Part shown: one piece after another, positions 1-64,000 of the stretch | How the letters are laid out: each line of letters starts with the position of its first letter | Numbering within the stretch: the stretch's first letter is position 1 | Virus record (IMG/VR): IMGVR_UViG_3300031111_000010 | Span: 1 to 64,000 of that record | Origin: a virus | Direction: 5' to 3' (one strand) | DNA length: 64,000 nt | Translations under genes and position numbers: made by a program | Notes under the pieces: model-generated | Seen by the model: only the letters and a program-made list of their open reading frames with translations | What the model was told of the DNA's origin: nothing | The model's database searches: none

Positions 1-412
1 TGATATCACTATGAAAGAAACTAAAGAACAATTATTAATTAGGAGAGTATTTAAACTTATATCTAACCATCATTTCGGTGATCATAAAATGTCTCCATCA
101 TATATCAATCATATACGTTTTGATAGACAATTGGGAGATGATATAAGTAATTATATACAATCAAAAAATCCTGAGTATTATAATAAGAAAAGGAAGGAAT
201 ATGAAAGAAATTAAATATATATGTGATAATTGTAAAGAACCAATAAAAAATGGTGGTATGATAAATGGTTATATCAATTTTAATGATGCTGGATTTAATC
301 ATCCACCTAAATTAATATACGTTTCACCTGATAATATGAGTAAAGATTTATGTGAAAAATGTATGTTAACTGAAATTGAAAGATATGTTAAGATAAAAAT
401 GGAGAGATTATA

Positions 413-760
413 GTGGAAAAGAAACTAATATCATTTACAGATGAGCAGTTAGAGAAAATTAAAGAGCATTCTGATAAATATAAAAAGACATTTACAGAAT
501 CAGTAAGGATATTGATTGACATAGGATTAAGAGAAGCATTTGATGAATCAGATATTCCAGATGAAGTATCTGAACGTCTTAAAGCATTAGAAGAATCAGT
601 TGAGAAGTTATCATGGTGGACTTCTGACGATAATACATCCAGATTGGGTAATTTAGAATTTCAAGTTGGTGAAATGCAAAAATCAATAAATGTCTTGACA
701 GCAGCAATGAAATTGTTTAAGAAACATGTAAAAGATAGAAGTATTCACTTACAGGATTAA
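413..760 (+). CDS. putative DNA-binding protein (ribbon-helix-helix-like N-terminus, coiled-coil C-terminus)
   Basis: N-terminal KKLISFTDEQLEKIKEHS...FTESVRILIDIGL pattern is typical of RHH/CopG proteins. Confidence 0.4.
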   Translation: MEKKLISFTDEQLEKIKEHSDKYKKTFTESVRILIDIGLREAFDESDIPDEVSERLKALEESVEKLSWWTSDDNTSRLGNLEFQVGEMQKSINVLTAAMKLFKKHVKDRSIHLQD

Positions 761-762
761 AT

Positions 763-1035
763 ATGACCGAAAGAATTGTATCACGTTTAATACTCAAAGA
801 AAATGATGTGTTGGTATTATATCTACCAACAGATTATTTTAGACATAGAGAAATCATAACATCTATCTATAGACAGATCAAAGAAAGATTGATTGAAGCA
901 GGTAAAAAAAATAAAATACTCATAGTGCCTAGTGATGTTCAATTGGGTGTAATAGGAGAAAAAGAAGTAAAAGAACATATATCCAATATGGATTTGTGGT
1001 ATTTATGGGATGATGAAGGAGAGAATCATGATTGA
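763..1035 (+). CDS. hypothetical protein
   Basis: ORF in tightly packed operon with AGGA RBS. Confidence 0.5.
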   Translation: MTERIVSRLILKENDVLVLYLPTDYFRHREIITSIYRQIKERLIEAGKKNKILIVPSDVQLGVIGEKEVKEHISNMDLWYLWDDEGENHD

Positions 1036-1243
1036 GATATACCAAGACAAGATCGATCAGTGGAGATTCAGAATCAAAGCAGCAAACCATAAGATATTAG
1101 CACATTCGGAAGGATACAATCAAAAAGAATCATGTATCAATGGTATTAGATCATTGCTTGAAAATGTTTGTGTTGATAAAATAACAAGAGAACTTATCAT
1201 AAAATCTATTAAAGAGAGAAAGGAGAGAATTGACAATGTTTGA
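1028..1243 (+). CDS. YegP/DUF1508 family protein
   Basis: IEIYQDKIDQWRFRIKAANHKILAHSEGY..KESCINGI matches the DUF1508 signature; AAGGAG RBS before ATG 1028. Confidence 0.8.
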   Translation: MIEIYQDKIDQWRFRIKAANHKILAHSEGYNQKESCINGIRSLLENVCVDKITRELIIKSIKERKERIDNV

Positions 1244-1547
1244 CGATATTTTGGGACCAAGACAAGAAAAGATAAGATATCATGGTGAAAAGAGAAAAGT
1301 AGACCCTATGGACAATCAGAAACCAATACCACCTTCAATTGGTGGTGTAAAAGGTAGACCAGTACCAATATCAACAGGAACACCATTAAACAGTAATAGA
1401 GCTAAAAAACAAACTGATCCTTGGGAAGAAGATATTGAACTTGAAGAAGAATGTGAAGAAGAATGTGAAGAAGAATGTTGTGAGGATTGCTCTGGTGATC
1501 CAATCGGTTGTTTTGATGAATGTAAAGATGATGAATGGTCAGTCTAA
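1230..1547 (+). CDS. hypothetical protein with acidic Cys-rich tail
   Basis: EEECEEECEEECCEDC repeat encoded by a tandem 12-mer. Confidence 0.5.
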   Translation: MTMFDDILGPRQEKIRYHGEKRKVDPMDNQKPIPPSIGGVKGRPVPISTGTPLNSNRAKKQTDPWEEDIELEEECEEECEEECCEDCSGDPIGCFDECKDDEWSV

Positions 1548-1562
1548 AAGAAAGGAGAATGA

Positions 1563-1775
1563 ATGCAATTACCTGAAAGATGTCCTGAATGTGGTGGTAA
1601 ATTAGAATATATATCCGATGTCCATTTAATTGCTAATACCGATCCACAAGAAACTGGTATAGAAGGAAATTGTTTCAGGTGTGGTGCTATGGTATATTCT
1701 CAATTTAAAATGTATCAATCAGAAGTAACAATATTTGATGAATATGGTAATGAAAAAGAAACTAAAAAATTATAA
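1563..1775 (+). CDS. Zn-ribbon protein
   Basis: CPECG...CFRCG; AAGGAG RBS. Confidence 0.55.
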   Translation: MQLPERCPECGGKLEYISDVHLIANTDPQETGIEGNCFRCGAMVYSQFKMYQSEVTIFDEYGNEKETKKL

Positions 1776-1791
1776 AATTATAAATAATAGT

Positions 1792-2220
1792 ATGAAGTAC
1801 ATAACCATATTGGTATTTCTAATCTTCTCATTAGCTACAAATGCTTTTGCAGAATGGGAGAAGAAAGATTATGTTACCTATTTCGGCACAACAGATCAAA
1901 CGATTACATGTGCTTGGGATGCAGTAGAAAATGCTGAAGGGTATCAAGTAGAATTATATCATGTTGAACGTGACTCAATAACAAGAGTTGCATCAGAAGG
2001 CTTGACAGATACCCAAATTGTATTATCTTTACCAAGAAGTGGTCATTTTGTACCAAGGATAAGAGCATGTGCTGATTATCCAGCATGTGAAACTTACAGT
2101 GAATGGTCAGAATCCACTAATTCAGAGGTTGCATCAGTAGATGGACAACCTAGAGCTTGGTGGATATATGGTTATGTTGCACCACCGGGACCAATAATTA
2201 TAGGAATAGGAGGAAATTAA
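1792..2220 (+). CDS. secreted fibronectin type III/Ig-like protein
   Basis: signal peptide MKYITILVFLIFSLATNAFA; WDAVENAEGYQVEL...YSEWS FN3-like pattern. Confidence 0.55.
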   Translation: MKYITILVFLIFSLATNAFAEWEKKDYVTYFGTTDQTITCAWDAVENAEGYQVELYHVERDSITRVASEGLTDTQIVLSLPRSGHFVPRIRACADYPACETYSEWSESTNSEVASVDGQPRAWWIYGYVAPPGPIIIGIGGN

Positions 2221-2223
2221 ATT

Positions 2224-2535
2224 ATGGCAAAAGTAAAATCAGTACAACTATCTTTTCCACCATCAGAATCGCCTGATGTAGTGGGATACAAACTTTACAT
2301 GGTAGAAGCACCAGCAGTAGTAGATTATGATTCACCATCATATGATTTAGGAGATAACACATCCATTGATTTAGCTACATTGGATGGTATGACTTCTCAG
2401 GATGGAGTGTATAATCTTGGTCTGACTGCTGTTGATGATGCAGGGAATGAAAGCTCAATGAGCTTACTGAATGATGTCCCTTTAGATTTCATGGCACCAA
2501 ACCCTCCGGGGGCAATGCTAATCACAAGAACATAG
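2224..2535 (+). CDS. fibronectin type III-like protein
   Basis: PDVVGYKLY and YNLGLTAVDDAGNES FN3 motifs; GGAGG RBS. Confidence 0.65.
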   Translation: MAKVKSVQLSFPPSESPDVVGYKLYMVEAPAVVDYDSPSYDLGDNTSIDLATLDGMTSQDGVYNLGLTAVDDAGNESSMSLLNDVPLDFMAPNPPGAMLITRT

Positions 2536-2591
2536 TAGAATTGTTCGTGTGGATAGTAGAAAAGTGCTATGAAAAATTAGTTAAATTAATT

Positions 2592-2623
2592 ACGGGTTAG
2601 CCTAACGGTTAACCCGTTTTTTT
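2592..2623 (+). terminator. intrinsic terminator
   Basis: ACGGGTTA...TAACCCGT hairpin followed by T-run. Confidence 0.6.
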
Positions 2624-2635
2624 ATAACAAAAAAA

Positions 2636-2643
2636 TATAAATA
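2636..2643 (+). promoter_or_regulatory. T4-type late promoter TATAAATA
   Basis: exact gp55-type consensus upstream of the 2671-8500 cluster. Confidence 0.7.
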
Positions 2644-2670
2644 AATGTAGACAGATAAAATGGAGGTTAC

Positions 2671-3093
2671 ATGTCTACATTTACTACACCGTTGAGAACT
2701 GAATTAGTTGGAAAGTATCAATTTAAATTAATTGAACCTTTCGAATACCATATCGGTGAGTATCCAGCACCAACACCTTTACATATAATCAAGGTGCCAG
2801 CAGGATATATCACCGATTTTGCGTCCATACCAAGAGTATTTTGGCCTATCGTTTCACCAGTTGATGAATATGCTAAAGCAGCAGTAATTCACGATTGGTT
2901 ACATGTCAGAGGATATTTCAGTAGAACTACAACAGATGATATATTCAATGAAGCTATGAAAGTACTCAACGTACCTGATTGGAAACGAAGAATTGTATAT
3001 AATGCCGTGAAGTATTTTAGTGGATATGCATGGAGAAGAAACAGAAAGAAATATGGTACTCATAAAATAGAGGTACATAACTATGAGATTTAA
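2671..3093 (+). CDS. DUF1353 family protein
   Basis: VPAGYITDFASIPR...AAVIHDWL...DDIFNEAM signature. Confidence 0.85.
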   Translation: MSTFTTPLRTELVGKYQFKLIEPFEYHIGEYPAPTPLHIIKVPAGYITDFASIPRVFWPIVSPVDEYAKAAVIHDWLHVRGYFSRTTTDDIFNEAMKVLNVPDWKRRIVYNAVKYFSGYAWRRNRKKYGTHKIEVHNYEI

Positions 3094-3730
3094 AAATTAT
3101 TTGAAAGAAATAAATTATGTTGAGAGAGTAGATGAAATCGTATTACTACCAAAAGAGATTCATCCTAAAAAGACAGTAAAGGCATACAAACTATTCAGAA
3201 CAAAAGGAGGTAAAATCTATCCATTATATGTAAAGGCAAATGATGCGATACCAATTGGTAAATGGATTGAAGCTGAAATAGGAGAGATGTCACCAAGAGG
3301 AAAAGTCAAATCCAAATTAGGTGATTTAGCGTTTAGACCCGGATGGCATTCAGGTGATATGCCTATTGCTACTCATATTGGTGGTAAGAGTAAAGGAACA
3401 TCTCAAAAGAAACCTGATTATAGACCAGACAACCAAGTATGGGCTGAAGTGCTTGTACCTGCTGATGTTGATTGGCAAGAAGAAGCAAATCGTAGAGCTA
3501 AGAAAACCAAAGCAGGTAAGATCATTCCAAGAACAGCACATATCACAGATCAAATACCAAAAGGTGGATTCTATAAATATAAGACAAATGCTAATATGAC
3601 AGGATCATGGCTTATTAGTGGTGCTATTAAAGTAAAGAGAATTCTATCAGATGCCGAAGTTGAGAAATTAAATTTAGGTTTCGGTGTAGCTGATTTACCA
3701 AGACTGAGTAAACTACAAAAGGCAGCATAA
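3083..3730 (+). CDS. putative capsid-internal protein
   Basis: N-terminal MRFKNYLKE tag; LAFRPGWH and GGFYKYKTN motifs recall a domain of phage/mobile polyvalent proteins (unverified recollection). Confidence 0.5.
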   Translation: MRFKNYLKEINYVERVDEIVLLPKEIHPKKTVKAYKLFRTKGGKIYPLYVKANDAIPIGKWIEAEIGEMSPRGKVKSKLGDLAFRPGWHSGDMPIATHIGGKSKGTSQKKPDYRPDNQVWAEVLVPADVDWQEEANRRAKKTKAGKIIPRTAHITDQIPKGGFYKYKTNANMTGSWLISGAIKVKRILSDAEVEKLNLGFGVADLPRLSKLQKAA

Positions 3731-4377
3731 TGAGATTTAAACAATATATACATGAAATGGCAATGCCTAGAGAACTTGATCTTAAAAAGACATATTATCA
3801 TGGTACGAGTAAAGACAAGTTTGGAGAGGGTATATTAAAGAAAGGTATAAATCCACCTGATCTTACAACCAAGAAGAAGAACAACCTAACACCAGTTGAA
3901 GGTATGGTATATATAACACCAAATTTAGAATATGCTTTGATCTATGCATTGGGTGCTAATATGATTGGATCGAAATCACTTCCTGATTTTATGACTAAGA
4001 AAGGTGAGGAAAATATGTATCTTTTCGTTATTGATGGAAAGCAATTAAAAGACATTCAGCCAGATGAAGATTCTATTGGTGAGATGATAATGAAGAAAAA
4101 GCCAAAATGGATATGGGAACTAGCAGATGCTGTATTGTCATATGATGTAATGGATAGAGTAATGGATGGTGAATATGAGTATTGGGCAAAAGCTGGTAAA
4201 ATATTATTGAAAAATATGACTGATGAAGAAAAATTAAAATTGATAGATGCTGGCGCACATATAGCTCATACAGGATCATTGAAACCAAAGGAAGCATGGA
4301 TATTACCAAAAGCAGAAAACCATAGATTGAATAAGAAAGGATCAAATTTCTTCAAAATAGCAAAGAGAATAAAATGA
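3730..4377 (+). CDS. putative capsid-internal ADP-ribosyltransferase-like protein
   Basis: MRFKQYIHE tag; YYHGTS...VYITPNLEYALIYA (H-G-T-S / Y-x-T / A-x-x-Y-A ART-fold pattern). Confidence 0.5.
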   Translation: MRFKQYIHEMAMPRELDLKKTYYHGTSKDKFGEGILKKGINPPDLTTKKKNNLTPVEGMVYITPNLEYALIYALGANMIGSKSLPDFMTKKGEENMYLFVIDGKQLKDIQPDEDSIGEMIMKKKPKWIWELADAVLSYDVMDRVMDGEYEYWAKAGKILLKNMTDEEKLKLIDAGAHIAHTGSLKPKEAWILPKAENHRLNKKGSNFFKIAKRIK

Positions 4378-5033
4378 GATTACAAAAATATATAAATGAA
4401 GCATTAAAGGATACAGACGATTTTGGCGCAACAGGTAGGAAGTTTGAAGCTGCATTTATTAAAGCATTGAAGCAAATTGATGTAGAACATAAAGAGAATA
4501 GATATGCTGGTGCTGGATGGGATATTAAATCAGTTGGACCTAAATGGGTTCAACTGTTATTTGATAAGGAAATCAATATCAAGATATTCTCAGCTAAGTG
4601 GATGTTCGGCTCAACTGAATTAGCTACTATGCTTCCATGGTCAGAACCAGATGAGAAGTTCGATAAAGACAAAATGGAAATGAGAGTAAAACGATATCTC
4701 AATAAAAAGGGATTATCGGATATTACATTTCTCAAGCCAAGAACAGCAGAGATACAAAAAGAGATTATTCAAGCAGTAAAGAGTAAAGACATAGAATCAT
4801 TAGAGAAAGTAATGGTCAAGAAGAATTTTCAATTTGAGAAGTTGGGTAGAACATATGATGTGAGAATATTACAGAAGAAGGATGGCACCGTATCATCTAT
4901 TGCTATTGACAAGGGTGGTAAAGTTTTCATGCGTGGTGAGAAACCAAGAAAGATGGGTGGCTCAATGTTAGTAGCATTTAAAGCACCTACGAATAAACTA
5001 TCTAAAGTGAATAAGACGATAATCAAGAAATAG
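4374..5033 (+). CDS. putative capsid-internal protein, possible PD-(D/E)xK nuclease fold
   Basis: MRLQKYINE tag; GRKFE...WDI...EINIK spacing. Confidence 0.4.
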   Translation: MRLQKYINEALKDTDDFGATGRKFEAAFIKALKQIDVEHKENRYAGAGWDIKSVGPKWVQLLFDKEINIKIFSAKWMFGSTELATMLPWSEPDEKFDKDKMEMRVKRYLNKKGLSDITFLKPRTAEIQKEIIQAVKSKDIESLEKVMVKKNFQFEKLGRTYDVRILQKKDGTVSSIAIDKGGKVFMRGEKPRKMGGSMLVAFKAPTNKLSKVNKTIIKK

Positions 5034-5040
5034 AGGTAAT

Positions 5041-5241
5041 ATGAAATTTAAAAATTATTTAAACGAATCAATGAAAGTAAAAACTGAGAAGAACGAAACA
5101 GGACATGTTCATTATGCTGAAGTTGATGAAGATGGAAATGGTAATACTACATCCACATCCACAGGAGAAGACCATGTTCATAGAGTATTTGAATGGATAG
5201 TACAACCTGCCATGGGGCATTTACATAATTTGGAGTTATAA
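5041..5241 (+). CDS. His-rich small protein (YmaF-like HxH repeats), putative internal protein
   Basis: MKFKNYLNE tag; GHVH...DHVH...GHLH. Confidence 0.5.
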   Translation: MKFKNYLNESMKVKTEKNETGHVHYAEVDEDGNGNTTSTSTGEDHVHRVFEWIVQPAMGHLHNLEL

Positions 5242-5242
5242 T

Positions 5243-5989
5243 ATGATTATAGAAGGAGTAGAAGGATCATTAAATTTAAGGGTATTATTTAAAGAATGTG
5301 ATAAAAAGTATTTCGGTGGTGCTATGCCTCCATGTAAGGTAAGATGGTCTGGTAAATTAAAACGTGCAATCGGTAGAGCACAAGTAAAGTGGAGAGGTCA
5401 ACCTGTTAGTAAAAGAGGAAATTTAAATAAACTATTACCAGAAATACCACAAGTAGATGTACAAATAGATATGAGTAGTCTTAATATTGCTTTGGCAACT
5501 GGTAATGATTTAACCAAAGAGGATGTAACTGCTATATTATTACATGAGATGGTTCATATTCTATTATTCTCACAACGTAAATTAGGTGGACATCATGGAA
5601 CACCAGAATTTGATGGATGGATTAAAAGACTGAGAAAAGAATCAGGATTGAATATACCATTTAAAGAATCCTCATTTAAGAAATCACCTAAGTTGAAAGC
5701 TAAAACAGCATATATCGCATTGATCTATCAAAGAGATGGTAAGATAGGTGCATGTACCTATACTCAAAAAGTGGTGTATAGTAGTGACTTTGAAATGCAA
5801 TTAGATAGAATGGCTAAACGATATTTCAGAAAGATTGAAGTCTATTATGCTTCACATGCAATAGTAAATACAATACCATCAAAACGTACATTCAGAAGTA
5901 TAACATGGCATAACTTAGACCCATCAGACGTAGATCAGGTAGTGAGAGAAATTAAAAAGAACGGTAAGAAGATATTCAGTTCAGAGTAA
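5243..5989 (+). CDS. SprT-like zinc metalloprotease
   Basis: KKYFGG...VRWSGKLKRAIG...ILLHEMVH...GHHGTPEF signature. Confidence 0.85.
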   Translation: MIIEGVEGSLNLRVLFKECDKKYFGGAMPPCKVRWSGKLKRAIGRAQVKWRGQPVSKRGNLNKLLPEIPQVDVQIDMSSLNIALATGNDLTKEDVTAILLHEMVHILLFSQRKLGGHHGTPEFDGWIKRLRKESGLNIPFKESSFKKSPKLKAKTAYIALIYQRDGKIGACTYTQKVVYSSDFEMQLDRMAKRYFRKIEVYYASHAIVNTIPSKRTFRSITWHNLDPSDVDQVVREIKKNGKKIFSSE

Positions 5990-5998
5990 GGTGAGAAT

Positions 5999-6961
5999 AT
6001 GAGATTTAGAAGATATATAAATGAAATGTCCTATGAAGAAAAGGATATTCCAAGAACATTCAGAGTAGTATTTGAAATTGATCGATATGATGAGAATGAA
6101 ATGTTAAAAAATATCAAGCAATTAGCAAGTATGAAATTTGAAGGCATGACAGGTATATCAGATAAACATGATATTGGTTTTCATTGGTTGGGTGTAGCCA
6201 GAGATGCCATGCTCATTATGAAAGGAAAGGAAGTAGTAAAATTAAATAAACTCTCACGATTTCTCTATGGTAATCCTAATTATTTTTTAAGTAACAAAAT
6301 GGCAATGGCTAAGAGATTATTTAATAAGAGTGGTGGAACATTTGGTGATTCAAACATTATCCAAAACATATTAGAATATGTATTTAAAGAATTAGGAAAA
6401 TTAAATTCTACTCTAAAACATGATATTGAATATACTGCTGCCTATCAATCATACTCTCATTTCGCACATAAGAAACAAGTAAATATCAACAGTTCAAAAG
6501 ACCTTGTTAAGTGGATAAGGAAAACTGGTAAAGAAGTAAAAGAAGAAGAAGAAAAGAGAGAATGGAAAAGTAGTGAAAGAATTAGAGTTGTTGATATGAT
6601 AGCTGAATTATCTAATGGTCAAATCGAAAAAGCTATATATGATGCATTCGATCAAATAGGAAAAATATATGGGGATGAAGGTGAATGGGTAGTAAAGGAT
6701 TCAACATTCAAAGTACCAAAGGGATCACACCTTTATATATTAGTCAATCAAAAAGAATATAAGAAGATGAAAGATTTAGAATTAAATAATCCTGAACAAT
6801 GGAAGATCATGCAATTTATGAATAGAGATGAAGTAGTAAAGAAATATGATTTTCTAATGAAGTCACTTAAGAAATATGGAGTATTTAAAAAATACAAGGT
6901 GAAGTTTGTTGATGGTCAAGAGTGGAAGAAAATACAAAGTATGCATTTAAGCAGGAAATAA
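5999..6961 (+). CDS. putative capsid-internal protein
   Basis: MRFRRYINE tag; DEGEWVV (ExE) weakly ART-like. Confidence 0.45.
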   Translation: MRFRRYINEMSYEEKDIPRTFRVVFEIDRYDENEMLKNIKQLASMKFEGMTGISDKHDIGFHWLGVARDAMLIMKGKEVVKLNKLSRFLYGNPNYFLSNKMAMAKRLFNKSGGTFGDSNIIQNILEYVFKELGKLNSTLKHDIEYTAAYQSYSHFAHKKQVNINSSKDLVKWIRKTGKEVKEEEEKREWKSSERIRVVDMIAELSNGQIEKAIYDAFDQIGKIYGDEGEWVVKDSTFKVPKGSHLYILVNQKEYKKMKDLELNNPEQWKIMQFMNRDEVVKKYDFLMKSLKKYGVFKKYKVKFVDGQEWKKIQSMHLSRK

Positions 6962-6967
6962 ATAACA

Positions 6968-7327
6968 ATGGAAAATAAATATAATATAGCAGTACAACTT
7001 TATACCTATAGAGCTAAAATAACAGAAGTATATGATGGTGATACATTTACTGCTGATATTAATTTAGGTATGGGTATACATATGCATGGTGTAAAGATTA
7101 GACTATTATATGTTGACACTCCTGAAATAAGGGGTGAGGAAAGATCAAGAGGTTTAGAGGTTAGGGATCATGTGAGAGAATTGATATTAGGCAAAGAAGT
7201 AGTAATTCAAACACAGCAAGATAAAACAGGTAAATATGGAAGGCTATTAGCCGAAGTATATATAAATAACGAAACACCATTATCAAGCTATTTAGTTGAG
7301 AACTTTATGGCTGAGTGGTACGAATAA
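6968..7327 (+). CDS. thermonuclease (SNase-like) family protein
   Basis: VYDGDTF...IRLLYVDTPE...GKYGRLLAEVY. Confidence 0.9.
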   Translation: MENKYNIAVQLYTYRAKITEVYDGDTFTADINLGMGIHMHGVKIRLLYVDTPEIRGEERSRGLEVRDHVRELILGKEVVIQTQQDKTGKYGRLLAEVYINNETPLSSYLVENFMAEWYE

Positions 7328-7337
7328 GGAGAGAGAT

Positions 7338-7607
7338 ATGGATTTAATTGAAAAATATTTAGAAGAAGCAGAACCAATAATGCACTTTGGGAAATCTAAT
7401 TACACAACCAAAGGACAACAAACGAAAAACAGAAAAGATATAGATGTAAACATAATAGATACAGCTATAAGCGATCTTAAAAAAGCCAATAAGATATTGA
7501 AGTCTGCAAATTATGTTGATTTCAAGGTTCAATCTGAAGCAGGAAAACATTTAATTCAAGCGAAAAAAAAGATAGAATCACAAATAAAAGCTGCTAAGAT
7601 AAAATAA
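7338..7607 (+). CDS. putative internal protein
   Basis: start at 7338 (AAGGAG RBS) gives MDLIEKYLEEA tag. Confidence 0.5.
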   Translation: MDLIEKYLEEAEPIMHFGKSNYTTKGQQTKNRKDIDVNIIDTAISDLKKANKILKSANYVDFKVQSEAGKHLIQAKKKIESQIKAAKIK

Positions 7608-7616
7608 GGAGAAGAC

Positions 7617-8057
7617 ATGGATACAGCAACATTTAAAGCATTACCAGTTACAACACATGCAGCAGCAGTTGCGGGTGGTGTAGCTATAGGTAGTAATTAT
7701 ATCACAAAAGATTTACAAGGACAAACAGGTAAAAGGGTATCTTATTTTACAAGAATTACTAAGATAAGAGAGAATGCAACTTACGTTAAAAACATGCCAA
7801 GAACTAGAAAACCAATTAGAGGATGGGAATTAGGTAGCAATCCAGCTTCAAGGACTGTATCGGGTTCTGATCCATTCACAGGAGCACCATATACTAAGGT
7901 AATAACTATAACAGCTAGTGGTAGTTGGCCTGATGGTGCAGTAAGTTATGAAACAAGTGCAGCTACTGTATCAGCATCAGTAATGCCTGACTTTTTACCG
8001 GGAACAAGCCAACAAACAGATGGATATGTAAGAATCTACGATGTACTGACAGATTAA
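7617..8057 (+). CDS. Thr/Ser/Gly-rich virion protein candidate (paralog of 8557-9063)
   Basis: MxxATFxAL start and QxDGYxRxxxxLxD end shared with 8557-9063. Confidence 0.5.
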   Translation: MDTATFKALPVTTHAAAVAGGVAIGSNYITKDLQGQTGKRVSYFTRITKIRENATYVKNMPRTRKPIRGWELGSNPASRTVSGSDPFTGAPYTKVITITASGSWPDGAVSYETSAATVSASVMPDFLPGTSQQTDGYVRIYDVLTD

Positions 8058-8066
8058 GGAGAAGAC

Positions 8067-8282
8067 ATGAATTTAATAGAGAAGTATTTAGGAGAAGCTA
8101 CACGATGTCCTGTTTGTGGACATCCATTAAATAGCAGATATCACAAAGAGAATTGTGAAGGTGGTGGTGAGAAGAAGCAAAAGAGAAAAGGCAAATATAA
8201 ACTACCTAAAATGCAGGGATATCAAGCAAGTAAATCTATGGGTGGACCCGGACACGGTATGTCACCAATGGGAAGAAGATAA
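8067..8282 (+). CDS. small basic Zn-finger protein, putative internal protein
   Basis: MNLIEKYLGEA tag; CPVC...H...C. Confidence 0.5.
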   Translation: MNLIEKYLGEATRCPVCGHPLNSRYHKENCEGGGEKKQKRKGKYKLPKMQGYQASKSMGGPGHGMSPMGRR

Positions 8283-8293
8283 GGAGAAGTGAT

Positions 8294-8500
8294 ATGAGTG
8301 AATTAATAGATAAATATTTAGGAGAAGCATCTCTTGAAGAAATGAGCTATAAAAAGTTTGATAAAGAGATAAGTAGAGCAAAGAAAAACAAAACAAGATT
8401 GAAAAATTTAACATCTACTATTCATTCAATGGGTGATGGTGGAATGTTAAAACCTGATGAAGTAAAGAAACTTGTTGATAAAATCAAATCTTTAATGTGA
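8294..8500 (+). CDS. small basic putative internal protein
   Basis: MSELIDKYLGEA tag. Confidence 0.5.
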   Translation: MSELIDKYLGEASLEEMSYKKFDKEISRAKKNKTRLKNLTSTIHSMGDGGMLKPDEVKKLVDKIKSLM

Positions 8501-8516
8501 AAAAAAAATTAAAAAA

Positions 8517-8524
8517 TATAAATA
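8517..8524 (+). promoter_or_regulatory. T4-type late promoter TATAAATA
   Basis: exact consensus upstream of 8557 (AGGAGG RBS). Confidence 0.7.
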
Positions 8525-8556
8525 TATATGAGAAGTGAAAAAAGGAGGAATATATT

Positions 8557-9063
8557 ATGAATTATGCAACATTTGCAGCATTGAGTACTTATGGTTCCGT
8601 AGAAAAGGCATTAAAAGCAAAACCAACTGATGGTGATGCATGGCTATTGAACGAAACCTTAATATATCAAGATGGAAGTATGTCAAATCCCGCACCAAGT
8701 GGAGCAGCAATTAAGCAGTCAAATCAGACTCAAAAAGCAACAACAATTACTACTGGTGTACAAAGAAATAAAGGTAATGATAATGTAACATCTTCTAGTT
8801 TTGGAACTACACCGGGAGGTGAATCTATAACCCTAACCTATAATACTAAAGTAGGTGGATCAGCCCAAAGTAGTAAAGGTGGAGGAACTTTTGTTAATAG
8901 AGAAACAGTTCTCAACAGTAAAACACCAGCTATCAGACATAAAGTATCTTGGTATGTAACCGATAGTAATCAGGAAGATGGTTATCGTAGAGTATTTGGA
9001 TTGCTTGAAGACCCAACTAGTACTGCATTGGGTAGAGATGATGATCCTCAAGAGAGAATCTAA
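8557..9063 (+). CDS. Thr/Ser/Gly-rich virion protein candidate
   Basis: own late promoter, strong RBS, paralogous to 7617-8057. Confidence 0.55.
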   Translation: MNYATFAALSTYGSVEKALKAKPTDGDAWLLNETLIYQDGSMSNPAPSGAAIKQSNQTQKATTITTGVQRNKGNDNVTSSSFGTTPGGESITLTYNTKVGGSAQSSKGGGTFVNRETVLNSKTPAIRHKVSWYVTDSNQEDGYRRVFGLLEDPTSTALGRDDDPQERI

Positions 9064-9232
9064 ATGAAACAGCTATTAGAGGAAATATGGGAATTTCCCA
9101 TTACTCTTTTAGCATGGATCATATTTCATTTGGCATTAAGATTCGAAAATGCGAAGTGGCTTGACTATCTAACCGATTGGGTTGGATTGGACACAGAAGA
9201 AATTCTGAGAATATTAAATAAGTAGTCAATAG

Positions 9233-9273
9233 TGGCGAATAAGAGAAGAAAATAGCTTTTATTCGCCATTTTT
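9233..9273. terminator. terminator between convergent gene blocks
   Basis: TGGCGAATAA...TTATTCGCCA inverted repeat followed by T-run. Confidence 0.6.
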
Positions 9274-9295
9274 GTCTACTTAGAGCTTGCGACAT

Positions 9296-9640
9296 TTAGA
9301 GCTTGAAATCATCCTCTCCAAATTCATCATGAATCGAATGTTCCCGAATGAACTTATCAGCCCATATATTTTTTGCTTCATCACTATGACCATACCCAAC
9401 ACCAGTATATTCATCAATATATTGTTTTGCTTCTTTCAACCCCCATCCTGTTTGTGCTCTTACTTCTTTAATAGCAGCAATCTTTCTACCAGCACGAATC
9501 TCATTAGCAATAGCCATTACATCTGAGAATTTACCACCATATACTATTTTACCTTCACCAAATACAAAATCATTTGGATTGATATCTGATATAACAATAC
9601 AAATACCTCTACCGGGAATATTCATCAATTCACTTTTCAT
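9296..9640 (-). CDS. ribosomal protein bL12 (L7/L12) C-terminal-domain protein
   Basis: KIAAIKEVRAQTGWGLKEAKQYID matches the bL12 CTD core KIxVIKEVRxITGLGLKEAK. Confidence 0.8.
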   Translation of the reverse strand: MKSELMNIPGRGICIVISDINPNDFVFGEGKIVYGGKFSDVMAIANEIRAGRKIAAIKEVRAQTGWGLKEAKQYIDEYTGVGYGHSDEAKNIWADKFIREHSIHDEFGEDDFKL

Positions 9641-10117
9641 TTAAAATCTCCATGCAATCATTGTACTGATACACCCACCATCAATAGGCACTATCAGAGT
9701 TTTAAAACTTAATCGATCATATCCAATCTCTACTACAGGAGAGATACCAATAGAAAATCCTTCTACATTAGGAAACTTCTCCTTATATCCATACATCAAA
9801 CCAATCGGTAATGTACCCCTAATAAAAAAAGGATTATTAAAAGGTTTCCATTTAGGTGTCATGAATTCATATCCAGCAGAATATGTTTGATCATAGTGAG
9901 AATTCTTAAATGTCAAACCAAACCATTGATTATATGAAACCATAATTGCATTATTATTTTCGTTATATGGTCTTTTATCAGGTTCATCACGTTCACTCCA
10001 ATGATGTGCAGTTGGAGCATAACCAATGACCAAATCAGCAGCATTACATGATTTACATAAAAGAAATCCAATCAATACTCCAACCAACAAAATATATATT
10101 TTATATCCTTGAGTCAT
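9641..10117 (-). CDS. outer-membrane beta-barrel protein, PagP-like
   Basis: signal peptide, C-terminal WRF, HHW..YNENN..FKNSH..AGY motifs resembling PagP. Confidence 0.5.
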   Translation of the reverse strand: MTQGYKIYILLVGVLIGFLLCKSCNAADLVIGYAPTAHHWSERDEPDKRPYNENNNAIMVSYNQWFGLTFKNSHYDQTYSAGYEFMTPKWKPFNNPFFIRGTLPIGLMYGYKEKFPNVEGFSIGISPVVEIGYDRLSFKTLIVPIDGGCISTMIAWRF

Positions 10118-10476
10118 TTTCTTTCTCTTTCGATCTTCAATAGTGGGTTACCATCAATTATATCATCAGCCATATCGACATCCCATAAACCAGTACGTTC
10201 AGCTAAATCATAAGCATCTATTTTCCATTTATCATGCTTATCAAGATAATCAAGACGTTCACTACTCATATCCCATTGACCAGTATCAAAATAGGCACGA
10301 TCTACCTCAGAAACCTCTCTCCTTGGCGTAAAACCACCCTTATGAGCTTTAATACCTTTCATATATCGTTTGAAAGTATGCTTTACACCACCAGTGATAT
10401 CCCAAGGCCAATATGGTAAATGATCCTTAATCCATTTCCAGACATCTTTCGGATATATTTTCTTATCCCAATTCAT
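10114..10476 (-). CDS. hypothetical protein
   Basis: ATGA-coupled ORF in operon. Confidence 0.5.
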   Translation of the reverse strand: MNWDKKIYPKDVWKWIKDHLPYWPWDITGGVKHTFKRYMKGIKAHKGGFTPRREVSEVDRAYFDTGQWDMSSERLDYLDKHDKWKIDAYDLAERTGLWDVDMADDIIDGNPLLKIERERK

Positions 10477-10682
10477 AGTGCAAACTCCATTTCAGTAAAG
10501 AAATCATCACTTCTCACATTGGCAGCTTCTGCTTTTACTTCCCGAATATGCTTGCATTCAGCCCTGCGAAACTTCCAATGTGGACATGAGCAACCCCATG
10601 TTTCACCATCATCAGCCAAACTAACAACATACTCACGGTCAGAACTGTGACTTTTGACATACCACCTTGATACCCATTTCAT
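10473..10682 (-). CDS. SWIM zinc-finger protein with C-terminal tag
   Basis: WGCSCPHW...CKHI; ends FFTEMEFAL. Confidence 0.75.
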   Translation of the reverse strand: MKWVSRWYVKSHSSDREYVVSLADDGETWGCSCPHWKFRRAECKHIREVKAEAANVRSDDFFTEMEFAL

Positions 10683-10887
10683 AATAAATCTCCTTTTTGA
10701 TTTACTTTTAATGCTCTTTTCTTATCAGCTTCATATATAAGAGAAGAAATCCAAACAGGTATAAATAAAAAAACATACCATGAAACAATAGCTTCAATTA
10801 TTTCATGTATCAACCAATTATTAAAAACTGCATATATAATAACAAAAAGATTGATAACAGTAACAAATATAAATGTCTGTTTCATGA

Positions 10888-11271
10888 TCAAATCCTTTTT
10901 TCAAGGTTATTACAACATTCTGGACATCTATCAATCAAATCCAATATCGAAATATTTACATCAACCACTTTATCATAGTGTTGTGGATATGTCAAGGCTA
11001 AATCCGGTACATCCACAAGCGGTGAATTGTGATTATATCCACGTTTCAGCATTTCAGCAGCAAGCACATCATGCCTTGACTGTAAAGCATTCAACTGAAT
11101 CTGTACAACAGGATCAAATCGACCATCGATCTTATGCCCCTTCCGAAATGACGGTATATGTTTGTGAATCTCACCATGCTCACCTAAGAGATGCTTACGA
11201 CATAATATAGCGGGGTCTACCATCCACATACGAATTTTAATCACCACCTTTCTATTGTGTACGTTCTCCAT
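10888..11271 (-). CDS. pyrimidine dimer DNA glycosylase/endonuclease V family protein
   Basis: RMWMVDPAILCRKHLLGEHGEIH...RHDVLAAEMLKRGYNHNSPL. Confidence 0.75.
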   Translation of the reverse strand: MENVHNRKVVIKIRMWMVDPAILCRKHLLGEHGEIHKHIPSFRKGHKIDGRFDPVVQIQLNALQSRHDVLAAEMLKRGYNHNSPLVDVPDLALTYPQHYDKVVDVNISILDLIDRCPECCNNLEKRI

Positions 11272-12578
11272 TTACCGTAAAAGGAAGACAAAATAAATAG
11301 ACAAAAACACTTCCACGATGATCAGGATTATCATATTGAATTTGCTTATAGTCAATAAGTTTTTTCTTAACAACACCATGATATTTTTTTGTATTGATAT
11401 ATGTACCTACTTCTGCAACAAAACTCAATGGCATTTCAAAATTCTCAATAAGATTACTATAATCAGGTTTTAATGTTATACCATCAATAATGTTTACCAG
11501 ACATTTATTCATTAGTAGCACCTGTTCTTTCCAAGGCTTTTCATTTTCAGAAAATCCTTTTTAGGGTAAAAGTAAAACCATACCGGATTCATCAATCCCT
11601 TTTCCTTATCAGCTTTTGCTCTTTCAACATATACTTCATGAAACTTATCAACAGAAACAGTATCACTTTCCATCAATGTTAGTATTTCATCAGGCCGAAG
11701 ATAACCAGACCATTCAGTACCCTGATTGCATCTACATTTCTGAGCAATCTCATATACCTTTTTCTTCAGAGCAACACGTTTTTTATATATATCCAATGCT
11801 TTTCCCATTATACCCCCCATATAGCCATTTTGATAATGTTCATAACTTGAATAAAAATATACAAGATAAGAAAACCAATTGCCCATTTCAAAACCGTACA
11901 AATAATAGCATCACGTTTATTTGTATTATACACTTTCATTTTCTTCTCCTTATCTATTATATTGATCAGCAAACTTCTTAAGATCATCAGCATATTCCAG
12001 CTTGAATTCCCATGCTGTATATGGGTCTTCATTACCAAAAGTGCTATGGGTATCGTTATGCCAATCAGCACCACCCCATATGGACAAAGAATCCAAAAGC
12101 ATTGTAAGAGAAGGATTGTTCACCAGAATACCATTATAGATAAACAATCGGCAAGTATTATTAGGCGTTAAACTAAATTCAACTCTTTTCATTTTCTTCT
12201 CCTTATGATCATTCATACCATTTTCCTTCCCTGCCACAAAGTTCATCAAAACAATCTTCCATCATTTCATTTTGAATTCCATTTCCAATCAATCGAATCA
12301 TACGAACATTGTAACAACCAGCAGCACCACCCAATTTAGGATGATTACATACAAGCACATTATATTCAGCTTTTCCACAATGAATACAGTTAACACATAT
12401 CTTTTTCATTATAGCACCATTGCAAGAATAATAACGATGTTAGCGATAACCAGACCAATCATAATCTGATTCCATGCCTTATGATCAAAACGATATTCAA
12501 TCTCATCCATCTCAATATACTCATGATTAAAAAGGTCTTTGTTTTCCATGCCCATTCTCCTGTTTGACTATATAGAGA

Positions 12579-12594
12579 TGCACATCATATGCCA
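12579..12594 (-). promoter_or_regulatory. sigma54-like -24/-12 element
   Basis: TGGCAT-ATGAT-GTGCA just upstream of a minus-strand gene with AGGAG RBS. Confidence 0.45.
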
Positions 12595-12935
12595 AAATCA
12601 TCATCAAATTGTTTTTTATCGTAAATCATCATTAATCTACAACATACAGCAATAAAAAATACAAAAAATTCAAGAGGTTGAAATAGAATATTAAATAATA
12701 TATCAATAATGGCAATCCAGAACAGACTAAATGAAAATCCCATTATAACTATGAAAAGTAGGTAAAAAAATAACATTTTTTGGCAACCTTTGACAATTTT
12801 TGTAACACACATGCTTACGTCATATTCAAATAAAGCACCTATATCAAAATATAAAAAAAATGTCAACAAAAAACTTGACAATCAAGAATCGTGCCATATA
12901 TTACATTCAAATCAAGAAAAAAGGAGGAAATCATT

Positions 12936-13295
12936 ATGTTTTCAGAAAGTATTTTAGACAAATTATTTAATCCAACATTTAACACAGCGTTTGAAAGTGC
13001 ATATCAAAGAAACGATGATGGTAATATTGAAATGGAAATTGAAGTACCCGGATTTAATAAGGACACTCTAAATGTGGAAATATCCGAAGGTATTCTAACC
13101 GTTGAAGGTAAAACCCAAAAAAGACAAATCTATAAGCAATTCCAACTTGGTAATGTAGAAGATGTTCAAGCAATTGTTCAAGATGGTATTCTAACTCTAA
13201 CCCTGATGGAAACACAAAAACAGGTAAAAAGAATTGAATTGAATAAACCACAAATCGAAGATAAGAGAGATAATATAATCGACGCTGTTTCCTAA
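12936..13295 (+). CDS. small heat-shock protein Hsp20
   Basis: IEVPGFNKDTLNVEISEGILTVEG...AIVQDGILTLTL; AGGAGG RBS; TTGACA..TATATT promoter upstream. Confidence 0.9.
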   Translation: MFSESILDKLFNPTFNTAFESAYQRNDDGNIEMEIEVPGFNKDTLNVEISEGILTVEGKTQKRQIYKQFQLGNVEDVQAIVQDGILTLTLMETQKQVKRIELNKPQIEDKRDNIIDAVS

Positions 13296-13320
13296 TTCTA
13301 TTTTACAATCTTAATTATGA

Positions 13321-13352
13321 AATGCTCCTGAGAAATCGGGGGCATTTTTTTT
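13321..13352 (+). terminator. intrinsic terminator
   Basis: AATGCTCCTGA...TCGGGGGCATT hairpin plus T-run. Confidence 0.6.
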
Positions 13353-13370
13353 ACAAATTCACAATAAAAA

Positions 13371-13378
13371 TATAAATA
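13371..13378 (+). promoter_or_regulatory. T4-type late promoter TATAAATA
   Basis: exact consensus upstream of 13407. Confidence 0.7.
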
Positions 13379-13406
13379 TATATGAACAGATAAAATAGGA
13401 GATATT

Positions 13407-14120
13407 ATGCGATTTACAAAATACCTAAAAGAAGAAATTAAAATCAAAGGTGGACAATCAGCCGGGAAACTTGAATTAGACAAAACACCAGTAGAAAAGG
13501 CTAGAGCATTTGCAGAGAAAAAAGGTTTTGATTTAGATAAAGAAATACCAAACTTTGATGAGAACTATAAAAAAGCACAGCAACTAGCAAAATTGGGTAA
13601 GACCAAAAGAAAAGACATGCCTGTAATCAATGATGATGATGTTAAGAAATTCCAAAAGAGATTAGAAAACGGAACACTTGATATCAATAAGCCATTTGCT
13701 AAAGACCCTGATGTTGGTAGTAATCCATTTCCAGAAGGACTAAAAGGATTAGCAGCAAAGAAATGGTTAGAAAAAGGTTTGAAAGATGGATCAAAAACTG
13801 ATGATATAATAGACGTTGATATTACCAAAGTAGCAGTAAAAGATTTAAAGCCTATCCAAAGACAGATATATTATGATAAATCCATGGGAGCAACTATAGA
13901 AAATGGAGTAAAAACATCATTAAACTTTGTAACTAACAAATCATTTTTCATTATTAGTGGTGATAACTATATAATCGACGGTCACCACAGATATCTAACA
14001 GCACTAATACTTGATCCAAAAGCAAAAGTAAATGCACTTAAAATCAATCTACCAATTAAAAAACTATTACCAATGGCAACAGCCTATGGAGATGCTATCG
14101 GTAACAAGAGAAATGCATAA
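13407..14120 (+). CDS. ParB/Srx-like domain protein, putative internal protein
   Basis: LKPIQRQI...IISGDNYIIDGHHRY; MRFTKYLKE tag; own late promoter. Confidence 0.7.
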   Translation: MRFTKYLKEEIKIKGGQSAGKLELDKTPVEKARAFAEKKGFDLDKEIPNFDENYKKAQQLAKLGKTKRKDMPVINDDDVKKFQKRLENGTLDINKPFAKDPDVGSNPFPEGLKGLAAKKWLEKGLKDGSKTDDIIDVDITKVAVKDLKPIQRQIYYDKSMGATIENGVKTSLNFVTNKSFFIISGDNYIIDGHHRYLTALILDPKAKVNALKINLPIKKLLPMATAYGDAIGNKRNA

Positions 14121-14329
14121 TGAAATGAGATATACAAGAGAACAACTCAAAGTAATCTTACAATACATCAAAGAAGAAGATGTTGGTGAAATTGAAACTA
14201 TGGCATATGGAACATACACTACATTAGAAACTGATTCAATCAATCGGCTTATGTTAAAATACAAAATAATATGGTTGCATGATGAACCATATGAAGTTCA
14301 ATTGATTCCAAAAGACATATTAATATAGT

Positions 14330-14662
14330 TTACAGGAAATATAAATAAGCCATAATTAAAATTGTATAATGTATTGCCTGATCAAAACCAATCACAACGA
14401 AAAACCAATGATATTCCTTTTTTTCGTATAAAACATGTGTAGCTTTTGATGTAAAGAAGTCAACAATAAAATGAGCAACACCAGCATATACAGCATACCA
14501 AATTCCAAAATATAAAAATGGTAATGAATAAACAAAACAATGAGCACCTAATGCCTTTGCTGATTTCCATTTATTATGTGCCATCCATGTTGATTGAAGT
14601 ATAAAATCAGCTAAAAAATGTATCCAAATAATCATTAAAAGGTCATAAACAGGTAATTCCAT
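14330..14662 (-). CDS. DUF3307 family membrane protein
   Basis: HFLADFILQ...H...HFIVD...GFDQAIH. Confidence 0.85.
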   Translation of the reverse strand: MELPVYDLLMIIWIHFLADFILQSTWMAHNKWKSAKALGAHCFVYSLPFLYFGIWYAVYAGVAHFIVDFFTSKATHVLYEKKEYHWFFVVIGFDQAIHYTILIMAYLYFL

Positions 14663-15158
14663 CTTTCCCCCTATTTTATACTAATATAATATAGAATATT
14701 TCTCATTTATCGTGAGCATATGCTAACGTATTATCTATCTTGAATCACGCCAAAATATCCTCATAAATACCACACACTTACATGATCAAATATCCAGCAA
14801 GCAATACAAACCAAGCAGCATACCATGTGTTCCTGCCATCCTGATCAATGATAATAGCCATTGCCATTGTAAAGCCAAGATACGTTCCAAAAAATAAACT
14901 CTTAAACATCTTATTCCCCTTTCTTTTTTATTACAAATATACGTTCAAACCATGACCAATCCAAACTACCAAAAAATCTACTCACTAAAACACATATCTT
15001 AATCAGCCACCAAAAAGGACCATGAACCAATATCGTATACCAATGAACACCATCTAAATCAGGATCAACCCCTCTATCGTTTTCATCTCTCCATTCTATA
15101 TATCGATACAAACCAATAATAGCCCATATCCCTAATACGATTGATTTAAAAAGTAAAC

Positions 15159-15491
15159 TCATATCTCAAAATCCTTTAAATCAAACATAGCAAAAGGACA
15201 ATACACAACACCATTTTCATTTATTATATATTGTTTACCTGTATCCATATCCTCTATACCATATAACATAATACGGCTACCACCATCATAATCTTTATTC
15301 TCATCACCATGCCTTGCCTTTGCTACAATTCGATATGTCTTATTTTCTTTAGGTAAATATTTCTCATGATTATATCCACGACCATTACAATCATTAACCC
15401 ATTTAGTCAATCTCATATATTCAGCCATATTCCTATAGCTAGTATATGTACATCCATTTTTAATCACTATGAGAAAATCACCAATTTCCAT
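15159..15491 (-). CDS. hypothetical protein with variant C-terminal tag
   Basis: ends MFDLKDFEI. Confidence 0.5.
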   Translation of the reverse strand: MEIGDFLIVIKNGCTYTSYRNMAEYMRLTKWVNDCNGRGYNHEKYLPKENKTYRIVAKARHGDENKDYDGGSRIMLYGIEDMDTGKQYIINENGVVYCPFAMFDLKDFEI

Positions 15492-15846
15492 ATTCCTAAT
15501 CTTCCTTCAAATGATTTCCGATATCCTTTACTAATTTCTCTATACTTTCATTGGATATCTTCACCGCTTTCTGAACAAATGCATCGATATCATCACCATC
15601 ATATTTCATATATAAATCAGCCAGCAATGATCCAATAAATATATCACGATTGCCAATACCCTTTGTATTTTCTAAAACTCTACTAATCACATCCATTTTC
15701 TTCTTCTCTTTCTATACAATATTGACATTTATCTTCTTCTCCAACCTGTAACAGTTTTCCACAATCACGACAAGTGCAATACTCACAACCCTCACCATCA
15801 CAATCACAATCATCAATTTTTAATGCTTCATCATTTCCTGCCATTT

Positions 15847-16128
15847 TCATACCTCCATTTCTTTCTCATTTAAAAATTCATCTTTTTCTATTGATAAAAA
15901 GAACATATTAAAAAAAGGCCAATCCATCTGATGATCTTTAGTAGCTATATCACTAACTGAAATAGGATACTTCTGATATCCTTCTTTAACCCTATATCGA
16001 TATATCTCACCTTCTCTACAAAATATATCACCATCATTCAAATATCCATCCTCTATGCATTTACAATATTTCATAACACTATCATCCCAAATATCCCAAA
16101 GAACACACATTTTCCAATAATAACCCAA
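15847..16128 (-). CDS. hypothetical protein with C-terminal tag
   Basis: ends FLNEKEMEV; true start probably MKYCK overlapping the upstream stop. Confidence 0.55.
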   Translation of the reverse strand: MGYYWKMCVLWDIWDDSVMKYCKCIEDGYLNDGDIFCREGEIYRYRVKEGYQKYPISVSDIATKDHQMDWPFFNMFFLSIEKDEFLNEKEMEV

Positions 16129-16603
16129 TCCTGCATCTTAGCATTCTTAATAGCTTTATCAATATATTCAGGATAAATATACTTTTCTACTTTCTTTTTA
16201 TAATCATTTCTATACAAACGAATAAAAGGTTGAATACTTCCAATAGCATAAAGAACCAATGTAGTAATAATATACCATTTCATAATTTAATCCCTTTCCT
16301 TTATAGTTCTGGCAAATCTATCATTCATCTTCAAATATCCTGTTTATCTTCTCCAATAACTTTCTACTATTATCTATTCCAAAGATAGAAGTAAAAGCAT
16401 ATGTAAAAAGACATAAAATCAAAAAAGGAATATATCTCAAATAATACATCAATAATATTTCCTTATGTTATGATATGCAATCAAAGCCTTTTCTCTATCC
16501 CTATCTCTACCTTCATGTTCCTGCATAGCCATAATACAAGAAACAATCAAATCTTCTCTCTTAATAGGATCATTCAATATCTCTTTTATATCTATTCTCT
16601 TAT

Positions 16604-17029
16604 TCATTTATTTCCTTTAAATATGTATTCTGAACCATCATATATCAGCTTATGTTCTCCTATATAATCCTTTTCATCTATTCTATGTAAACTCAATGTT
16701 CTGCTTCTATTCTTTAATCTTCTAATCACTCTCTCAAAAGGATAATATATATGATCTATAAAAGAACCTCTATTACATAACTTTCTTTCAGCTTCTACCC
16801 TTTCGTTAAATATAGGGTCTTTTATATCATCTTTCCAATAAGTATCAACCAATATATCTAAATCACCAATCATAGGCTTGTCTGTAGTAAGGTAAGAACC
16901 AAATACATATAATGCTTTGACTCCATAAGTATAGCTATCATCGTTATTGATTTCTTTAGCTCTTTCAATAATCTCTTTTATTACTCTATCAGCAGTAGTA
17001 CGTTTAATTAAGCTCTTATTATGTCCCAT
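16604..17029 (-). CDS. minimal nucleotidyltransferase domain protein
   Basis: LYVFGSYL...GDLDILV (GS, DxD). Confidence 0.75.
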   Translation of the reverse strand: MGHNKSLIKRTTADRVIKEIIERAKEINNDDSYTYGVKALYVFGSYLTTDKPMIGDLDILVDTYWKDDIKDPIFNERVEAERKLCNRGSFIDHIYYPFERVIRRLKNRSRTLSLHRIDEKDYIGEHKLIYDGSEYIFKGNK

Positions 17030-17068
17030 TATCCTATCCTATCCAATCTTAAATCCTTTCATATCTCC

Positions 17069-17548
17069 TTATATATCTATCTTAGGTAATATAGGAAGTA
17101 CAGTAAGTTTAACAGTTCTTTTCCTAACAGCCAATTGTCTTTCCAATCTATTAATGCTTCTTTCGCTAATATATATTTTGTTTTTATATTCTATGATACT
17201 ATTAACAGCTTTCATAAAACATTCATCACTTTTAATCTCAGGATAATCAACAGCAAGAAAATCAACTGTATTCTTTGTAATCTTATCAAATATCTTTAAC
17301 TCATGTTCTGGAAACTTGTCTATCAAAAACAACTTGATTTCAACAAGCAAATCATCTGCCTGTTTCCTATAGCTTTCAATATCCTTCTTTTTCTCTTTAA
17401 TCTTTTCTATCTCAACAGTATGATTATAATAGGTACACAACTGAGCAATAATACCTATAATAAATATAACAACACCAATTGTAATAAGTTCAATAGGTCC
17501 AATGAACCATGTTACGCAAGCCCAAAGCAAAGCAATAAGATAAATCAT
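17069..17548 (-). CDS. membrane-anchored coiled-coil protein
   Basis: two N-terminal hydrophobic segments; TTGACA-N17-TATGGT promoter and AGGAG RBS upstream. Confidence 0.55.
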   Translation of the reverse strand: MIYLIALLWACVTWFIGPIELITIGVVIFIIGIIAQLCTYYNHTVEIEKIKEKKKDIESYRKQADDLLVEIKLFLIDKFPEHELKIFDKITKNTVDFLAVDYPEIKSDECFMKAVNSIIEYKNKIYISERSINRLERQLAVRKRTVKLTVLPILPKIDI

Positions 17549-17624
17549 TAAAATCTCCTTTCATATGAAGCGACCATACATCTTTTGATATGATCTGTCA
17601 ATAGAAAAATATAAAAGCTAAGTA

Positions 17625-18053
17625 TTAAACCTCAACCAATATACCCTGTTTATGAATCAACTTCTTATCTCTAATAACAGTCATAGGTAATAGCATAGCC
17701 GTACCCTTTTGTTTTCTATCCTGTTTCAATACAAAAACAAATTTAATCATATTCGTTTTATACCATAGTGTAAATTCTAATTCATTATAATTCAATTCCT
17801 TCTTATATAATCCTCTTGGCTTACAGGTATGATTCTTAATACATTCAATATCATCTTTCAAAGTATCTGTATTATTAATAAACTCAGTAAGCATATGATC
17901 TAGTTCTTCAATCTTAATACATGGTTTATTTCTTGAGTGATTTAATCTTTCTAATCCAAAATGTATGGATTCTTCTATATGAGTGATACCATAATTACCA
18001 AGAACCATCTTCCATTTATTTAAAAACTCAGTTCTTTCAGATGCAGTAATCAT
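17625..18053 (-). CDS. hypothetical protein, paralog of 55931-56446
   Basis: shared NKPxIxxxELD and KGTAxxxPxT motifs. Confidence 0.55.
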   Translation of the reverse strand: MITASERTEFLNKWKMVLGNYGITHIEESIHFGLERLNHSRNKPCIKIEELDHMLTEFINNTDTLKDDIECIKNHTCKPRGLYKKELNYNELEFTLWYKTNMIKFVFVLKQDRKQKGTAMLLPMTVIRDKKLIHKQGILVEV

Positions 18054-18813
18054 AAAATCTCCCTTTTCAATCGTTTCTCTTGCTCATCTAATTTATCTCT
18101 CAACTCAAAAGGATTCTCATGAACATAGGACCATGCATTAATCCCAAACATATCCTGCATTAGACGCTGTTGAGTAATATTCACAATAGCACCATTAGTC
18201 AGTTCATCTCTAAGCATGATCAATTTCCTTTTCTTTTTCTAACTGTTCACAATATTCTTCCCATTTCTTTTCATTAGGATCATTTTCATTAGGATCATAA
18301 TCATAATCAACATAATCAGGATCATCATAGTGTTCATCAAACCCATTGCCGTATGCTTCCCTTGCTGCTCTTTCAAGTTCATTCATTTAAATTCTCCCTA
18401 TAATGTCTTAATGATTCCGATCAAGCAATAAGCACAAACACAATAGCAAGTAAGTTTAGCAAAAAGCAAAAACCACACTTCCCCATGACTCAATTTCTTA
18501 ATTGCTTCTTTCTTATTCAAAAGACCTCCTTGGTTAATGTTAATCATATGCGTATCTTATATCTTTATATATTGGTCTGTCAAGAGAAATCTTTAGTGTA
18601 TATAAAAAATATATAAAATGGTCAAATAATATATATTTTTAGCAAGAAATTATGCATATTTCATACCAAAAACACCTGAAAACCCGCATGAATAGGGCTT
18701 ATATATAAAATATGTAATAAAAACAGCTATATAGGGGTGATATATGGGGGGGAATATATGCCGTACCCACCAAGACACGAAAAAAATTGAAAAAGTGCTG
18801 TGAGAATGATATC

Positions 18814-19235
18814 TGGCATAGGTCTTGCATCGAATCGCATTCAGAATATATATTTTTTATATACTCTTGATGCTCATGTGAATATATAATTTTTATATAT
18901 CTCATTTTTTTTTATTTTTTTTTTGGTAAGCAAGAGTGATGCCAACTTTCCATTTTGCGTTGCGATGCACAATCATGAATTTCCGAAAAAAATCTTTTTA
19001 TTTTTCCTTTATATATCAGGGTCTTATATATAACGTCTGATAAGATATAATATGTAAAATCGTGAGCTAAGTGCTTGATATATAAACGAATATAGGTTTT
19101 TTGAGGTTTTTTAATGGTAGGCATAATCTACCATAAATAGTGTGTAAGCAACTATCGTGCCAACCCTGTATATCGGATATTGGCACATGTATTGCATATA
19201 TCGCTGAAATTGGCGAAATTGGCATATTCCTTGCA
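18814..19235. promoter_or_regulatory. cluster of five sigma54 -24/-12 motifs and two IHF-consensus sites in a non-coding region
   Basis: TGGCA[CT]-N5-TTGC[AT] at 18814(+), 18929(-), 19147(-), 19181(+), 19220(+); WATCAR-N4-TTR at 19014 and 19068. Confidence 0.65.
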
Positions 19236-19719
19236 TATAGCCGCATCCATAGGGGTCCACATGGTCCACCAGCGAAATCCATAGAACCCATAAGAGCCAT
19301 AAGCAGAAAGGCACATGCAGATTTTACTGAGTTAATTTTACTTGCAGGGGTGTCTGAGCTTGTGATAGACCGCACTATTCGCACACTTTCACTAACTCAT
19401 TGTCAGATTTTTTTCCAGATTCGCTATATATGAAAATTTTTTGGGAAAATTTTTGAAGAAAGTGCCTCAGAATGATGTCCAGAGTGACTTTTCTGGTAAC
19501 TATCTGACTTTTTTAGACATATTTTCAAAGAATCGACCTGAAAACGGATTTTTGACCGTTTTATGACGGTTTAAAAAAATTTTGGGGAAAAAATCGCAAA
19601 AAGTGCCTCAGAATCACTATAATTATAAATATCTGATATCTAAGGAAATATCAAAATATATACAGAAATATATAAAAAAGTATATAAATTGATATCTTGT
19701 TGATTTCATTAATAAAAGT

Positions 19720-20037
19720 CTATGTTGGTGGGGGGTCAAGTATAGAAAATTCCTCAAAGGTAATAAAGTCTTTTTCTGCAAACCATTTTTCATGCCAACC
19801 AAAAGGATAGCCTTTCATTTTATGAGTATAGTTATGGAAATCATATTCTTTAAAGAAATGTGTTTCTCCCATCATCTCAATCATAGTGTTAGTTAATACC
19901 CAATCCAATTTTATTCTATTCAAGGTGATACTCATTCTTATTACACTACCGTCTTTATTCCATTTATCAGCTATAGGTTTAAAACGATTTTGGAATTGAT
20001 CTACTGTTATTAAGGTATATTTTATATATTCATTCAT
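19720..20037 (-). CDS. hypothetical protein with near-terminal tag
   Basis: FITFEEFSI six residues before stop. Confidence 0.5.
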   Translation of the reverse strand: MNEYIKYTLITVDQFQNRFKPIADKWNKDGSVIRMSITLNRIKLDWVLTNTMIEMMGETHFFKEYDFHNYTHKMKGYPFGWHEKWFAEKDFITFEEFSILDPPPT

Positions 20038-20321
20038 AGCGTAAATTCATCCTTATCAATAAAGTTATCTACAGGTTCTTCTTTAATCCAATCGTCATGA
20101 TAAACCCAATGATCATCAGTAAGTTCTTGTACCCATCTATAGCCATTATTGTAATCATGTCTATGCCTACCACCTTCTATTAATGGTTGTACTTCTATGA
20201 TGGTTCCAAAGTATCGTATCATGTCTTTATTAATAAAGAAGTTGCCTTTATAATGATAACCATCAGATTCACTTCCATCTAAATAATCCAGTTCTGATAT
20301 ATTTTTTAATAATATTTTCAT
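20034..20321 (-). CDS. hypothetical protein with C-terminal tag
   Basis: ends FIDKDEFTL. Confidence 0.55.
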   Translation of the reverse strand: MKILLKNISELDYLDGSESDGYHYKGNFFINKDMIRYFGTIIEVQPLIEGGRHRHDYNNGYRWVQELTDDHWVYHDDWIKEEPVDNFIDKDEFTL

Positions 20322-20698
20322 ACGCTAAACTCACATTGTTTGATGAATCCTATATCTCTATTATGGTACATCGACTTCCATATATTTCTAAAGTAATTTC
20401 TATCCACATCTTTAGTCCATATGCTGTTATGTTGTTTTAAATATCTACCATGGATATCTGTAGCATAATTGGATATAAAGAAGATAGCATTAGTATCACC
20501 TGTACGTTGCCAGTATTCCCTTATTACATCACGGTACATAAAATCATCCTTGGCATCTATATTAGTCATGAAGGATAGACCCTTGTTTTTTATAAAGTCA
20601 GTATCAGGACCGGCTGAATGATTTTTATATGGTGGTACATTTAATCTATCATAGTGACCATGGATAAAATCTGAGGATTTTTCATTCCAATAACTCAT
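20318..20698 (-). CDS. hypothetical protein with C-terminal tag
   Basis: ends FIKQCEFSV. Confidence 0.55.
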   Translation of the reverse strand: MSYWNEKSSDFIHGHYDRLNVPPYKNHSAGPDTDFIKNKGLSFMTNIDAKDDFMYRDVIREYWQRTGDTNAIFFISNYATDIHGRYLKQHNSIWTKDVDRNYFRNIWKSMYHNRDIGFIKQCEFSV

Positions 20699-20976
20699 AA
20701 TACAAACTCACTTTCTTCTATGAACTCTTGATCTTTTGCATATATTATTCCTGTCCTATGTTCATATCCATAACAAGTAGATTTATCATTATCGATACTT
20801 ATTAAACCGGGACATGAATAACAGTCATTACATTTACCGGGACAGAAACGATCTATTTTGGTTATTATTCCTTTTTTTCTTTTTTCATTTTCAGTTTCAG
20901 GATAACCTACATAAACCTTTATTTCCATACCTATCTTTAGATGTTCATATGCATCATGTTTGTAGTAGATACTCAT
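20695..20976 (-). CDS. Cys-rich hypothetical protein with C-terminal tag
   Basis: ends FIEESEFVL. Confidence 0.55.
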   Translation of the reverse strand: MSIYYKHDAYEHLKIGMEIKVYVGYPETENEKRKKGIITKIDRFCPGKCNDCYSCPGLISIDNDKSTCYGYEHRTGIIYAKDQEFIEESEFVL

Positions 20977-21488
20977 AATACAAACTCACTTTCTTCTATA
21001 AATAATTTTCTTGGTCTTTCTTTCTTTAATGGTTCTAATTCTTTCTTTATTGCTATATATTCATTTAAAGATGTTATTGCTGGTCTTTGAATACCGAAAA
21101 AATTCTCTTGACTTTCTATCCTTCTTACTATGCTTTTTATCTGTGAATGTTTTGCTTCTAGATGTCTTAGATGTTCCAGTTTCTTTCTGTAATAGGAATA
21201 AAGAGCATCTTGTTTTGATCTATAGGCAAATAGCTTTCTTGGTGTAATATTATGTTCCAATTGCTTTTTTATCCATTTCTTGTATCGTGTATTAACTTCA
21301 TTTGTATGGTAATGATAGTCTGGTACGATCCAATAGCCTTCAGGGGTTTCTCTGTATGCTCTATATCTGTTTTCTATTGGTTCTGCATTATAGCTTCCAG
21401 AACATGGGTCTTGATATCGATAGAAATAGATTTCTTCTCTTATCTCTATTGGTGCCATCTCATCAAATCGTAGTGGGAATATGTTCAT
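20973..21488 (-). CDS. hypothetical protein with C-terminal tag
   Basis: ends FIEESEFVL. Confidence 0.55.
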   Translation of the reverse strand: MNIFPLRFDEMAPIEIREEIYFYRYQDPCSGSYNAEPIENRYRAYRETPEGYWIVPDYHYHTNEVNTRYKKWIKKQLEHNITPRKLFAYRSKQDALYSYYRKKLEHLRHLEAKHSQIKSIVRRIESQENFFGIQRPAITSLNEYIAIKKELEPLKKERPRKLFIEESEFVL

Positions 21489-21676
21489 AGTTCCATATCG
21501 CTTTCTGTTATGAAATTATTATTTGTACATAATTTTTCCATATCATCTATTTGAACATAGTGAGCAGCACAATAAAATGGTAGAGTATCTACATCTAGAG
21601 TTGTAATTTTGTTTACTCTCAGATTACAGCAATAGTCAGTGTATCGTTTTCTACCTGTTACCGGACAAGTTATCAT
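21485..21676 (-). CDS. hypothetical protein with C-terminal tag
   Basis: ends FITESDMEL. Confidence 0.55.
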   Translation of the reverse strand: MITCPVTGRKRYTDYCCNLRVNKITTLDVDTLPFYCAAHYVQIDDMEKLCTNNNFITESDMEL

Positions 21677-22176
21677 AGTTGCATATCGCTTTCTGAAAGG
21701 AAGTCACCTAACTTCTCTCTTTCTTCTTTGCATAGTGGGCATTCTTTATGGAATCTGGTATCATAGAATACTGTATTATCACCATGCTTAGTACATTGAG
21801 TAAATATATTATATATTCCCGGTTCACCTTCTCTAAGTTCTTGGAGTCTTTTGATTGCTTTATCTATTTCTTTTATATCATCTATATCTATTTCTGCTGA
21901 TGATTGATTGGAATAGGTAGAAGCAGAAGAAGAACCAAAAGATATAGGAGATAATCGATCAGATATAGGAGATAATCGATCAACCCTTTTGGGAATATCG
22001 ATATCACCGTATTCATCTGTCATTATTGAATGATGTATAGGCCATTTGAATTCAGGTTCTTCTGTAGGTTTTCTTGAAATGAAATTAAGTTCTCTTTCCT
22101 TCCAGTAGTTAACAGGATCAGTTTTTTCTTTGATTGCCTTATATACATTCTCATATAAGTCTTTGAATTTCCACAT
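21673..22176 (-). CDS. hypothetical protein with C-terminal tag
   Basis: ends FLSESDMQL; CxxH..CxxC. Confidence 0.55.
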   Translation of the reverse strand: MWKFKDLYENVYKAIKEKTDPVNYWKERELNFISRKPTEEPEFKWPIHHSIMTDEYGDIDIPKRVDRLSPISDRLSPISFGSSSASTYSNQSSAEIDIDDIKEIDKAIKRLQELREGEPGIYNIFTQCTKHGDNTVFYDTRFHKECPLCKEEREKLGDFLSESDMQL

Positions 22177-22403
22177 ATTTATATCCTTATATATACCTTT
22201 TTATATACTTTTTTATTTTTCAGAAAGTGAGTATTATTTTATATATCTCTTAGCAGTAAAAGCAATGAACGGATAAAATAATACGATTGTAAAAAACTGC
22301 TTTACATATTCCCATAGAGTAGTATTCGATCTTTGCTCTTGGGTAATTACTATTAGCCATATGATTAATCCACATACAAAATATATTCCAAGTAAAAATG
22401 ATA

Positions 22404-22718
22404 TCATATTTCCATTTCCTTTTCGTTTATAAAGTCTTCTGGTTCTGGTTCTGCTACTTGAATATTAGAAACTTTACAATAATGTCCTTTTGATTTCTCC
22501 CACCATTGTAAACATTTTGAACACAGGTAATATTGTTTTTTGCCTCTATCACCTTGACCCCAATATATCTGTATTGGAATTTCTACTTTCTTCTCATGAT
22601 ACATACAGGAAGATAGACTATAAGTTTCATCCTTGCTTGAAATATAATGTCCAAGTTTATGACAATGTTCAGTTGAAAAATTATAATGAACACATGATAA
22701 ACAAATTAAATCACTCAT
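22404..22718 (-). CDS. Cys/His-rich hypothetical protein with C-terminal tag
   Basis: ends FINEKEMEI. Confidence 0.55.
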   Translation of the reverse strand: MSDLICLSCVHYNFSTEHCHKLGHYISSKDETYSLSSCMYHEKKVEIPIQIYWGQGDRGKKQYYLCSKCLQWWEKSKGHYCKVSNIQVAEPEPEDFINEKEMEI

Positions 22719-23125
22719 AGTTCCATATCTTTCTCAGTGAGAAATTCCTCTCTTGGTTCTGTTTTTAATTGTATCTCCCATCTTCCATTTAAAAATATGT
22801 ATTTTATTTGACCTAATTGTGGCTTATTGGGAATTACGTTTCGTATCTTTATATCACCTTCTCTTGGTTCCCTTCTATGTCTATTATCACCAAGAGGACC
22901 ATATGTTGCCCATCCATCAGAGTTAAGTACTGATATATTTTCACCCCATCGTTCTCTAAATTCCTGTTCTCTCCTTGCAAGATGCTCTCTCATTCTTCCT
23001 TGAACATTGGCATGTGTTCTAAGCCTATCCAGATGTTCATTGTATTTTTTATTTTCTTTGTATTTAATAAAGAAAATAACAACCCATGCAAGAACTATTA
23101 TACCCATAAGAATAAATCGTATCAT
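22715..23125 (-). CDS. membrane-anchored protein with C-terminal tag
   Basis: N-terminal TM; ends FLTEKDMEL. Confidence 0.55.
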   Translation of the reverse strand: MIRFILMGIIVLAWVVIFFIKYKENKKYNEHLDRLRTHANVQGRMREHLARREQEFRERWGENISVLNSDGWATYGPLGDNRHRREPREGDIKIRNVIPNKPQLGQIKYIFLNGRWEIQLKTEPREEFLTEKDMEL

Positions 23126-23353
23126 TAAAATACTCCTTTAAAACAGAAATCAATAATAGAATATCCCACAATGAAAAATACTAATATCATAAACAATAAA
23201 ACAAGTTGTGCTCTCATGTCATTACCTCACTTATAAAATATAATAGTTTATTGATATAAGGAAAAATCATTTCCAATCCACCAAAGAAAATAAACATCAA
23301 CGCAAACCATATTATAAGTCCTGCTATCAAACCACAACTATCTTTCGCTATTC

Positions 23354-23740
23354 TTATAATAATTTTAAATCTCCTGTGATTAAATCGATTTCATCAGACC
23401 ACCAAGGACCAATAGCACAACAGGTATAAGTAGGTTCCTTAAATTCAGTCCTACCGGCATCCTTGATCAATGCACAAGGTATCTTTCTGAACTTGGCATG
23501 ATCATGTACAAAAATCAATACATCTTCATTAGGAACACCAACACATATCTTTACAAATGATTCTTCAAGCCATTGTTGAGCAGGATCATTCTTAGGAATA
23601 AAGATTCTATATTCCTTACTGCCTGAAGCATAGCAATTCAACAAAACAGCTAATGATGCATGAGCACCTTGAGCAACCATTTTACCTTTTCTCATATTAA
23701 GGTCTTTTCTCATTACGATAACTTGTTTAACTTCTCTCAT
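23354..23740 (-). CDS. pth2: peptidyl-tRNA hydrolase Pth2
   Basis: KQVIVMRKDLNMRKGKMVAQGAHAS...IKDAGRTEF..PTYTCCAIGP...ITGDLKLL. Confidence 0.92.
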   Translation of the reverse strand: MREVKQVIVMRKDLNMRKGKMVAQGAHASLAVLLNCYASGSKEYRIFIPKNDPAQQWLEESFVKICVGVPNEDVLIFVHDHAKFRKIPCALIKDAGRTEFKEPTYTCCAIGPWWSDEIDLITGDLKLL

Positions 23741-23900
23741 ATTTCGTTTACCTTTAACCATTCTTTATATGCATGTGTATACTTTCTTGGATTCAGTTGG
23801 GTATAAAATACAAGTGTATCTCTATCGATTTCATATCCATCAGCATTAATAATATCAGTTTTAACTGAATCTTCTCCCATATAATATATTTTAAATTCTC

Positions 23901-24092
23901 TCATATTTCCATTTCCTTTTCTTCTATGAACTCTATTGCTTCCCAATAAAGATATTCCCTATCAATACAATGAAGTGTACCTGAGAAATAAACATCATTG
24001 GGTATGCCCTCATATTTCTCTCTATCGATACACCATCCTACTGAACATCCACCCCTTTGACCATGCTTACATGTACTACAACTTATTTCCAT
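23901..24092 (-). CDS. hypothetical protein with C-terminal tag
   Basis: ends FIEEKEMEI. Confidence 0.55.
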   Translation of the reverse strand: MEISCSTCKHGQRGGCSVGWCIDREKYEGIPNDVYFSGTLHCIDREYLYWEAIEFIEEKEMEI

Positions 24093-24484
24093 TATAACAT
24101 CATTTCACTTTCAGATATAAAAGCCTTTGCTGGTTTGACATACATTCTTTTTGTAACAAACTTCTTTTTTTCGTATTCAGCTTCCCATTTAATATCAGCC
24201 AGTGTAATGTTATGTGGTATCTCTTTTACTATCCTATATATACCCCTGTCAATAATTTTTAAATAACCAGCACCTGTCAGATAGCTTCGATATGTATCTA
24301 CAGTTCTCTCTTTATAACCATTTCCAACACATTCCATCATTAAATTATATCTAAATATTATATTGTGATCAAATCTTTCATTGATATAATTTCGCATAAA
24401 ATCCAGAAGTGGTACTCTACCTCTTGGTCTATATCTTGGTAAATCTTCAGGCATCTCTATTCTAAATCCCGGCATGTGTATCAC
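24092..24484 (-). CDS. putative winged-helix protein with C-terminal tag
   Basis: TVDTYRSYLTGAGYLKIIDRGIYR; ends FISESEMML. Confidence 0.5.
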   Translation of the reverse strand: MIHMPGFRIEMPEDLPRYRPRGRVPLLDFMRNYINERFDHNIIFRYNLMMECVGNGYKERTVDTYRSYLTGAGYLKIIDRGIYRIVKEIPHNITLADIKWEAEYEKKKFVTKRMYVKPAKAFISESEMML

Positions 24485-24633
24485 CTTGTTGTACTTCTAA
24501 TAATCTTTCAAGTTCAGTTACTTGTCTGACCAAATCCTGAATCATCTTCTCTTTTTGTTCTACATTATATCGTAGTGACTCTATAAGAGAATCTTTATCT
24601 TCTTCTATTTCTTCTGGTTCATTTCCAAGTATA

Positions 24634-24909
24634 TCATTGAACATAAAAATCTTCCTTTGTTAAAAAATTGGCTTGTGGTCCTGTACATTCATATGGTAAT
24701 CTTTCTTCTGATAATACTTCTCCTTCCTGATTAAAGTATATAAGGTTATGCCATCTCATATGACCACTACCGCTTTTCTGTACGCCTTTCATCAAACCAC
24801 AATACCTACATACCTTTACTTCATCCACCATGATAATTTTGGTTCCTATCCTATGTTGTTTTCTGACTTTACATCGATCCTTCTTCTCTTTTTTCCAACT
24901 ATGTCTCAT
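24634..24909 (-). CDS. hypothetical protein with near-terminal tag
   Basis: ends FLTKEDFYVQ. Confidence 0.5.
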   Translation of the reverse strand: MRHSWKKEKKDRCKVRKQHRIGTKIIMVDEVKVCRYCGLMKGVQKSGSGHMRWHNLIYFNQEGEVLSEERLPYECTGPQANFLTKEDFYVQ

Positions 24910-25171
24910 ATCAAATACATTCCTATCACACCACTAATATATACCATAAAATATGCAAAGAAAACATACATAGAAACTTTATCTTTTATATTAACCAAAA
25001 AAAGCAATGGAAGACAATATAAAATTCTCATCAGCATTGCTTTATTTAATGTCCATCCAAAATAATTCATACACCACAAAATAAAACTATTACTTTCTTC
25101 TCCAATAAAAATCGTGAAGACTGAATCTAATATAATTAATAAAAACAATGCTATTGTCCATTTTCTAATTC

Positions 25172-25555
25172 TCACAGTTTCATATCACTTTCTTCTATAA
25201 ATTCTTTATCTTCTTTATCTAACCTGAAAGGGAATTTTAAAGGTTTCCATTCGTTTCTCATTTTCGTTGATTGATATTCTATTACTAATTTTTCCAGTTC
25301 CCTTCTTTTCCATTCTATATTATAATCATTTAATGCAGGTTCAACACAATATTGAAGTTCTCTTACTATGATATCAAATGCTCTTTGAGATATCCTTCTG
25401 CCTCTAAACATCTGTATGACACGTTCAATCAATCTATCTTCAGTTCGATGTACTTCCCTTTGATATAATTCTCTTTCTCTTTCTCTCTCCAATCTTTCAT
25501 ACTGTCCATTGAGAATTCTTCTTTGAACTTCATTCCAATCATTATTAGGTGCCAT
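25172..25555 (-). CDS. hypothetical protein with C-terminal tag
   Basis: ends FIEESDMKL. Confidence 0.55.
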   Translation of the reverse strand: MAPNNDWNEVQRRILNGQYERLERERERELYQREVHRTEDRLIERVIQMFRGRRISQRAFDIIVRELQYCVEPALNDYNIEWKRRELEKLVIEYQSTKMRNEWKPLKFPFRLDKEDKEFIEESDMKL

Positions 25556-26268
25556 TATATCTCATCCATTGAAAAGATAATTGAATTGCTTTTCAGTTCC
25601 ATTATCTCTTTTCTTAATGATCTTACTTTATTTTCCAACTTACCAATCATGTTATTTCTCTTTAATACCCTATCCTTATAATCTGAAATTATTTCTTCTT
25701 TTCTTTCAAGCGAATCATATAAATTCTCTAATTCCATTTTTACATCACATTCATCACAATCAACACGATTACTGAAATGACCAGTTTCAATAAAATCATC
25801 CATCATACGTTGCATCATAAAAGCACTATTACCAGCTACTTCAAATAGTCTGTTCAGGAACATAATCATAGAATCTTTATTCACATGATCTTTCCAACCT
25901 CTGATTTGTGTATGCATATCATCCTTTGTTTCGAAAACCGCTTTTGTTTCTTCTTGGATTTGTGCTTGAACTCTGGCATGTAATTCTTCTCTTACATCCC
26001 AAACAGAAGACTCTTGAGAATCTTCTGTTTCTCTTTCCATCATTATTCTTCTTATTAATTCACTACGGTTCTGTCTTTCCGTAGTATTACTTTCTGCTGC
26101 TCTACGTTCTAGATTAGCTGCCATTTCCATGACTTCAAAAGGTCTTAATGATTTACTAAAATTATTAAGTTTTATCCATCCATTATTAGAACGAATATTA
26201 GGAAAACGCCCATGAAGATTATGATAAGCTGTTGTATAACGTCTTATTGCTGACACAGTTTCATTCAT
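25555..26268 (-). CDS. coiled-coil hypothetical protein
   Basis: long ORF coupled to neighbours. Confidence 0.5.
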   Translation of the reverse strand: MNETVSAIRRYTTAYHNLHGRFPNIRSNNGWIKLNNFSKSLRPFEVMEMAANLERRAAESNTTERQNRSELIRRIMMERETEDSQESSVWDVREELHARVQAQIQEETKAVFETKDDMHTQIRGWKDHVNKDSMIMFLNRLFEVAGNSAFMMQRMMDDFIETGHFSNRVDCDECDVKMELENLYDSLERKEEIISDYKDRVLKRNNMIGKLENKVRSLRKEIMELKSNSIIFSMDEI

Positions 26269-26677
26269 TTTATTCTACCTTTATATTTTCTTGAAATTCT
26301 CCATCCTCTACTGCCAGTTCCATACGATTGTTCTCATATTTCACCTATATCATCAAATAAATTTTCTTCTTCTTTTTCTGGTGGTAAATCAATCCAACTA
26401 CCATCATCTGTATTCCAACCATCACTACCTGCATTCCAAGAATCACCTGTATCCCAAAGGGTATCTTTATTTTCAGCAACCATATATAATGATTTCAATT
26501 CATTATCCCATTCATACATATTTCCAGTTTTTATAAAGATTTCTTCCAATAGCTCATTAGAATAATAGCTACTTGGAAAATTCTCTGATTCTGTTACTCT
26601 AATCCATACCCCTCTTTTCTCTAATTCTCTATCAGGAAATACACTTTTGTATAGCTTCATTACAGATTCTATTTTAT

Positions 26678-27055
26678 TCATAATCCATATACTCCTATCT
26701 TAGCTTCACCATGACCACAAGTAGGACATTTTTCTTCGACCAACCAATAGTTAACATGGAATTTGTTAAGTAATACTTGTTTGATTATATCGGCATGGCA
26801 GGGTTTAGGTGAGCAGTAGCAAATGAGATTACACTTACCATGTTCAATTAGATATGCTTCGATAATCTGCAATGCTGAGATTATTGGTCTATCACGCTTT
26901 TGGATAGCGTTCTTAAGCATTGCTCCATATCGTTGAAGTACGATAGGTCTTAATTCTTCATCTGTTAACTTAAACGGATTGGCTAACGGTGAAGGTCTAC
27001 CTACATAAAATCCATCTCCTGTCCAATTTTTTTTGTTGCGTACAGTGATTTCCAT
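26678..27055 (-). CDS. DUF4326 family protein
   Basis: YVGRPSPLANPF...LICYCSPKPCHADII. Confidence 0.85.
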   Translation of the reverse strand: MEITVRNKKNWTGDGFYVGRPSPLANPFKLTDEELRPIVLQRYGAMLKNAIQKRDRPIISALQIIEAYLIEHGKCNLICYCSPKPCHADIIKQVLLNKFHVNYWLVEEKCPTCGHGEAKIGVYGL

Positions 27056-27067
27056 TTCTTCTCCATA

Positions 27068-27376
27068 TCATAACCTCATTTCTCCATCGGTTAAGAATTT
27101 TTCTATTATTTTTTCATATACATGCAAAACATATCTTGGACTACATATCACAGTTTTGATGAATTGTAAATGATTATCATCAAAAACACTACCAGTATGC
27201 ATTGTATAGAATTCTCTTACTTCTGTATTATCTCTGTTTCTTTTATCTATCTCAAACCAGATATTTAAATCTCTATTAATCATAGCGATATTTAATACTT
27301 TTGATTTTACAGGAACAAGTAATCTTGTTGATGTTTCATGTCCATATTGTAATGAATATTTCCATATTATCTTCAT
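27068..27376 (-). CDS. hypothetical protein with C-terminal tag
   Basis: MKIIWKYSL...TGS...VLHVYE; ends FLTDGEMRL. Confidence 0.6.
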   Translation of the reverse strand: MKIIWKYSLQYGHETSTRLLVPVKSKVLNIAMINRDLNIWFEIDKRNRDNTEVREFYTMHTGSVFDDNHLQFIKTVICSPRYVLHVYEKIIEKFLTDGEMRL

Positions 27377-27399
27377 AACATATTTATTTCCTTATAAAA

Positions 27400-27489
27400 T
27401 GGAGGAAAGGACAGGATTCGAACCTGCATTAGTGTTACCTAAATAGAGTTTTCAAGACTCATCGACTATTCCCCACTGTCAACCTTTCC
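27400..27489 (-). tRNA. tRNA-Ser(UGA)
   Basis: GGAAAGG/CCTTTCC acceptor stem, GAGT-CTTGAAA-ACTC anticodon arm, long variable arm, GGTTCGAATCC T-arm, encoded CCA. Confidence 0.85.
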
Positions 27490-27537
27490 TTATATGTCAC
27501 CGATTTGTTTAGTATTCATCTTCTTACCTTTTAATAC

Positions 27538-27624
27538 CGGAGAGTACTGGATTTGAACCAGTGCGAGTGTTACCCCGACCTAGGATTAGCAATCCTGTGC
27601 ATTACCATACTCTGCCAACTCTCC
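27538..27624 (-). tRNA. tRNA-Ser(GCU)
   Basis: GGAGAGT/ACTCTCC acceptor stem, G73, AGGA-TTGCTAA-TCCT anticodon arm, long variable arm, GGTTCAAATCC; CCA not encoded. Confidence 0.9.
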
Positions 27625-27874
27625 CGGCACCTTTCTACTTGATCAGAATTGTCATGTTACAACATCATCCTTTCCATCAGGAATTTTAATTTTACTTATA
27701 TATACTTCCATACCACAAGCATCACAATGAAGTACATGTCTATGAGTAGTCCATACTTCATCAAATAAATGAATACCCTGTATGCAATTAGAGAACTTCC
27801 ATGCTTCAAGGATTATACCGTATTCTTTCTCACTCAATCCTTCATCTAATTTAGGATGAGTCATGCCGATATAT

Positions 27875-28537
27875 TTATTTATTATCGTTGTCACCAGAAT
27901 CACCACCTTGACTATACCAATTCATTACTTGTGTTTTTCCAGCTTTCCTTGTTCCCATATAATTCTTCAGTCCATCAGTAGTTACACTATATGCATATTT
28001 GGTTTTATCTTTGTCATGACTCATCACATTATCAAATGAAAATCCCATATTGACAGCTACTTCCTTATCGATGTTCTCACCCAAAAATACAAATGTCCAC
28101 TTTCCTGTAGCTTCCAGTTCTTTAATCAGATTTTTTATTCTCTGTCTGCCTTCTTCACCAGCATAATCGCTTGAAGTATTCTCTTGACCATCTGTTTGAA
28201 TGATCACCAATGCTGCCTTATCTATTCTCTTTTCAGCATCCATCTTCAATCTAATATTATTTATACAATTCCCAATGGCATCATACAAGGCAGTCATACC
28301 ACCTGTCCACCAATGATTCATTTGTTTTACTTCCGATATTGGCATGTTCTCCACGTTACAATGAATTTGATCATCAAACTCAATGATGGTCACTATATTA
28401 TCCATTGTTTCATCATCTTCTTTAAGTAGGGTTGCTCGTTGTTCATTGAAATTTGATATAGCAAGATCAACATTACTACCCATTGAACCTGAATGATCTT
28501 GAACAAAACCAATATATGTTACTGCATTTGCTTTCAT
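27875..28537 (-). CDS. von Willebrand factor A domain protein
   Basis: MIDAS DHSGSM, GGMTALYDAIG, IQTDGQENTS. Confidence 0.9.
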   Translation of the reverse strand: MKANAVTYIGFVQDHSGSMGSNVDLAISNFNEQRATLLKEDDETMDNIVTIIEFDDQIHCNVENMPISEVKQMNHWWTGGMTALYDAIGNCINNIRLKMDAEKRIDKAALVIIQTDGQENTSSDYAGEEGRQRIKNLIKELEATGKWTFVFLGENIDKEVAVNMGFSFDNVMSHDKDKTKYAYSVTTDGLKNYMGTRKAGKTQVMNWYSQGGDSGDNDNK

Positions 28538-28921
28538 AAATTAATTACCCCCATTTTTTGTAAAATTCCTACAATTAGTGATAGTATACCTACTATAATT
28601 ACAAAAATAATAAGCCAAGCAAATCCACCTATTGCTAATTTTGCAGTTAAACTTATTGCACTTAATAGCCATTCAATCATATCTTCTCCTTAATATGCCC
28701 AATCAGGATCAGGCATGTAAACTTTTTTCTTCGGTTTCTTGCGTTGAGCTTTATTCTCTTTTGGAAGAAAAAGATCATCTATTTCTTTTTGAGCTTCAAG
28801 ATATCGTTTTGATGTTCTTGGTCTGATATCATGATTCTTCTCATATTCCAAAGCAAAATCCCTTTGCTTCCATAACCTTGCAAGTGTTTCTGATACACCA
28901 TTTAAAATATCCGATTCTTGT

Positions 28922-29500
28922 CTACTCATCAAATTCAATCTCCAATGTATAGTTAATATAATCAACGATTTCTTCAGGATCATTACTTTCAATCTTCTCA
29001 ATCCATACAGGAAAATCTTTATCCTGATAGTATCGTTTACATCGTTGGAGGAATTTTTTCAATGGTCCGATAATAGAAGGTGGCACTTCCACAACTGTCT
29101 TGGTATCAGGATTAATGAAACCAATCAAATCTTCTTCTTCTATTTCATTCTCAGTCCATGAATTCTGAACAAAGTAACCAGTGAACTCAGACCATTTTTC
29201 TGCTCTTTGTTTTGCAAGATCAAGACCGAATCCCGGTTCATGTTGACCATTTACATAATCAAATTCATCCAGCTTGTTACACATAGAAAAACCAATCATA
29301 ACAGCATCGGGATTTTCAGGATTGATACCACAATACAGAACACCTTTTTTCTGCCGACCTACACCATTACCTTTTACGATGATCTTTCCATCATCATCAC
29401 GTTTCGGTTTCCTACCACTTTTTCTAATGTATTCAATAATTTCCATACGAATCTCCTTTCGATTTTCTGACACCCTATCAGAATATAAGATAGATGTCAA
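28922..29500 (-). CDS. hypothetical protein
   Basis: long ORF; probable start MEIIEY with AAGGAG RBS and sigma70-like promoter. Confidence 0.55.
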   Translation of the reverse strand: MTSILYSDRVSENRKEIRMEIIEYIRKSGRKPKRDDDGKIIVKGNGVGRQKKGVLYCGINPENPDAVMIGFSMCNKLDEFDYVNGQHEPGFGLDLAKQRAEKWSEFTGYFVQNSWTENEIEEEDLIGFINPDTKTVVEVPPSIIGPLKKFLQRCKRYYQDKDFPVWIEKIESNDPEEIVDYINYTLEIEFDE

Positions 29501-29763
29501 GACATTTTTTTATAACTTCCTTTTACAACATGGGCATTTATCAGTTTCAGTAGTAATCTTTTTAACACCAGCACCAAGATTGTAAACTTTAAAAGGGATG
29601 TTTTCTTCTGATAATCGTATAATCATATACTGAGCCGCTTTATTAAATGATGTTGTATGTGAGATTACAGTAAGTTCAGGAGTTACATGATCATACATTT
29701 TAATCTCATCATTTAATTTATTCATCCATTTTTTACTTACAACCTTCATATTACCTTCCTTTC

Positions 29764-30612
29764 TTAATAATCACTTGTAATCGTTAAATGAAAAGGCATG
29801 TCAGTCAGTTTCCTACGGGTCCATAGATAAGTATCCACATCACCAATATGCCATCCTAATTCTTCTCTCATCTTCTCACATACTCTAATTGTTGCTGCTC
29901 TAATCTGGATTTCCTCAAGCGAATTTTTGGGTATCAGTTTCCCTTCATATATATCTTCTTCTAATGAAGGTGAATATTGAAGGCACCCAAAATGCCTGAG
30001 AATTTTTGGTACTTGATAATCTGCTGGTACAGGTAATACTATATCTTTATACCATTCAAACTTACGGTAAATCTGAATAAAGAATAACGATGCTCTTTTT
30101 AAAAAGATATCAGATGCAAATCCTTGAAAGTATCTACACATCATATCAATATCAGCATTTTTATTAACTACTTCTCTGGCAAAGTTCTCACCCTTTTGAT
30201 CTTCCAGTAATTCCAATAGATGTCTTTTTCGTTCTTCAAGCATGGGAAATCTATTAACTGAAAGCAATTCAATCAAAGTATATATAACCTTAGAAAATCT
30301 TGTATCATAAGACTTGGATAGTTTAAATGCATACTCAAGGCATTCATACATTGCTGTAGAGGATACATTGTTAGGTCTGATATCAGATACACCATACCAG
30401 TAACAATAGTTGATTGAGCTTGCTACCAGTTCCTTTAATACTTCATTATATATACCTATCTGATACTTCTCATTATCATCAAAGAATTTCGGTGGTCCAT
30501 CTTTTCTCATTCTCTCAATTACTCTATCTACAGTAGACCAAGCTATTTTTACATATTCAGGTTTTGTAGCTAACGCCTGATCTGCAACTTCAAATACATT
30601 TTTTATAATCAT
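29764..30612 (-). CDS. queuosine salvage family protein (Q_salvage/DUF2419)
   Basis: FLKRASLF...PADYQVPKILRHFGCLQYS..L...I....LIPKNSLEEIQIRAATI...DTYLW. Confidence 0.8.
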   Translation of the reverse strand: MIIKNVFEVADQALATKPEYVKIAWSTVDRVIERMRKDGPPKFFDDNEKYQIGIYNEVLKELVASSINYCYWYGVSDIRPNNVSSTAMYECLEYAFKLSKSYDTRFSKVIYTLIELLSVNRFPMLEERKRHLLELLEDQKGENFAREVVNKNADIDMMCRYFQGFASDIFLKRASLFFIQIYRKFEWYKDIVLPVPADYQVPKILRHFGCLQYSPSLEEDIYEGKLIPKNSLEEIQIRAATIRVCEKMREELGWHIGDVDTYLWTRRKLTDMPFHLTITSDY

Positions 30613-30851
30613 ATATTCTCCTTTCTATATTACCTTTCCATTGATTTCTTTTATAGGTCTTAAATGTCTTTTGGAAGATGTTACGCATATAGGATCAGGT
30701 GTTATCCATTTCAATCCACATGGACAAGTATAAACACACGCTTGATTCTGTATTAACATAGAATCACATTGTGGACAAAAATAAGCTACTGTATCTAATG
30801 CATGTTCATCTTCTTCTTGGGTTGTATCTGTTACATTTATTACATCATTTA

Positions 30852-31235
30852 TCATACTATTATAATTTCTCCTTCTGGATAAAATTTTCTGAACTTTTTG
30901 AGTGTGTCTTCGCTACCACCAAATTCTCTTTGGAGAACTTCTTTTAATGGTTCATGTGGTCTGACAAGACAAGCTATGATAATATCAGAAGTCTTAGCCA
31001 CTGATGTATTCCTTGCAAAGAATTCTTTTCTGGTTTTTTTCTTAGGTGGAAATAAAAGAATGGGAATGCCATAACCGAAAGCTATCTTTTCAGCAAAGGC
31101 ATCCCCACCTTGTGGACATCCACCACTGACTATCCAATCACCTTCTTGATAGATTTCAAAGAAGGCATCATGTACAAGTTGATAGTCAGTTCTGATATTT
31201 CGTTTTCTTGTTCCAATAATTCCTATTTTTTTCAT
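30852..31235 (-). CDS. SLOG/DprA-like protein
   Basis: IGIIGTR...IVSGGCPQGGDAFAE...FFARN...GGSEDT. Confidence 0.7.
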   Translation of the reverse strand: MKKIGIIGTRKRNIRTDYQLVHDAFFEIYQEGDWIVSGGCPQGGDAFAEKIAFGYGIPILLFPPKKKTRKEFFARNTSVAKTSDIIIACLVRPHEPLKEVLQREFGGSEDTLKKFRKFYPEGEIIIV

Positions 31236-31236
31236 A

Positions 31237-32448
31237 TCATCCTTTCACAACTGCTAACGGCTTAAGCTCCACGGCTATATCTACAAGGTCTTTTTGATTA
31301 TCCATGACGGTAGAAATATCCTTGTATGCTCCACTTGCCTCATCAAGATCAGATACGTTTCGAATACCATGGACAATACCCTGTTCATCCAGCTTCTTAA
31401 TCTCATCCTTCAGGTTCAACTTCTCCTTGGCCTTTGATCTACTCATCAATCGACCAGAACCATGAGAACAAGACTTGAAACTTTCAGAATTACCCTTACC
31501 AACTACAATGTAGCTCTTGGTTCCCTGACTACCCGGAATGATACCATACTCATCTTCATATGCTCTGGTAGCACCCTTACGATGCACCAGCACATTCTTA
31601 CCAAAATGATTCTCCAATGCAGCATAGTTATGATGAATGTTGATATTGGTATTCTTAGCAGCAGTATCAAACTGAACATCTACATGGTTTGATATAGCTT
31701 CCATTACTCTCTGCATCATCAACTGACGATTAGCCAATGCAAAGTTACAGCAATAGTTCATTTCCTGAAAATACATCTTTCCTTCTTTGCTATCGAAAGG
31801 AAGAAAAGCTAACTGCCAACTTTTAGGAACATTAGACTGCCATTTTTCATTCAATTCAATAGCAATCTTATTATAGTGAGTAGCAACCTTATTACCCAAG
31901 TTTCTACTACCAGAATGAATCATGATCCAAATGTAGCCATCACTACCCTGCTGGATTTCAATGAAATGATTTCCACCACCCAAAGTACCAATCTGCTTCT
32001 TAGCACTATCCCATTCATCATAGATAACAGTATTATTGAAGTCAAAAAAATCAACAGGTAAATTGGGAATATTATGATCATCTTTATTATGCTTGAAACC
32101 AACAGGCACCAGCTTACGGATATCACCCATGATCTTTTTCAAGATGGTCTTATCTAAGCTACCAGCAAACAGGGAAGTTCTTAAAGCTATCATACCGCAA
32201 CCGATATCAACACCCACGGCATTAGGCACGATGTAACCCTGAGTAGCCATAACACCACCAATAGGCATACCATAACCCTGATGCATATCGGGCATACCAG
32301 CAACATGATGGAAAACAAAAGGCAACATAGATAAATGCTCCATCTGTTCAAGAGCACCAGCTTCCACTTCACCTAACCATAATTTGATAGGCACTCGATA
32401 TTCACCATGCTTATATATAACATTGAAATTATTTTTTAACTGTATCAT
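31237..32448 (-). CDS. rtcB: RNA-splicing ligase RtcB
   Basis: MPDMHQGYGMPIG, VGVDIGCG, GTLGGGNHFIE, HSGSR, HHNY, HRKGA, IIPGS, HGSGR. Confidence 0.97.
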   Translation of the reverse strand: MIQLKNNFNVIYKHGEYRVPIKLWLGEVEAGALEQMEHLSMLPFVFHHVAGMPDMHQGYGMPIGGVMATQGYIVPNAVGVDIGCGMIALRTSLFAGSLDKTILKKIMGDIRKLVPVGFKHNKDDHNIPNLPVDFFDFNNTVIYDEWDSAKKQIGTLGGGNHFIEIQQGSDGYIWIMIHSGSRNLGNKVATHYNKIAIELNEKWQSNVPKSWQLAFLPFDSKEGKMYFQEMNYCCNFALANRQLMMQRVMEAISNHVDVQFDTAAKNTNINIHHNYAALENHFGKNVLVHRKGATRAYEDEYGIIPGSQGTKSYIVVGKGNSESFKSCSHGSGRLMSRSKAKEKLNLKDEIKKLDEQGIVHGIRNVSDLDEASGAYKDISTVMDNQKDLVDIAVELKPLAVVKG

Positions 32449-33220
32449 TTTTCATTTCCTCAATAGTTTTTTCTATTGCTTCTCTGGTATTATCCTTTCC
32501 ATCCGAATTTTTATGATGGAGCATTCTCTCTCCTACACAAATAGGACAAAAAGGAGTCCCATATTTTTGATTGTGTTTTTTACAATAGTTCACTATAACA
32601 CACTCCTATAAAAAAAGAAACCTATTTTTTTAAATAGAATCCCAAGGTGTTTCACAGTTCCAGCATCGATTATTATTGCAGAATAGTTCCTGCTCAGTCA
32701 CAGAAGCACCACAAGCAGTACATTCCATTTCCTCATCAATCTCATCCAGAAAATCCTTGAGATCATCAGCAGTATCAAAGGCATAGAAGTTACCATTGGG
32801 ATTCTCTACCAGTTTATCATTGATAATAAAACCTTTGCGTACCATTATTTCCATCCTTTCTTTCTGGCTATTTCCAGAAACCATTCACCAGCAACAGCAG
32901 CAAGATATCCAATAAAACACATTACAAACATGAAACCCAAAACCTTTAACAATGCCATGATAACTCCTTTAGATATAGGGTTTAATACTCCAAAGAAATT
33001 TTTTAGCAATCTCAATCATTTCTTCTCGCAGTTCAGGATGATCCTTGAATGCTTTGATTGCAGCTTTCTGATATTTATAACCAAGCTGATATTCAGTACC
33101 ATGATCACAGGCAAAATGATAGGATGCTTGGTAACCGTCTTTTGCAAATTGTTCTAAAATCTCGTTCATTTCTAATCCTTTTAGTTAGTTATTATCGCCA
33201 AGGGGGTTTACCCCCTTGAG

Positions 33221-33721
33221 TTAATCCCAATGGTTTTCGTAGTATTCACCACCATGAGAGAAGGTGAAATAACCCTTGCGATAGCTGCACTGTTCTTTTT
33301 TATTACCCTGCACGATGAAAGGATAAGAACCAATAAATGAAGTACCACTACCGAAATTTCTTACATGTAACCGGAACTCAGGACCAACAACCCTATTACC
33401 AGCTTTGGCTTTACCATTTCCACCAAATTCTTGACCATTGGTGATCGTTTCAACCATCCGACACTTGACGGTTTTACCAGTAGGAGAAACATCAATGATC
33501 TTGGCAAAATTATTAATGGTCATATTATAACCATATGAAGCATGAAGTTTTTTGCCTACCCATTCATGTTTCTTAACAGATTTCTTGACAGCTTTCTTGA
33601 TCTTACGGGTTTTCTTTTCTACCTTTTGAAATTCAGGCACTTCATCATCTCTCAAAGTAGTCAGACTGTTGATTCCTCTTGCCCTCAGAATTGCCATGTC
33701 TTTTTCGGTCAATCGGCTCAT
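33221..33721 (-). CDS. hypothetical protein
   Basis: sigma70-like promoter (TTGACA-N17-TAATAT), AAAGGA RBS, downstream hairpin. Confidence 0.6.
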   Translation of the reverse strand: MSRLTEKDMAILRARGINSLTTLRDDEVPEFQKVEKKTRKIKKAVKKSVKKHEWVGKKLHASYGYNMTINNFAKIIDVSPTGKTVKCRMVETITNGQEFGGNGKAKAGNRVVGPEFRLHVRNFGSGTSFIGSYPFIVQGNKKEQCSYRKGYFTFSHGGEYYENHWD

Positions 33722-34092
33722 TTTAAGTCCTTTCGTTGAGTGTTTCTTTTATATTATATGATGTGATTTACCCTGTCAAGTCTTTTTTTCGCCATGGGGC
33801 AAAGCCCCATATTTTATTTTTTGAGATACCGTTTCATAGCTGCCATGGCCTTTGCCTTTGTATCATAACCATGCATATTGTTCAATCTGCTGTTGAATCC
33901 TGCGTGACCAAAAGTAATAAACCATCTTTTGGTTTCAGGAAGCATGGCAACCGCATTTTCACAGTTAGCATCCCGGCAAAAACCAGTTTCGTAACAAGAT
34001 TTGGCAGAAAAAAGAATGTTGTTAAGGGATTCTTGAATCGGAATGCTCATTGTTTTGTCCTTTCGGTTTGGTTTGAAGTTACTCATATATAT

Positions 34093-34294
34093 TGCAGTTG
34101 CTGTGCCAAGATTGTAATTTTTTTTATATAGTTATTTCAGTCACTTGAAAAATTAGTATTTTTGATTGGGTAAAAAACATGACAAAAATTGTCAAACTTA
34201 TGACAAAAATTGTCCAGATAGTTATATACTTTACTCCGGTAAATTTGTAAGTACTTGATATTATTACAAGTGAAAAGTTGGCACAGGGTCTGCA
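34093..34294. promoter_or_regulatory. divergent sigma54 promoter pair with shared tandem palindromic enhancer and IHF site
   Basis: TGGCAC-N5-CTGCA at 34093-34108(-) and 34279-34294(+); TGACAAAAATTGTC[AC] at 34180 and 34201; TATCAAGTACTTA at 34248-34260(-). Confidence 0.7.
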
Positions 34295-34306
34295 TATAAG
34301 TATGGC

Positions 34307-34540
34307 ATGAAAACACAAGATATAGAAAAGCTGACTATTCCTAAACAGTATGCTCAAATTGAAGATAAGACTTTTGAGATGCTTGAAGATGAATTGATGG
34401 ATGTATATAATAGGTATCCAGATTATAATGATCCTGAATATGGTGGCAAGGGTTTCAATGCAATGGTTGATCTTTTTGCTTCTGATGATTTTTACCATGA
34501 ACATTATGTAGCTAAAGAATATCTTAAACTGAAAGGATAA
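34307..34540 (+). CDS. acidic hypothetical protein
   Basis: ORF directly downstream of sigma54 element. Confidence 0.55.
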   Translation: MKTQDIEKLTIPKQYAQIEDKTFEMLEDELMDVYNRYPDYNDPEYGGKGFNAMVDLFASDDFYHEHYVAKEYLKLKG

Positions 34541-34543
34541 AAA

Positions 34544-34771
34544 ATGGATATCATCGAAAAGATCATGAAAGAGCAGATGGGTTTTATTGTAGATGATAAT
34601 CAGCTTCTTCAGATTATCGCCATTGACCCTAATTATGAAATTCTGATTCGGGCAAATCTTTATCGTATAGTTGTACCTGCTTATAAAGTGGTGGAGAAGA
34701 TAAAGAAAATCAATGATGAAAAAAATAATCATGTTCGTGATATTTCTATTGGTTTTACCCGTATCGGTTAA
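34544..34771 (+). CDS. hypothetical protein
   Basis: AAAGGA RBS. Confidence 0.5.
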   Translation: MDIIEKIMKEQMGFIVDDNQLLQIIAIDPNYEILIRANLYRIVVPAYKVVEKIKKINDEKNNHVRDISIGFTRIG

Positions 34772-34840
34772 AAAAGTTCTTGACAGGGAACATATTGTTT
34801 GATATGTTCCCTTCATAACCTCAAAAAAGGAGTGTGTAAC

Positions 34841-35758
34841 ATGACGTTTTTTCAAGCAATCGAAACTAAAGATGTAAACGTGGCTATGGAAGCAGGTAAC
34901 CATAACTTTGAAGCTATCAAAGAAGATTTGTTTACTGCTGATGGTCTTCGTATTCCCGATCATGTTGCTGTTCTCAATCAAAACACTGGTGATTATTTGG
35001 GTACAGTTGGCAGGGGTTACGAACCAGTTCAACCGGAAACATTCTATGAGTTAGCTGATGAGTTCATCGAATCAACTGATGCAATGATTGATGGTGTTCT
35101 CAATTTCAGGAATGGATCAACTATGGGTCTGTCCTTTCATATCGCAGATCGTGAGTATATCGCTGGTGATCCGATTTCACTCCGGTTCATGATGGTCAAT
35201 GGTTTTGATGGTTGGCAGGGTCTGAATGGTTTTGCTCCTACCAATCGGATAGCTTGTCTGAATGTATGTAATTCATCCAATCGTGTCTATAACCTGAAGC
35301 ATACCAAAAATGTTCTCAATCGTGTTCAGGTTGTCAAGAACATGCTCAAGTATTATCAGAATGAGATTGCATCATTTGATGATAAGATGAATTATCTTGT
35401 TGGACATCGTATGAATGAAGCAGAGGCTGTCAAGTGGTTTCGTTCTCTGTTTCCGAAACCTACTTCCCGTAGGTCTGAAACCATACTGGATAACAAGGTT
35501 GCGGTTTTTGTTGATTGTCTATTGCATGGTAGGGGTTCTGAAATTGCTGGTGTTCGTGGAACGTCTTACGGTGCTTTTCAGGCACTTACTGAGTATATCA
35601 ACCACCACCGTTCAGTTCGGGTAACAGAAGGTAGAGAAGAAGATGAAGTCCGTTTTGAAGCTATCCATTTTGGTACTGGTAACTCTCTTACTCAGCGTGG
35701 ATTGACTTCTCTTACCACTGGTTTCGGTTTTACTGCTGACGAATTTCGTATCGATTAA
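34841..35758 (+). CDS. DUF932/DUF945 family protein
   Basis: YLGTVGRGYEPVQ, NGFDG, TNRIACLN, KHT, GTSYGAFQALTEYINH; AGGAG RBS; TTGACA-N17-TATGTT promoter. Confidence 0.88.
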   Translation: MTFFQAIETKDVNVAMEAGNHNFEAIKEDLFTADGLRIPDHVAVLNQNTGDYLGTVGRGYEPVQPETFYELADEFIESTDAMIDGVLNFRNGSTMGLSFHIADREYIAGDPISLRFMMVNGFDGWQGLNGFAPTNRIACLNVCNSSNRVYNLKHTKNVLNRVQVVKNMLKYYQNEIASFDDKMNYLVGHRMNEAEAVKWFRSLFPKPTSRRSETILDNKVAVFVDCLLHGRGSEIAGVRGTSYGAFQALTEYINHHRSVRVTEGREEDEVRFEAIHFGTGNSLTQRGLTSLTTGFGFTADEFRID

Positions 35759-35862
35759 AAATACTGTCAAGGGGAATTTTTTCTAAAGTTTCCCTTGACA
35801 GTGGCGATAAGATATAGTAAGAACATAATCATTAATTGAAACTTTAATTGAAAGGATATAAG

Positions 35863-36012
35863 ATGAATTCATTTCTTGAAGGACCGCATTCTGATGAATT
35901 GGAGAATCTTAAAGAAGATGTTGATTTTGAGATTTTTGATCTTGAAGAATTCGATACTTGCATGAAAGAAGGAGTTGAGGATCGTGGTATGGAGGATGAT
36001 GTACCATTTTAA
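35863..36012 (+). CDS. 49-aa acidic peptide ending in DDVPF (SSB C-terminus-like)
   Basis: MNSFLEGPHSDELENLKEDVDFEIFDLEEFDTCMKEGVEDRGMEDDVPF*; AAAGGA RBS, upstream TTGACA, downstream terminator. Confidence 0.7.
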   Translation: MNSFLEGPHSDELENLKEDVDFEIFDLEEFDTCMKEGVEDRGMEDDVPF

Positions 36013-36028
36013 ATGGGTGTGCTCTGTT

Positions 36029-36064
36029 AAGAAGGGATGGTAGTTTTCTACCATCCCTTCTTTT
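36029..36064. terminator. bidirectional intrinsic terminator
   Basis: AAGAAGGGATGGTAG-TTTT-CTACCATCCCTTCTT perfect inverted repeat between convergent genes. Confidence 0.8.
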
Positions 36065-37112
36065 ATTGGGTATATTGAGTAACCGTATCAGCAACTTTAT
36101 TGGATACTTTACTGCTTATTCTTTTCACTGTCGGTATAACTTCACGAACTTCTTTTTCCCTTGCATTATCTCTTGCTTTGGCATTTGCAACACTATTAGT
36201 ATCGACGTTGATAATAGTACCATACTGAATGGTTCCTGCATATAATGGACTTAAATCTTGGAATGTCAATTGTAAATTACAGCTACTTGGATATCCTTTT
36301 ATATAAGGAGAATTCCATGTTGGTTGAACAGCTATAAGAGCACATGTTCGATAGTCTATAAATGGCACTGGAAATGTTGATACTTCAAACATATAAGGAA
36401 AATCAATAGTAACACCACCTTCATTAATTAAATCAGGAGATGAGTATTTCATTAATGCTTGGATAGGTTCAATCAATTGTTTTTCTGGATGATTATCATT
36501 ATTTCTCATTTCATTAAACAATACAAATTCAAGAATCAATTGTCTTCTATCTGAATTAGCATAATACATTGGTGTATCTATTTTCCATTTTTGTATACTA
36601 TGTCCCGGCATAGCTGCAAGTGCCTTCTGTGCCAAACCTTCTACTGTAATAGACTCTTTTGCTCTTTTAGGAGAAGATGTTGATTTATCTTTAGCACTAT
36701 CTGAAAGATATTGTTGTTCAACTTCTTTTAGTTTAGCACCAATATAATTTCCTATTGCATTTGATCCTGATTTTAATTCATTGGTTAATTTGACAAGTGA
36801 TCTTGCTTTCTGAGCTAATCTTGATGCTACTGATTCATATGCTTCCCAATGATGAACAACATTCTCATTTAAAGATAATGGTGCGAGAAATTCAAATGTA
36901 ACATTAGTATCAGCCGTTGAGATTGGAGCATCAGCACCTTTACTATATTGATCAAGTATTTTCTTAGGTCGCATTCTAATCCATACAGAACCACTTCTGC
37001 TTTCTTCTCCTTTTGACCATGGAGAAATACCAAAAGGTCTTCTATATAGTTTTACGTCCTGTGATTCTTTATCTCTTGTTGATCTTGGTCCTTTTCTATG
37101 TGTTGTTGCCAT
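36063..37112 (-). CDS. baseplate tail-tube cap, T4 gp48-like
   Basis: RRQLILEF...FPYMFEV...CALIAVQ...GYPSSCNLQLTFQDL; follows tape measure. Confidence 0.6.
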   Translation of the reverse strand: MATTHRKGPRSTRDKESQDVKLYRRPFGISPWSKGEESRSGSVWIRMRPKKILDQYSKGADAPISTADTNVTFEFLAPLSLNENVVHHWEAYESVASRLAQKARSLVKLTNELKSGSNAIGNYIGAKLKEVEQQYLSDSAKDKSTSSPKRAKESITVEGLAQKALAAMPGHSIQKWKIDTPMYYANSDRRQLILEFVLFNEMRNNDNHPEKQLIEPIQALMKYSSPDLINEGGVTIDFPYMFEVSTFPVPFIDYRTCALIAVQPTWNSPYIKGYPSSCNLQLTFQDLSPLYAGTIQYGTIINVDTNSVANAKARDNAREKEVREVIPTVKRISSKVSNKVADTVTQYTQ

Positions 37113-38704
37113 TAGAATCCTTGTGAGTTAAGTGTATTTATTGCTAAACCAAAATTATCTATTTCATCAGGAACTTGTTTAACATCTCCTTGTCCACCAT
37201 TACTTCTTAGTCCTGAGAACCAGTTACCAACTCCCCTTCTTAATTGTGCTGCATATGTTCCTTCTTGTATTCTTTTCATTGCTTCTTGGTTTTCTTTATG
37301 CCATTGTTCTTCTCTTTTTGCTTCTTCTTCTTTCTCTTTTACTCTTGATTCAACACCAGCTACATCAACCCCTCTTGCTATCTCTGCTGCTTTTAATGAT
37401 CTTGCATTTTCTAATGTTGATTTTTTTGTTGGATGATTTGTAAGCATCATATCCATTTTCATACCACGAATATTATTAGCCAATTCTTTACCTACCATTG
37501 GAATAGAACTAGCAGCATTAGCAGCATTTTCAATCATACCATTTATTAGACCCGTAAAAAAATTACTCAATTTTATTCCAAAATTTACGATATCATTTAT
37601 AAACTGACCAGTAAGAAAGTAATCCCATCCTGCTTTCATTGCTTTCATCCACTCATCCAGTTTGGCTTGTACATCCATTTCCTCACCAAACATTTTCATA
37701 GCAAGATTCATTGTATTTAAGAATAATGAAAGTGGAAGTTCAATCCAATCATCTAAAGCTGCCCAAAGACCTTCTCTTACCTTATCCCATTTAGTACCTA
37801 CTGTTTTCTCATATGCTTCCATAAAATCCAATACATCTAATAAAATAGCTATTGGAAGAAGTAATCTTTTTATTCCTAATTTTAACAATCCCATTGATTT
37901 TTTTAAATAAGGAATATCATCTATCCACTTTAGCCACTTTGATTTTCTCAACATTGCTAATCCTTCACCAAGTTTCTTAAATTTAGGACTCATAGAAATC
38001 AATCCACCAAGACCCATTAAAGTAGCAAGTCTATCACCCAAGTATCCCGCCAATCCTTTTATTATACCTGCTAATATCAGACCCAATAAAGTAGCCATAC
38101 CTATATCTTTAGCTGTAACTTTCTTATTGAGAAAATCCATCTTGAATCGTTTCATTTGTAAAGCAAGCATTTTTCTTAAAAGTTTTACTTGAGTACCCGC
38201 CCATTTAGGTGTTTTTTGAAACAGGAATTCCCATGCTCCTTTGGTTGCTGATACAATAGAATCTTTCATAGAACCTAACAAAGCAAACCATTCTGATTCC
38301 TCACCGAATAAACTGAGAAAATGAGATTTTAATTCTTGGAAGAATCGAGTAAAGTGTTGAGCGACATTCATTACCATGTTCTTTGTTTTACCAAGAACAC
38401 CAAAACTCATTTTGTTTGCCAATCTAAATGTTGCTTCGGTCATGTCTAATACTTTACCCCATGCACCTTCACGTTTCTTTATAAATCTACCATTTTCATC
38501 TCTGGCTCTTTCTGTAAATGCTCTTTGTCTTTTCTGTTGTTCTTCTTGTTCATCAGTAATTTTCAACCATTTGTCAAGCATCTCACGTTCTTTCTCGCTC
38601 ATTGCTTTGACTTGTGCTGAACTACCAACATACATTTTTAAAATGTTTACTGCTTCAGAAACAGTCTTATTAAGAGATTTTAATTCTTGATCTGTAGTTG
38701 CCAT
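37112..38704 (-). CDS. tape measure-like protein
   Basis: helical, hydrophobic central segments; located between chaperone and gp48-like genes. Confidence 0.6.
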   Translation of the reverse strand: MATTDQELKSLNKTVSEAVNILKMYVGSSAQVKAMSEKEREMLDKWLKITDEQEEQQKRQRAFTERARDENGRFIKKREGAWGKVLDMTEATFRLANKMSFGVLGKTKNMVMNVAQHFTRFFQELKSHFLSLFGEESEWFALLGSMKDSIVSATKGAWEFLFQKTPKWAGTQVKLLRKMLALQMKRFKMDFLNKKVTAKDIGMATLLGLILAGIIKGLAGYLGDRLATLMGLGGLISMSPKFKKLGEGLAMLRKSKWLKWIDDIPYLKKSMGLLKLGIKRLLLPIAILLDVLDFMEAYEKTVGTKWDKVREGLWAALDDWIELPLSLFLNTMNLAMKMFGEEMDVQAKLDEWMKAMKAGWDYFLTGQFINDIVNFGIKLSNFFTGLINGMIENAANAASSIPMVGKELANNIRGMKMDMMLTNHPTKKSTLENARSLKAAEIARGVDVAGVESRVKEKEEEAKREEQWHKENQEAMKRIQEGTYAAQLRRGVGNWFSGLRSNGGQGDVKQVPDEIDNFGLAINTLNSQGF

Positions 38705-38706
38705 TA

Positions 38707-38892
38707 TTATTTATCCATTGCTTTTTTCTCTGCTTCTAAATCCTTGATTAATATATTCACATAAATATCTTTTTCAAATTCTGCCATTCTGTTTGTTTCA
38801 GATACTGGCATATTACATTTTTTAGCAAGAATATATTGTTGTTCAATTATATCCTGAAAATTACCCCACAAATTAATTAACCAAAAAAATTT
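38707..38892 (-). CDS. gp51-like short baseplate assembly segment, probably reached by -1 frameshift
   Basis: -1 frame open from the T7 run: FWLINLWGNFQDIIEQQYILAKKCNMPVSETNRMAEFEKDIYVNILIKDLEAEKKAMDK*. Confidence 0.6.
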   Translation of the reverse strand, partial: KFFWLINLWGNFQDIIEQQYILAKKCNMPVSETNRMAEFEKDIYVNILIKDLEAEKKAMDK

Positions 38893-39629
38893 TGCTGAAT
38901 TGGTATATCACTTACTTCTTCATATTGACAATGTTGGCATTTTACCTTCTGTTCTAATTTCCATCCAAAAGTCATATTATCTACTTCTTTTCTTATAGCT
39001 TCCATTCCTGCCAGTGGAATGTTCTCTATGAAATACATTCTATCTTTGATATCAATATCACTATCCAATCCAGATGGTGTTTCGATTTTATCTATTGCAC
39101 ATGCATGAAACATAACCTGAAAGATATATGCTTTCTGAGTATCACTGAGACTTTTTGGGAAGTATTTTGGTTTCATATCTTCTTTCTGGTGTTTTCTTTT
39201 TATATGTCTCAGATGCACTTTTATCTGACCAAGTTCTACAATATGATTTTCTTCACTATCTAAATTTGTTAATTCCAATTCATCCAGATTTACTCTGTTC
39301 AATGATTGAGATTTACATTTAGGACAATCAAATTTAAACTCAAGTACTTCTCCTTTTGTCTTCTTACGAATTTCCATCAATAAGAACATTTTATCATATA
39401 GATAAAGATCATCCATATTGAACCCTTCAGATGAAACACTTGATGATATCAAATCATCAAGTGCCTGTTCTTGTACTACATAATTTGTTTCATTCTCATA
39501 AGTGAGAAGTCTTTTAATTTGACCCGTTGTTAATGGTTTGAATTTAACTACTTTTTTACTTCCCGGTAATTGACATTCAAACTCATATACATTTACATAA
39601 TCTAAAAAATTCGGTTTGTTATCTGACAT
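38877..39629 (-). CDS. baseplate hub assembly chaperone, T4 gp26-like
   Basis: LPGSKKVVKFKPLT...IRKKTKGE...CPKC...CQHC...NFFG. Confidence 0.75.
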   Translation of the reverse strand: MSDNKPNFLDYVNVYEFECQLPGSKKVVKFKPLTTGQIKRLLTYENETNYVVQEQALDDLISSSVSSEGFNMDDLYLYDKMFLLMEIRKKTKGEVLEFKFDCPKCKSQSLNRVNLDELELTNLDSEENHIVELGQIKVHLRHIKRKHQKEDMKPKYFPKSLSDTQKAYIFQVMFHACAIDKIETPSGLDSDIDIKDRMYFIENIPLAGMEAIRKEVDNMTFGWKLEQKVKCQHCQYEEVSDIPIQQNFFG

Positions 39630-39650
39630 ATTTTCTCCTTTTCTACAGTT

Positions 39651-39658
39651 TATTTATA
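39651..39658 (-). promoter_or_regulatory. T4-type late promoter
   Basis: TATAAATA on minus strand. Confidence 0.7.
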
Positions 39659-39660
39659 TA

Positions 39661-40203
39661 TTAACCACCAGTTTCAGTGAAACTTGTTTCATGGTAGCTG
39701 TAAGTAAATGTTACATCAAACTGAGCGATTTCAGTGGTAGAGTAGTCCATTTGAATTTGTGCTACTTCTTTAGGCCATGCATCGTGAATTGTGAACTCAA
39801 GAATGACTTGACCTTCATAACCAATCATCTGTAATCTCTGGTCTGCCATAAACACATCATGAGTACTATAGAAGTTAGTCACTGGATCATGGCATAGATT
39901 TGACCATTCCTCAAATGTTTGTCTAATCTTAGCGTCTTTATCCACATTGAAAGTAATAACAACATCTGTATAGGTATGTTTACCCGGAAACTTCCAATCG
40001 AATCCTTGCCAGTTTAGAACCACTTCTTCAAGAGCAGTTGATGGCATCTGAGCAGTCTTTACTAAATAAATAGCATCCTCTTGACTAACACTCGCACCAA
40101 GACCTCCCGGCCATTGTGGTTGGTAGTAGAACAGGCTTGACTTTGCTCCATCTCCGAATCTTGCTTTAAATGCTTCTATATTAAATGATCTTACATCAGG
40201 CAT
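39661..40203 (-). CDS. tail tube protein, T4 gp19-like
   Basis: KTAQMPS...FPGKHTYTDVVITF...FEEW...AWPKEVAQIQMDY...FDVTFTYSY. Confidence 0.9.
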   Translation of the reverse strand: MPDVRSFNIEAFKARFGDGAKSSLFYYQPQWPGGLGASVSQEDAIYLVKTAQMPSTALEEVVLNWQGFDWKFPGKHTYTDVVITFNVDKDAKIRQTFEEWSNLCHDPVTNFYSTHDVFMADQRLQMIGYEGQVILEFTIHDAWPKEVAQIQMDYSTTEIAQFDVTFTYSYHETSFTETGG

Positions 40204-40215
40204 TTTCTTATCTCC

Positions 40216-40536
40216 TTATTTCTTCATTTTTAATTTTTTTAAGGCTTTTTCTAAATCAGGTATTACTTTGGTTTTGAAAGTTTTTAGACTTTGCAATGCA
40301 CCATCATAATTTTCATAACCAATCATTCTTTGAATATCTTTAGGCCAACCAACTAATACTTGAACAAGTCCAAATGCCTCTTTATCTTTTATACCTTTAC
40401 CAGCAGTATAATCTTCTTCCATAGGCATATCTTTTTTGCCTTTTCTTTTTTTCTTTTTCATTCCAGTACCATCTTTGCTTCCAGCACCAGAACCATCACA
40501 CTTCTCATCCATATATTGTAAAAATCTACTCATCAT
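40216..40536 (-). CDS. basic putative internal protein
   Basis: MSRFLQYMDE tag; inserted between sheath and tube. Confidence 0.5.
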   Translation of the reverse strand: MMSRFLQYMDEKCDGSGAGSKDGTGMKKKKRKGKKDMPMEEDYTAGKGIKDKEAFGLVQVLVGWPKDIQRMIGYENYDGALQSLKTFKTKVIPDLEKALKKLKMKK

Positions 40537-40575
40537 TTTCTCCTGTTATAAGGGGGGTAAACCCCCCCCATTATT

Positions 40576-42414
40576 TTATGGTGTTGATGCTGCAACCAGT
40601 TCGGTAAAACTTGCTCCTGTCTTAGTAGCAATCAAGTTCAGCACGATAAATTCTGCTGCTCTTGTAGGTTTGATATAAATATCACACCAAAGTTCATTTC
40701 GATCAATTCTCTCTGCTGAGTTGTTTCTCTCATCACAGACAATTAGGTAATCGAAAATTCCCCTTCTTGCTACGATATCTCTCAAGAAAGGATCGATCAT
40801 ATTAATGATAGCCAATCTTGTGAAGGTATCATTTGGTTCAAACAGGAAGTACTTCAATGCGGTACTTACCGCTTTACCGATTATGATAAATAGTCTTCTC
40901 ACATTAACTCTATTAAATGCTGAAGATTTATCAAGCATGTTTTTCTGACCCCATACAACCTTTCCTTGACCCGGAAAGCTCACGATAGGATTCAGACCAT
41001 TCTTATAAAGAATATCTCTTTCACCCTTTACAGGATTCCAACCAAGTTTCCTTACATTATTTATTTGACCTCTATTCAAACCTGCTGGTGCAAACCATGC
41101 TTCTGCTACATCGTCAGTATTTGCGTAAATACCAGCAACATGTCCTGAAGCTGGTATCCATCTATGTTTAGCATTCCACTTATCATAGACTTCTAACCAG
41201 TTTGCATAAGTAGCAACATAACTTGTGTTGATATTCAAATTATATGTATCATGATTTCCAAATCTATAATCTCTACAATCAGTAGCTTCACTACCTTTAT
41301 TATTTACTACTAATGATTTAGGTACATCCAAAACACCAACTGCATCTGCTCTTGCAATACAGGTAGTATTAATATATTCCTTAACAGTAGTAGATTTACC
41401 AGAATCTATAAAGATATTAACATCAATTGATTCTGGATCAGCGTATAAATCAATTGCCTCCATAATATCAGCATCTTGTACAACATCACCGTTACCTCTT
41501 GCTCCACCACCAAGTGATTGATAATCTGCCATTCCCAATGTAGAGAAGTCTTTATTCTTAAATAATGCTGTAGTTGCTACTCTAATATAACTTGAGTTAT
41601 TATTAATCCAATTCTCAACGTAGATATTAGCACCAGTATCATCAACTTCATCAGGATCAGAACTTACAAGATGAACTTCTACTATTTCATAGGGAACCGG
41701 ATTCTTATTAATATTTTCTTGTTTTGCTCTCTTTACTAGAACAAGAAATTGTTTATCATTATCAAAAGAAGCATCTACTTCTTGATCTAAATCATCATAT
41801 AATGTTGCTGATAATCCAAGACTTGCTGCTGCTGTTCCTTGTCTTACACCATTATAAGCATTTCTACCTACAATTGCTATTTTAACATAGTTACCCCATT
41901 CCCCTCTACTTGAAGCAATAAATGCCATATCCTGACCATTCTCTGGTCTACCTGTATCGAATGTGGTATCCTCATCACCAAAGTAATCAGGGTCTTTTGA
42001 ATCAAAATCACTTAACTGATATCCGTTTGCTGTTGTATATGCTGTAAACACATCCCCTCCTGCTGAAACTGCTGTTGCCATTGTTCCATAACTACCCGCA
42101 AAGGTAGCTGATGGAGCTAATACTCTTGTACAGTACAAATTTTGACCGAATTGAAGAAATCCTGCTGCTGCCATGATATCTTCATATGATTGACCTCTCT
42201 TTGAGAAACCACCTGCTGCTACTGATAATGCTTCCTCTGGTCTACCAAAGATATCAACTAATTCATCAATATCGTTTACCAATTGTGTCTTTAACTCTGG
42301 ACCTTTCCATGTATCTCTAAGGGTGATAACACCGATAGATGTTGCTACTGCTGGAATGGTAGTAGTTAAATCAATTTCGTTTACGTCCACCAAAGGACTT
42401 AGATACATTGCCAT
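40576..42414 (-). CDS. tail sheath protein, T4 gp18-like
   Basis: YLSPLVDVNEIDLT; WFAPAGLNRG; RVNVRRLF; FEPND; IKPTRAAEFI. Confidence 0.96.
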   Translation of the reverse strand: MAMYLSPLVDVNEIDLTTTIPAVATSIGVITLRDTWKGPELKTQLVNDIDELVDIFGRPEEALSVAAGGFSKRGQSYEDIMAAAGFLQFGQNLYCTRVLAPSATFAGSYGTMATAVSAGGDVFTAYTTANGYQLSDFDSKDPDYFGDEDTTFDTGRPENGQDMAFIASSRGEWGNYVKIAIVGRNAYNGVRQGTAAASLGLSATLYDDLDQEVDASFDNDKQFLVLVKRAKQENINKNPVPYEIVEVHLVSSDPDEVDDTGANIYVENWINNNSSYIRVATTALFKNKDFSTLGMADYQSLGGGARGNGDVVQDADIMEAIDLYADPESIDVNIFIDSGKSTTVKEYINTTCIARADAVGVLDVPKSLVVNNKGSEATDCRDYRFGNHDTYNLNINTSYVATYANWLEVYDKWNAKHRWIPASGHVAGIYANTDDVAEAWFAPAGLNRGQINNVRKLGWNPVKGERDILYKNGLNPIVSFPGQGKVVWGQKNMLDKSSAFNRVNVRRLFIIIGKAVSTALKYFLFEPNDTFTRLAIINMIDPFLRDIVARRGIFDYLIVCDERNNSAERIDRNELWCDIYIKPTRAAEFIVLNLIATKTGASFTELVAASTP

Positions 42415-42464
42415 ATTTTCCTCCATTTTCAGATATTAATCTGAGCTTTTCTATCCTTCATATA

Positions 42465-42472
42465 TATTTATA
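42465..42472 (-). promoter_or_regulatory. T4-type late promoter
   Basis: TATAAATA upstream of gp18. Confidence 0.7.
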
Positions 42473-42498
42473 TTTTTTAAACTTTTTTTTCAGTTATG

Positions 42499-43377
42499 TT
42501 ATGCTGGTAGTACTGACGATTCACTTGAACTTGAGCTTAATGAACTTGAACTTAAAGAACCACAAACCAAGAACTCAATATTTGTTACACTAAATGATGT
42601 ACTATCAGCATAATTAGTAAATGTTAATAGAGTTAAGTCATTTGAAGTCCATTCAATATCAAATGTTCCCATACCAGAAGGAGTAACAGTACCATATTCA
42701 CCAGCAGAAACATTAGTTGATAAAAGTTCATTAGTTGGAAAATCAAAAGAACGTAATTCCATTGTTAGTGGAATATCCGGTGTCCATGTAACTCTTATTT
42801 TACTAGGTCTAAATCCAGATGCCCATGGCGATGGCTCAGTCAATGGAGCTAAACCAACACCCGGATAAGCGAAAGTAACACTATCCCATTGTTCTAATTC
42901 AGAATTCCATGTTGCTCCCCCTTCAAGATCCTCCCATATTGTATTATCAAAATAGGTTTGCCAAGTAGGAGGACCAAATGGACAAGATGAACTACTGCTA
43001 TTACTAGTCGAACTACTGCTATTGCTTCCCCCTAATTCTTCTACTGTTCCATAACAACCTGCAAAGGTAGCACTTGGTGCGAGTACTCTTGTACAATATA
43101 AATTCTGTCCAAATTGTAAGAAACCAGCAGCAGATAGTAAATCTTCATATGATTGACCTCTCTTTGAAAATCCGTTTGCTGATACTGATAATGCTTCCTC
43201 TGGTCTACCAAAAGTATCTATCAATTCATCAATGGAATTTACTAATTGAACTTTTAATTCCGGTCCTTTCCATGTATCCCTTAATATAATAACTCCTATT
43301 GACGTAGCAACAGCAGGTATTGTTGTGCTTAAATCAATTTCATTTACATCTACAAGGGGTGATAAATACATTGTCAT
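42499..43377 (-). CDS. truncated tail-sheath paralog fused to poly-Ser and an unrelated beta-rich domain
   Basis: first ~110 aa nearly identical to gp18 N-terminus; late promoter at 43408-43415. Confidence 0.8.
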   Translation of the reverse strand: MTMYLSPLVDVNEIDLSTTIPAVATSIGVIILRDTWKGPELKVQLVNSIDELIDTFGRPEEALSVSANGFSKRGQSYEDLLSAAGFLQFGQNLYCTRVLAPSATFAGCYGTVEELGGSNSSSSTSNSSSSSCPFGPPTWQTYFDNTIWEDLEGGATWNSELEQWDSVTFAYPGVGLAPLTEPSPWASGFRPSKIRVTWTPDIPLTMELRSFDFPTNELLSTNVSAGEYGTVTPSGMGTFDIEWTSNDLTLLTFTNYADSTSFSVTNIEFLVCGSLSSSSLSSSSSESSVLPA

Positions 43378-43410
43378 ATTATTCTCCTAAAAATATTCTT
43401 CTATTCTTAT

Positions 43411-45867
43411 TTATAAAATAAAAGGTTCAGTTGGTACTGTGAAATCAGATTTATATAAACATTTATATTTAGTAACTCTCCATTCATCCCAATAACTTCT
43501 AAAATTCTCAGAACCAGCGTTATTTCCTCCAAAATGAAATCTAGTTTGTGTTAAATCATTTCCATTATCTCCATGAGTTTCTTCTGTTATTCTTATACCA
43601 TTTACAAAATATCTCCATATATAACCTTCTCTTGTTAAAGCTATATGACTCCATACATCATTAGCTATAACTGCTCCATTAGAAGGAGAAACTACATTTA
43701 CATAAACACCAGAACCATATGTTTGAACAAATAATACACAAGGACTTGATGTAGCTTCATGTATAATCCAAAGACCACCTGCTGTAGCATTATTTCCTAT
43801 TTGAAAAACTCTACCATATGCATCTCCCAATCCATTATTAGCTGGTCTTATCCATCCTTCAATAGTAAAGTCTTCTGTTCTTAATGCTTCTGGTGGGAGA
43901 GCAGTTCTAGAAAGTAAAGTATCCGTATCACCATCACATCCTAAAGAAGAAGACCCAAATTTGAATTGTGCTGTTCTCAATCCAGCATTATCATAATGAC
44001 CAAAAGCATCTAATCCACGAACATCATCATCTACTACTTGACTAAGGTTTGGTCCTTCAAAATGGACAAGAGATATAACTTTAGCACTTGTACTTGAAGA
44101 ACTACTCACTGAATTTGATGAACTACTAAATGAGCTTGAAGATTCAGAAGAACTTGAAGAACTCTCACTTGAAGAAGAAGAACTATATGATCCTTCTATA
44201 AGCATGTGATCATTAAAAATATACATTGTTGTTTTATTTTTATTTGTATCTAATAGGTCATCTAAAACTCTCCATTCAGCAACTATACCATCCCATCTTG
44301 AATTTGGATTATTAATTAATCCACCTAATCCAAAATTATAATCATCATAATCATCATTTCCTGAAGAACCAGTACCATCATCATAGAAAATCTCACCTAA
44401 ATATACTTTAGGATTAGTTACTGTCATAGTTTGAGAATAAGAATACCATACATCACCTGATGCTGTATCACTAAAACTAGTACTTCTACCACCAGTTACA
44501 TTACACCATGCTCTTGCAGGATTAGTTGTATCATACCACAAACATCTATCATTTTGACCCATAAAAGGACCACTAGCAGTAGTTTTTATTGCAGGATCAT
44601 TATCAGCTTTAAAGAACATTTCTATTTGAGCAGATGTATAAAATCTTGTTTTCTTAATATTAGTATCAAGATATTGATCAACACCATTGAAATGCCATCC
44701 ATAACCCATTGGTGTATCTTCTACCCATGCACTTGCTGGTAAAGTATTTGTTATATTAAAACTTCCATTTGCTGAATTATAAAAAGTAGATGCACTTGCT
44801 GGTTCATCAAAGTGTATTACTTGTCTATATTGTTGATTATTTCCAAGTACAGCTTCACTCCATACTGATTGTGCTGGTGTAGTTCCTTTTATACCAACAT
44901 TAGCTGAATTATCAACACCATCAATTCTCACTATTATGTTTCTATTTACACCTATATTTAAAGGCATAGCAAACCAAATTATAGGATTACCAGTATTCCA
45001 ATTTAATATCTCAGCAGGATATTCAGTACCATCTGATGCTAATTTTATATGTAAATTCTCTAATGGTTTTCCACTTTGAACTATTGGAGATGTTTCATCA
45101 AGTTTTAACATTACAGGATAAACATTATTTCTGAATATATTAGCACCACTTGTATGATAAAATAGTTCTATTGGTGTAAATGAGAAAGAGCTTGAGCTTG
45201 ACGATAAACTTGAGCTTGAGCTTGAGCTTGAAGAACTATAACTTGAGCTTGAGCTTGAGCTTGAAGAACTTAGGCTTGAAGATGAAGATGATCGTTCTGA
45301 TTCGCTACTTGATGATTTACTACTTGAACTAAACTCAATTGACCATGCTGTATCTCTTACATAGAAGTAATCATAATTGAAATTGACAGTACTTTCTAAT
45401 AACACATCTCCTTCATGTTGAGAAAAAGAAACTTCTCCCATTGTGCTAGGCCAGATACCTACAAAGATAACTTCTAATATTGCATATCCATAATTATTAG
45501 TGACAACAAGAGAACAATCAACTGAATACTCATCATGATATTCAGATATTTTATTGTTATTATTGTTAATATAACTCATCCAATCGAATAATAATTTCCA
45601 ATTATAAAGCAATGAATCGACAGTAAAGCTAACCATCCATGGATCATATTCCATTGGTATCATTCCACGCTTTGTTTTATTACCTTGCCATCTATGTTCT
45701 TCATTTGCTAAAGTAATTGATGGAAGCATTGTGGTATGGATATTCATAATAAATGGATTATTAGCACCGATAGAATTCTCACCGGGAATTAATGGAAACA
45801 CTAATTGATAATTCGTAGGTGTTCCCTTATCCATATTATTCAAATTTGATGTGTTACATACTATCAT
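43411..45867 (-). CDS. gp3-like domain + poly-Ser + DUF2341-like + LamG domains
   Basis: N-terminal PTNYQL..MEYDPWMVSFTVD..W..LFDWM..WP..EVSFS..FNYDYF resembles T4 gp3; C-terminal DFTIEGWIRP..WSHIALTR..DEWRVTK is LamG-like. Confidence 0.75.
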   Translation of the reverse strand: MIVCNTSNLNNMDKGTPTNYQLVFPLIPGENSIGANNPFIMNIHTTMLPSITLANEEHRWQGNKTKRGMIPMEYDPWMVSFTVDSLLYNWKLLFDWMSYINNNNNKISEYHDEYSVDCSLVVTNNYGYAILEVIFVGIWPSTMGEVSFSQHEGDVLLESTVNFNYDYFYVRDTAWSIEFSSSSKSSSSESERSSSSSSLSSSSSSSSSSYSSSSSSSSSSLSSSSSSFSFTPIELFYHTSGANIFRNNVYPVMLKLDETSPIVQSGKPLENLHIKLASDGTEYPAEILNWNTGNPIIWFAMPLNIGVNRNIIVRIDGVDNSANVGIKGTTPAQSVWSEAVLGNNQQYRQVIHFDEPASASTFYNSANGSFNITNTLPASAWVEDTPMGYGWHFNGVDQYLDTNIKKTRFYTSAQIEMFFKADNDPAIKTTASGPFMGQNDRCLWYDTTNPARAWCNVTGGRSTSFSDTASGDVWYSYSQTMTVTNPKVYLGEIFYDDGTGSSGNDDYDDYNFGLGGLINNPNSRWDGIVAEWRVLDDLLDTNKNKTTMYIFNDHMLIEGSYSSSSSSESSSSSSESSSSFSSSSNSVSSSSSTSAKVISLVHFEGPNLSQVVDDDVRGLDAFGHYDNAGLRTAQFKFGSSSLGCDGDTDTLLSRTALPPEALRTEDFTIEGWIRPANNGLGDAYGRVFQIGNNATAGGLWIIHEATSSPCVLFVQTYGSGVYVNVVSPSNGAVIANDVWSHIALTREGYIWRYFVNGIRITEETHGDNGNDLTQTRFHFGGNNAGSENFRSYWDEWRVTKYKCLYKSDFTVPTEPFIL

Positions 45868-45948
45868 AATCTTATTTATATATACCGTAAAATATTAACT
45901 TGTGCTTAAATTACTTCCTTTATCAATAGAATACTAAACTGCTATATC

Positions 45949-48900
45949 TTAAAGTGTAAGAAGATCGCCCATAATATTATGTGATACCGCTTTAGCATAA
46001 GCATCTGAACGTCCAGCAAGAGACAGTCTGAATTCAGACATAAGCCACTCATGTTTGTCTCCATAGACAGGACGATACCCATACACTTGAAAAAGAACGG
46101 AATCGGTGTCAGTACTTGATTCTAATAATACTTCTCCATTATTATATATAGTTAGTGTACTTGATGTTCTCTTAACTATAAAATGAGTCCACTCACCAAC
46201 AACAATATCAGCATCCTCGTAATTTGTGCTGCTGCCCCCACTATCAAGATCAACATAAATCTTTACATTTGCGTGAAAGGCTATTCCTTGGTAAGAATTT
46301 CCAGAAGCATTTCTGCATATACTGGCAACAAACGTGGGAGGGAGTTCTTGTCTGTTATATAAAAAGTCTAAAGTAAAATCTCCTGATATAGAAAAGTCTT
46401 CTGATATATAATCATTAACTCCATCAAAGTGGATATGAGCATATCCATCTTCTCTTGAAAAAACTGGTGTTCCGTGAAGTGTTCCATCATGAGCATTTAC
46501 AGTAGAATCTGTGGCATCTTCTACTAAATGCCAAACCGCTTCATAGTCCTCATCCCATACACCTTGAGCAGCAATTTCTCCTGTCTCCCCTATATAACCT
46601 GTTATTCCGTCACATGAGTTAATTGTGAAGTTGTCAAGTGTTACATCAACAACCCCATTATTCTCTTGCTCAAAAAATAATTGAACAGTGAGATCATTTG
46701 AATTACTCGTTACCAAACTTATTCCATCTGTATTACCTGAACCCCATACCCACTCATCAGTCACCCCCCAATAATAGGCAGTTATCAATCCACTACTATT
46801 TCTAGTAAGTCTTAACTTACCAGTAGTATGAGCAGTCCACAAAGAGGTTTCAGTTCTATCTGTTCCATATACTCTATATTCTTGATCCCCATCAGAACTT
46901 TTCTGCATGTTAATCAAACCAATTTGGGAACCAGCATCCAATAATCTGAATATAGGTAAGTGATGAAAACCATCATCTGGAGTTGTGAGAGAAATAATAT
47001 CAAAATCAATTTGAATATCAAATGCTCCAGACAGAATAAAATTACTATCAATTTGAGTTTTGTGATTTGCATCATCTCCAAGAGAATTATATTCCAATTT
47101 ATTATTTTGAATACTCAGATAATCAGAACCAACAGAAACGGTTTTTGTCCATTTGGCAGAGTCAGGAGAGCTACCATCTTCTCCTGTGAAATCATCAAAT
47201 ACTTCAGGAGAAGTTATTACCCGTTCGTAATTATTTTCTTCACCAAAAACAACCTTGATGGTAGTGTCTTCACTACTGGAAGCTGACGGAATTCTCGCAT
47301 GAAGAATACCAAGATCATTTGTTGGGTTCCATTCTTCTACTTCTGTGTAACATTCAACATCATCTACAGTGATATGGAGATACTTCCAATCTGTAGTCTC
47401 TGTAGCAGATACAATAGTAGATGGAAGAACTATTCTTACCGGAAAGTTGGTAAGAGTGGCATCAATTTTACTACTATCTATTGTGTAATATAGTGGTGGT
47501 GTAGTAGAACTTGAGCTTGAACTTGATTGACTTGAACTACTTCCTTCTGTTAATAGTATATTTTTCAATACTGCATTTGTAGCTTTTAACCATGCAGCAG
47601 ATCGAGTAATAGAAGATATCCGAACTTCTCCAATTTGCCCATTAAACCAAATGGACGATGGATTATCCCTATTATCTTTTCCAATTTTTAGTGAATAATC
47701 ATTTTGCAGACTTCCTGATCCTAAAGTATCATCATTATTTTTTGTCACTGTATCTTCTATTCCAGAAACAAATAGCTTCAGAATTTCACTCGCACCCGAT
47801 CCATCGTAAGTATGAGCAAGATAATAAAATTCATCATCTTCTAAAATGATGTCTGCGGTATAATCTTTTACATCTGATGAACCTTCTCTTAAGTAAACCC
47901 TGAACTGCTGTGAGTCAGTGAATTCAAAATTTATTGCTCCGACTGAAGAATTGCGATAGTTGCCAATGATCACACCCCTGTCGTTATCTCTTTCACCAAG
48001 AACAAATGCTTCAAATGAATGTTTTTCATCTCCTTGTAAATCCAGAACATTCACATCAGTGTCGGTTCCCATATAATCGTTACTGCCATCAAAATCTATT
48101 GCTTTACCAAATACTCCATCTACTAAATCACCAGAAGTCATACTACCATAAGTAGTACAATGTCTCTCATGGGAAGTAGAATCAAGGACCACCTTTGAAG
48201 CATCCGTTGGGTCTTGATTCATATGGTAAACCATTTCAAAACCAGAATTCCATACATTCTGTGCAGCAGATGTTCCAGTAGAACCAATATAAGAATTATT
48301 ACTTCCATATTCTAATTTAAGATTGATATCATGTCCACTTGGAATAAATGGAACTTTAGTCCATATTGTTCCAGATGTTTCCCAACTTTCAACTTCAGTA
48401 AATAATTCAGTACCACCAGATGTTACATGTAAATTCTCATATGAATTAGCACTTGTAAAATCAGATGGAAGTATTATACCTACTGGAAAATCTATTAAGT
48501 TCTCATCTATATTATTACTATCAATGGTGTAATATAATGGTGGTGTAGTACTACTTGAACTTGAACTTGAAAGAGAACTACTACTACTTGAACTTGAACT
48601 TGAAAGAGAACTTGAAGAACTTGAACTTGAAAGAGAACTTGAAGAACTTGAGCTTGAAGAACTTACTGATGGACAAATAACAGTACCACTATTGACAATA
48701 AAATTATCAATATCACATCTATTATTATCACCTGCATTATAGTCATACATTAAGAATCTAACAAAACAATCATCTGTAGTCATTGTTTTACTACCAGCAG
48801 AAGACCAACTACCAGAATTAGCATTATCATAATATACTGATACTGTTGATCCACTTCTTGTTATTCTTAATCTACCATAATCATTTGTTCTTCCATAAGT

Positions 48901-50793
48901 ATCATCATCAGGCGAACCTGTACTAAATCTTCTCAAGTAATTATTTCCACCTTGATATTGTGGTTTTATAAAAACAAAATATCCATTATCAAAGTGAATT
49001 TCTATAGCCATTCCAGCAGCAAAATTATTATTAGTTACTAAATTTTTATAATCACATTGAATATCAAAATCACCACTTATCTTAAATTTTGAATCAATAT
49101 ATGCATTATCACCACCAGCATTATTTGAACCAGTTAAAGTAAATCTAGCAGCAGATGCACTTATTTTTACATCATAAGCTGTAGGTGAATAATCAGTAGT
49201 TATCGCTGTCCATCTATTAGGATTAAGATCATCACCATCTGCTCCTGAAAAATCATCACTTGCTGTTATGAAGCAAGAGCTTGAACTTGAGCTTGAAAGA
49301 GAACTACTACTACTTGAACTTGAGCTTGAAAGAGAACTACTAGAAGAATTACTTGAGCTTGAAAGAGAACTACTAGAAGAATTACTTGAGCTTGAAAGAG
49401 AACTACTACTCAAAGAAATACTTGAAGAACTGCTTGAATAACCATCACTTGGTGGTAAGAATCCTTCTGGTGGTGTATATTCTAATTGATATGTTCTTGA
49501 TCTAATTTTACATTTTTGTTTAATATCAGTATTAATAGCAAAAAATGCACTTGATCCTATAAATTCAGTTTCAGTATAAGATGGAGAACCAGAAACACCC
49601 GGAAGACCTGTATCCCATGTTCCATTTTTTCCAAACCAAATATCACCAGTACCCATATCCCATGCTATCATCATAACATCCGGTGCAGCCCAATTATGAT
49701 TATAGGTAAAATAAGTACCATCATGATATAATCTATTAAAATAATTTATAGTACCAACACCAACAGCACTTCCATCTTGTCCTATAAATCCATTATCTCT
49801 ATGATTACCATCCATTAAACCAAATCCCGGCCAATGAAATGAAGTAGAGCTTGCTTCTATCCATTCTAACTCTATATACCATTTACCAGTGGTAGTATAT
49901 CCAACAGTTCTCATTATATCATTATTTGATGTATTATTATGATGTATTTCTCTATCTTGATCAAAAAAATCATAATTTGATGCTGTTGTATATGTAGAAT
50001 CAAATCTGAATAAATCTAAAAATGTACTTGAAGATTCAGAACTTGAAGATTTAGAGCTTGAGCTTATCGATGAACTTGAAGAACTCAGGCTTGAGCTTGA
50101 GCTTGACATAGAACTTGAGCTTGAGCTTGAAGAAGAACTCAGGCTTGAGCTTGAGCTTGACAGAGAACTTGAGCTTGAGCTTGAAGAAGAACTCAGGCTT
50201 GAGCTTGATGATGATATCCAAGATCGACTACTAGATGATTGAGAACTTGAACTAAATTCAGCAGTCCATTCTGTATCCCTAATATAGAAGTAATCATAAT
50301 TAAAGTTTACAGTACTTTCTAATAGCATATCTCCTTCACGTTGAGAAAAGGATATCTCACCAATCTGCATAGGCCAAATATCTACAAAGATGATTTCTTT
50401 CACCATATTACCATAGTTATCAGTAATCACCATTGCAGCATCAACAGAATACTCACTATGATATTCAGCTATTTTATCATTGTTATTGTTGATAAACTGC
50501 ATCCATTTTCTCAGTAAATTCCAGTTAGCAAGATTTACATCTACAACAAAACTTACTAACCAAGGATCAAATTCCATAGGTGATAGAGCACGTTTAGATT
50601 TAGTTCCATGCCATCTAAGTTCTTCTACTGCTATTGAAACTGGTGGAACAATAGCTGAATGTATGTTCATAACAAAAGGATTATTAGCGGCTATAGTAGT
50701 CTCTGTGGGTATCTTAGGAAATATCAATTGATAATTCGTAGGAGTACTCTTATCTATGTTATTCAAATTTGATGTGCTACATACTATACTCAT
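45949..50793 (-). CDS. gp3-like domain + poly-Ser + SPRY + DUF2341/LamG-like repeats (1614 aa)
   Basis: same gp3-like N-terminus; GKWYIELE..WFGKNGTW (SPRY); repeated YYTIDSSKID..FPV and VYHM..DST..GKAIDFDG modules. Confidence 0.75.
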   Translation of the reverse strand: MSIVCSTSNLNNIDKSTPTNYQLIFPKIPTETTIAANNPFVMNIHSAIVPPVSIAVEELRWHGTKSKRALSPMEFDPWLVSFVVDVNLANWNLLRKWMQFINNNNDKIAEYHSEYSVDAAMVITDNYGNMVKEIIFVDIWPMQIGEISFSQREGDMLLESTVNFNYDYFYIRDTEWTAEFSSSSQSSSSRSWISSSSSSLSSSSSSSSSSLSSSSSSLSSSSSSSSSSMSSSSSSLSSSSSSISSSSKSSSSESSSTFLDLFRFDSTYTTASNYDFFDQDREIHHNNTSNNDIMRTVGYTTTGKWYIELEWIEASSTSFHWPGFGLMDGNHRDNGFIGQDGSAVGVGTINYFNRLYHDGTYFTYNHNWAAPDVMMIAWDMGTGDIWFGKNGTWDTGLPGVSGSPSYTETEFIGSSAFFAINTDIKQKCKIRSRTYQLEYTPPEGFLPPSDGYSSSSSSISLSSSSLSSSSNSSSSSLSSSSNSSSSSLSSSSSSSSSSLSSSSSSSCFITASDDFSGADGDDLNPNRWTAITTDYSPTAYDVKISASAARFTLTGSNNAGGDNAYIDSKFKISGDFDIQCDYKNLVTNNNFAAGMAIEIHFDNGYFVFIKPQYQGGNNYLRRFSTGSPDDDTYGRTNDYGRLRITRSGSTVSVYYDNANSGSWSSAGSKTMTTDDCFVRFLMYDYNAGDNNRCDIDNFIVNSGTVICPSVSSSSSSSSSSLSSSSSSSSLSSSSSSSSSSLSSSSSSSTTPPLYYTIDSNNIDENLIDFPVGIILPSDFTSANSYENLHVTSGGTELFTEVESWETSGTIWTKVPFIPSGHDINLKLEYGSNNSYIGSTGTSAAQNVWNSGFEMVYHMNQDPTDASKVVLDSTSHERHCTTYGSMTSGDLVDGVFGKAIDFDGSNDYMGTDTDVNVLDLQGDEKHSFEAFVLGERDNDRGVIIGNYRNSSVGAINFEFTDSQQFRVYLREGSSDVKDYTADIILEDDEFYYLAHTYDGSGASEILKLFVSGIEDTVTKNNDDTLGSGSLQNDYSLKIGKDNRDNPSSIWFNGQIGEVRISSITRSAAWLKATNAVLKNILLTEGSSSSQSSSSSSSTTPPLYYTIDSSKIDATLTNFPVRIVLPSTIVSATETTDWKYLHITVDDVECYTEVEEWNPTNDLGILHARIPSASSSEDTTIKVVFGEENNYERVITSPEVFDDFTGEDGSSPDSAKWTKTVSVGSDYLSIQNNKLEYNSLGDDANHKTQIDSNFILSGAFDIQIDFDIISLTTPDDGFHHLPIFRLLDAGSQIGLINMQKSSDGDQEYRVYGTDRTETSLWTAHTTGKLRLTRNSSGLITAYYWGVTDEWVWGSGNTDGISLVTSNSNDLTVQLFFEQENNGVVDVTLDNFTINSCDGITGYIGETGEIAAQGVWDEDYEAVWHLVEDATDSTVNAHDGTLHGTPVFSREDGYAHIHFDGVNDYISEDFSISGDFTLDFLYNRQELPPTFVASICRNASGNSYQGIAFHANVKIYVDLDSGGSSTNYEDADIVVGEWTHFIVKRTSSTLTIYNNGEVLLESSTDTDSVLFQVYGYRPVYGDKHEWLMSEFRLSLAGRSDAYAKAVSHNIMGDLLTL

Positions 50794-50801
50794 AATCTTA
50801 T

Positions 50802-53168
50802 TTATCCTGAACTTGAACTTGAACTTGAACTACTTCCTTCTGTTAATAGTATATTTTTCAATACTGCATTTGTAGCTTTTAACCATGCAGCAGATCGGGC
50901 AATATTAGAAATACGAACTTCCTCTACTTCTCCTGCTCTATATCCAATTGTTGAGTCTGGTGTTCCACCAATACCAATGGTATCAATACCTGTAGGCCAA
51001 GCATCTCCACCAGTATCCTCTTGCTCTGTTCCTCCATTAGTATATAATTTTCTACTCGTAGAAGTAACTAACGCTGAAGCTAAATAAGCAAATTCTCCTG
51101 CATCAAGACTTACTGTTCCATTTAAAAGAGTAGTACCAGTCGAGTAAAAATTTAATCTTCCAATGTTTCCATACATATTAAGTAATACCATTTGATCTGG
51201 TTCACTAACATCTCCAATTCCAACTGACGGATTGTTATTTGATGCTGCTGTAATAGTAGCACGACCAGCACATTCTAAGGTAGCAGGGTAATCTGTTAAA
51301 CCAGAAACACTTGCAGTAACAATATCGTTGTTACCATCAAAATCTATTGCTTTACCAAATACTCCATCTATCAAATCATCTGAAGTCATTGATCCATTAA
51401 ATGATCCATTATGTAAATTAGAAGTACTATCTAATAATGTTCCACCAGTTGGATTTTGACTCATATGATATACAGCTACAAAGTTCTCATCCCATACTGT
51501 CTGTGCAGCACTTGTACCCGTAGAACCAATATAAGAATTATTACTATTATATTCTAATGTCAGTACTGTATCTCTGTTTGCTGGTATCCAAGGAACTTTA
51601 GTCCATATTGTTCCAGATGTTTCCCATGTATCTACTTCAGTATAAAGTTCATTACCACCTGATACAGTAACATGTAAATTCTCATATGAATTAGCACTTG
51701 TAAAATCAGATGGAAGTATTATACCTACTGGAAAATCTATTAAGTTCTCATCAATCTTACTACTATCTATTGTGTAATATAGTGGTGGTGTAGTACTACT
51801 TGAACTTGAACTTGAAGTAGAAGAACTTGAACTACTTCCTTCTGTTAATAGTATATTTTTCAATACTGCATTTGTAGCTTTTAACCATGCTGATGATCTT
51901 TGTATATTAGAAACTCTTACTTCTCCTATTTGACAATTTAGATAATCAACAGAGAAATAATTATCTGGTACTTTCGCTAATAATGGAGGACTAAAATCAG
52001 CAGTTCCATTAGGAGCAGAGATAGAATCTGTGTCATCATTTTTGTATATATTAAAAGTACCATTTACTTCATATGATGCAGCAAAGTATTCAAATACATC
52101 AAGATTGACAGGACTAATAGTTAAAATTACTTCATTACCATCTACACCAAATCTATAATCCCATGAACTACCATTATTGAAATTATAAATTCTAAGTCTA
52201 TCTGAAAAATCTGATCTATCGGAAACAAAAATAGGAGCATAATTATTACTACCACCTAAAACATCTATTAAAGTAAATACTTCAACTGTTCCTATGGTAT
52301 TATCCATTACATCTGGCATACTTATATAATCATTACTACCATCAAAATCTATTGCTTTACCAAATACTCCATCTACTAAATCACCAGAAGTCATAGAACC
52401 ATGGGTATCACCATGATTTCCATTAACTGTGGAATCTAAAATTGTATCTGTTCCATCGGTTGGGTCTTGACTCATATGATATACAGCTACAAAGTTCTCA
52501 TTCCATACATTCTGTGCAGCAACTTCTCCTGTTTGACTTATATTCCAAGGAACAATAACATCACAAGAATTTATAGCAAAATTATCAAAGGTATAAACTA
52601 ATGGTGTTGCTGAAGTAGAATTACGATATGCCATAAATCCTACATAAACATCGTCTTCTATCCAAGTATGTGCTGAACCTATTTGTGACCATGAACCATC
52701 TTCTTCATTTTTATAATAAGCTGATACTTGATTTCCTACTCGTTTAATTCTAAATTTATTAGTATAAGGATTCGATTTGCTACTTATATTAACTTCATCC
52801 CAAGAATCATTACTACCAGCATCATCATATCTGAAATAAGCATAGGGGGTTCCCGATCTATTTATTAGTCCTACAAAACCCCATTCAGAAGTATTATTGT
52901 CTTTATTCGGAGAAATATAAACTCCACCTTGTTGAATACTTACTACTTGACCTGTAACAGTTACAAAGTCAAACTCTATTTCAAAATCACCTTTAATTAT
53001 TCTATTGAGAGTTTTATAATGATTTCCGCTATTACCTGATGAAATGGTCATTTGTGCTTCATTATCATCTATAACAGTAGAACCTGTTCCACTATTACCA
53101 GCAGCATCATACCACCATTCTTTTGAGAAATCATCTCCATTTGTTCCTGTAAAATCATCAATTATCAT
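50802..53168 (-). CDS. LamG/DUF2341-like repeat protein (apparent C-terminal half of the 53165-55039 gene)
   Basis: DDFTG module, two VYHMSQ..GKAIDFDG..RSxAWLKATN modules, poly-Ser. Confidence 0.75.
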   Translation of the reverse strand: MIIDDFTGTNGDDFSKEWWYDAAGNSGTGSTVIDDNEAQMTISSGNSGNHYKTLNRIIKGDFEIEFDFVTVTGQVVSIQQGGVYISPNKDNNTSEWGFVGLINRSGTPYAYFRYDDAGSNDSWDEVNISSKSNPYTNKFRIKRVGNQVSAYYKNEEDGSWSQIGSAHTWIEDDVYVGFMAYRNSTSATPLVYTFDNFAINSCDVIVPWNISQTGEVAAQNVWNENFVAVYHMSQDPTDGTDTILDSTVNGNHGDTHGSMTSGDLVDGVFGKAIDFDGSNDYISMPDVMDNTIGTVEVFTLIDVLGGSNNYAPIFVSDRSDFSDRLRIYNFNNGSSWDYRFGVDGNEVILTISPVNLDVFEYFAASYEVNGTFNIYKNDDTDSISAPNGTADFSPPLLAKVPDNYFSVDYLNCQIGEVRVSNIQRSSAWLKATNAVLKNILLTEGSSSSSSTSSSSSSSTTPPLYYTIDSSKIDENLIDFPVGIILPSDFTSANSYENLHVTVSGGNELYTEVDTWETSGTIWTKVPWIPANRDTVLTLEYNSNNSYIGSTGTSAAQTVWDENFVAVYHMSQNPTGGTLLDSTSNLHNGSFNGSMTSDDLIDGVFGKAIDFDGNNDIVTASVSGLTDYPATLECAGRATITAASNNNPSVGIGDVSEPDQMVLLNMYGNIGRLNFYSTGTTLLNGTVSLDAGEFAYLASALVTSTSRKLYTNGGTEQEDTGGDAWPTGIDTIGIGGTPDSTIGYRAGEVEEVRISNIARSAAWLKATNAVLKNILLTEGSSSSSSSSSG

Positions 53169-55039
53169 TCGGTTATTTCCTTTGAATAATTATTGCTACC
53201 ATATTCCAATTTCAATACTGTATCACTTGCAGATGGAATAAATGGTACTTTAGTCCAAATTACTGCTCTATCATTAGAAGGTTCCCATACATCTACTTCA
53301 GTATAAAGTTCTGTATTACCACCTGACACTGTAACATGTAGATTTTGCCATCCAGAAGTAGGTTGACTTGAAATAAATCCTGTACCTGAAACATTAATAC
53401 CTACTGGAAAATTTGTTAAGTTCTCATCAATTTTACTACTATCTATTGTATAGTAAAGTGTTGATATAGTAGAAGTAGAAGCAGAACTTACACTTGAACT
53501 TGAAGATTCTGAGCTTGAACTACTCACTGAACTTGAAGATTCTGAGCTTGAACTACTTACTGAACTTGAAGATTCTGAGCTTGAACTTGAATAACTTGAA
53601 CTTGAATAACTTGAACTTGAACTTGAGCTTGAAAGAGAACTTGAAGATTCACTTGAGCTTGAACTTGAGCTTGAACTTGAAAGAGAACTTGAAGATTCAC
53701 TTGAGCTTGAACTTGAAAGAGAACTTGAAGATTCACTTGAGCTTGAACTTGAAAGAGAACTTGAAGATTCACTTGAGCTTGATTGACTTGAGCTTGAAAT
53801 ATTATAATATTCTATTTCACAAGGATAAATTAAAACACCACCACCTTCTGTTGTTGATGTTGCTCCCCACTTATTATCACCACCATAATAACGACTTGTA
53901 TCATTTCTTAATTTAAACCATCTTGCAGTCTGTGGTGTATCGAAGTCTACTCTAAATGCAAATTCATATCCAGTTCCTAAAACTGAAGGTGAATGAATTG
54001 GTGGTTTAATCCATGTATCAATCCATTCCCATGTTATTCCATCATCTGATTTATATGCACCAACTACTCCACTATCATTATCAACCCATGCATCATAAAT
54101 ACGACTTGATGATGATGTTCTAAACCAGAAAATAATACCATTGATTGTCATTGGTTCTGTTGTAGCCACCCAAAATGACGTATTATAACCAACATAATCA
54201 TTATCTGCTACTGCATATATATTACCATCTATTAGTCCGGGATATGATGCTGAGTTTTCTGTTACAAGAGGATTAGGATTCCATCCACTCCATGCACCTA
54301 CAAGATACGTCGAAGAAGAACTTGATTTTGATGAACTTGATTTTGATGAACTTGAGCTTGAACTTGAAAGAGAACTTGAAGATTCACTTGAGCTTGAACT
54401 TGAGCTTGAAGAACTCAGGCTTGAACTTGAGCTTGAAGAACTCAGGCTTGAACTTGATGATGATGTCCAAGATTTAGAAGAAGAAGATCGAGAAGAAGAA
54501 CTAAATTCAGCAGTCCAAGCTGTACTTCTCACATAGAAATAATCATATTCAAAGGTGACCATACTTTCTAATACAATATCACCTTCTCTTTGTGACATTC
54601 CAATTTCTGCTAACTGAGTAGGCCAAATATCAACAAACACTATTTCCATAACAGGTTTTTTATAGTTGTTCGTAATTATCATTGATGCATCAACTGAATA
54701 TTCTTTATGATATTCAGCTATTTTATCACAATTATTATTGATATAACTCATCCACCTGAATAATAAACTCCAATTATCCAATCGTGAATCAACAACAAAG
54801 TTAACCATCCAACTTTCAAATTCTAATGGGTTTAAGTCATACTTGACTTTATTACCTTGCCAACTTATCTCATTAACCCCTATATTCAAGGATGGAATAA
54901 CAGCAGAGAAGATATTCATTACGAAAGGATTGTTAGACGCAATACTACTTTCAGTTGGTATCAGGGGAAATACCAACTGAAAATTTGTAGGTGTGGCCTT
55001 GTCTATATTATTAAGGTTGGATGTATTGCATACTATCAT
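53165..55039 (-). CDS. gp3-like domain + poly-Ser + carbohydrate-binding-like domain + partial DUF2341-like module
   Basis: third gp3-like N-terminus; Ser tract over 100 aa; PQTARWFKL discoidin-like motif. Confidence 0.75.
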   Translation of the reverse strand: MIVCNTSNLNNIDKATPTNFQLVFPLIPTESSIASNNPFVMNIFSAVIPSLNIGVNEISWQGNKVKYDLNPLEFESWMVNFVVDSRLDNWSLLFRWMSYINNNCDKIAEYHKEYSVDASMIITNNYKKPVMEIVFVDIWPTQLAEIGMSQREGDIVLESMVTFEYDYFYVRSTAWTAEFSSSSRSSSSKSWTSSSSSSLSSSSSSSSLSSSSSSSSSSESSSSLSSSSSSSSKSSSSKSSSSSTYLVGAWSGWNPNPLVTENSASYPGLIDGNIYAVADNDYVGYNTSFWVATTEPMTINGIIFWFRTSSSSRIYDAWVDNDSGVVGAYKSDDGITWEWIDTWIKPPIHSPSVLGTGYEFAFRVDFDTPQTARWFKLRNDTSRYYGGDNKWGATSTTEGGGVLIYPCEIEYYNISSSSQSSSSESSSSLSSSSSSESSSSLSSSSSSESSSSLSSSSSSSSSSESSSSLSSSSSSSSYSSSSYSSSSSESSSSVSSSSSESSSSVSSSSSESSSSSVSSASTSTISTLYYTIDSSKIDENLTNFPVGINVSGTGFISSQPTSGWQNLHVTVSGGNTELYTEVDVWEPSNDRAVIWTKVPFIPSASDTVLKLEYGSNNYSKEITE

Positions 55040-55076
55040 ACATTTATTTATACATTTTTAGTTGGTTTGAGATTAT

Positions 55077-55934
55077 TTACGGTGTGATTTTTCTCACTCC
55101 ATTAGGAATATATGAACCACTTGTACTTCCATATGGTTCAAATAAATTATATTTTATCATCGCATCATCTACTGTACCACCTGATGGTATACTTCCTTTA
55201 ATTTCATATGTAATACCTCTTGATGCTGGTGTTCCTGATGCACCAGAAGTAAAGGTTGATCCAGTATCACCTTGATTAACATATGTTCTAAAGGATTGAG
55301 CATCAGTAAAATAACTACCATAAATTTTTTGAATCAAACCAACATCTGATGATGGTTTAAAGAACCAAGTCTGAACTTCAAAATCCAATGTATAGTTAAT
55401 TACTCTATACTCAAGGTCTGCCATTTCATGTGATATTTCTGGTGTAGCTGATCTAAAGATAATCTTAGTATCAAATGCTATATCAAGATCATCTATATAA
55501 ATTCTCACAAAGATATGTGGACAAAAGAATGGTAAGATTTGTTCCATTATCTGATCTATGTCAGTCATATGCAATGCCCATATATTCATTGTGAAGGTAA
55601 GGTTATATGGACATGGATGGAGAAATTGTGATACTGATCCTTGTACTATATTATCACAGTTAGCAGTAAAGGCATGAAAACTGTTTACCTTTCTATCAGC
55701 AGCATAATCGATAGCACTAATATATGCTGTGATCATAGGCAACATTTCATCATCTTTTCTCTCATCAAACCAGTAGTATACTTTTTCTTTCACAGAATGT
55801 TTGATAGGAACTTTTATCCATCTATCAATAGTTCTTCCATCATCTGAATATCTTGCAATTTTTATATCGTTAAAAGCGTCAAAAAATTGTATAATCGTTT
55901 TTCTGAACACATTAAAAAAGAAATATGTTTTCAT
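55077..55934 (-). CDS. tail completion/sheath stabilizer, T4 gp15-like
   Basis: YFFFNVFRKTIIQFFDAFNDIKIAR..KVPI..PCPYNLTF..QIMEQILPFF. Confidence 0.9.
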   Translation of the reverse strand: MKTYFFFNVFRKTIIQFFDAFNDIKIARYSDDGRTIDRWIKVPIKHSVKEKVYYWFDERKDDEMLPMITAYISAIDYAADRKVNSFHAFTANCDNIVQGSVSQFLHPCPYNLTFTMNIWALHMTDIDQIMEQILPFFCPHIFVRIYIDDLDIAFDTKIIFRSATPEISHEMADLEYRVINYTLDFEVQTWFFKPSSDVGLIQKIYGSYFTDAQSFRTYVNQGDTGSTFTSGASGTPASRGITYEIKGSIPSGGTVDDAMIKYNLFEPYGSTSGSYIPNGVRKITP

Positions 55935-56446
55935 CTAACTGTTCTCTCCACTATGACTTCAACGCCACGTTTAGTTTTAAATCCTTTTTTTCTCAAGATT
56001 GTTATAGGAACAATAACAGCAGTTCCTTTTAAATTTTTATTAGAAACACTTCCTATTGTTCCACCTTGTTTATAATCTTGATGTAAAGCTATTGCTAAAT
56101 TTATATTTGTACTTTTACTTTTTATTGTATATTCGATATTATTAGGTGGTATATTATTTTTATCTACACCTTTCTTCTTGGCAGTATTATTAGCAACAGC
56201 CTGAATGTCTTTCTTTAATGTACTTCCCATTTTACTCACAAAAGCATTCATTACAAAATCTAATTCATCTGCCGTAATAGGTGGTTTATTTTCTGATCTG
56301 TTTACTCTAAAGTCTCTCTTTCCCATATGACTTGAGAATTCAAATGCAGTCAATCCCATTGGTTTCAGTTTAGCAAACCATTTATTCTCAAATGCTTTTA
56401 TTTCTCCCATTGAAACGTCTTCTTTTAAATAATTTTTAAATCTCAT
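55931..56446 (-). CDS. putative internal protein, paralog of 17625-18053
   Basis: start 56446 (GGGAG RBS) gives MRFKNYLKE tag. Confidence 0.6.
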   Translation of the reverse strand: MRFKNYLKEDVSMGEIKAFENKWFAKLKPMGLTAFEFSSHMGKRDFRVNRSENKPPITADELDFVMNAFVSKMGSTLKKDIQAVANNTAKKKGVDKNNIPPNNIEYTIKSKSTNINLAIALHQDYKQGGTIGSVSNKNLKGTAVIVPITILRKKGFKTKRGVEVIVERTVR

Positions 56447-56540
56447 ATATTCTCCCAAAGGATAGAGGCGAATGCAGTTCGATATGTTCTCACATATCAT
56501 AGACAATTACTAATGTCCCTTCATTTATACTATTTCTTTA

Positions 56541-57188
56541 CTAAAATCCATAAACACTACTATCATAACTATCTCCATAATCAAATATATCATCACTTTC
56601 ATCCTCTATCTCATCGTTATCACCAAATGCTGTCAGTGGTTCAGAAGTAGTATCCAAAATTCTATTTGGATCAGTCGGTTCTCTGGTGAATCTTGAAATT
56701 TCTCTTGCAGAGTCAGACTCATCTGAATATCTGTAAGGTTTAAGAACAAAACCCCATATCATCTTTTTTAGCTGGAATATCTTTTCTTCCTCATGAACAT
56801 CAGCTATTTCATATGCTCTATCATTCCATACCGTAATAATAGCATCTCCGGGTTTAGGATGATAACCTGCTGATACATCTCTTGAGAATGTAAATTTAGG
56901 TAGACTTGTAAAAGATATTTCTTCTTCTGAATTGATACCAAATCCAGTAGTCAATGTAGGTTCTTCTGTAGGTTCATATATAAGTTTAGTTTCAAATGGT
57001 CCTTCATATTTAGACTGAACACTTTCACCATATAGATAATCCCTATGAATTTCTTTTCTTATATAATACTTACAATAGATACCTGATATATCGGTAAATT
57101 CAGATATTACTGATTGGAATAGTTCATGCTCTACATTGTCTTGTAGATGATGCATATCCCATAAAGGTTTTGTTGTATTGATACCCAT
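56541..57188 (-). CDS. neck protein, T4 gp14-like
   Basis: EHELFQSVISEF..GIYCKY..DYLYGE..FGI..PKPGDAI..YEIADV. Confidence 0.8.
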   Translation of the reverse strand: MGINTTKPLWDMHHLQDNVEHELFQSVISEFTDISGIYCKYYIRKEIHRDYLYGESVQSKYEGPFETKLIYEPTEEPTLTTGFGINSEEEISFTSLPKFTFSRDVSAGYHPKPGDAIITVWNDRAYEIADVHEEEKIFQLKKMIWGFVLKPYRYSDESDSAREISRFTREPTDPNRILDTTSEPLTAFGDNDEIEDESDDIFDYGDSYDSSVYGF

Positions 57189-57473
57189 TTATTTTCCTCT
57201 TTTTTCTATTGGTAACCATACATAATTAACTGAAGATTTATAATTTTTATGGTTTTCATCTATTATGTTAAATGTTAAATATACATGGTTTTCAAGTATT
57301 TCCCATATAAATTCAAACTTCATATACTTCTCTTGAACTTTGTGCTTCTTAGCGAGAACCTTTCTCGCTAAAGCAATATCATTTTCTTTTATATTGTATT
57401 TTTTAGATAGCTTTTTATTCAGGTTATCATTATACTGATTTATACTTTCTTTTATATATTGTTTTAATCTCAT
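57189..57473 (-). CDS. putative internal protein
   Basis: MRLKQYIKE tag. Confidence 0.5.
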   Translation of the reverse strand: MRLKQYIKESINQYNDNLNKKLSKKYNIKENDIALARKVLAKKHKVQEKYMKFEFIWEILENHVYLTFNIIDENHKNYKSSVNYVWLPIEKRGK

Positions 57474-57853
57474 CCTATTAATTTTTCTTGTGTTTCCATT
57501 ATTATAATTAATGCTTCTTCAAGTCTTTTTACTCTTGCTTTCAGTTTAGTGATTTCCTGTGATTCATTAAGCGGTTCTTTTATACTTGTACTACCACCTC
57601 TTGCTTTTTCTTTTAATGCATTCATTCTCTTTTCCATTGCAGCATCAATAGCACTCCAATCTGTATGATCTTCTTCTAATCCATCATGTGAAGTTTCGTT
57701 TACAGGATCACCTAATGGTGCTTCTGGTTTTGAACCACCATCAACACCACCTTCTGCTTGAGCATACATCTTGTTTGTAATCTGTTGCATATCAATCTTT
57801 TTAAATGCACTTCCATCTTTTAACATTTTCTCATACGCTGTTATTTCTGACAT
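57470..57853 (-). CDS. hypothetical protein with C-terminal coiled coil
   Basis: AAGGAG RBS; heptad pattern. Confidence 0.5.
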   Translation of the reverse strand: MSEITAYEKMLKDGSAFKKIDMQQITNKMYAQAEGGVDGGSKPEAPLGDPVNETSHDGLEEDHTDWSAIDAAMEKRMNALKEKARGGSTSIKEPLNESQEITKLKARVKRLEEALIIIMETQEKLIG

Positions 57854-57862
57854 ATTATCTCC

Positions 57863-58201
57863 TTATTTTGTTTTATCCTCTGCTTCTTCTTCTCCTTCAT
57901 CTTCATATTCATCCCATTGAGGATCAACCTTTTCAAGTATGTATTCAAACTCACCTACATGAACTTTTTCCTCATTAGCAATATCTTGAAGGATTTCTTT
58001 TAAATCTTTGTCAGTTGCTTGTGGTATCATCTGTTCATAAAGATTAGCTGCATCCAGTTCAGCTACCATAGCCAATCTTGCAATAGCAGCATCCAATAAT
58101 TTTCCTTTTTTACTCGCTACTAATTCATTAAATTGAACAAACAATTCATTCAACGCTTTTGGTTTTTTACTTTCTGTTAAATAATTACTTAGTCTACTCA
58201 T
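57863..58201 (-). CDS. ferritin-like/rubrerythrin-type protein with N-terminal tag
   Basis: ARLAMVAELDAANLYEQ...ILQDIANEEKVHVGEF di-iron motifs; MSRLSNYLTE tag. Confidence 0.85.
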   Translation of the reverse strand: MSRLSNYLTESKKPKALNELFVQFNELVASKKGKLLDAAIARLAMVAELDAANLYEQMIPQATDKDLKEILQDIANEEKVHVGEFEYILEKVDPQWDEYEDEGEEEAEDKTK

Positions 58202-58209
58202 ATTTTCAC

Positions 58210-59091
58210 CTATCCTAATAAAATACCATAACCTTCATGGCTTTCTTCTAATCTTAATCTCTCATCTAATGTTTCTTTTTCTTGTATACCTTCTTGTATT
58301 AGCTGATCACCATCTAAGGCAATACCAATATTACCAATGGAATTAAATTGAGCGAATTTACTTCTTATTCTACCCAACATAATCTTACACTCTGCCAATG
58401 CATAATCGAATATCCAATCAGAAGTATAAAAATTAGTATCGGAACTTCCTGCTCTTAGACCAGTTCTTTTCCATGTAGACTGAGAATTATTAGATTCCAT
58501 ATTAGCATAATGACTTCCTTCCATCATATACGATCTGACTAATAAAAATCCGGGCGAGTCATATGTTACTACTTGACCATTCTCATCTGTTACTTCTAAT
58601 GTGTTTCCTGATGGTGGTGCTGGTTGTACTTCTAATTGATTTGTGTATCGATGATATTTATAATTGTAGATTGAAGGTGTATATCGATCTAATGTCTTTA
58701 GCCAATCAATAGCAATATGATAACTTATAATAGAACTACCATATCCTCTATTAGCCCACAACAGACCATCGTATGCTCCCCTTGAATACATAAAATTCTC
58801 AACAGTAAACAAGGTGTTAATTCCATATCCTCTACCATTATCGTCATAATCTACAATTTCAGTAACACCAACAGGAAGATCATAAAAATTTTGATTAGCT
58901 AAAAGTAATACAGTAAAATAGGTATCTACAGTAGCATTACCTGCACCCCATTTTACCCATTTGTCTTTAGCATAATCTATTGCATCATAAATCTGTATAT
59001 CTTCCAGTTCGACTTTGACAACAGGCGCACCTAATCTTCTCTTTATTTTCTCAGAAAGTTCTGCCTTACTGAGTCTGATATCTAATGCCAT
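58210..59091 (-). CDS. neck protein, T4 gp13-like
   Basis: IKRRLGAPVVKVELEDIQIYDAIDYA...WIFDYALAECK..LG..LDGDQLIQEG. Confidence 0.9.
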   Translation of the reverse strand: MALDIRLSKAELSEKIKRRLGAPVVKVELEDIQIYDAIDYAKDKWVKWGAGNATVDTYFTVLLLANQNFYDLPVGVTEIVDYDDNGRGYGINTLFTVENFMYSRGAYDGLLWANRGYGSSIISYHIAIDWLKTLDRYTPSIYNYKYHRYTNQLEVQPAPPSGNTLEVTDENGQVVTYDSPGFLLVRSYMMEGSHYANMESNNSQSTWKRTGLRAGSSDTNFYTSDWIFDYALAECKIMLGRIRSKFAQFNSIGNIGIALDGDQLIQEGIQEKETLDERLRLEESHEGYGILLG

Positions 59092-59375
59092 TATTGATCT
59101 CCTATTTGCATTTCACGCTTTTTCATTGATCTAGCTCTTTTTTTCATGGCCTTTTTTTGAATACCAACATTAGCCTTAATTTTTCTACCTCTCAAAAGAG
59201 CCGCTTTAAACAGATTTTTTTTCTCAGCCGGTTTCATTATTATACATTTATTGTCCTTAACTTTCATACCATCAGGACATATTCTTTTTCTTTTTACCTT
59301 TCCTTTCCTAATTACTTTTTTGAAACTCTCATCAAGTGAGAATAAATTTATTTTATCAATTATATCCATAGTCAA
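59091..59375 (-). CDS. basic prohead core-like protein (gp68-like)
   Basis: K/R-rich KIKAN..KKRARSMKKR; late promoter at 59389-59396. Confidence 0.45.
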   Translation of the reverse strand: MTMDIIDKINLFSLDESFKKVIRKGKVKRKRICPDGMKVKDNKCIIMKPAEKKNLFKAALLRGRKIKANVGIQKKAMKKRARSMKKREMQIGDQ

Positions 59376-59401
59376 TTCCTCATAACTATATTTATATTTT
59401 T

Positions 59402-60964
59402 TTAGTAATCAAAAACATTTGAATCTGTTAACCATGACCAATCATCTACATCATCTTCAATATCAGATAAGATACCCCAAGCATCATTTTCTTTTTCATC
59501 CTTTTTAAACTCCCAATCTTCTGACATTACGTTCATTTCAAAGATAAACAATCCCCAAAACATAGCATCAACAAGATCATCAGGTTTATCTTTACCATAG
59601 AATTTAGATTCATCTTCAATATAGGAACTTAACTGTTCGATAGTTTCTTTATCATTTATTTTAACAGAACCATCTTCTATGAGTTTTTTCATAAGAAGAA
59701 CAGCTTTAGGTTTATTATTTCTATTTGATCTGATACCAAGATTTATTGCTTTCGCACCAGTGTTGACCAATCCTTCATTCTCATATGTCCACCATAACTG
59801 ACCAATAACAGCAGACCCCTCACCATTATTCTCACACATAACATAAGCACTATTATAATAAATACTAAGTCTATGAATGATTTGTGAAAATTGATAAACA
59901 TCTGTCATATTATCTTGAAATACTGCTACTTGTTCCATGTTGATTGGCATTCTTGAATTTATTTTGAAAATTTGAATACAAGAATCATGCTCACCAGTAC
60001 CCTTGGCAGGATCAACACCCATAACATATACAGCACCTTCTTTCGGTTTCTCCCAAACTCTTAATCTATCTTTAAGATCATAGAATTCAGGTTCAACATG
60101 AGTATTTAATAAAGTTCTCAATACTTCTGGACTGATAACGGTATTTGTAGAACCAAGAAACTTACAACCAAACTCTTGATTAAATCCATGGATACCAAGA
60201 TTTTTAATTTGTTCTCTTGCCCATGCATTATCTCTCCCCGGTACTCTATCCCAAAGTACTTTTTGAGCTACAAATGAATTAGCATCTTCTTTATTAGGAT
60301 TAACAGCACCCATCCAAATTCTATGAAAGATATTGAACATACCATTTGGTGTTGAAATAATAATAATCTTTGATTCTGTTGATGATGAAATGGTAGGATA
60401 GTTTGAAGACCAGAAATCTTCTGCGTTGTTTTTAGGTACGAATGCAAACTCATCACAGATAACGATGTTCATAGGCCAACCTCTAAAGGCATCCTGAGTG
60501 GTAGCTGAGATGATTAGCTTAGTGCCATTATCGAAAGTGATAGACGTTTTAGCGTACTCTGTGACCCCCGGCTTGAGCCAAGGTGGTAGACCTTCATACA
60601 TACGCTTCATGCCATCTAGAATACGTTTAGCAGATGATTCCTTATTGGATACCATACCAATGTTCTTATCTGCATTAAAGATAGCATACCAAAGAGCATA
60701 GGCAGCAACGATTGTTGTTTTACCACTCTGTCTTGCCCATAATCCTACAAAAAATCTGTTATTAGCTAGTAGTTCAAGAGTCTCATTCTGATAATCTCTT
60801 GGTTCAAATAATACTTCTCCATGATCTAATGTTACAATTTTCACATAGTTTTGTACGAAATAATGAATATCATCACGACATTTCACTATTTCCTCAACCA
60901 TATCTTGAGTATATTCCATCTCCTGATTTGGTCTTTTTACATAATCATCATAACGTATTGCCAT
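59402..60964 (-). CDS. terminase large subunit, T4 gp17-like
   Basis: ARQSGKTT Walker A, ICDEFAF Walker B, IIISTPNG, GVDPAKGTG, PDDLVDA; late promoter at 60993-61000. Confidence 0.97.
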   Translation of the reverse strand: MAIRYDDYVKRPNQEMEYTQDMVEEIVKCRDDIHYFVQNYVKIVTLDHGEVLFEPRDYQNETLELLANNRFFVGLWARQSGKTTIVAAYALWYAIFNADKNIGMVSNKESSAKRILDGMKRMYEGLPPWLKPGVTEYAKTSITFDNGTKLIISATTQDAFRGWPMNIVICDEFAFVPKNNAEDFWSSNYPTISSSTESKIIIISTPNGMFNIFHRIWMGAVNPNKEDANSFVAQKVLWDRVPGRDNAWAREQIKNLGIHGFNQEFGCKFLGSTNTVISPEVLRTLLNTHVEPEFYDLKDRLRVWEKPKEGAVYVMGVDPAKGTGEHDSCIQIFKINSRMPINMEQVAVFQDNMTDVYQFSQIIHRLSIYYNSAYVMCENNGEGSAVIGQLWWTYENEGLVNTGAKAINLGIRSNRNNKPKAVLLMKKLIEDGSVKINDKETIEQLSSYIEDESKFYGKDKPDDLVDAMFWGLFIFEMNVMSEDWEFKKDEKENDAWGILSDIEDDVDDWSWLTDSNVFDY

Positions 60965-61021
60965 ATTATCTCCCTTTTATTCTATTCATATTTATTTATA
61001 TTTTCTTAGCTTATGAATAGA

Positions 61022-61052
61022 AAAAGGGAAGATGATTTCTCATCTTCCCTTG
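61022..61052 (-). terminator. intrinsic terminator
   Basis: AAGGGAAGATGA-TTTC-TCATCTTCCCTT inverted repeat with adjacent A-run (T-run on minus strand). Confidence 0.7.
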
Positions 61053-61097
61053 GGGCATAACTGGCAGTCACGCTTTTATTTTAAAGTATTTTATTTG

Positions 61098-61457
61098 TCA
61101 AGCATAAGCATTGATTTGTTTAATATATTTATAATCCCAAATAAACCACATCCCATGCTTCTTATATCTTTGCCATCTGTTCTTTTCGATGTCAAAGATA
61201 CTTCCATCACCATAATGATAAAACTTTTTATCCTCAGTTACAGTATATCGAATGCCTTGATTTTTCTTACCTACTTTTTGACGTTCAGCCAGAAGATATT
61301 CATATGCTTCATTAACATATAGGAATTGTTCTGGTCTACCACCATGATCAGGATGGAATTTAAGGCATAAGAGGCGATATTTTCGCTTCAAAGCATCTTC
61401 TGTGACCTTGGATATATCTTCTACCTTAAATAGCCTTAAATAGCCTCTAACGTCCAT
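61098..61457 (-). CDS. J-domain (DnaJ-like) protein
   Basis: LKRKYRLLCLKFHPDHGG..F..VNEAYEYL. Confidence 0.85.
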   Translation of the reverse strand: MDVRGYLRLFKVEDISKVTEDALKRKYRLLCLKFHPDHGGRPEQFLYVNEAYEYLLAERQKVGKKNQGIRYTVTEDKKFYHYGDGSIFDIEKNRWQRYKKHGMWFIWDYKYIKQINAYA

Positions 61458-61818
61458 TTACGAAACCTTTTGCGGAATGATGTTTACTGTCCACTCAGGA
61501 TGCTTGCAGTATGCTCTGATTTGATCATCAATCAAATACTCATTGATCTTGAATCTGATCGAATTGACAACCTTCTTGACTTTGAATCCCATTTCACAAT
61601 CCCGTAAATCCTCTACTACCAATGTTTTCTTTTTCATTTCTTTTCTCCTTTTTTTACGAACTTACCTGTTAGTAGGTATACAATGTGATCCTTGCCAACA
61701 TCCCACTTCCCGTATAACTAACCCTCAGTTCGTATCGCCAAGGGAATATATCAGGACTTAACCACATGGGATAGGTTTGACCCTATATTTTTCTCAGCCC
61801 TGATATACCCCCATGTTC

Positions 61819-61998
61819 TTAGATCAGACCGAAATGCTCATCGATTTTGGCTTGATATGCTGCTTTGCGTTTTTGATTTGCCTTGGTTCGCAATCCCTGC
61901 AAACGTGCCAGTTCGACAGCAGAGGCAGCAGTTTCGGCTTTGATGTTGACGTTAACAGCGGTGATTTCCACAGTTTCTTTTTCCTGATAATGCAACAT
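61819..61998 (-). CDS. 59-aa hypothetical protein (not in ORF track)
   Basis: AGGAG RBS, MLHYQEKETVEITAVNVNIKAETAASAVELARLQGLRTKANQKRKAAYQAKIDEHFGLI*, upstream TTGACA promoter. Confidence 0.6.
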   Translation of the reverse strand: MLHYQEKETVEITAVNVNIKAETAASAVELARLQGLRTKANQKRKAAYQAKIDEHFGLI

Positions 61999-62091
61999 GA
62001 TAAATCTCCTTTGTTAATGATTAGTGTTTCGTTATTCCTATCAGATCGTTTCGCCATTGTCAAGGGGTTTTTACACCCCCTGACATTTTTT

Positions 62092-62661
62092 TTACTGGTT
62101 GATTACTTCGGACTCAACCTTACCTTTCGGACCAAGAACAAAGCTCATGTAAGCATCGTTCATATATCCACGAACAAAGATTTTCTTTCCAAGTTTGCTA
62201 ACAGAATCAATATTTTCTGTAACTGCCAGCAGATGATTGTATGCTTTCCACTGTGAAGGAGTGAACTCACTTTTGGACATCTTGTAGTCACCATACCGAT
62301 CTTTAACTACGATAAACTCATCATTTTCATCCCACTCGACTTCATCAAAACCGATACCAGCTACCATGATCAGCGTACCATCTTCCATCTCCATCAGGTC
62401 ACCAACACTGGTAGACCGACTTTCCTCTACCTTATAGACACCATCATTTTCCCACCATGCGGTATCGATGTGATTGGTTTTCTGAAAGGCAACACCAAGA
62501 TCGTTTCCAACGACTTCAGCTACCAGTTTATAATTGGATTTAACAGGCTTGTAAGTACCCTTTTCGGCAAAGTGAAGATTGCTGTTAATAGCCCAATTGG
62601 TAGTGTGATAAACTTTGATCATTTTGGTTTCTCCTTGGTTTATGGTCGCTTTCGTTTTCAT
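62092..62661 (-). CDS. hypothetical protein, YodL-like motif
   Basis: AFQKTNH...RSTSVGD; downstream of sigma54 element. Confidence 0.5.
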   Translation of the reverse strand: MKTKATINQGETKMIKVYHTTNWAINSNLHFAEKGTYKPVKSNYKLVAEVVGNDLGVAFQKTNHIDTAWWENDGVYKVEESRSTSVGDLMEMEDGTLIMVAGIGFDEVEWDENDEFIVVKDRYGDYKMSKSEFTPSQWKAYNHLLAVTENIDSVSKLGKKIFVRGYMNDAYMSFVLGPKGKVESEVINQ

Positions 62662-62675
62662 TTGCCTATATATAA

Positions 62676-62833
62676 TGCAGACCGTGTGCCAAGATTGAAA
62701 AAAATCATAAAAAAATATAAGTAGTTGGATTATAAAGAAAAAAACCCAATAGGGATCAAATGACCCCCATTAGGCTTTTCGTATTTTAGGGAATTTGTGA
62801 CAATTTTTGTCAAACATATGACAATTTTTGTCA
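62676..62833 (-). promoter_or_regulatory. sigma54 promoter with IHF-like site and tandem palindromic enhancer
   Basis: TGGCAC-ACGGT-CTGCA at 62676-62691(-); TGACAATTTTTGTCA at 62798 and 62819; IHF-like site at 62718-62730. Confidence 0.7.
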
Positions 62834-64000
62834 TAAGTCTATTTCAATATTCGAATCAATCTCTTTAGACTTATTTGCTACATACTTAAATTTCATCTTG
62901 TTTTTAATGGTTTCCAGATTACATTTTTCACCCCACAAAAACTGAATATGTTCAAGGGTTTTTTGTGCATACTCAGGATCAAGATCAGCACCAATATGTT
63001 CATGTTTGAGTAACAATTCACCCTGTTTGTGATAATTACCATCCATAACGAACACTTTTGGAATACCACTATGTGCAAAACTTCTAATAATAATTTGGCA
63101 GATTTCTTTTGCTGTATTATCTGTGATTACTACTTCTTCCATAAAAACATTGGATTGAATTGCATACATATATAAATCCAATTTTCTAACCAGTTTTGGA
63201 GTTAAGAAGTTATGCATAAACATCCAATCATTACTTGTACGGAGAACTTTAAACATCTTCTCCATACCCTTCATAGATTTATCATCGTAGTTCATCTTTA
63301 AATCATGGTCGGTAGTTTCATCATAATCTTTACCATGTTGACCTTTATTCCAACGATCTACAATATCTTCCCACATTTCACATCCTATCAAATAGGGATT
63401 CATGCTGAAAGGATTTTTTGATTTAACAAGAGAATTGCTATAGTTACATTCAGCATGTTCAGTAGCTGTAAGCAATCCTTCCCGAAATAACTGCCTGAGA
63501 ATTCTTTCATGCCAGAAGGTAGCAAATCCTTCATTCATATATTTGGTTTTGATATTCGGCCAAACATACTGACCCCATGCTCTGATAATTTCAAGAATAT
63601 CTTTTTGCCATGTTGAAAGGTTTCGGGAATGATCAATAACATACCTGATTAAATCTTCAGTAGGTTCAACAGGAGTTTTATTCTTCAAAGCAACATACAG
63701 AGCATTGTTGTATCTTTCCCTTTCCATATCGGCCTGAGAATCATCTTCAAATAAATCCATGAATTCAGTAACAGATTTATCATGTTTCTTCTGTTTCTTC
63801 TGTTCAAATATACGTTCTATTTTTTCATCTTCAGTTTCTTGACTTAACCAAGGATTTGAATGAAGCATAATTGAATGACCAGCATCAATAGTAGATTCAA
63901 CCAAATCGATACCATACTTATTAATATAATCCTCAATTCGATTGGATGCATTGCTTAATCTACTAGCAATGTTCTCATCATTCTCAACATGATACTGATT
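62831..64000 (-). CDS. SpoVR family protein (5' end outside window)
   Basis: WQKDILEIIR...TKYMNEGFATFWH...NPYLIG; frame open to the window edge. Confidence 0.92.
   Translation of the reverse strand, partial: NQYHVENDENIASRLSNASNRIEDYINKYGIDLVESTIDAGHSIMLHSNPWLSQETEDEKIERIFEQKKQKKHDKSVTEFMDLFEDDSQADMERERYNNALYVALKNKTPVEPTEDLIRYVIDHSRNLSTWQKDILEIIRAWGQYVWPNIKTKYMNEGFATFWHERILRQLFREGLLTATEHAECNYSNSLVKSKNPFSMNPYLIGCEMWEDIVDRWNKGQHGKDYDETTDHDLKMNYDDKSMKGMEKMFKVLRTSNDWMFMHNFLTPKLVRKLDLYMYAIQSNVFMEEVVITDNTAKEICQIIIRSFAHSGIPKVFVMDGNYHKQGELLLKHEHIGADLDPEYAQKTLEHIQFLWGEKCNLETIKNKMKFKYVANKSKEIDSNIEIDL

What the first reader, a model, noticed from the sequence alone, without database searches (positions are those of the whole stretch)
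9296..27376. One C-terminal nonapeptide tag on at least 14 unrelated small proteins
Seen: proteins with unrelated bodies (SWIM finger, wHTH-like, membrane-anchored, Cys-rich) end exactly in F-[ILF]-x-[EKDQ]-x-[DE]-[MF]-x-[LIV]-stop. They are FFTEMEFAL (10473), FLNEKEMEV (15847), FIDKDEFTL (20034), FIKQCEFSV (20318), FIEESEFVL (20695 and 20973), FITESDMEL (21485), FLSESDMQL (21673), FINEKEMEI (22404), FLTEKDMEL (22715), FIEEKEMEI (23901), FISESEMML (24092), FIEESDMKL (25172) and FLTDGEMRL (27068). Variants occur at 9296, 15159, 19720, 24634 and at the end of the DUF932 gene. Codons differ between copies (TTC/TTT, CTC/CTT/TTA/ATA), so conservation is largely at protein level. No structural gene has it. 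It does not match the T4 clamp-binding SLDFLF, ssrA or SSB-Ct motifs. Inference: a phage-wide addressing system, either a degron or a docking peptide that tethers a library of effectors to one phage or host hub.
Basis: partly seen in the sequence, partly recalled or inferred. Interest (0 to 1): 0.9.

Follow-up and report, generated by a model that had tools for sequence, protein, structure and literature searches.

The report
Shared C-terminal tag on phage proteins
Fourteen otherwise unrelated small proteins of this uncultured T4-like phage, and dozens more in its relatives, end in the same nine-residue peptide on a floppy linker, which looks like an address label read by one partner that is still unknown.

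Summary
A strict pattern, F-[ILFVM]-x-[EKDQ]-x-[DE]-[MF]-x-[LIVM], occurs 16 times in the six frames of the 81 kb record. Fourteen copies stand directly before a stop, one stands one residue before a stop, and one lies in a short, probably non-coding plus-strand frame. About 0.001 terminal copies are expected.

It is a protein-level signal. Codon positions 1 and 2 are fixed and position 3 drifts. The tag persists where the next gene starts well after the stop with its own ribosome site. Of 43 genes with an overlap-type junction, 31 lack it.

It is lineage-wide. Forty more exact tags, and eight with one or two extra residues, sit in 11 of 23 syntenic relatives, mostly on different bodies. About 2.5 Mb of other phage DNA has none, and a 224 kb sister genome has none.

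Of 150 DUF7352 relatives, 15 close ones carry the tail and the rest stop at the domain. The tail is modelled as flexible.

The best reading is a docking tag for one common reader. The nearest known analogue is the hydrophobic-acidic clamp-binding tail of T4 gp43, gp55 and gp33. No reader was identified.

This scan has already noted other shared C-terminal tags in other phage lineages.

The parts
10473..10682 (-). SWIM zinc-finger protein (69 aa); tag FFTEMEFAL at 10476-10502
   Evidence: Orthologues in L084, L109, L114 and L116 keep the tag with a 2-residue KI or QI extension.
15847..16128 (-). Orphan protein (93 aa); tag FLNEKEMEV at 15850-15876
   Evidence: No Pfam or PHROG family.
20034..20321 (-). 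Orphan protein (95 aa); tag FIDKDEFTL at 20037-20063
20318..20698 (-). Orphan protein (126 aa); tag FIKQCEFSV at 20321-20347
20695..20976 (-). Cys-rich orphan protein (93 aa); tag FIEESEFVL at 20698-20724
20973..21488 (-). 171-aa protein (phrog_13631, unknown function); tag FIEESEFVL at 20976-21002
   Evidence: Orthologues in L100 (FIEEDEFII) and L112 (FIEEGEMIV).
21485..21676 (-). Cys-rich orphan protein (63 aa); tag FITESDMEL at 21488-21514
21673..22176 (-). Orphan protein (167 aa); tag FLSESDMQL at 21676-21702
   Evidence: The C-terminal 43 aa match L100 (FLSDEDMKL). This is the only tagged gene with a TATAAATA box directly upstream (22183).
22404..22718 (-). Cys-rich protein (104 aa); tag FINEKEMEI at 22407-22433
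22715..23125 (-). Protein (136 aa) with an N-terminal membrane-anchor-like segment; tag FLTEKDMEL at 22718-22744
   Evidence: The best 19-residue hydropathy window scores 2.82 at residue 2.
23901..24092 (-). Cys-rich protein (63 aa); tag FIEEKEMEI at 23904-23930
24092..24484 (-). 130-aa protein, winged-helix-like by Atlas structure look-alikes (a lead only); tag FISESEMML at 24095-24121
   Evidence: Orthologues in L101, L104, L106 and L109 keep the tag with M/F and I/L/F swaps.
25172..25555 (-). Orphan protein (127 aa); tag FIEESDMKL at 25175-25201
27068..27376 (-). DUF7352 protein (102 aa); tag FLTDGEMRL at 27071-27097. The next gene starts 12 nt after the stop, behind its own GGAG.
   Evidence: The tail lies outside the domain. 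15 of 150 family representatives carry it. Tail pLDDT falls from 62 to 48 against 96-98 for the body.
24634..24909 (-). Variant: tag FLTKEDFYV plus one residue (Q)
   Evidence: The next gene (MFNDILG...) starts inside the tag codons.
15159..15491 (-). Degenerate variant MFDLKDFEI
   Evidence: The orthologue in L100 ends in the canonical FISEKEMEV.
19720..20037 (-). Variant: FITFEEFSI followed by LDPPPT. This is the last gene of the block.
9296..9640 (-). Weak variant EFGEDDFKL (one residue short) on a protein with a fragment of the L7/L12 C-terminal domain

Best explanation
The nonapeptide is a short linear motif that works at the protein level as an address tag.

Its consensus is [DE]-F-[IL]-x-[EK]-x-[DE]-[MF]-x-[ILV]-COOH. 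It hangs on a short, variable, K/E/D/P-rich linker at the end of small proteins (59-176 aa) that are otherwise unrelated. These include a SWIM finger, a winged-helix-like body, zinc-ribbon-like Cys-rich bodies, an all-beta DUF7352 domain and a few membrane-anchored proteins.

One common partner reads the tag. The reading would use the F-[IL] pair, the invariant acidic residue and the terminal [MF]-x-[ILV]. The whole class of proteins is thereby docked to, or handed over to, the same machine.

Shown here: the tag exists, is position-specific, is selected as peptide rather than DNA, is modular, is flexible in a model, and is kept across a lineage while bodies turn over.

Inferred: that it is read by one partner. 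I also infer that the partner is more likely phage-encoded and lineage-specific than a universal host protein, because a sister T4-like genome lacks the tag and other T4-like lineages noted in this scan use other tags.

The single most likely reader, at roughly one in five, is the phage's T4-type sliding clamp. Its known clients gp43, gp55 and gp33 carry the same kind of tail.
For: Position and chance:
- 14 of 16 six-frame hits lie directly at a stop, and there are 0 internal copies in 150 called ORFs. About 0.001 terminal copies are expected.

Peptide rather than DNA:
- In 54 exact tags the information sits at codon positions 1-2 (TT..T., GA..T..T.). Position 3 varies, and M (ATG) alternates with F (TTT/TTC).
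- Position -10 is D or E in 37 of 54 tags, although the search pattern did not ask for it.

Not a junction by-product:
- The same profile appears in the 11 tags without a 4-nt or 1-nt overlap with the next start.
- In five of these, and in own 27068, the next start is 8 nt or more beyond the stop, in three cases with a plain GGAG or GGGG site of its own between stop and start.
- 31 of 43 genes with an overlap-type junction have no tag.

Lineage-wide and modular:
- 40 further exact tags plus 8 with 1-2 extra residues occur in 11 of 23 relative loci.
- Only a few bodies are orthologous between phages. Those keep the tag with conservative swaps.

Controls:
- 94 unrelated viral loci (about 1.67 Mb) gave 0 tags on a frame of 30 aa or more.
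- 82 T4-like polymerase loci (0.87 Mb) gave 0 exact tags.
- A tag profile found 9 matches in relative G003 and none in G001 (224 kb, 91% complete), G002 or G004.

DUF7352:
- 15 of the 150 best representatives carry the tag, all within the top 26 hits. The others end at the domain, with a median length of 91 aa.
- Pairwise identity is 43% in the body, 24% in the linker and 72% at the tag anchors.
- AlphaFold2 gives the body pLDDT 96-98 and the last 12 residues 62 falling to 48.

Known precedent:
- T4 gp43, gp55 and gp33 share 'hydrophobic and acidic' C-terminal clamp-binding epitopes on a divergent flexible linker, and these are freely interchangeable (PMC2988020, passages read).
- T4 gp43 ends ..SLDFLFG and gp55 ends ..SLDFLYEAND.
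- Sister-lineage polymerases end [DE]-F-[IV]-x-F and gp55 homologues end ..LSFIENFD... These share [DE]/S-F-I with the tag.

T4-type late boxes:
- TATAAATA sits 27-32 nt before the starts of TerL, portal and the N-tagged genes. This suggests a gp55/gp45-type late system.
Against: - No reader was identified.
- None of 59 T4-like polymerases and none of 21 gp55 homologues from related lineages ends in the full tag. If the tag lineage is among them, its clamp epitope is the ordinary F-I-x-F type and not the tag.
- The tag lacks the third hydrophobic residue of that epitope. It has a conserved E or K there and adds a second half.
- Nine of 63 tags tolerate 1-2 extra residues, so a free carboxylate at a fixed place is not obligatory.
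- The 54-tag logo is partly shaped by the search pattern itself.
- The record is only about 36% of the genome. The polymerase, clamp, gp55 and gp33 of this phage could not be read.
- Faint similarities among three bodies leave room for old paralogy for part of the set.
Confidence: 0.58

Rival explanations
1. Degron. The tag hands the whole class of small proteins to an unfoldase or protease for timed removal. The protease could be the host's ClpXP, ClpAP, Lon or FtsH. It could also be the phage's own PrkA AAA+ protein, with the vWA-type DUF444 protein or the 220-aa vWA protein as adaptor.

A bolder form: the variable bodies bind targets and the constant tail delivers the bound target, as an adaptor library.
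For: - The architecture (folded body, flexible linker, terminal peptide) suits degrons and adaptor tails.
- Only small non-enzymatic proteins carry the tag. The enzymes in the same block (PTH2, DUF4326, RtcB, Pyr_excise, nucleotidyltransferase) do not.
- The record encodes PrkA, DUF444 and SpoVR. BLAST found none of them in the tag-free sister genome G001.
- B. subtilis PrkA is reported to be an ATP-dependent protease (PMC9512850; title and start of abstract seen in the listing).
- A vWA protein with an intact MIDAS motif (D14, S16, S18, T82, D116 invariant in 18 orthologues) lies beside the cluster in every relative. That co-occurrence is by construction, because it was the search query.
- vWA MIDAS sites bind extended peptides (PMC7159879, passages read).
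Against: - The ending [MF]-x-[ILV], often with a charged -2 residue, does not resemble the non-polar ssrA-type ends (recalled).
- Nine of 63 tags carry extra residues after the motif.
- vWA homologues at 26-38% identity sit in phages without tags. G001 has a 35% vWA homologue and no tag.
- The PrkA-carrying phages in GenBank are Thermus and huge phages, not known tag carriers (their termini were not examined).
Confidence: 0.2
2. C-terminal capsid-targeting propeptide. The first half, F-[IL]-x-E, is a site for the T4-type prohead protease (Peptidase_S77). It mirrors the N-terminal capsid-targeting-like tags of the same phage. Tagged proteins would then be packed in the head and injected.
For: - T4 gp21 cleaves after L/I-X-E. 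The first 10 residues of IPIII target proteins to the head. Alt and gp21 are also processed at the C-terminus (PMC9026906, passages read).
- The record encodes Peptidase_S77, Gp23 and Portal_T4.
- About a dozen proteins begin M-R-F-K-x-Y-[LI]-x-E or ..LI[DE]KYL.E.
- 34 of 54 tags have [IL]-x-E at -8 to -6.
Against: - Position -6 is not E in 20 of 54 tags (K, Q, D and others). The invariant acidic residue at -4 is not preceded by L or I at the right spacing.
- The conserved second half and the exact distance from the end are not explained by this reading.
- Three of 54 tagged proteins have an N-terminal membrane-anchor-like segment.
- Only 1 of 14 tagged genes has the late-type TATAAATA box directly upstream, whereas the N-tagged and structural genes do have it. 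Read-through from upstream promoters is not excluded.
Confidence: 0.08
3. By-product at the DNA or RNA level. The sequence would be the ribosome-binding and coupling region of the next gene (ATGA overlap plus Shine-Dalgarno), a conserved recombination junction, or a nascent-peptide signal acting at termination. The peptide itself would have no function of its own.
For: - 43 of 54 tags overlap the next start by 4 nt or 1 nt. The third base of the last codon is A in 48 of 54.
- The purine-rich GAR-ANN-GAN can serve as a Shine-Dalgarno site for the overlapping start.
- Two neighbouring copies (20695 and 20973) are almost identical in DNA.
Against: - The conservation follows codon periodicity, and M/F and I/L swaps are conservative only at the protein level.
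- The profile is unchanged where the next start is separate and has its own site.
- 31 of 43 overlap-type junctions in the same genome lack the tag.
- About 2.5 Mb of other AT-rich phage DNA, with many overlapping genes, holds none.
- F and [IL] lie 24-27 nt upstream of the start, outside any ribosome site.
- There are no prolines or known arrest features (recalled).
Confidence: 0.04

Closest known systems
Sliding-clamp-binding C-terminal epitope of T4 gp43, gp55 and gp33 (and of T4-like polymerases and gp55 in general)
   Same: Both are a short hydrophobic-plus-acidic segment at or near the C-terminus, on a divergent flexible linker, shared by unrelated proteins of a T4-like phage and read by one hub (PMC2988020).

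T4 has SLDFLF(G) and SLDFLY(EAND). Sister lineages have [DE]-F-[IV]-x-F and LSFIENFD. These share the [DE]/S-F-I start with the tag.
   Different: - The full motif differs. It has E or K where the epitope has its last F, plus an extra [DE]-[MF]-x-[ILV] half.
- It sits on 14 or more small orphan proteins rather than three replication or transcription proteins.
- No polymerase or gp55 with the tag was seen.
- The clamp of this phage is not on the record, so binding could not be examined.
T4 capsid targeting sequence and gp21 (L/I-X-E) propeptides
   Same: Both are a short terminal peptide shared by otherwise diverse proteins of a T4-like phage. An aromatic-[IL]-x-E core is present, and the same genome has the N-terminal version.
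   Different: The tag is C-terminal with a conserved second half. E at -6 is present in only 63% of tags. Most tagged genes lack the late-type promoter box, and some tagged proteins look membrane-anchored.
Other hub-docking C-terminal peptides: SSB C-terminal tail, PIP box and beta-clamp motifs, SspB-type adaptor tails, class II PDZ ligands (all recalled)
   Same: All are acidic residues followed by hydrophobic-x-hydrophobic at the free end of a flexible tail, serving many clients of one hub.
   Different: The sequence does not match any of these motifs. No PDZ, SSB-partner or adaptor-receptor protein was identified here.
Shared C-terminal tags noted earlier in this scan in other phage lineages (e1-4772764, e1-5635575, e1-6112462: ..P-E-Y-F-[VLI]; e1-173140: acidic tail; e1-831089)
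   Same: In each case many unrelated small proteins of one phage lineage end in one lineage-specific peptide whose reader is unknown. The P-E-Y-F-V tag of another T4-like lineage shares the pattern acidic(-4), aromatic(-3), aliphatic(-1).
   Different: The motifs and lineages differ. Those notes are unchecked AI notes that I did not re-test.

Membership tests
T4-type clamp-binding C-terminal epitope | A short hydrophobic and acidic segment at or near the C-terminus, joined by a divergent flexible linker | tested here: met
   Logo. Linker identity 24% against 72% at the anchors. Tail pLDDT falls from 62 to 48. The defining description comes from PMC2988020.
T4-type clamp-binding C-terminal epitope | The same sequence motif as the epitope on the polymerase and gp55 of related T4-like phages | tested here: not met
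   0 of 59 polymerases and 0 of 21 gp55 homologues end in the tag. They end [DE]-F-[IV]-x-F or ..LSFIENFD... T4 has SLDFL[FY]. Only the [DE]/S-F-I start is shared.
T4-type clamp-binding C-terminal epitope | Carried by gp43, gp55 and gp33 of the same phage, and binds its gp45 | not testable with these tools
   The record is about 36% complete and has no DNA_PPF match. No gp45 or gp55 homologue was found by phmmer. No contig of the lineage with these genes was found.
T4 capsid targeting sequence / gp21 propeptide | L/I-X-E cleavage motif | tested here: inconclusive
   [IL]-x-E is present in 34 of 54 tags and absent in 20. The motif definition comes from PMC9026906.
T4 capsid targeting sequence / gp21 propeptide | Late expression and presence in the virion | tested here: inconclusive
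   Only 1 of 14 tagged genes has TATAAATA directly upstream, whereas structural and N-tagged genes have it. The virion content is not testable.
ssrA-type C-terminal degron | Non-polar last residues with an obligatory free carboxylate (recalled) | tested here: not met
   The ends are [MF]-x-[ILV], with E, K, Q or R common at -2. Nine of 63 tags have 1-2 extra residues. Degradation itself is not testable.
vWA/MIDAS peptide capture (MoxR-vWA type) | A vWA domain with an intact MIDAS motif encoded with the clients, which binds their peptide | tested here: inconclusive
   The MIDAS residues are invariant in 18 orthologues and the gene adjoins the cluster. However, vWA homologues also occur in tag-free phages. 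Binding was not established.
Small heat-shock protein I-x-I/V groove ligand | [IV]-x-[IV] motif (recalled) | tested here: not met
   Position -3 is M or F in the 54 exact tags, as the patterns required, and V in two looser ones. The phage Hsp20 has its own RIEL motif.

The most novel reading that the evidence does not exclude
T4-like phages run a proteome-addressing system that has not been described.

Each lineage would give a tenth or more of its genes (small, fast-evolving, early-type effectors) one lineage-specific C-terminal label. Here the label is [DE]-F-[IL]-x-E-x-[DE]-[MF]-x-[ILV]. In another T4-like lineage noted by this scan it is ..P-E-Y-F-V.

One dedicated, co-evolving phage-encoded reader would grip all of them and treat them as a class. 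It could tether them to the sliding clamp or RNA polymerase as a tool-belt of DNA-directed effectors. Alternatively it could deliver them, or the targets they hold, to an AAA+ machine such as the phage's PrkA with its vWA partners for timed removal.
Probability: 0.3. Interest if true: 0.9.

Novelty: new variant of a known kind. Interest (0 to 1): 0.74.

Why it matters
Most early genes of large phages are orphans with no handle for study.

A shared tag says that at least 14 of them here, and dozens in relatives, pass through one common partner. One pull-down with a ten-residue peptide could therefore place a whole class of unknown proteins in a pathway.

Other phage lineages noted in this scan carry different tags of the same architecture. 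This suggests a general, undescribed principle rather than a curiosity.

My four literature searches found the clamp-tail principle but no description of such a tag on many orphan proteins.

Tried and rejected
- **Complex prediction.** I submitted the vWA protein (alignment A4) with Mg, two copies of the Hsp20 alpha-crystallin domain, and the last 36 residues of a tagged protein (alignment A5) as partner. The score was 0.00, with the verdict 'no answer'. I draw nothing from it.
- **Finding the lineage's own polymerase, clamp and gp55.**
  - There is no DNA_PPF match in the own record or in G001 and G002.
  - A polymerase-based scan of viral contigs gave 80 loci, none with tags.
  - The listing of cluster members gave no accessions to link polymerases to the relatives' samples.
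- **A narrow DNA pattern scan of viral contigs.** It gave only two chance hits. The pattern was too strict.
- **Sister genome G001.** It shares only core genes with this phage and has no recurrent C-terminal motif of the polymerase type.
- **The conserved 192-aa neighbour (28922-29500) as a possible reader.** The Atlas gave no usable hit. The AlphaFold2 model was poor (pLDDT 61.5). Foldseek against the PDB gave nothing at E <= 0.001.
- **Promoter and terminator scan of 19-29 kb.** There were fewer sigma-70-like sites than in shuffles, so it was uninformative.
- **Host assignment.** vWA relatives lie on short contigs binned with Woesearchaeota and Thermoplasmata MAGs. I read this as probable mis-binning of low-GC phage DNA, not as host evidence. 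No cultured phage of the lineage was found.
- **PrkA in GenBank phages.** They are Thermus phages and huge phages. I did not examine their C-termini.
- **Pfam and PHROGs on the tagged bodies.** Only SWIM, DUF7352, an L7/L12 fragment and families of unknown function were found.

Full report
**What the record is**

The window is the first 64 kb of an 81,176 bp linear IMG/VR virus record. CheckV rates it about 36% complete. It belongs to a T4-like phage:
- The large terminase is about 36% identical to those of cyanomyophages.
- Pfam finds Gp23 major capsid, the T4 portal and the Peptidase_S77 prohead protease. It also finds PrkA, DUF444 and SpoVR.
- G+C is about 32%.
- The T4 late-promoter word TATAAATA lies 27-32 nt before the start codons of TerL, portal and several plus-strand genes. 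It lies directly before only one gene of the tagged block.
- DNA polymerase, clamp and gp55 are not on the record.

**The observation**

The strict pattern has 16 hits in the six frames of the whole record:
- 14 are followed at once by a stop.
- One is followed by one residue and a stop.
- One lies in a short plus-strand frame.

Of 150 ORFs called by a crude greedy caller, 13 end in the tag. The caller lost the 14th, 23901-24092. None has an internal copy. The expectation is 0.0012, and 2000 shuffles of the last 30 residues gave a mean of 0.0015.

With the tails removed, the 18 bodies show no significant BLAST similarity. Faint hints at E 0.015-0.1 link 20318, 20973 and 24092.

Family searches name only a few bodies. 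They find SWIM (10473), DUF7352 (27068), an L7/L12 C-terminal fragment (9296), and PHROG families of unknown function. Atlas structure look-alikes suggest a winged helix for 24092. That is a lead only.

**Peptide or nucleic acid?**

I collected 54 exact tags: 14 from this record and 40 from relatives.
- One search listed 54 rows for the relatives.
- I dropped 11 rows with one to three residues after the motif. Of those, 8 look genuine and 3 look like chance matches on the other strand or with loose fits.
- I also dropped 3 loose exact-end rows, either on the opposite strand or lacking the F.
- Of the 40 kept, 34 fit the strict pattern and 6 a looser one.

In the 54 tags, information sits at codon positions 1 and 2 while position 3 drifts. 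M (ATG) alternates with F (TTT/TTC), and I, L and F alternate at -8. Position -10 is D or E in 37 of 54, although the pattern did not ask for it. F, the acidic -4 and the hydrophobic positions are fixed partly by ascertainment.

For the junctions, 38 of 54 have a 4-nt overlap-type junction and 5 have TAATG. The remaining 11 have the next start after the stop. In five of those, and in own 27068, the next start is 8 nt or more away; in L101_7194, L084_13539 and own 27068 a plain GGAG or GGGG site of its own lies between the stop and that start. One of the 11, L100_3659, has the next gene starting inside the tag codons. The residue profile is the same in both groups.

In this genome, 31 of 43 genes with an overlap-type junction lack the tag. 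I conclude that the overlap and ribosome-site constraints shape the last codon's third base, and perhaps the frequent E at -2. They do not create the motif.

**Relatives and controls**

A vWA protein next to the cluster pulled out one syntenic IMG/VR relative, L084, at about 50% amino-acid identity. It also pulled out 20 metagenome contigs. TerL gave two more relatives, L001 and L002.

Eleven of these 23 loci carry tags. L084 alone has ten. Only its SWIM protein is BLAST-similar to a tagged protein of this record.

Where orthologues exist, the tag is kept with conservative changes:
- The 24092 family reads FISESEMML, FIDAGEFSV, FFTKGEFEI, FLSEDEMEI and FLDEDEFQV.
- The 20973 family also keeps it.
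- The degenerate end of 15159 corresponds to a canonical FISEKEMEV in L100.
- The SWIM family often adds KI or QI, which restores a hydrophobic-x-hydrophobic end.

Controls:
- 94 unrelated viral loci (about 1.67 Mb) have no tag on a frame of 30 aa or more.
- 82 T4-like polymerase loci (0.87 Mb) have none at the exact end.
- A profile of the 54 tails finds 9 matches in L084's record. It finds none in G001, a 224 kb, 91% complete sister genome with TerL 42% identical. It also finds none in two other records.

The tag is therefore a trait of one uncultured lineage. No GenBank phage belongs to it.

**Modularity**

I examined the 150 best representatives, out of 185 at E <= 0.001 in 1.84 billion proteins.
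- 15 carry the tag. All are among the 26 closest hits, with lengths of 99-109 aa.
- One further loose match looks like chance.
- The others end just after the last strand of the domain, with a median length of 91 aa.

Two closer homologues keep the tag with changes only at free positions. Within the tagged subfamily, pairwise identity is 43% in the body, 24% in the length-variable linker and 72% at the five anchor positions.

AlphaFold2 models the body at pLDDT 96-98 and the last 12 residues at 62 falling to 48. The six residues before the tag are rich in K, E, D and P.

The 54 tagged proteins have a median length of 104 aa and a wide range of pI. Three have an N-terminal membrane-anchor-like segment.

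**What it most likely does**

The tag is a conserved peptide at the free end of a variable, flexible linker. It is appended to unrelated folded bodies and kept while the bodies turn over. That is the signature of a short linear motif read by one partner.

The closest known case is in T4 itself. [quoted passage not shown]
- From the T4 record, gp43 ends SLDFLFG and gp55 ends SLDFLYEAND.
- In sister lineages of this phage, the polymerases end [DE]-F-[IV]-x-F (59 examined; G001's polymerase ends SDFIDFS).
- The gp55 homologues carry LSFIENFD near the end (21 examined).

The tag shares the [DE]/S-F-I start. It then has a conserved E or K where those epitopes have their last F, and it adds [DE]-[MF]-x-[ILV]. 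None of the 59 polymerases or 21 gp55 proteins carries the tag. I could not tell whether any of them comes from the tag lineage.

I therefore rate 'address tag read by one partner' at about 0.58. Within that, I rate the clamp as the best single candidate at about one in five.

**Rivals**

- **Degron or adaptor tail.** The record encodes PrkA with DUF444 and SpoVR, all absent from the tag-free G001 by BLAST. B. subtilis PrkA is reported as an ATP-dependent protease (PMC9512850, listing only). A 220-aa vWA protein with invariant MIDAS residues adjoins the cluster. vWA sites are said to capture extended peptides (PMC7159879, passages). Against this, vWA homologues also occur in tag-free phages.
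- **Capsid targeting.** It is suggested by F-[IL]-x-E, by the same genome's N-terminal Y-[LI]-x-E tags, and by C-terminal processing of T4 Alt and gp21 (PMC9026906, passages). It is weakened because 20 of 54 tags lack E at -6, because some members look membrane-anchored, and because late-type boxes are missing upstream.
- **A pure DNA or RNA by-product.** It is weakened by the periodicity, the separate-start cases and the controls.

**Earlier notes of this scan**

Earlier notes describe other phage lineages, two of them T4-like, in which many small proteins share a different C-terminal peptide. They also describe the N-terminal tags and the sigma-54-like boxes of this same genome. I did not re-test the notes on other genomes. 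They make a general phenomenon more likely, but they are not independent evidence.

**Limits**

- The gene calls are crude.
- The logo is partly defined by the search pattern.
- The co-occurrence of the vWA gene with the tags is by construction.
- Timing of expression is not known.
- The host is not known. A Shine-Dalgarno GGAG is used.

Noticed in passing
window 3083, 3730, 4374, 5041, 5999, 13407 (+); 57189, 57863 (-); also 8067, 8294, 7296 and genome 77588: About a dozen proteins begin M-R-F-K-x-Y-[LI]-x-E or ..LI[DE]KYL.E. This resembles the T4 capsid-targeting sequence with its L/I-X-E protease site. Several have TATAAATA 27-32 nt upstream. The bodies include a SprT-like protein (5243 lacks the tag; its neighbours have it).
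   Followed up: partly
window 24462-24644 and 1230-1547; L084 11167, 14344, 14556, 14932; L100, L101, L104: This is a third terminal motif. Small coiled-coil proteins begin M-[FY]-[DN]-D-I-L-G. They are conserved in every relative (42-72% identity) and have four paralogues in L084. They are usually encoded right after a tagged gene.
   Followed up: partly
window 2636, 8517, 13371 (+); 39658, 42472, 59396, 61000 (-); genome 77567, 79556 (-): The T4 late-promoter word TATAAATA stands 13-38 nt (mostly 27-32 nt) before the start codons of structural, packaging and N-tagged genes. This suggests a gp55/gp33/gp45-type late system, although those genes are not on the record.
   Followed up: partly
window 62831 to genome 67784: A full PrkA (AAA_PrkA + PrkA), DUF444 (YeaH-like, DxSxS motif) and SpoVR triad lies in a T4-like phage next to the terminase. 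In GenBank phages, PrkA appears mainly in Thermus phages and huge phages.
   Followed up: partly
window 27875-28537, 27652-27906, 28922-29500: A conserved trio sits beside the tag cluster in all relatives. It comprises a 220-aa vWA protein with invariant MIDAS residues, an 84-aa Cys/His protein, and a 192-aa protein family with no Pfam, PHROG, Atlas or PDB fold match.
   Followed up: partly
window 12891-13295: A phage Hsp20 (alpha-crystallin) gene lies on the opposite strand inside the small-gene block. It has its own RIEL (I-x-I-type) motif near the C-terminus.
   Followed up: partly
window 18814, 19181, 19220 (+); 18944, 19162 (-): Five TGGCA[CT]-N5-TTGC[AT] (sigma-54-like) boxes lie in the 1.2 kb gene-poor island that ends the tagged block. 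Earlier notes reported them, and I confirmed only the motif positions.
   Followed up: partly
L213, L214, L215: Close relatives of the vWA gene lie on 2-5 kb contigs binned into Woesearchaeota and Thermoplasmata MAGs. This is probably mis-binned low-GC phage DNA, but the host of the lineage is unknown.
   Followed up: no
window 34799-35758; L084 2036-2968: The DUF932 proteins of this phage and of L084 end ..ADEFRID and ..ENDFLID. This is a conserved acidic-F-x-I-D end that resembles the second half of the tag plus one residue.
   Followed up: no
window 27400-27489 and 27538-27624: Two tRNA-Ser genes (anticodons TGA and GCT) sit between the vWA block and the first tagged gene.
   Followed up: no
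L001 1694-1900: In a close relative (TerL 79% identical), a 68-aa Cys-rich tagged gene (FLNEKEFEI) sits just upstream of the terminase, where this record has none. Tagged genes are therefore not confined to one block.
   Followed up: no

Follow-up and report, generated by a model that had tools for sequence, protein, structure and literature searches.

Sigma-54 promoters do not fire without an ATP-driven activator, which makes them an odd-looking choice for a virus. A cluster of such promoter boxes in a gene-free island of an uncultured phage raises the question of whether the boxes serve to transcribe regulatory RNAs or instead hold on to, or mop up, a host factor that is in short supply. Clusters of this kind recur in at least 120 viral contigs, so the answer would apply to many uncultured phages, and it could reveal a new viral way to sense or disarm the state of the host through its pili, its stress responses or its repair of RNA. 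The phage belongs to the myoviruses and is distantly T4-like; it has a T4-type terminase and about 213 kb of sequence over two contigs, a record of 81,176 bp (G000) and a companion of 132 kb (G001). The window, that is the whole stretch of DNA analysed, comprises the first 64,000 nucleotides of G000 and was found in one DNA run, a marine sediment metagenome, and in no listed RNA run. An earlier note on this DNA had suggested a decoy array trapping host sigma-54 polymerase, promoters for small RNAs, or an origin or genome-end region; taken as a whole, this interpretation is partly supported by the sequence analysis described here.

Five boxes within a gene-free island

The five boxes of the earlier note were all recovered by pattern search, with the same positions and strands. 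Exact TGGCAY-N5-TTGCW boxes in the window number five, all at 18814-19235 and within 422 bp (Table 1), whereas shuffled sequence gave 0.12 on average and never more than 2 (0 of 100 shuffles reached 5), so that the enrichment over background, which the note had left to be estimated, is borne out. The whole 81,176-bp record gave the same five boxes only, with none for a reversed control pattern, and G001 held no exact box ending in TTGCW. These searches show that the five boxes are real, non-random and confined to one spot. In each of them GG and GC lie one helical turn apart and, as read from the sequence, TGG is preceded by a T or C, the pyrimidine of the extended sigma-54 consensus. Boxes 2 and 3 have GTTGGCAY-N5-TTGCTTAC in common, and boxes 4 and 5 share the TTGCATATA form with gene-driving cassettes found elsewhere in the genome. 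The spacing of boxes in the island is loose (34-218 bp), with 18 bp between the -24 ends of boxes 3 and 4 and 39 bp from the start of box 4 to that of box 5.

The description of the surrounding DNA as a non-coding island with long A/T tracts was also upheld. The largest table-11 ORFs of the island, of 105 and 97 aa, have GTG starts and overlap on opposite strands; the four largest had no PHROG match, and translation with TGA=W or TAG=Q gave no convincing frame. Rfam returned 0 matches on 17500-20500 at E ≤ 1, and the island contains no tRNAs. On a greedy ORF map it is the only gap above 1 kb in G000, and the one such gap in G001 holds two tRNA genes together with small reverse-strand reading frames, visible by eye, that had been missed because of the 75-aa ORF cut-off. 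No DNA similarity to the island was found among 50,697 phage records. The leftward gene block begins at 18547. The flanking genes received no useful name from Pfam or PHROG, and their proteins (105 and 142 aa) have no relatives in viral_contigs. At the right of the island stands a copy of TATAAATA, which we take to be the T4-type late promoter motif, and many of its other copies lie directly upstream of structural genes.

Table 1. Positions of the boxes, repeats and other features of the island, and of cassettes in the window.
Feature	Position	Strand	Basis or remark
Gene-free island between two leftward gene blocks	18548-19719		ORF lists, PHROG, alternative codes, Rfam
Sigma-70-like promoter of leftward block, TTGACA-18-TAAGAT	18554-18583	-	10/12 positions match
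TATATA-N5-TATATA palindrome	18599-18615		Motif search
G-tract segment GGGG...GGGGGGG	18729-18765	+	Sequence; 50-85 bp upstream of box 1
41-nt repeat, third copy, looser, abuts box 1	18779-18811	+	Repeat search
Box 1, TGGCAT-N5-TTGCA, TGGCATAGGTCTTGCA	18814-18829	+	Pattern match; converges on box 2
Short transcript predicted for box 1, a pair of A/U hairpins, then T9AT10	18838-18925	+	Folding
Further TATATA-N5/6-TATATA pairs	18847-18863, 18883-18899, 19657, 19669		Motif search
Box 2, TGGCATCACTCTTGCT	18929-18944	-	Pattern match; towards leftward block
Inverted repeat, arms (19004-19026, 19068-19090) are two IHF-like sites	19004-19090		83% complementary
TATATA N9 pair	19010		Motif search
Box 3, TGGCACGATAGTTGCT	19147-19162	-	Pattern match; back to back with box 4
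Box 4, TGGCACATGTATTGCA, then ATATA as in gene-driving cassettes	19181-19196	+	Pattern match
Box 5, TGGCATATTCCTTGCA	19220-19235	+	Pattern match; tandem with box 4
14-mer ATTCGCTATATATG, exact also in the analogous island of G013	19419-19432	+	E = 0.003, small search
41-nt repeat, two copies, ending AAAGTGCCTCAGAAT	19433-19473, 19574-19614	+	Repeat search
TATAAATA, points right	19624-19631	+	23 in window vs 13.7 expected
Cassette, divergent boxes 34093(-) and 34279(+) around palindromes TGACAAAAATTGTCA at 34180 and 34201	34093-34294		Motif search
Other cassettes in window	12579, 62676	-, -	Motif search

Sigma-54 cassettes of the phage, their bacterial counterparts and the phage's relatives

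Outside the island the phage carries seven stereotyped sigma-54 cassettes. In each, paired TGACA-N5-TGTCA palindromes, 21 bp apart, lie 75-95 bp upstream of a -24/-12 box, which is followed by TATATA and, 30-45 bp downstream, by the RBS and ATG of a gene. In bacteria the same palindrome pair has regulator genes of pilS/pilR type on one side and pilin genes driven by sigma-54 on the other, and pilin promoters with this enhancer pair were found in Desulfobacterota and other bacteria. Of the 80 bacterial loci examined, 28 combined the pair with sigma-54 boxes; PF07963 (prepilin) occurred in 16/40 ORFs downstream, and Sigma54_activat (8/24) and PilS-like domains (2/24) in ORFs upstream. With this canonical enhancer-dependent layout, the phage clearly appears to use sigma-54 for real genes, and because the seven cassettes reproduce the full bacterial layout they form an internal control, on the strength of which its -24/-12 boxes may be taken seriously as sigma-54 sites. 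The five boxes of the island gain from this in two ways, since the same phage has seven canonical arrangements of enhancer, -24/-12 element, RBS and gene, and since the enhancer of these is that found at bacterial sigma-54 pilin promoters near pilS/pilR-type genes. The assignment of the island boxes as putative sigma-54 (RpoN) sites thus has strong indirect support.

The island itself is not a member of the PilR-type pilin promoter cassette family. Its boxes share with bacterial RpoN -24/-12 and PilR pilin promoters the exact core, the T or C before TGG and the IHF-like sites nearby, and the seven boxes elsewhere in the genome share the whole layout including the pilin enhancer pair. The island boxes differ in that this enhancer, an RBS and a gene are lacking and in that both orientations occur within 422 bp. 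No pilin-type palindrome was found in 18400-19800, even with up to 3 mismatches allowed, and no RBS and ORF in the PilR-type arrangement follow the boxes. The earlier note had seen no credible ORF downstream of any box, and this holds for the three plus-strand boxes (1, 4 and 5); boxes 2 and 3, however, face the leftward block, with the first start codon 382 bp downstream of box 2 and the start of the block 600 bp downstream of box 3. Box 5 is aimed at gene-free DNA, back towards the upstream gene array. Domain searches of G000 and G001 were negative for the sigma-54 activator domain (PF00158), and a search of G000 was negative for the sigma-54 DNA-binding domain (PF04552).

Absence of the motifs from related phages was to count against the earlier note. 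One distant relative of 224 kb, G013, keeps the motifs in an analogous gene-free island; no box cluster was present in the records of 28 others, which are fragments that may not span the island region. Box 3 is identical at 16 of 17 bases to a box in G013, whose island also contains GAGAATCA repeats and AAAATTTTT tracts, and whose boxes stand face to face, 3 bp apart. The 14-mer shared by the two islands (Table 1) is single-copy in the 224 kb of G013, and across the records of 32 relatives it is exact there only. The one other match, with 1 mismatch in G019, was set aside as chance since it falls inside a 510-aa ORF. The flanking genes of the two islands showed no homology by tblastx, and those of G013 lack the C-terminal tag. 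G019, with a terminase identity of 74%, keeps the cassette, with TTGCT boxes, and G026 has a single, intragenic box. The idea that the island boxes are decoys by virtue of being better than those of the cassettes was dropped in view of the perfect TTGCT in the G019 cassettes.

Promoters, sink or origin

Our preferred reading, held tentatively, is that the island contains sigma-54 promoters which depend on an activator and yield non-coding, antisense or leader transcripts at the boundary between early gene blocks. At each of the five boxes sigma-54 holoenzyme would form a closed complex, to fire once an activator ATPase arrives; this activator would either differ from the pilin-type (PilR-like) one of the seven cassettes or need no specific site. 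From the leftward boxes 2 and 3, additional transcripts with long leaders may enter the leftward early block, a block with a sigma-70-like promoter of its own. Box 1 would direct an RNA of ~85 nt whose end consists of two A/U hairpins and a U-run, and the tandem rightward boxes 4 and 5 would send non-coding RNA back at the upstream gene array, towards its 3' end, resulting in antisense transcription or head-on collision. The island would then act as a sigma-54-controlled boundary and regulatory-RNA hub of two early gene blocks.

The region downstream of box 1 is consistent with such a transcript. The segment 18838-18925 folds with a predicted energy of -12.4 kcal/mol (z = -3.70), which 0 of 200 shuffles equalled; its hairpins are the TATATA-N5-TATATA palindromes at 18847-18863 and 18883-18899, and the sequence of promoter, hairpin(s) and U-run typical of a terminated small RNA was found for box 1 only. 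A terminator scan called 0 intrinsic terminators in the island and missed this unit because its stems have no G-C pairs. The longest predicted transcript, 19245-19420(+), is unstructured by folding (z = +1.48, worse than shuffles), and neither a reading frame nor any structured or known RNA was revealed by the ORF map, folding and Rfam after boxes 4 and 5, a point that we count against the promoter reading. Rfam gave no known family, and no relative has the same RNA. A small-RNA or non-coding promoter role is nevertheless compatible with the predicted features.

Both arms of the inverted repeat at the centre of the island coincide with the sites at 19014 and 19068 that had been read as IHF consensus. 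The site at 19068-19080(-), WATCAANNNNTTR, fits the strict consensus exactly; the one at 19014 has one mismatch, and the window has no excess of the consensus (12 sites against 12.5 expected). The right arm matches at 12/13 positions an IHF-like site (34248-34260) inside the 34-kb cassette. Since the repeat sits between the divergent boxes 2(-) and 4/5(+), we count it in favour of promoters, and boxes 2 and 4/5 would diverge from it in the geometry of divergent enhancer-dependent promoters. Further points counted in favour are the five boxes against 0.12 expected, the seven cassettes, the cassette of G019, the G013 island, the bacterial pilin loci, the hairpins and U-run of box 1 and the TTGCATATA form of boxes 4 and 5. 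Counted against the promoter reading are the lack of PF00158 in both contigs, the lack of a pilin-type palindrome and a conservation that amounts to one distant relative with unrelated flanking genes. Moreover, with face-to-face boxes 3 bp apart in G013, both of a pair cannot fire productively.

A rival reading is a sink or roadblock for sigma-54 holoenzyme, whose boxes would bind it with high affinity but seldom or never be activated. As a roadblock, closed complexes parked on the boxes would keep read-through from passing between the two leftward gene blocks, and as a sink, the multiplying genome would draw scarce sigma-54 holoenzyme off host promoters, for example a pilin promoter. The island boxes are the promoter core without the enhancer that is present in every gene-driving cassette, their orientation is mixed, three of the five have no downstream gene, and with 0 intrinsic terminators called, read-through may be stopped in another way. 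According to the excerpted text of PMC4591121, sigma-54 holoenzyme is inactive when promoter-bound. On the other side, a sink would compete with the seven sigma-54 cassettes of the phage itself, and the working cassettes of G019 indicate that a perfect TTGCT consensus is no mark of a decoy. A cluster of mixed orientation without a pilin-type enhancer or genes is compatible with a putative decoy role, and we regard a sink or roadblock as possible, if rather unlikely. Should the boxes indeed capture polymerase, infection would both exploit and starve the pilus and sigma-54 programme of the host.

The A/T-rich DNA between the convergent boxes 1 and 2 bears on the proposal of a transcription-primed replication origin. 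T4 oriF and oriG consist of a promoter and a downstream unwinding element that yields an R-loop primer, and the T7 promoters A1-A3 are tandem early promoters. The island resembles them in that candidate promoters point into A/T-rich DNA and are stacked within a control region of a phage. Between boxes 1 and 2 lie ~85 bp of near-pure A/T, with A/T palindromes and T9AT10 at 18840-18925. TATATA hexamers are frequent around the island (19 of the 114 in the record fall within 18501-20000), and the TATATA palindromes, iteron-like, are taken as confined to it (5/6 of the N5/N6 pairs in G000, and 0 in G001). IHF-like sites are present, and the island is the sole long gene-free region of the genome without tRNAs. 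In addition, a Logan contig covering 18372-20011 has a depth of 349, against 146 and 170-181 for its neighbours. The T4 and T7 promoters are of sigma-70 type, however, and no sign of replication initiation appears at the island, where the GC skew has no inflection and the neighbouring genes include none for replication. Transcribed from the leftward boxes, the G-tract would yield C-rich RNA, whereas R-loops are favoured by G-rich RNA. As a measure, contig depth is poor, since a mixture of strains explains the difference equally and the flanks themselves range over 36-181. We therefore consider an origin improbable; of the earlier proposal, the A/T stretch and the roughly doubled depth stand as weak hints, and a skew inflection and a second copy were not found.

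The same contig, at ~2x depth and covering exactly 18372-20011, would be the trace of a genome end, or of a terminal repeat that the assembly has collapsed. The terminase of this phage is of T4 type, and phages of that type fill their heads by the headful mechanism and have no fixed ends. A second copy of the island is absent, neither contig end contains island sequence, and the contig breaks coincide with loose ends of variants, as in a strain mixture, read starts being invisible in contigs; this explanation is very improbable. A weak contig joint leads from 18256 to 19331, with a shorter side of 21 letters, and was not relied on.

Box arrays in other viral contigs and known systems

Two or more exact boxes 5-35 bp apart were found in at least 120 viral contigs, compared with 13 for the reversed control pattern; the figure of 120 is a lower bound, and the loci include near-duplicates. 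For the counts of orientation, G/C tracts and tract placement, near-duplicates were removed by exact array sequence. ORFs in these contigs were called with a crude greedy longest-ORF map, and the 28/137 clusters that fell inside ORFs were excluded from the orientation counts. Typical arrays have periods of 26-28 bp or ~50 bp and are mostly one-directional or strictly alternating. They are like the island in being often gene-free and often near G/C tracts and, in the five records scanned, in having no activator gene; they differ from it in that the island is looser (34-218 bp) and its genome also has canonical cassettes. Rfam gave 0 matches on 20 array-bearing loci (140,781 bases), a search for cultured relatives of the array-bearing contigs yielded no useful match, and a metagenome scan for the tandem form of boxes 4 and 5 gave 6 loci, none related to the phage.

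The orientation of these arrays speaks to both main readings. Among the matches listed, 58 of the 75 tandem arrays with a called downstream ORF point at it and 17 away, and 49/81 clusters with called ORFs on both sides lie between divergent ORFs, both of which count for promoters; the 58 promoter-like arrays equally count against a sink. The 17/75 aimed against the called downstream ORF, among the same matches, are in favour of a sink, as are the face-to-face pairs of G013 and the strictly alternating arrays in other viral and metagenome contigs. Clusters of mixed orientation (32/137 among the matches listed) are counted against the promoter reading.

The positions that the search pattern leaves free fit the extended consensus, with T or C before TGG in 85% and G at position 7 in 72%, in further support of promoters. 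This fit also weighs against the possibility that the boxes are sites of another phage or host protein with an incidental likeness to sigma-54 promoters, such as operators, partition or packaging sites, or hairpins. Pointing towards such a protein are 35-bp face-to-face palindromic units in G013 and many contigs, the strong association of G/C tracts with arrays, and a ~128-aa AT-hook-type family that accounts for 28/150 array-flanking ORFs (Pfam AT-hook motif in 15/150). However, no member of that family lies next to this island, the arrays span 31-64% GC in many unrelated contexts, and the same box occurs in seven canonical sigma-54 cassettes of this genome, so that we judge this explanation to be decidedly improbable.

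Two described cases resemble the island in part. Pseudomonas phage YuA depends on sigma-70 and sigma-54 promoters, as stated in the excerpt of PMC10914365, which cites Ceyssens et al. (2008), and to that extent it is alike in borrowing host sigma-54. It differs in having a single sigma-54-like promoter region and in lacking both a cluster and a gene-free island. Exact boxes number 0 in its genome, and boxes with one mismatch 1, compared with 4 for the control pattern; as a model for the arrays it was rejected for want of exact boxes. At intragenic or orphan sigma-54 sites of E. coli, the excerpt of PMC4591121 describes polymerase held inactive with no obvious driven gene, but those sites are scattered, single and intragenic, unlike the five clustered boxes of a gene-free island. 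Our literature search found no paper describing viral sigma-54 box arrays and, YuA aside, none on phages with sigma-54 promoters.

Loci that sequester a host factor do exist. In E. coli, datA is a titration locus with DnaA boxes and an IHF site, and 6S RNA sequesters the sigma-70 holoenzyme; to our knowledge no sink for sigma-54 is known. The island is similar in combining a cluster of sites for one host factor with an IHF-like site in ~1 kb of non-coding DNA, and it could act as a sink. Whether clusters of enhancer-less sigma-54 sites form a widespread, undescribed phage element that captures host sigma-54 polymerase, as sink, roadblock or landing pad, beside a hijacked PilR/sigma-54 pilin switch, is a proposal that we regard as conceivable but doubtful.

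G5+ or C5+ tracts lie within 200 bp of 87/116 arrays among the matches listed, compared with 26% of control windows. The notion that a G-tract marks an R-loop origin was dropped, as tract orientation is inconsistent among tandem arrays. In 105 tandem arrays among the matches listed, a nearest tract on the upstream side was C-rich in 39 and G-rich in 11, one on the downstream side was G-rich in 14 and C-rich in 5, and 36 arrays had no tract.

Five boxes in a gene-free island

Exactly five matches to TGGCAY-N5-TTGCW occur in the window, so that all of the sigma-54 boxes claimed in the earlier note are present (boxes 1-5, numbered left to right). Their enrichment over background is clear: shuffles preserving dinucleotides had a mean of 0.12 matches and none of 100 reached five. 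The whole 81,176-bp phage record (G000) contains the same five matches and no others, the reversed control pattern gave none, and boxes of the TTGCW form are absent from the 132-kb companion contig (G001). The surrounding island was likewise confirmed as non-coding, 18548-19719 being gene-free by ORF, PHROG, alternative-code and Rfam searches. The largest ORFs within it (105 and 97 aa, with GTG starts, on opposite strands and overlapping boxes) have no PHROG match, recoding of TGA as W or TAG as Q produced no convincing frame, and no Rfam family matched at E <= 1.

The absence of ORFs downstream of any box holds for the plus-strand boxes 1, 4 and 5 but not for boxes 2 and 3, which face leftward genes; this block, with a sigma-70-like promoter of its own, starts 382 and 600 bp downstream of the two minus-strand boxes. 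Of the two sites first called IHF, 19068(-) is the sole fit to the strict consensus, and such sites are not enriched (12 in the window vs 12.5 expected). The two are the arms of an inverted repeat (19004-19026 / 19068-19090) lying between the divergent boxes 2(-) and 4/5(+), and 12 of 13 bases of the right arm recur in the 34-kb cassette, one of the gene-driving units described below, at an IHF-like site that separates its enhancer from its promoter.

Boxes 1(+) and 2(-) point toward each other across about 85 bp that consist of A/T palindromes and a T9AT10 run, and the RNA predicted from box 1 would form two hairpins and then a U-run (z = -3.70 against shuffles). Boxes 3(-) and 4(+) are a back-to-back pair, with box 5(+) 39 bp after box 4. 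A 25-nt unit is common to boxes 4 and 5 at 80%, both ending in TTGCATATA as in the cassettes; their predicted transcript has less structure than shuffles (z = +1.48). Boxes 2 and 3 have GTTGGCAY-N5-TTGCTTAC in common. Furthermore, TATATA hexamers are clustered at the island (19 of 114), which holds five of the six TATATA-N5/6-TATATA pairs in G000, G001 having none. A 41-nt repeat with a AAAGTGCCTCAGAAT end is found in two copies, with a looser third abutting box 1, and a G-tract precedes that box by 50-85 bp.

Coordinates of boxes, cassettes and associated features
Feature	Record	Position	Strand	Remark
Box 1	window	18814	+	exact TGGCAY-N5-TTGCW
Box 2	window	18929	-	exact TGGCAY-N5-TTGCW
Box 3	window	19147	-	exact TGGCAY-N5-TTGCW
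Box 4	window	19181	+	exact TGGCAY-N5-TTGCW
Box 5	window	19220	+	exact TGGCAY-N5-TTGCW
Sigma-70-like promoter of leftward block	window	18583-18554		
Cassette boxes	G000	12579(-), 34093(-), 34279(+), 62676(-)		looser scan
Cassette boxes	G001	13931(+), 22129(+), 131548(-)		looser scan
Cassette spans	window	12579-12805, 34093-34294, 62676-62833		
Cassette spans	G001	13811-13946, 22022-22144, 131548-131669		
tRNA genes	G001	7126-13753 and other places		
tRNA genes and RtcB ligase	window	27400-27624, 31237-32448		
Gene-free gap	G013	102221-102691		~470 bp, between convergent genes
Array loci	viral contigs	L020-L139		
Array loci	metagenome contigs	L246-L251		

The phage genome and its sigma-54 cassettes

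A tail sheath, a large terminase and an RtcB ligase are recognisable in the genome. The terminase shares ~36% identity with its T4-like cyanophage counterparts, and the sheath ~37% with that of T4-like Vibrio phages. G000 bases 1-127 match G001 bases 1-126 on opposite strands (100% over 126 bases); judged from sequence, G000 (81 kb, completeness rating 36%) and G001 (IMGVR_UViG_3300031111_000007; 132,451 bp, rating 66%) are probably one genome of ~213 kb. Of the 22 tRNA genes, 15 form a single cluster adjoining a cassette; if host anticodon nucleases cut tRNAs, this gene set and the RtcB RNA ligase would suit their repair or replacement. TATAAATA motifs lie upstream of structural genes. Among public runs, one alone contains the stretch, and it derives from a marine sediment metagenome. 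Many small unrelated proteins on the minus strand of window 15847-27000 share a C-terminal motif (...FIEESEFVL, ...ITESDMEL, ...INEKEMEI), and 818-, 1614- and 624-aa proteins in window 43411-55039 share an N-terminal domain of ~200 aa matching PHROG 'tail tube' (phrog_45).

Seven cassettes were located with a looser pattern, TGGCAY-N5-[CAG]TGCA. Paired TGACAAAAATTGTCA-type palindromes, 20-21 bp apart, lie 75-95 bp upstream of each box, and 3' of it come TATATA and a short conserved leader, then an RBS and ATG; the 34093(-) cassette heads the operon containing rtcB. The same cassette, among them a divergent pair flanking the palindromes, is kept in G019, a nearer relative with 74% terminase identity. 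Because the phage carries these seven canonical cassettes, it is hard to doubt, on motif grounds, that sigma-54 holoenzyme would recognise TGGCAY-N5-TTGCW here, and it is improbable that the five boxes are not sigma-54 sites.

A scan for the palindrome pair in degenerate form, with one genome per prokaryotic species, gave 83 loci, of which the 80 listed were examined; 29 of these have Desulfobacter-type, Thermodesulfobacteriota or 'delta proteobacteria' titles, and 28 have a sigma-54-like box within 260 bp. The prepilin N-methylation motif PF07963 was found in 16 of 40 ORFs immediately downstream of those boxes, and large ORFs upstream carry a sigma-54 interaction domain (8/24) or a PilS-like membrane domain (2/24). 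In bacteria the pair has pilS/pilR-type genes on one side and sigma-54-driven prepilin genes on the other. Since prepilins lie downstream and activator or PilS-like genes upstream, the cassettes would be copies of a PilR-type pilin enhancer and promoter, and the phage appears to have copied a host pilin switch. We infer the 'PilR' label of the activator from gene context; the hallmarks of Pseudomonas PilR sites, as given in PMC6058289, differ from the cassette palindromes. Neither G000 nor G001 encodes a recognisable sigma-54 activator, and it is therefore simplest to assume that the host supplies one. Unrelated viral contigs (L007, IMGVR_UViG_3300002727_000012, and L008-L011), a GC-rich one among them, likewise carry the exact double palindrome TGACAAAAATTGTCA-N6-TGACAAAAATTGTC; these records have no sigma-54 box.

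Box arrays in other viral contigs

At least 120 viral contigs contain arrays, defined as two exact boxes 5-35 bp apart; a reversed control pattern, although twofold looser, gave 13. Whole array records contain as many as 19, 16 and 15 boxes vs 0-1 for the control. Among the 514 boxes of the listed loci, the free positions favour T/C before TGG (85%), G at position 7 (72%) and A/G at position 8 (77%), in agreement with the extended sigma-54 consensus. Common forms are direct arrays of 26-28 bp and face-to-face palindromic units of 35 bp every ~47-51 bp. The 137 distinct clusters divide into 105 with all boxes in one direction and 32 of mixed orientation; by ORF calls that are crude, 58 of the 105 point toward the next ORF, 17 against it, nine have no ORF and 21 lie inside ORF calls, and 49 of the 81 clusters with ORFs called on both sides are between divergent ORFs. 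Of 116 arrays, 87 (75%) have a G5+ or C5+ tract no more than 200 bp away, vs 26% of control windows; most commonly it is a C-tract that precedes the first box by 5-30 bp.

One AT-hook protein family of ~128 aa accounts for 28 of 150 sampled array neighbours (L021:2944-3324 and 27 other loci). Its N terminus bears AT-hook-like motifs (KKRGRPKK and RGRPPG in the member shown), and Pfam AT_hook was called in 15 of the 150 flanking ORFs. A tblastn search of 50,697 phage records, cultured or deposited, gave no match to the family. Array contexts are otherwise diverse. PF00158 was absent from the five array-bearing records scanned, and no Rfam family matched among 20 array loci.

No description of sigma-54 box arrays in phages was found in the literature searched. 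Phage YuA, according to PMC10914365, depends on sigma-70 and sigma-54 promoters; it resembles this phage in borrowing sigma-54 but, unlike it, has no exact TGGCAY-N5-TTGCW box in its genome. Other reports describe a Pectobacterium phage with a putative sigma-54-like protein (PMC7693777) and a T4-type phage AAA+ protein, Htm, that resembles sigma-54 activators in structure but has no GAFTGA motif (bioRxiv 10.64898/2026.10.06.757011).

Conservation and possible roles of the island

The motifs are kept in one distant relative. G013 (IMGVR_UViG_3300035698_007246), a 224-kb T4-like contig with a 42% identical terminase, has an analogous island with three exact boxes spanning less than 175 bp and several near boxes. 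Its boxes form face-to-face pairs 3 bp apart, beside a GGGGGACCCCCGGGGG tract / G5AC5G5 tract, GAGAATCA repeats and AAAATTTTT tracts. The two islands have an exact 14-mer in common (E = 0.003) and one box alike at 16 of 17 bases; their flanking genes are unrelated. The 14-mer is unique within G013 and otherwise absent from the records of 32 relatives, save one intragenic match with one mismatch. A further 28 relatives (terminase 47-76% identical, all fragments) include six with boxes (10 boxes vs 1 for the control) but no cluster, so the case for conservation of the island comes from G013.

We infer all of the functional steps proposed for the island. Our preferred, though tentative, reading is that the boxes are putative activator-dependent promoters whose RNA, be it non-coding, antisense or a leader, would arise where two early blocks adjoin. 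It is favoured because arrays elsewhere mostly look and act like promoters, boxes 4 and 5 resemble cassette promoters, a terminator-like unit follows box 1, and boxes 2 and 4/5 diverge from the IHF-like inverted repeat. A putative sigma-54 sink or roadblock is possible but rather less likely: the cassettes' enhancer is missing, no pilin-type palindromes occurring within the island, the island has no genes and no called terminator, and the G013 boxes lie face to face. Perfect consensus, also seen in the G019 cassettes, is no mark of a decoy and so favours the promoter reading, and a scarce factor would be titrated anyway as a genome carrying twelve strong sites replicates. Weak hints also point to a replication origin at the island, which is unlikely, or to a genome end, which is very improbable.

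A contig of the source run spans exactly 18372-20011 at a depth of 349; its neighbours have depths of 146 and 170-181, falling to 36-55 farther to the left. Per-contig depth is a weak measure, and this value fits an island common to more co-occurring strains than its variable flanks; no second copy was found in the source assembly. Another source-run contig joins 18256 to 19331, skipping all five boxes, its shorter side of 21 letters making it a weak hint.
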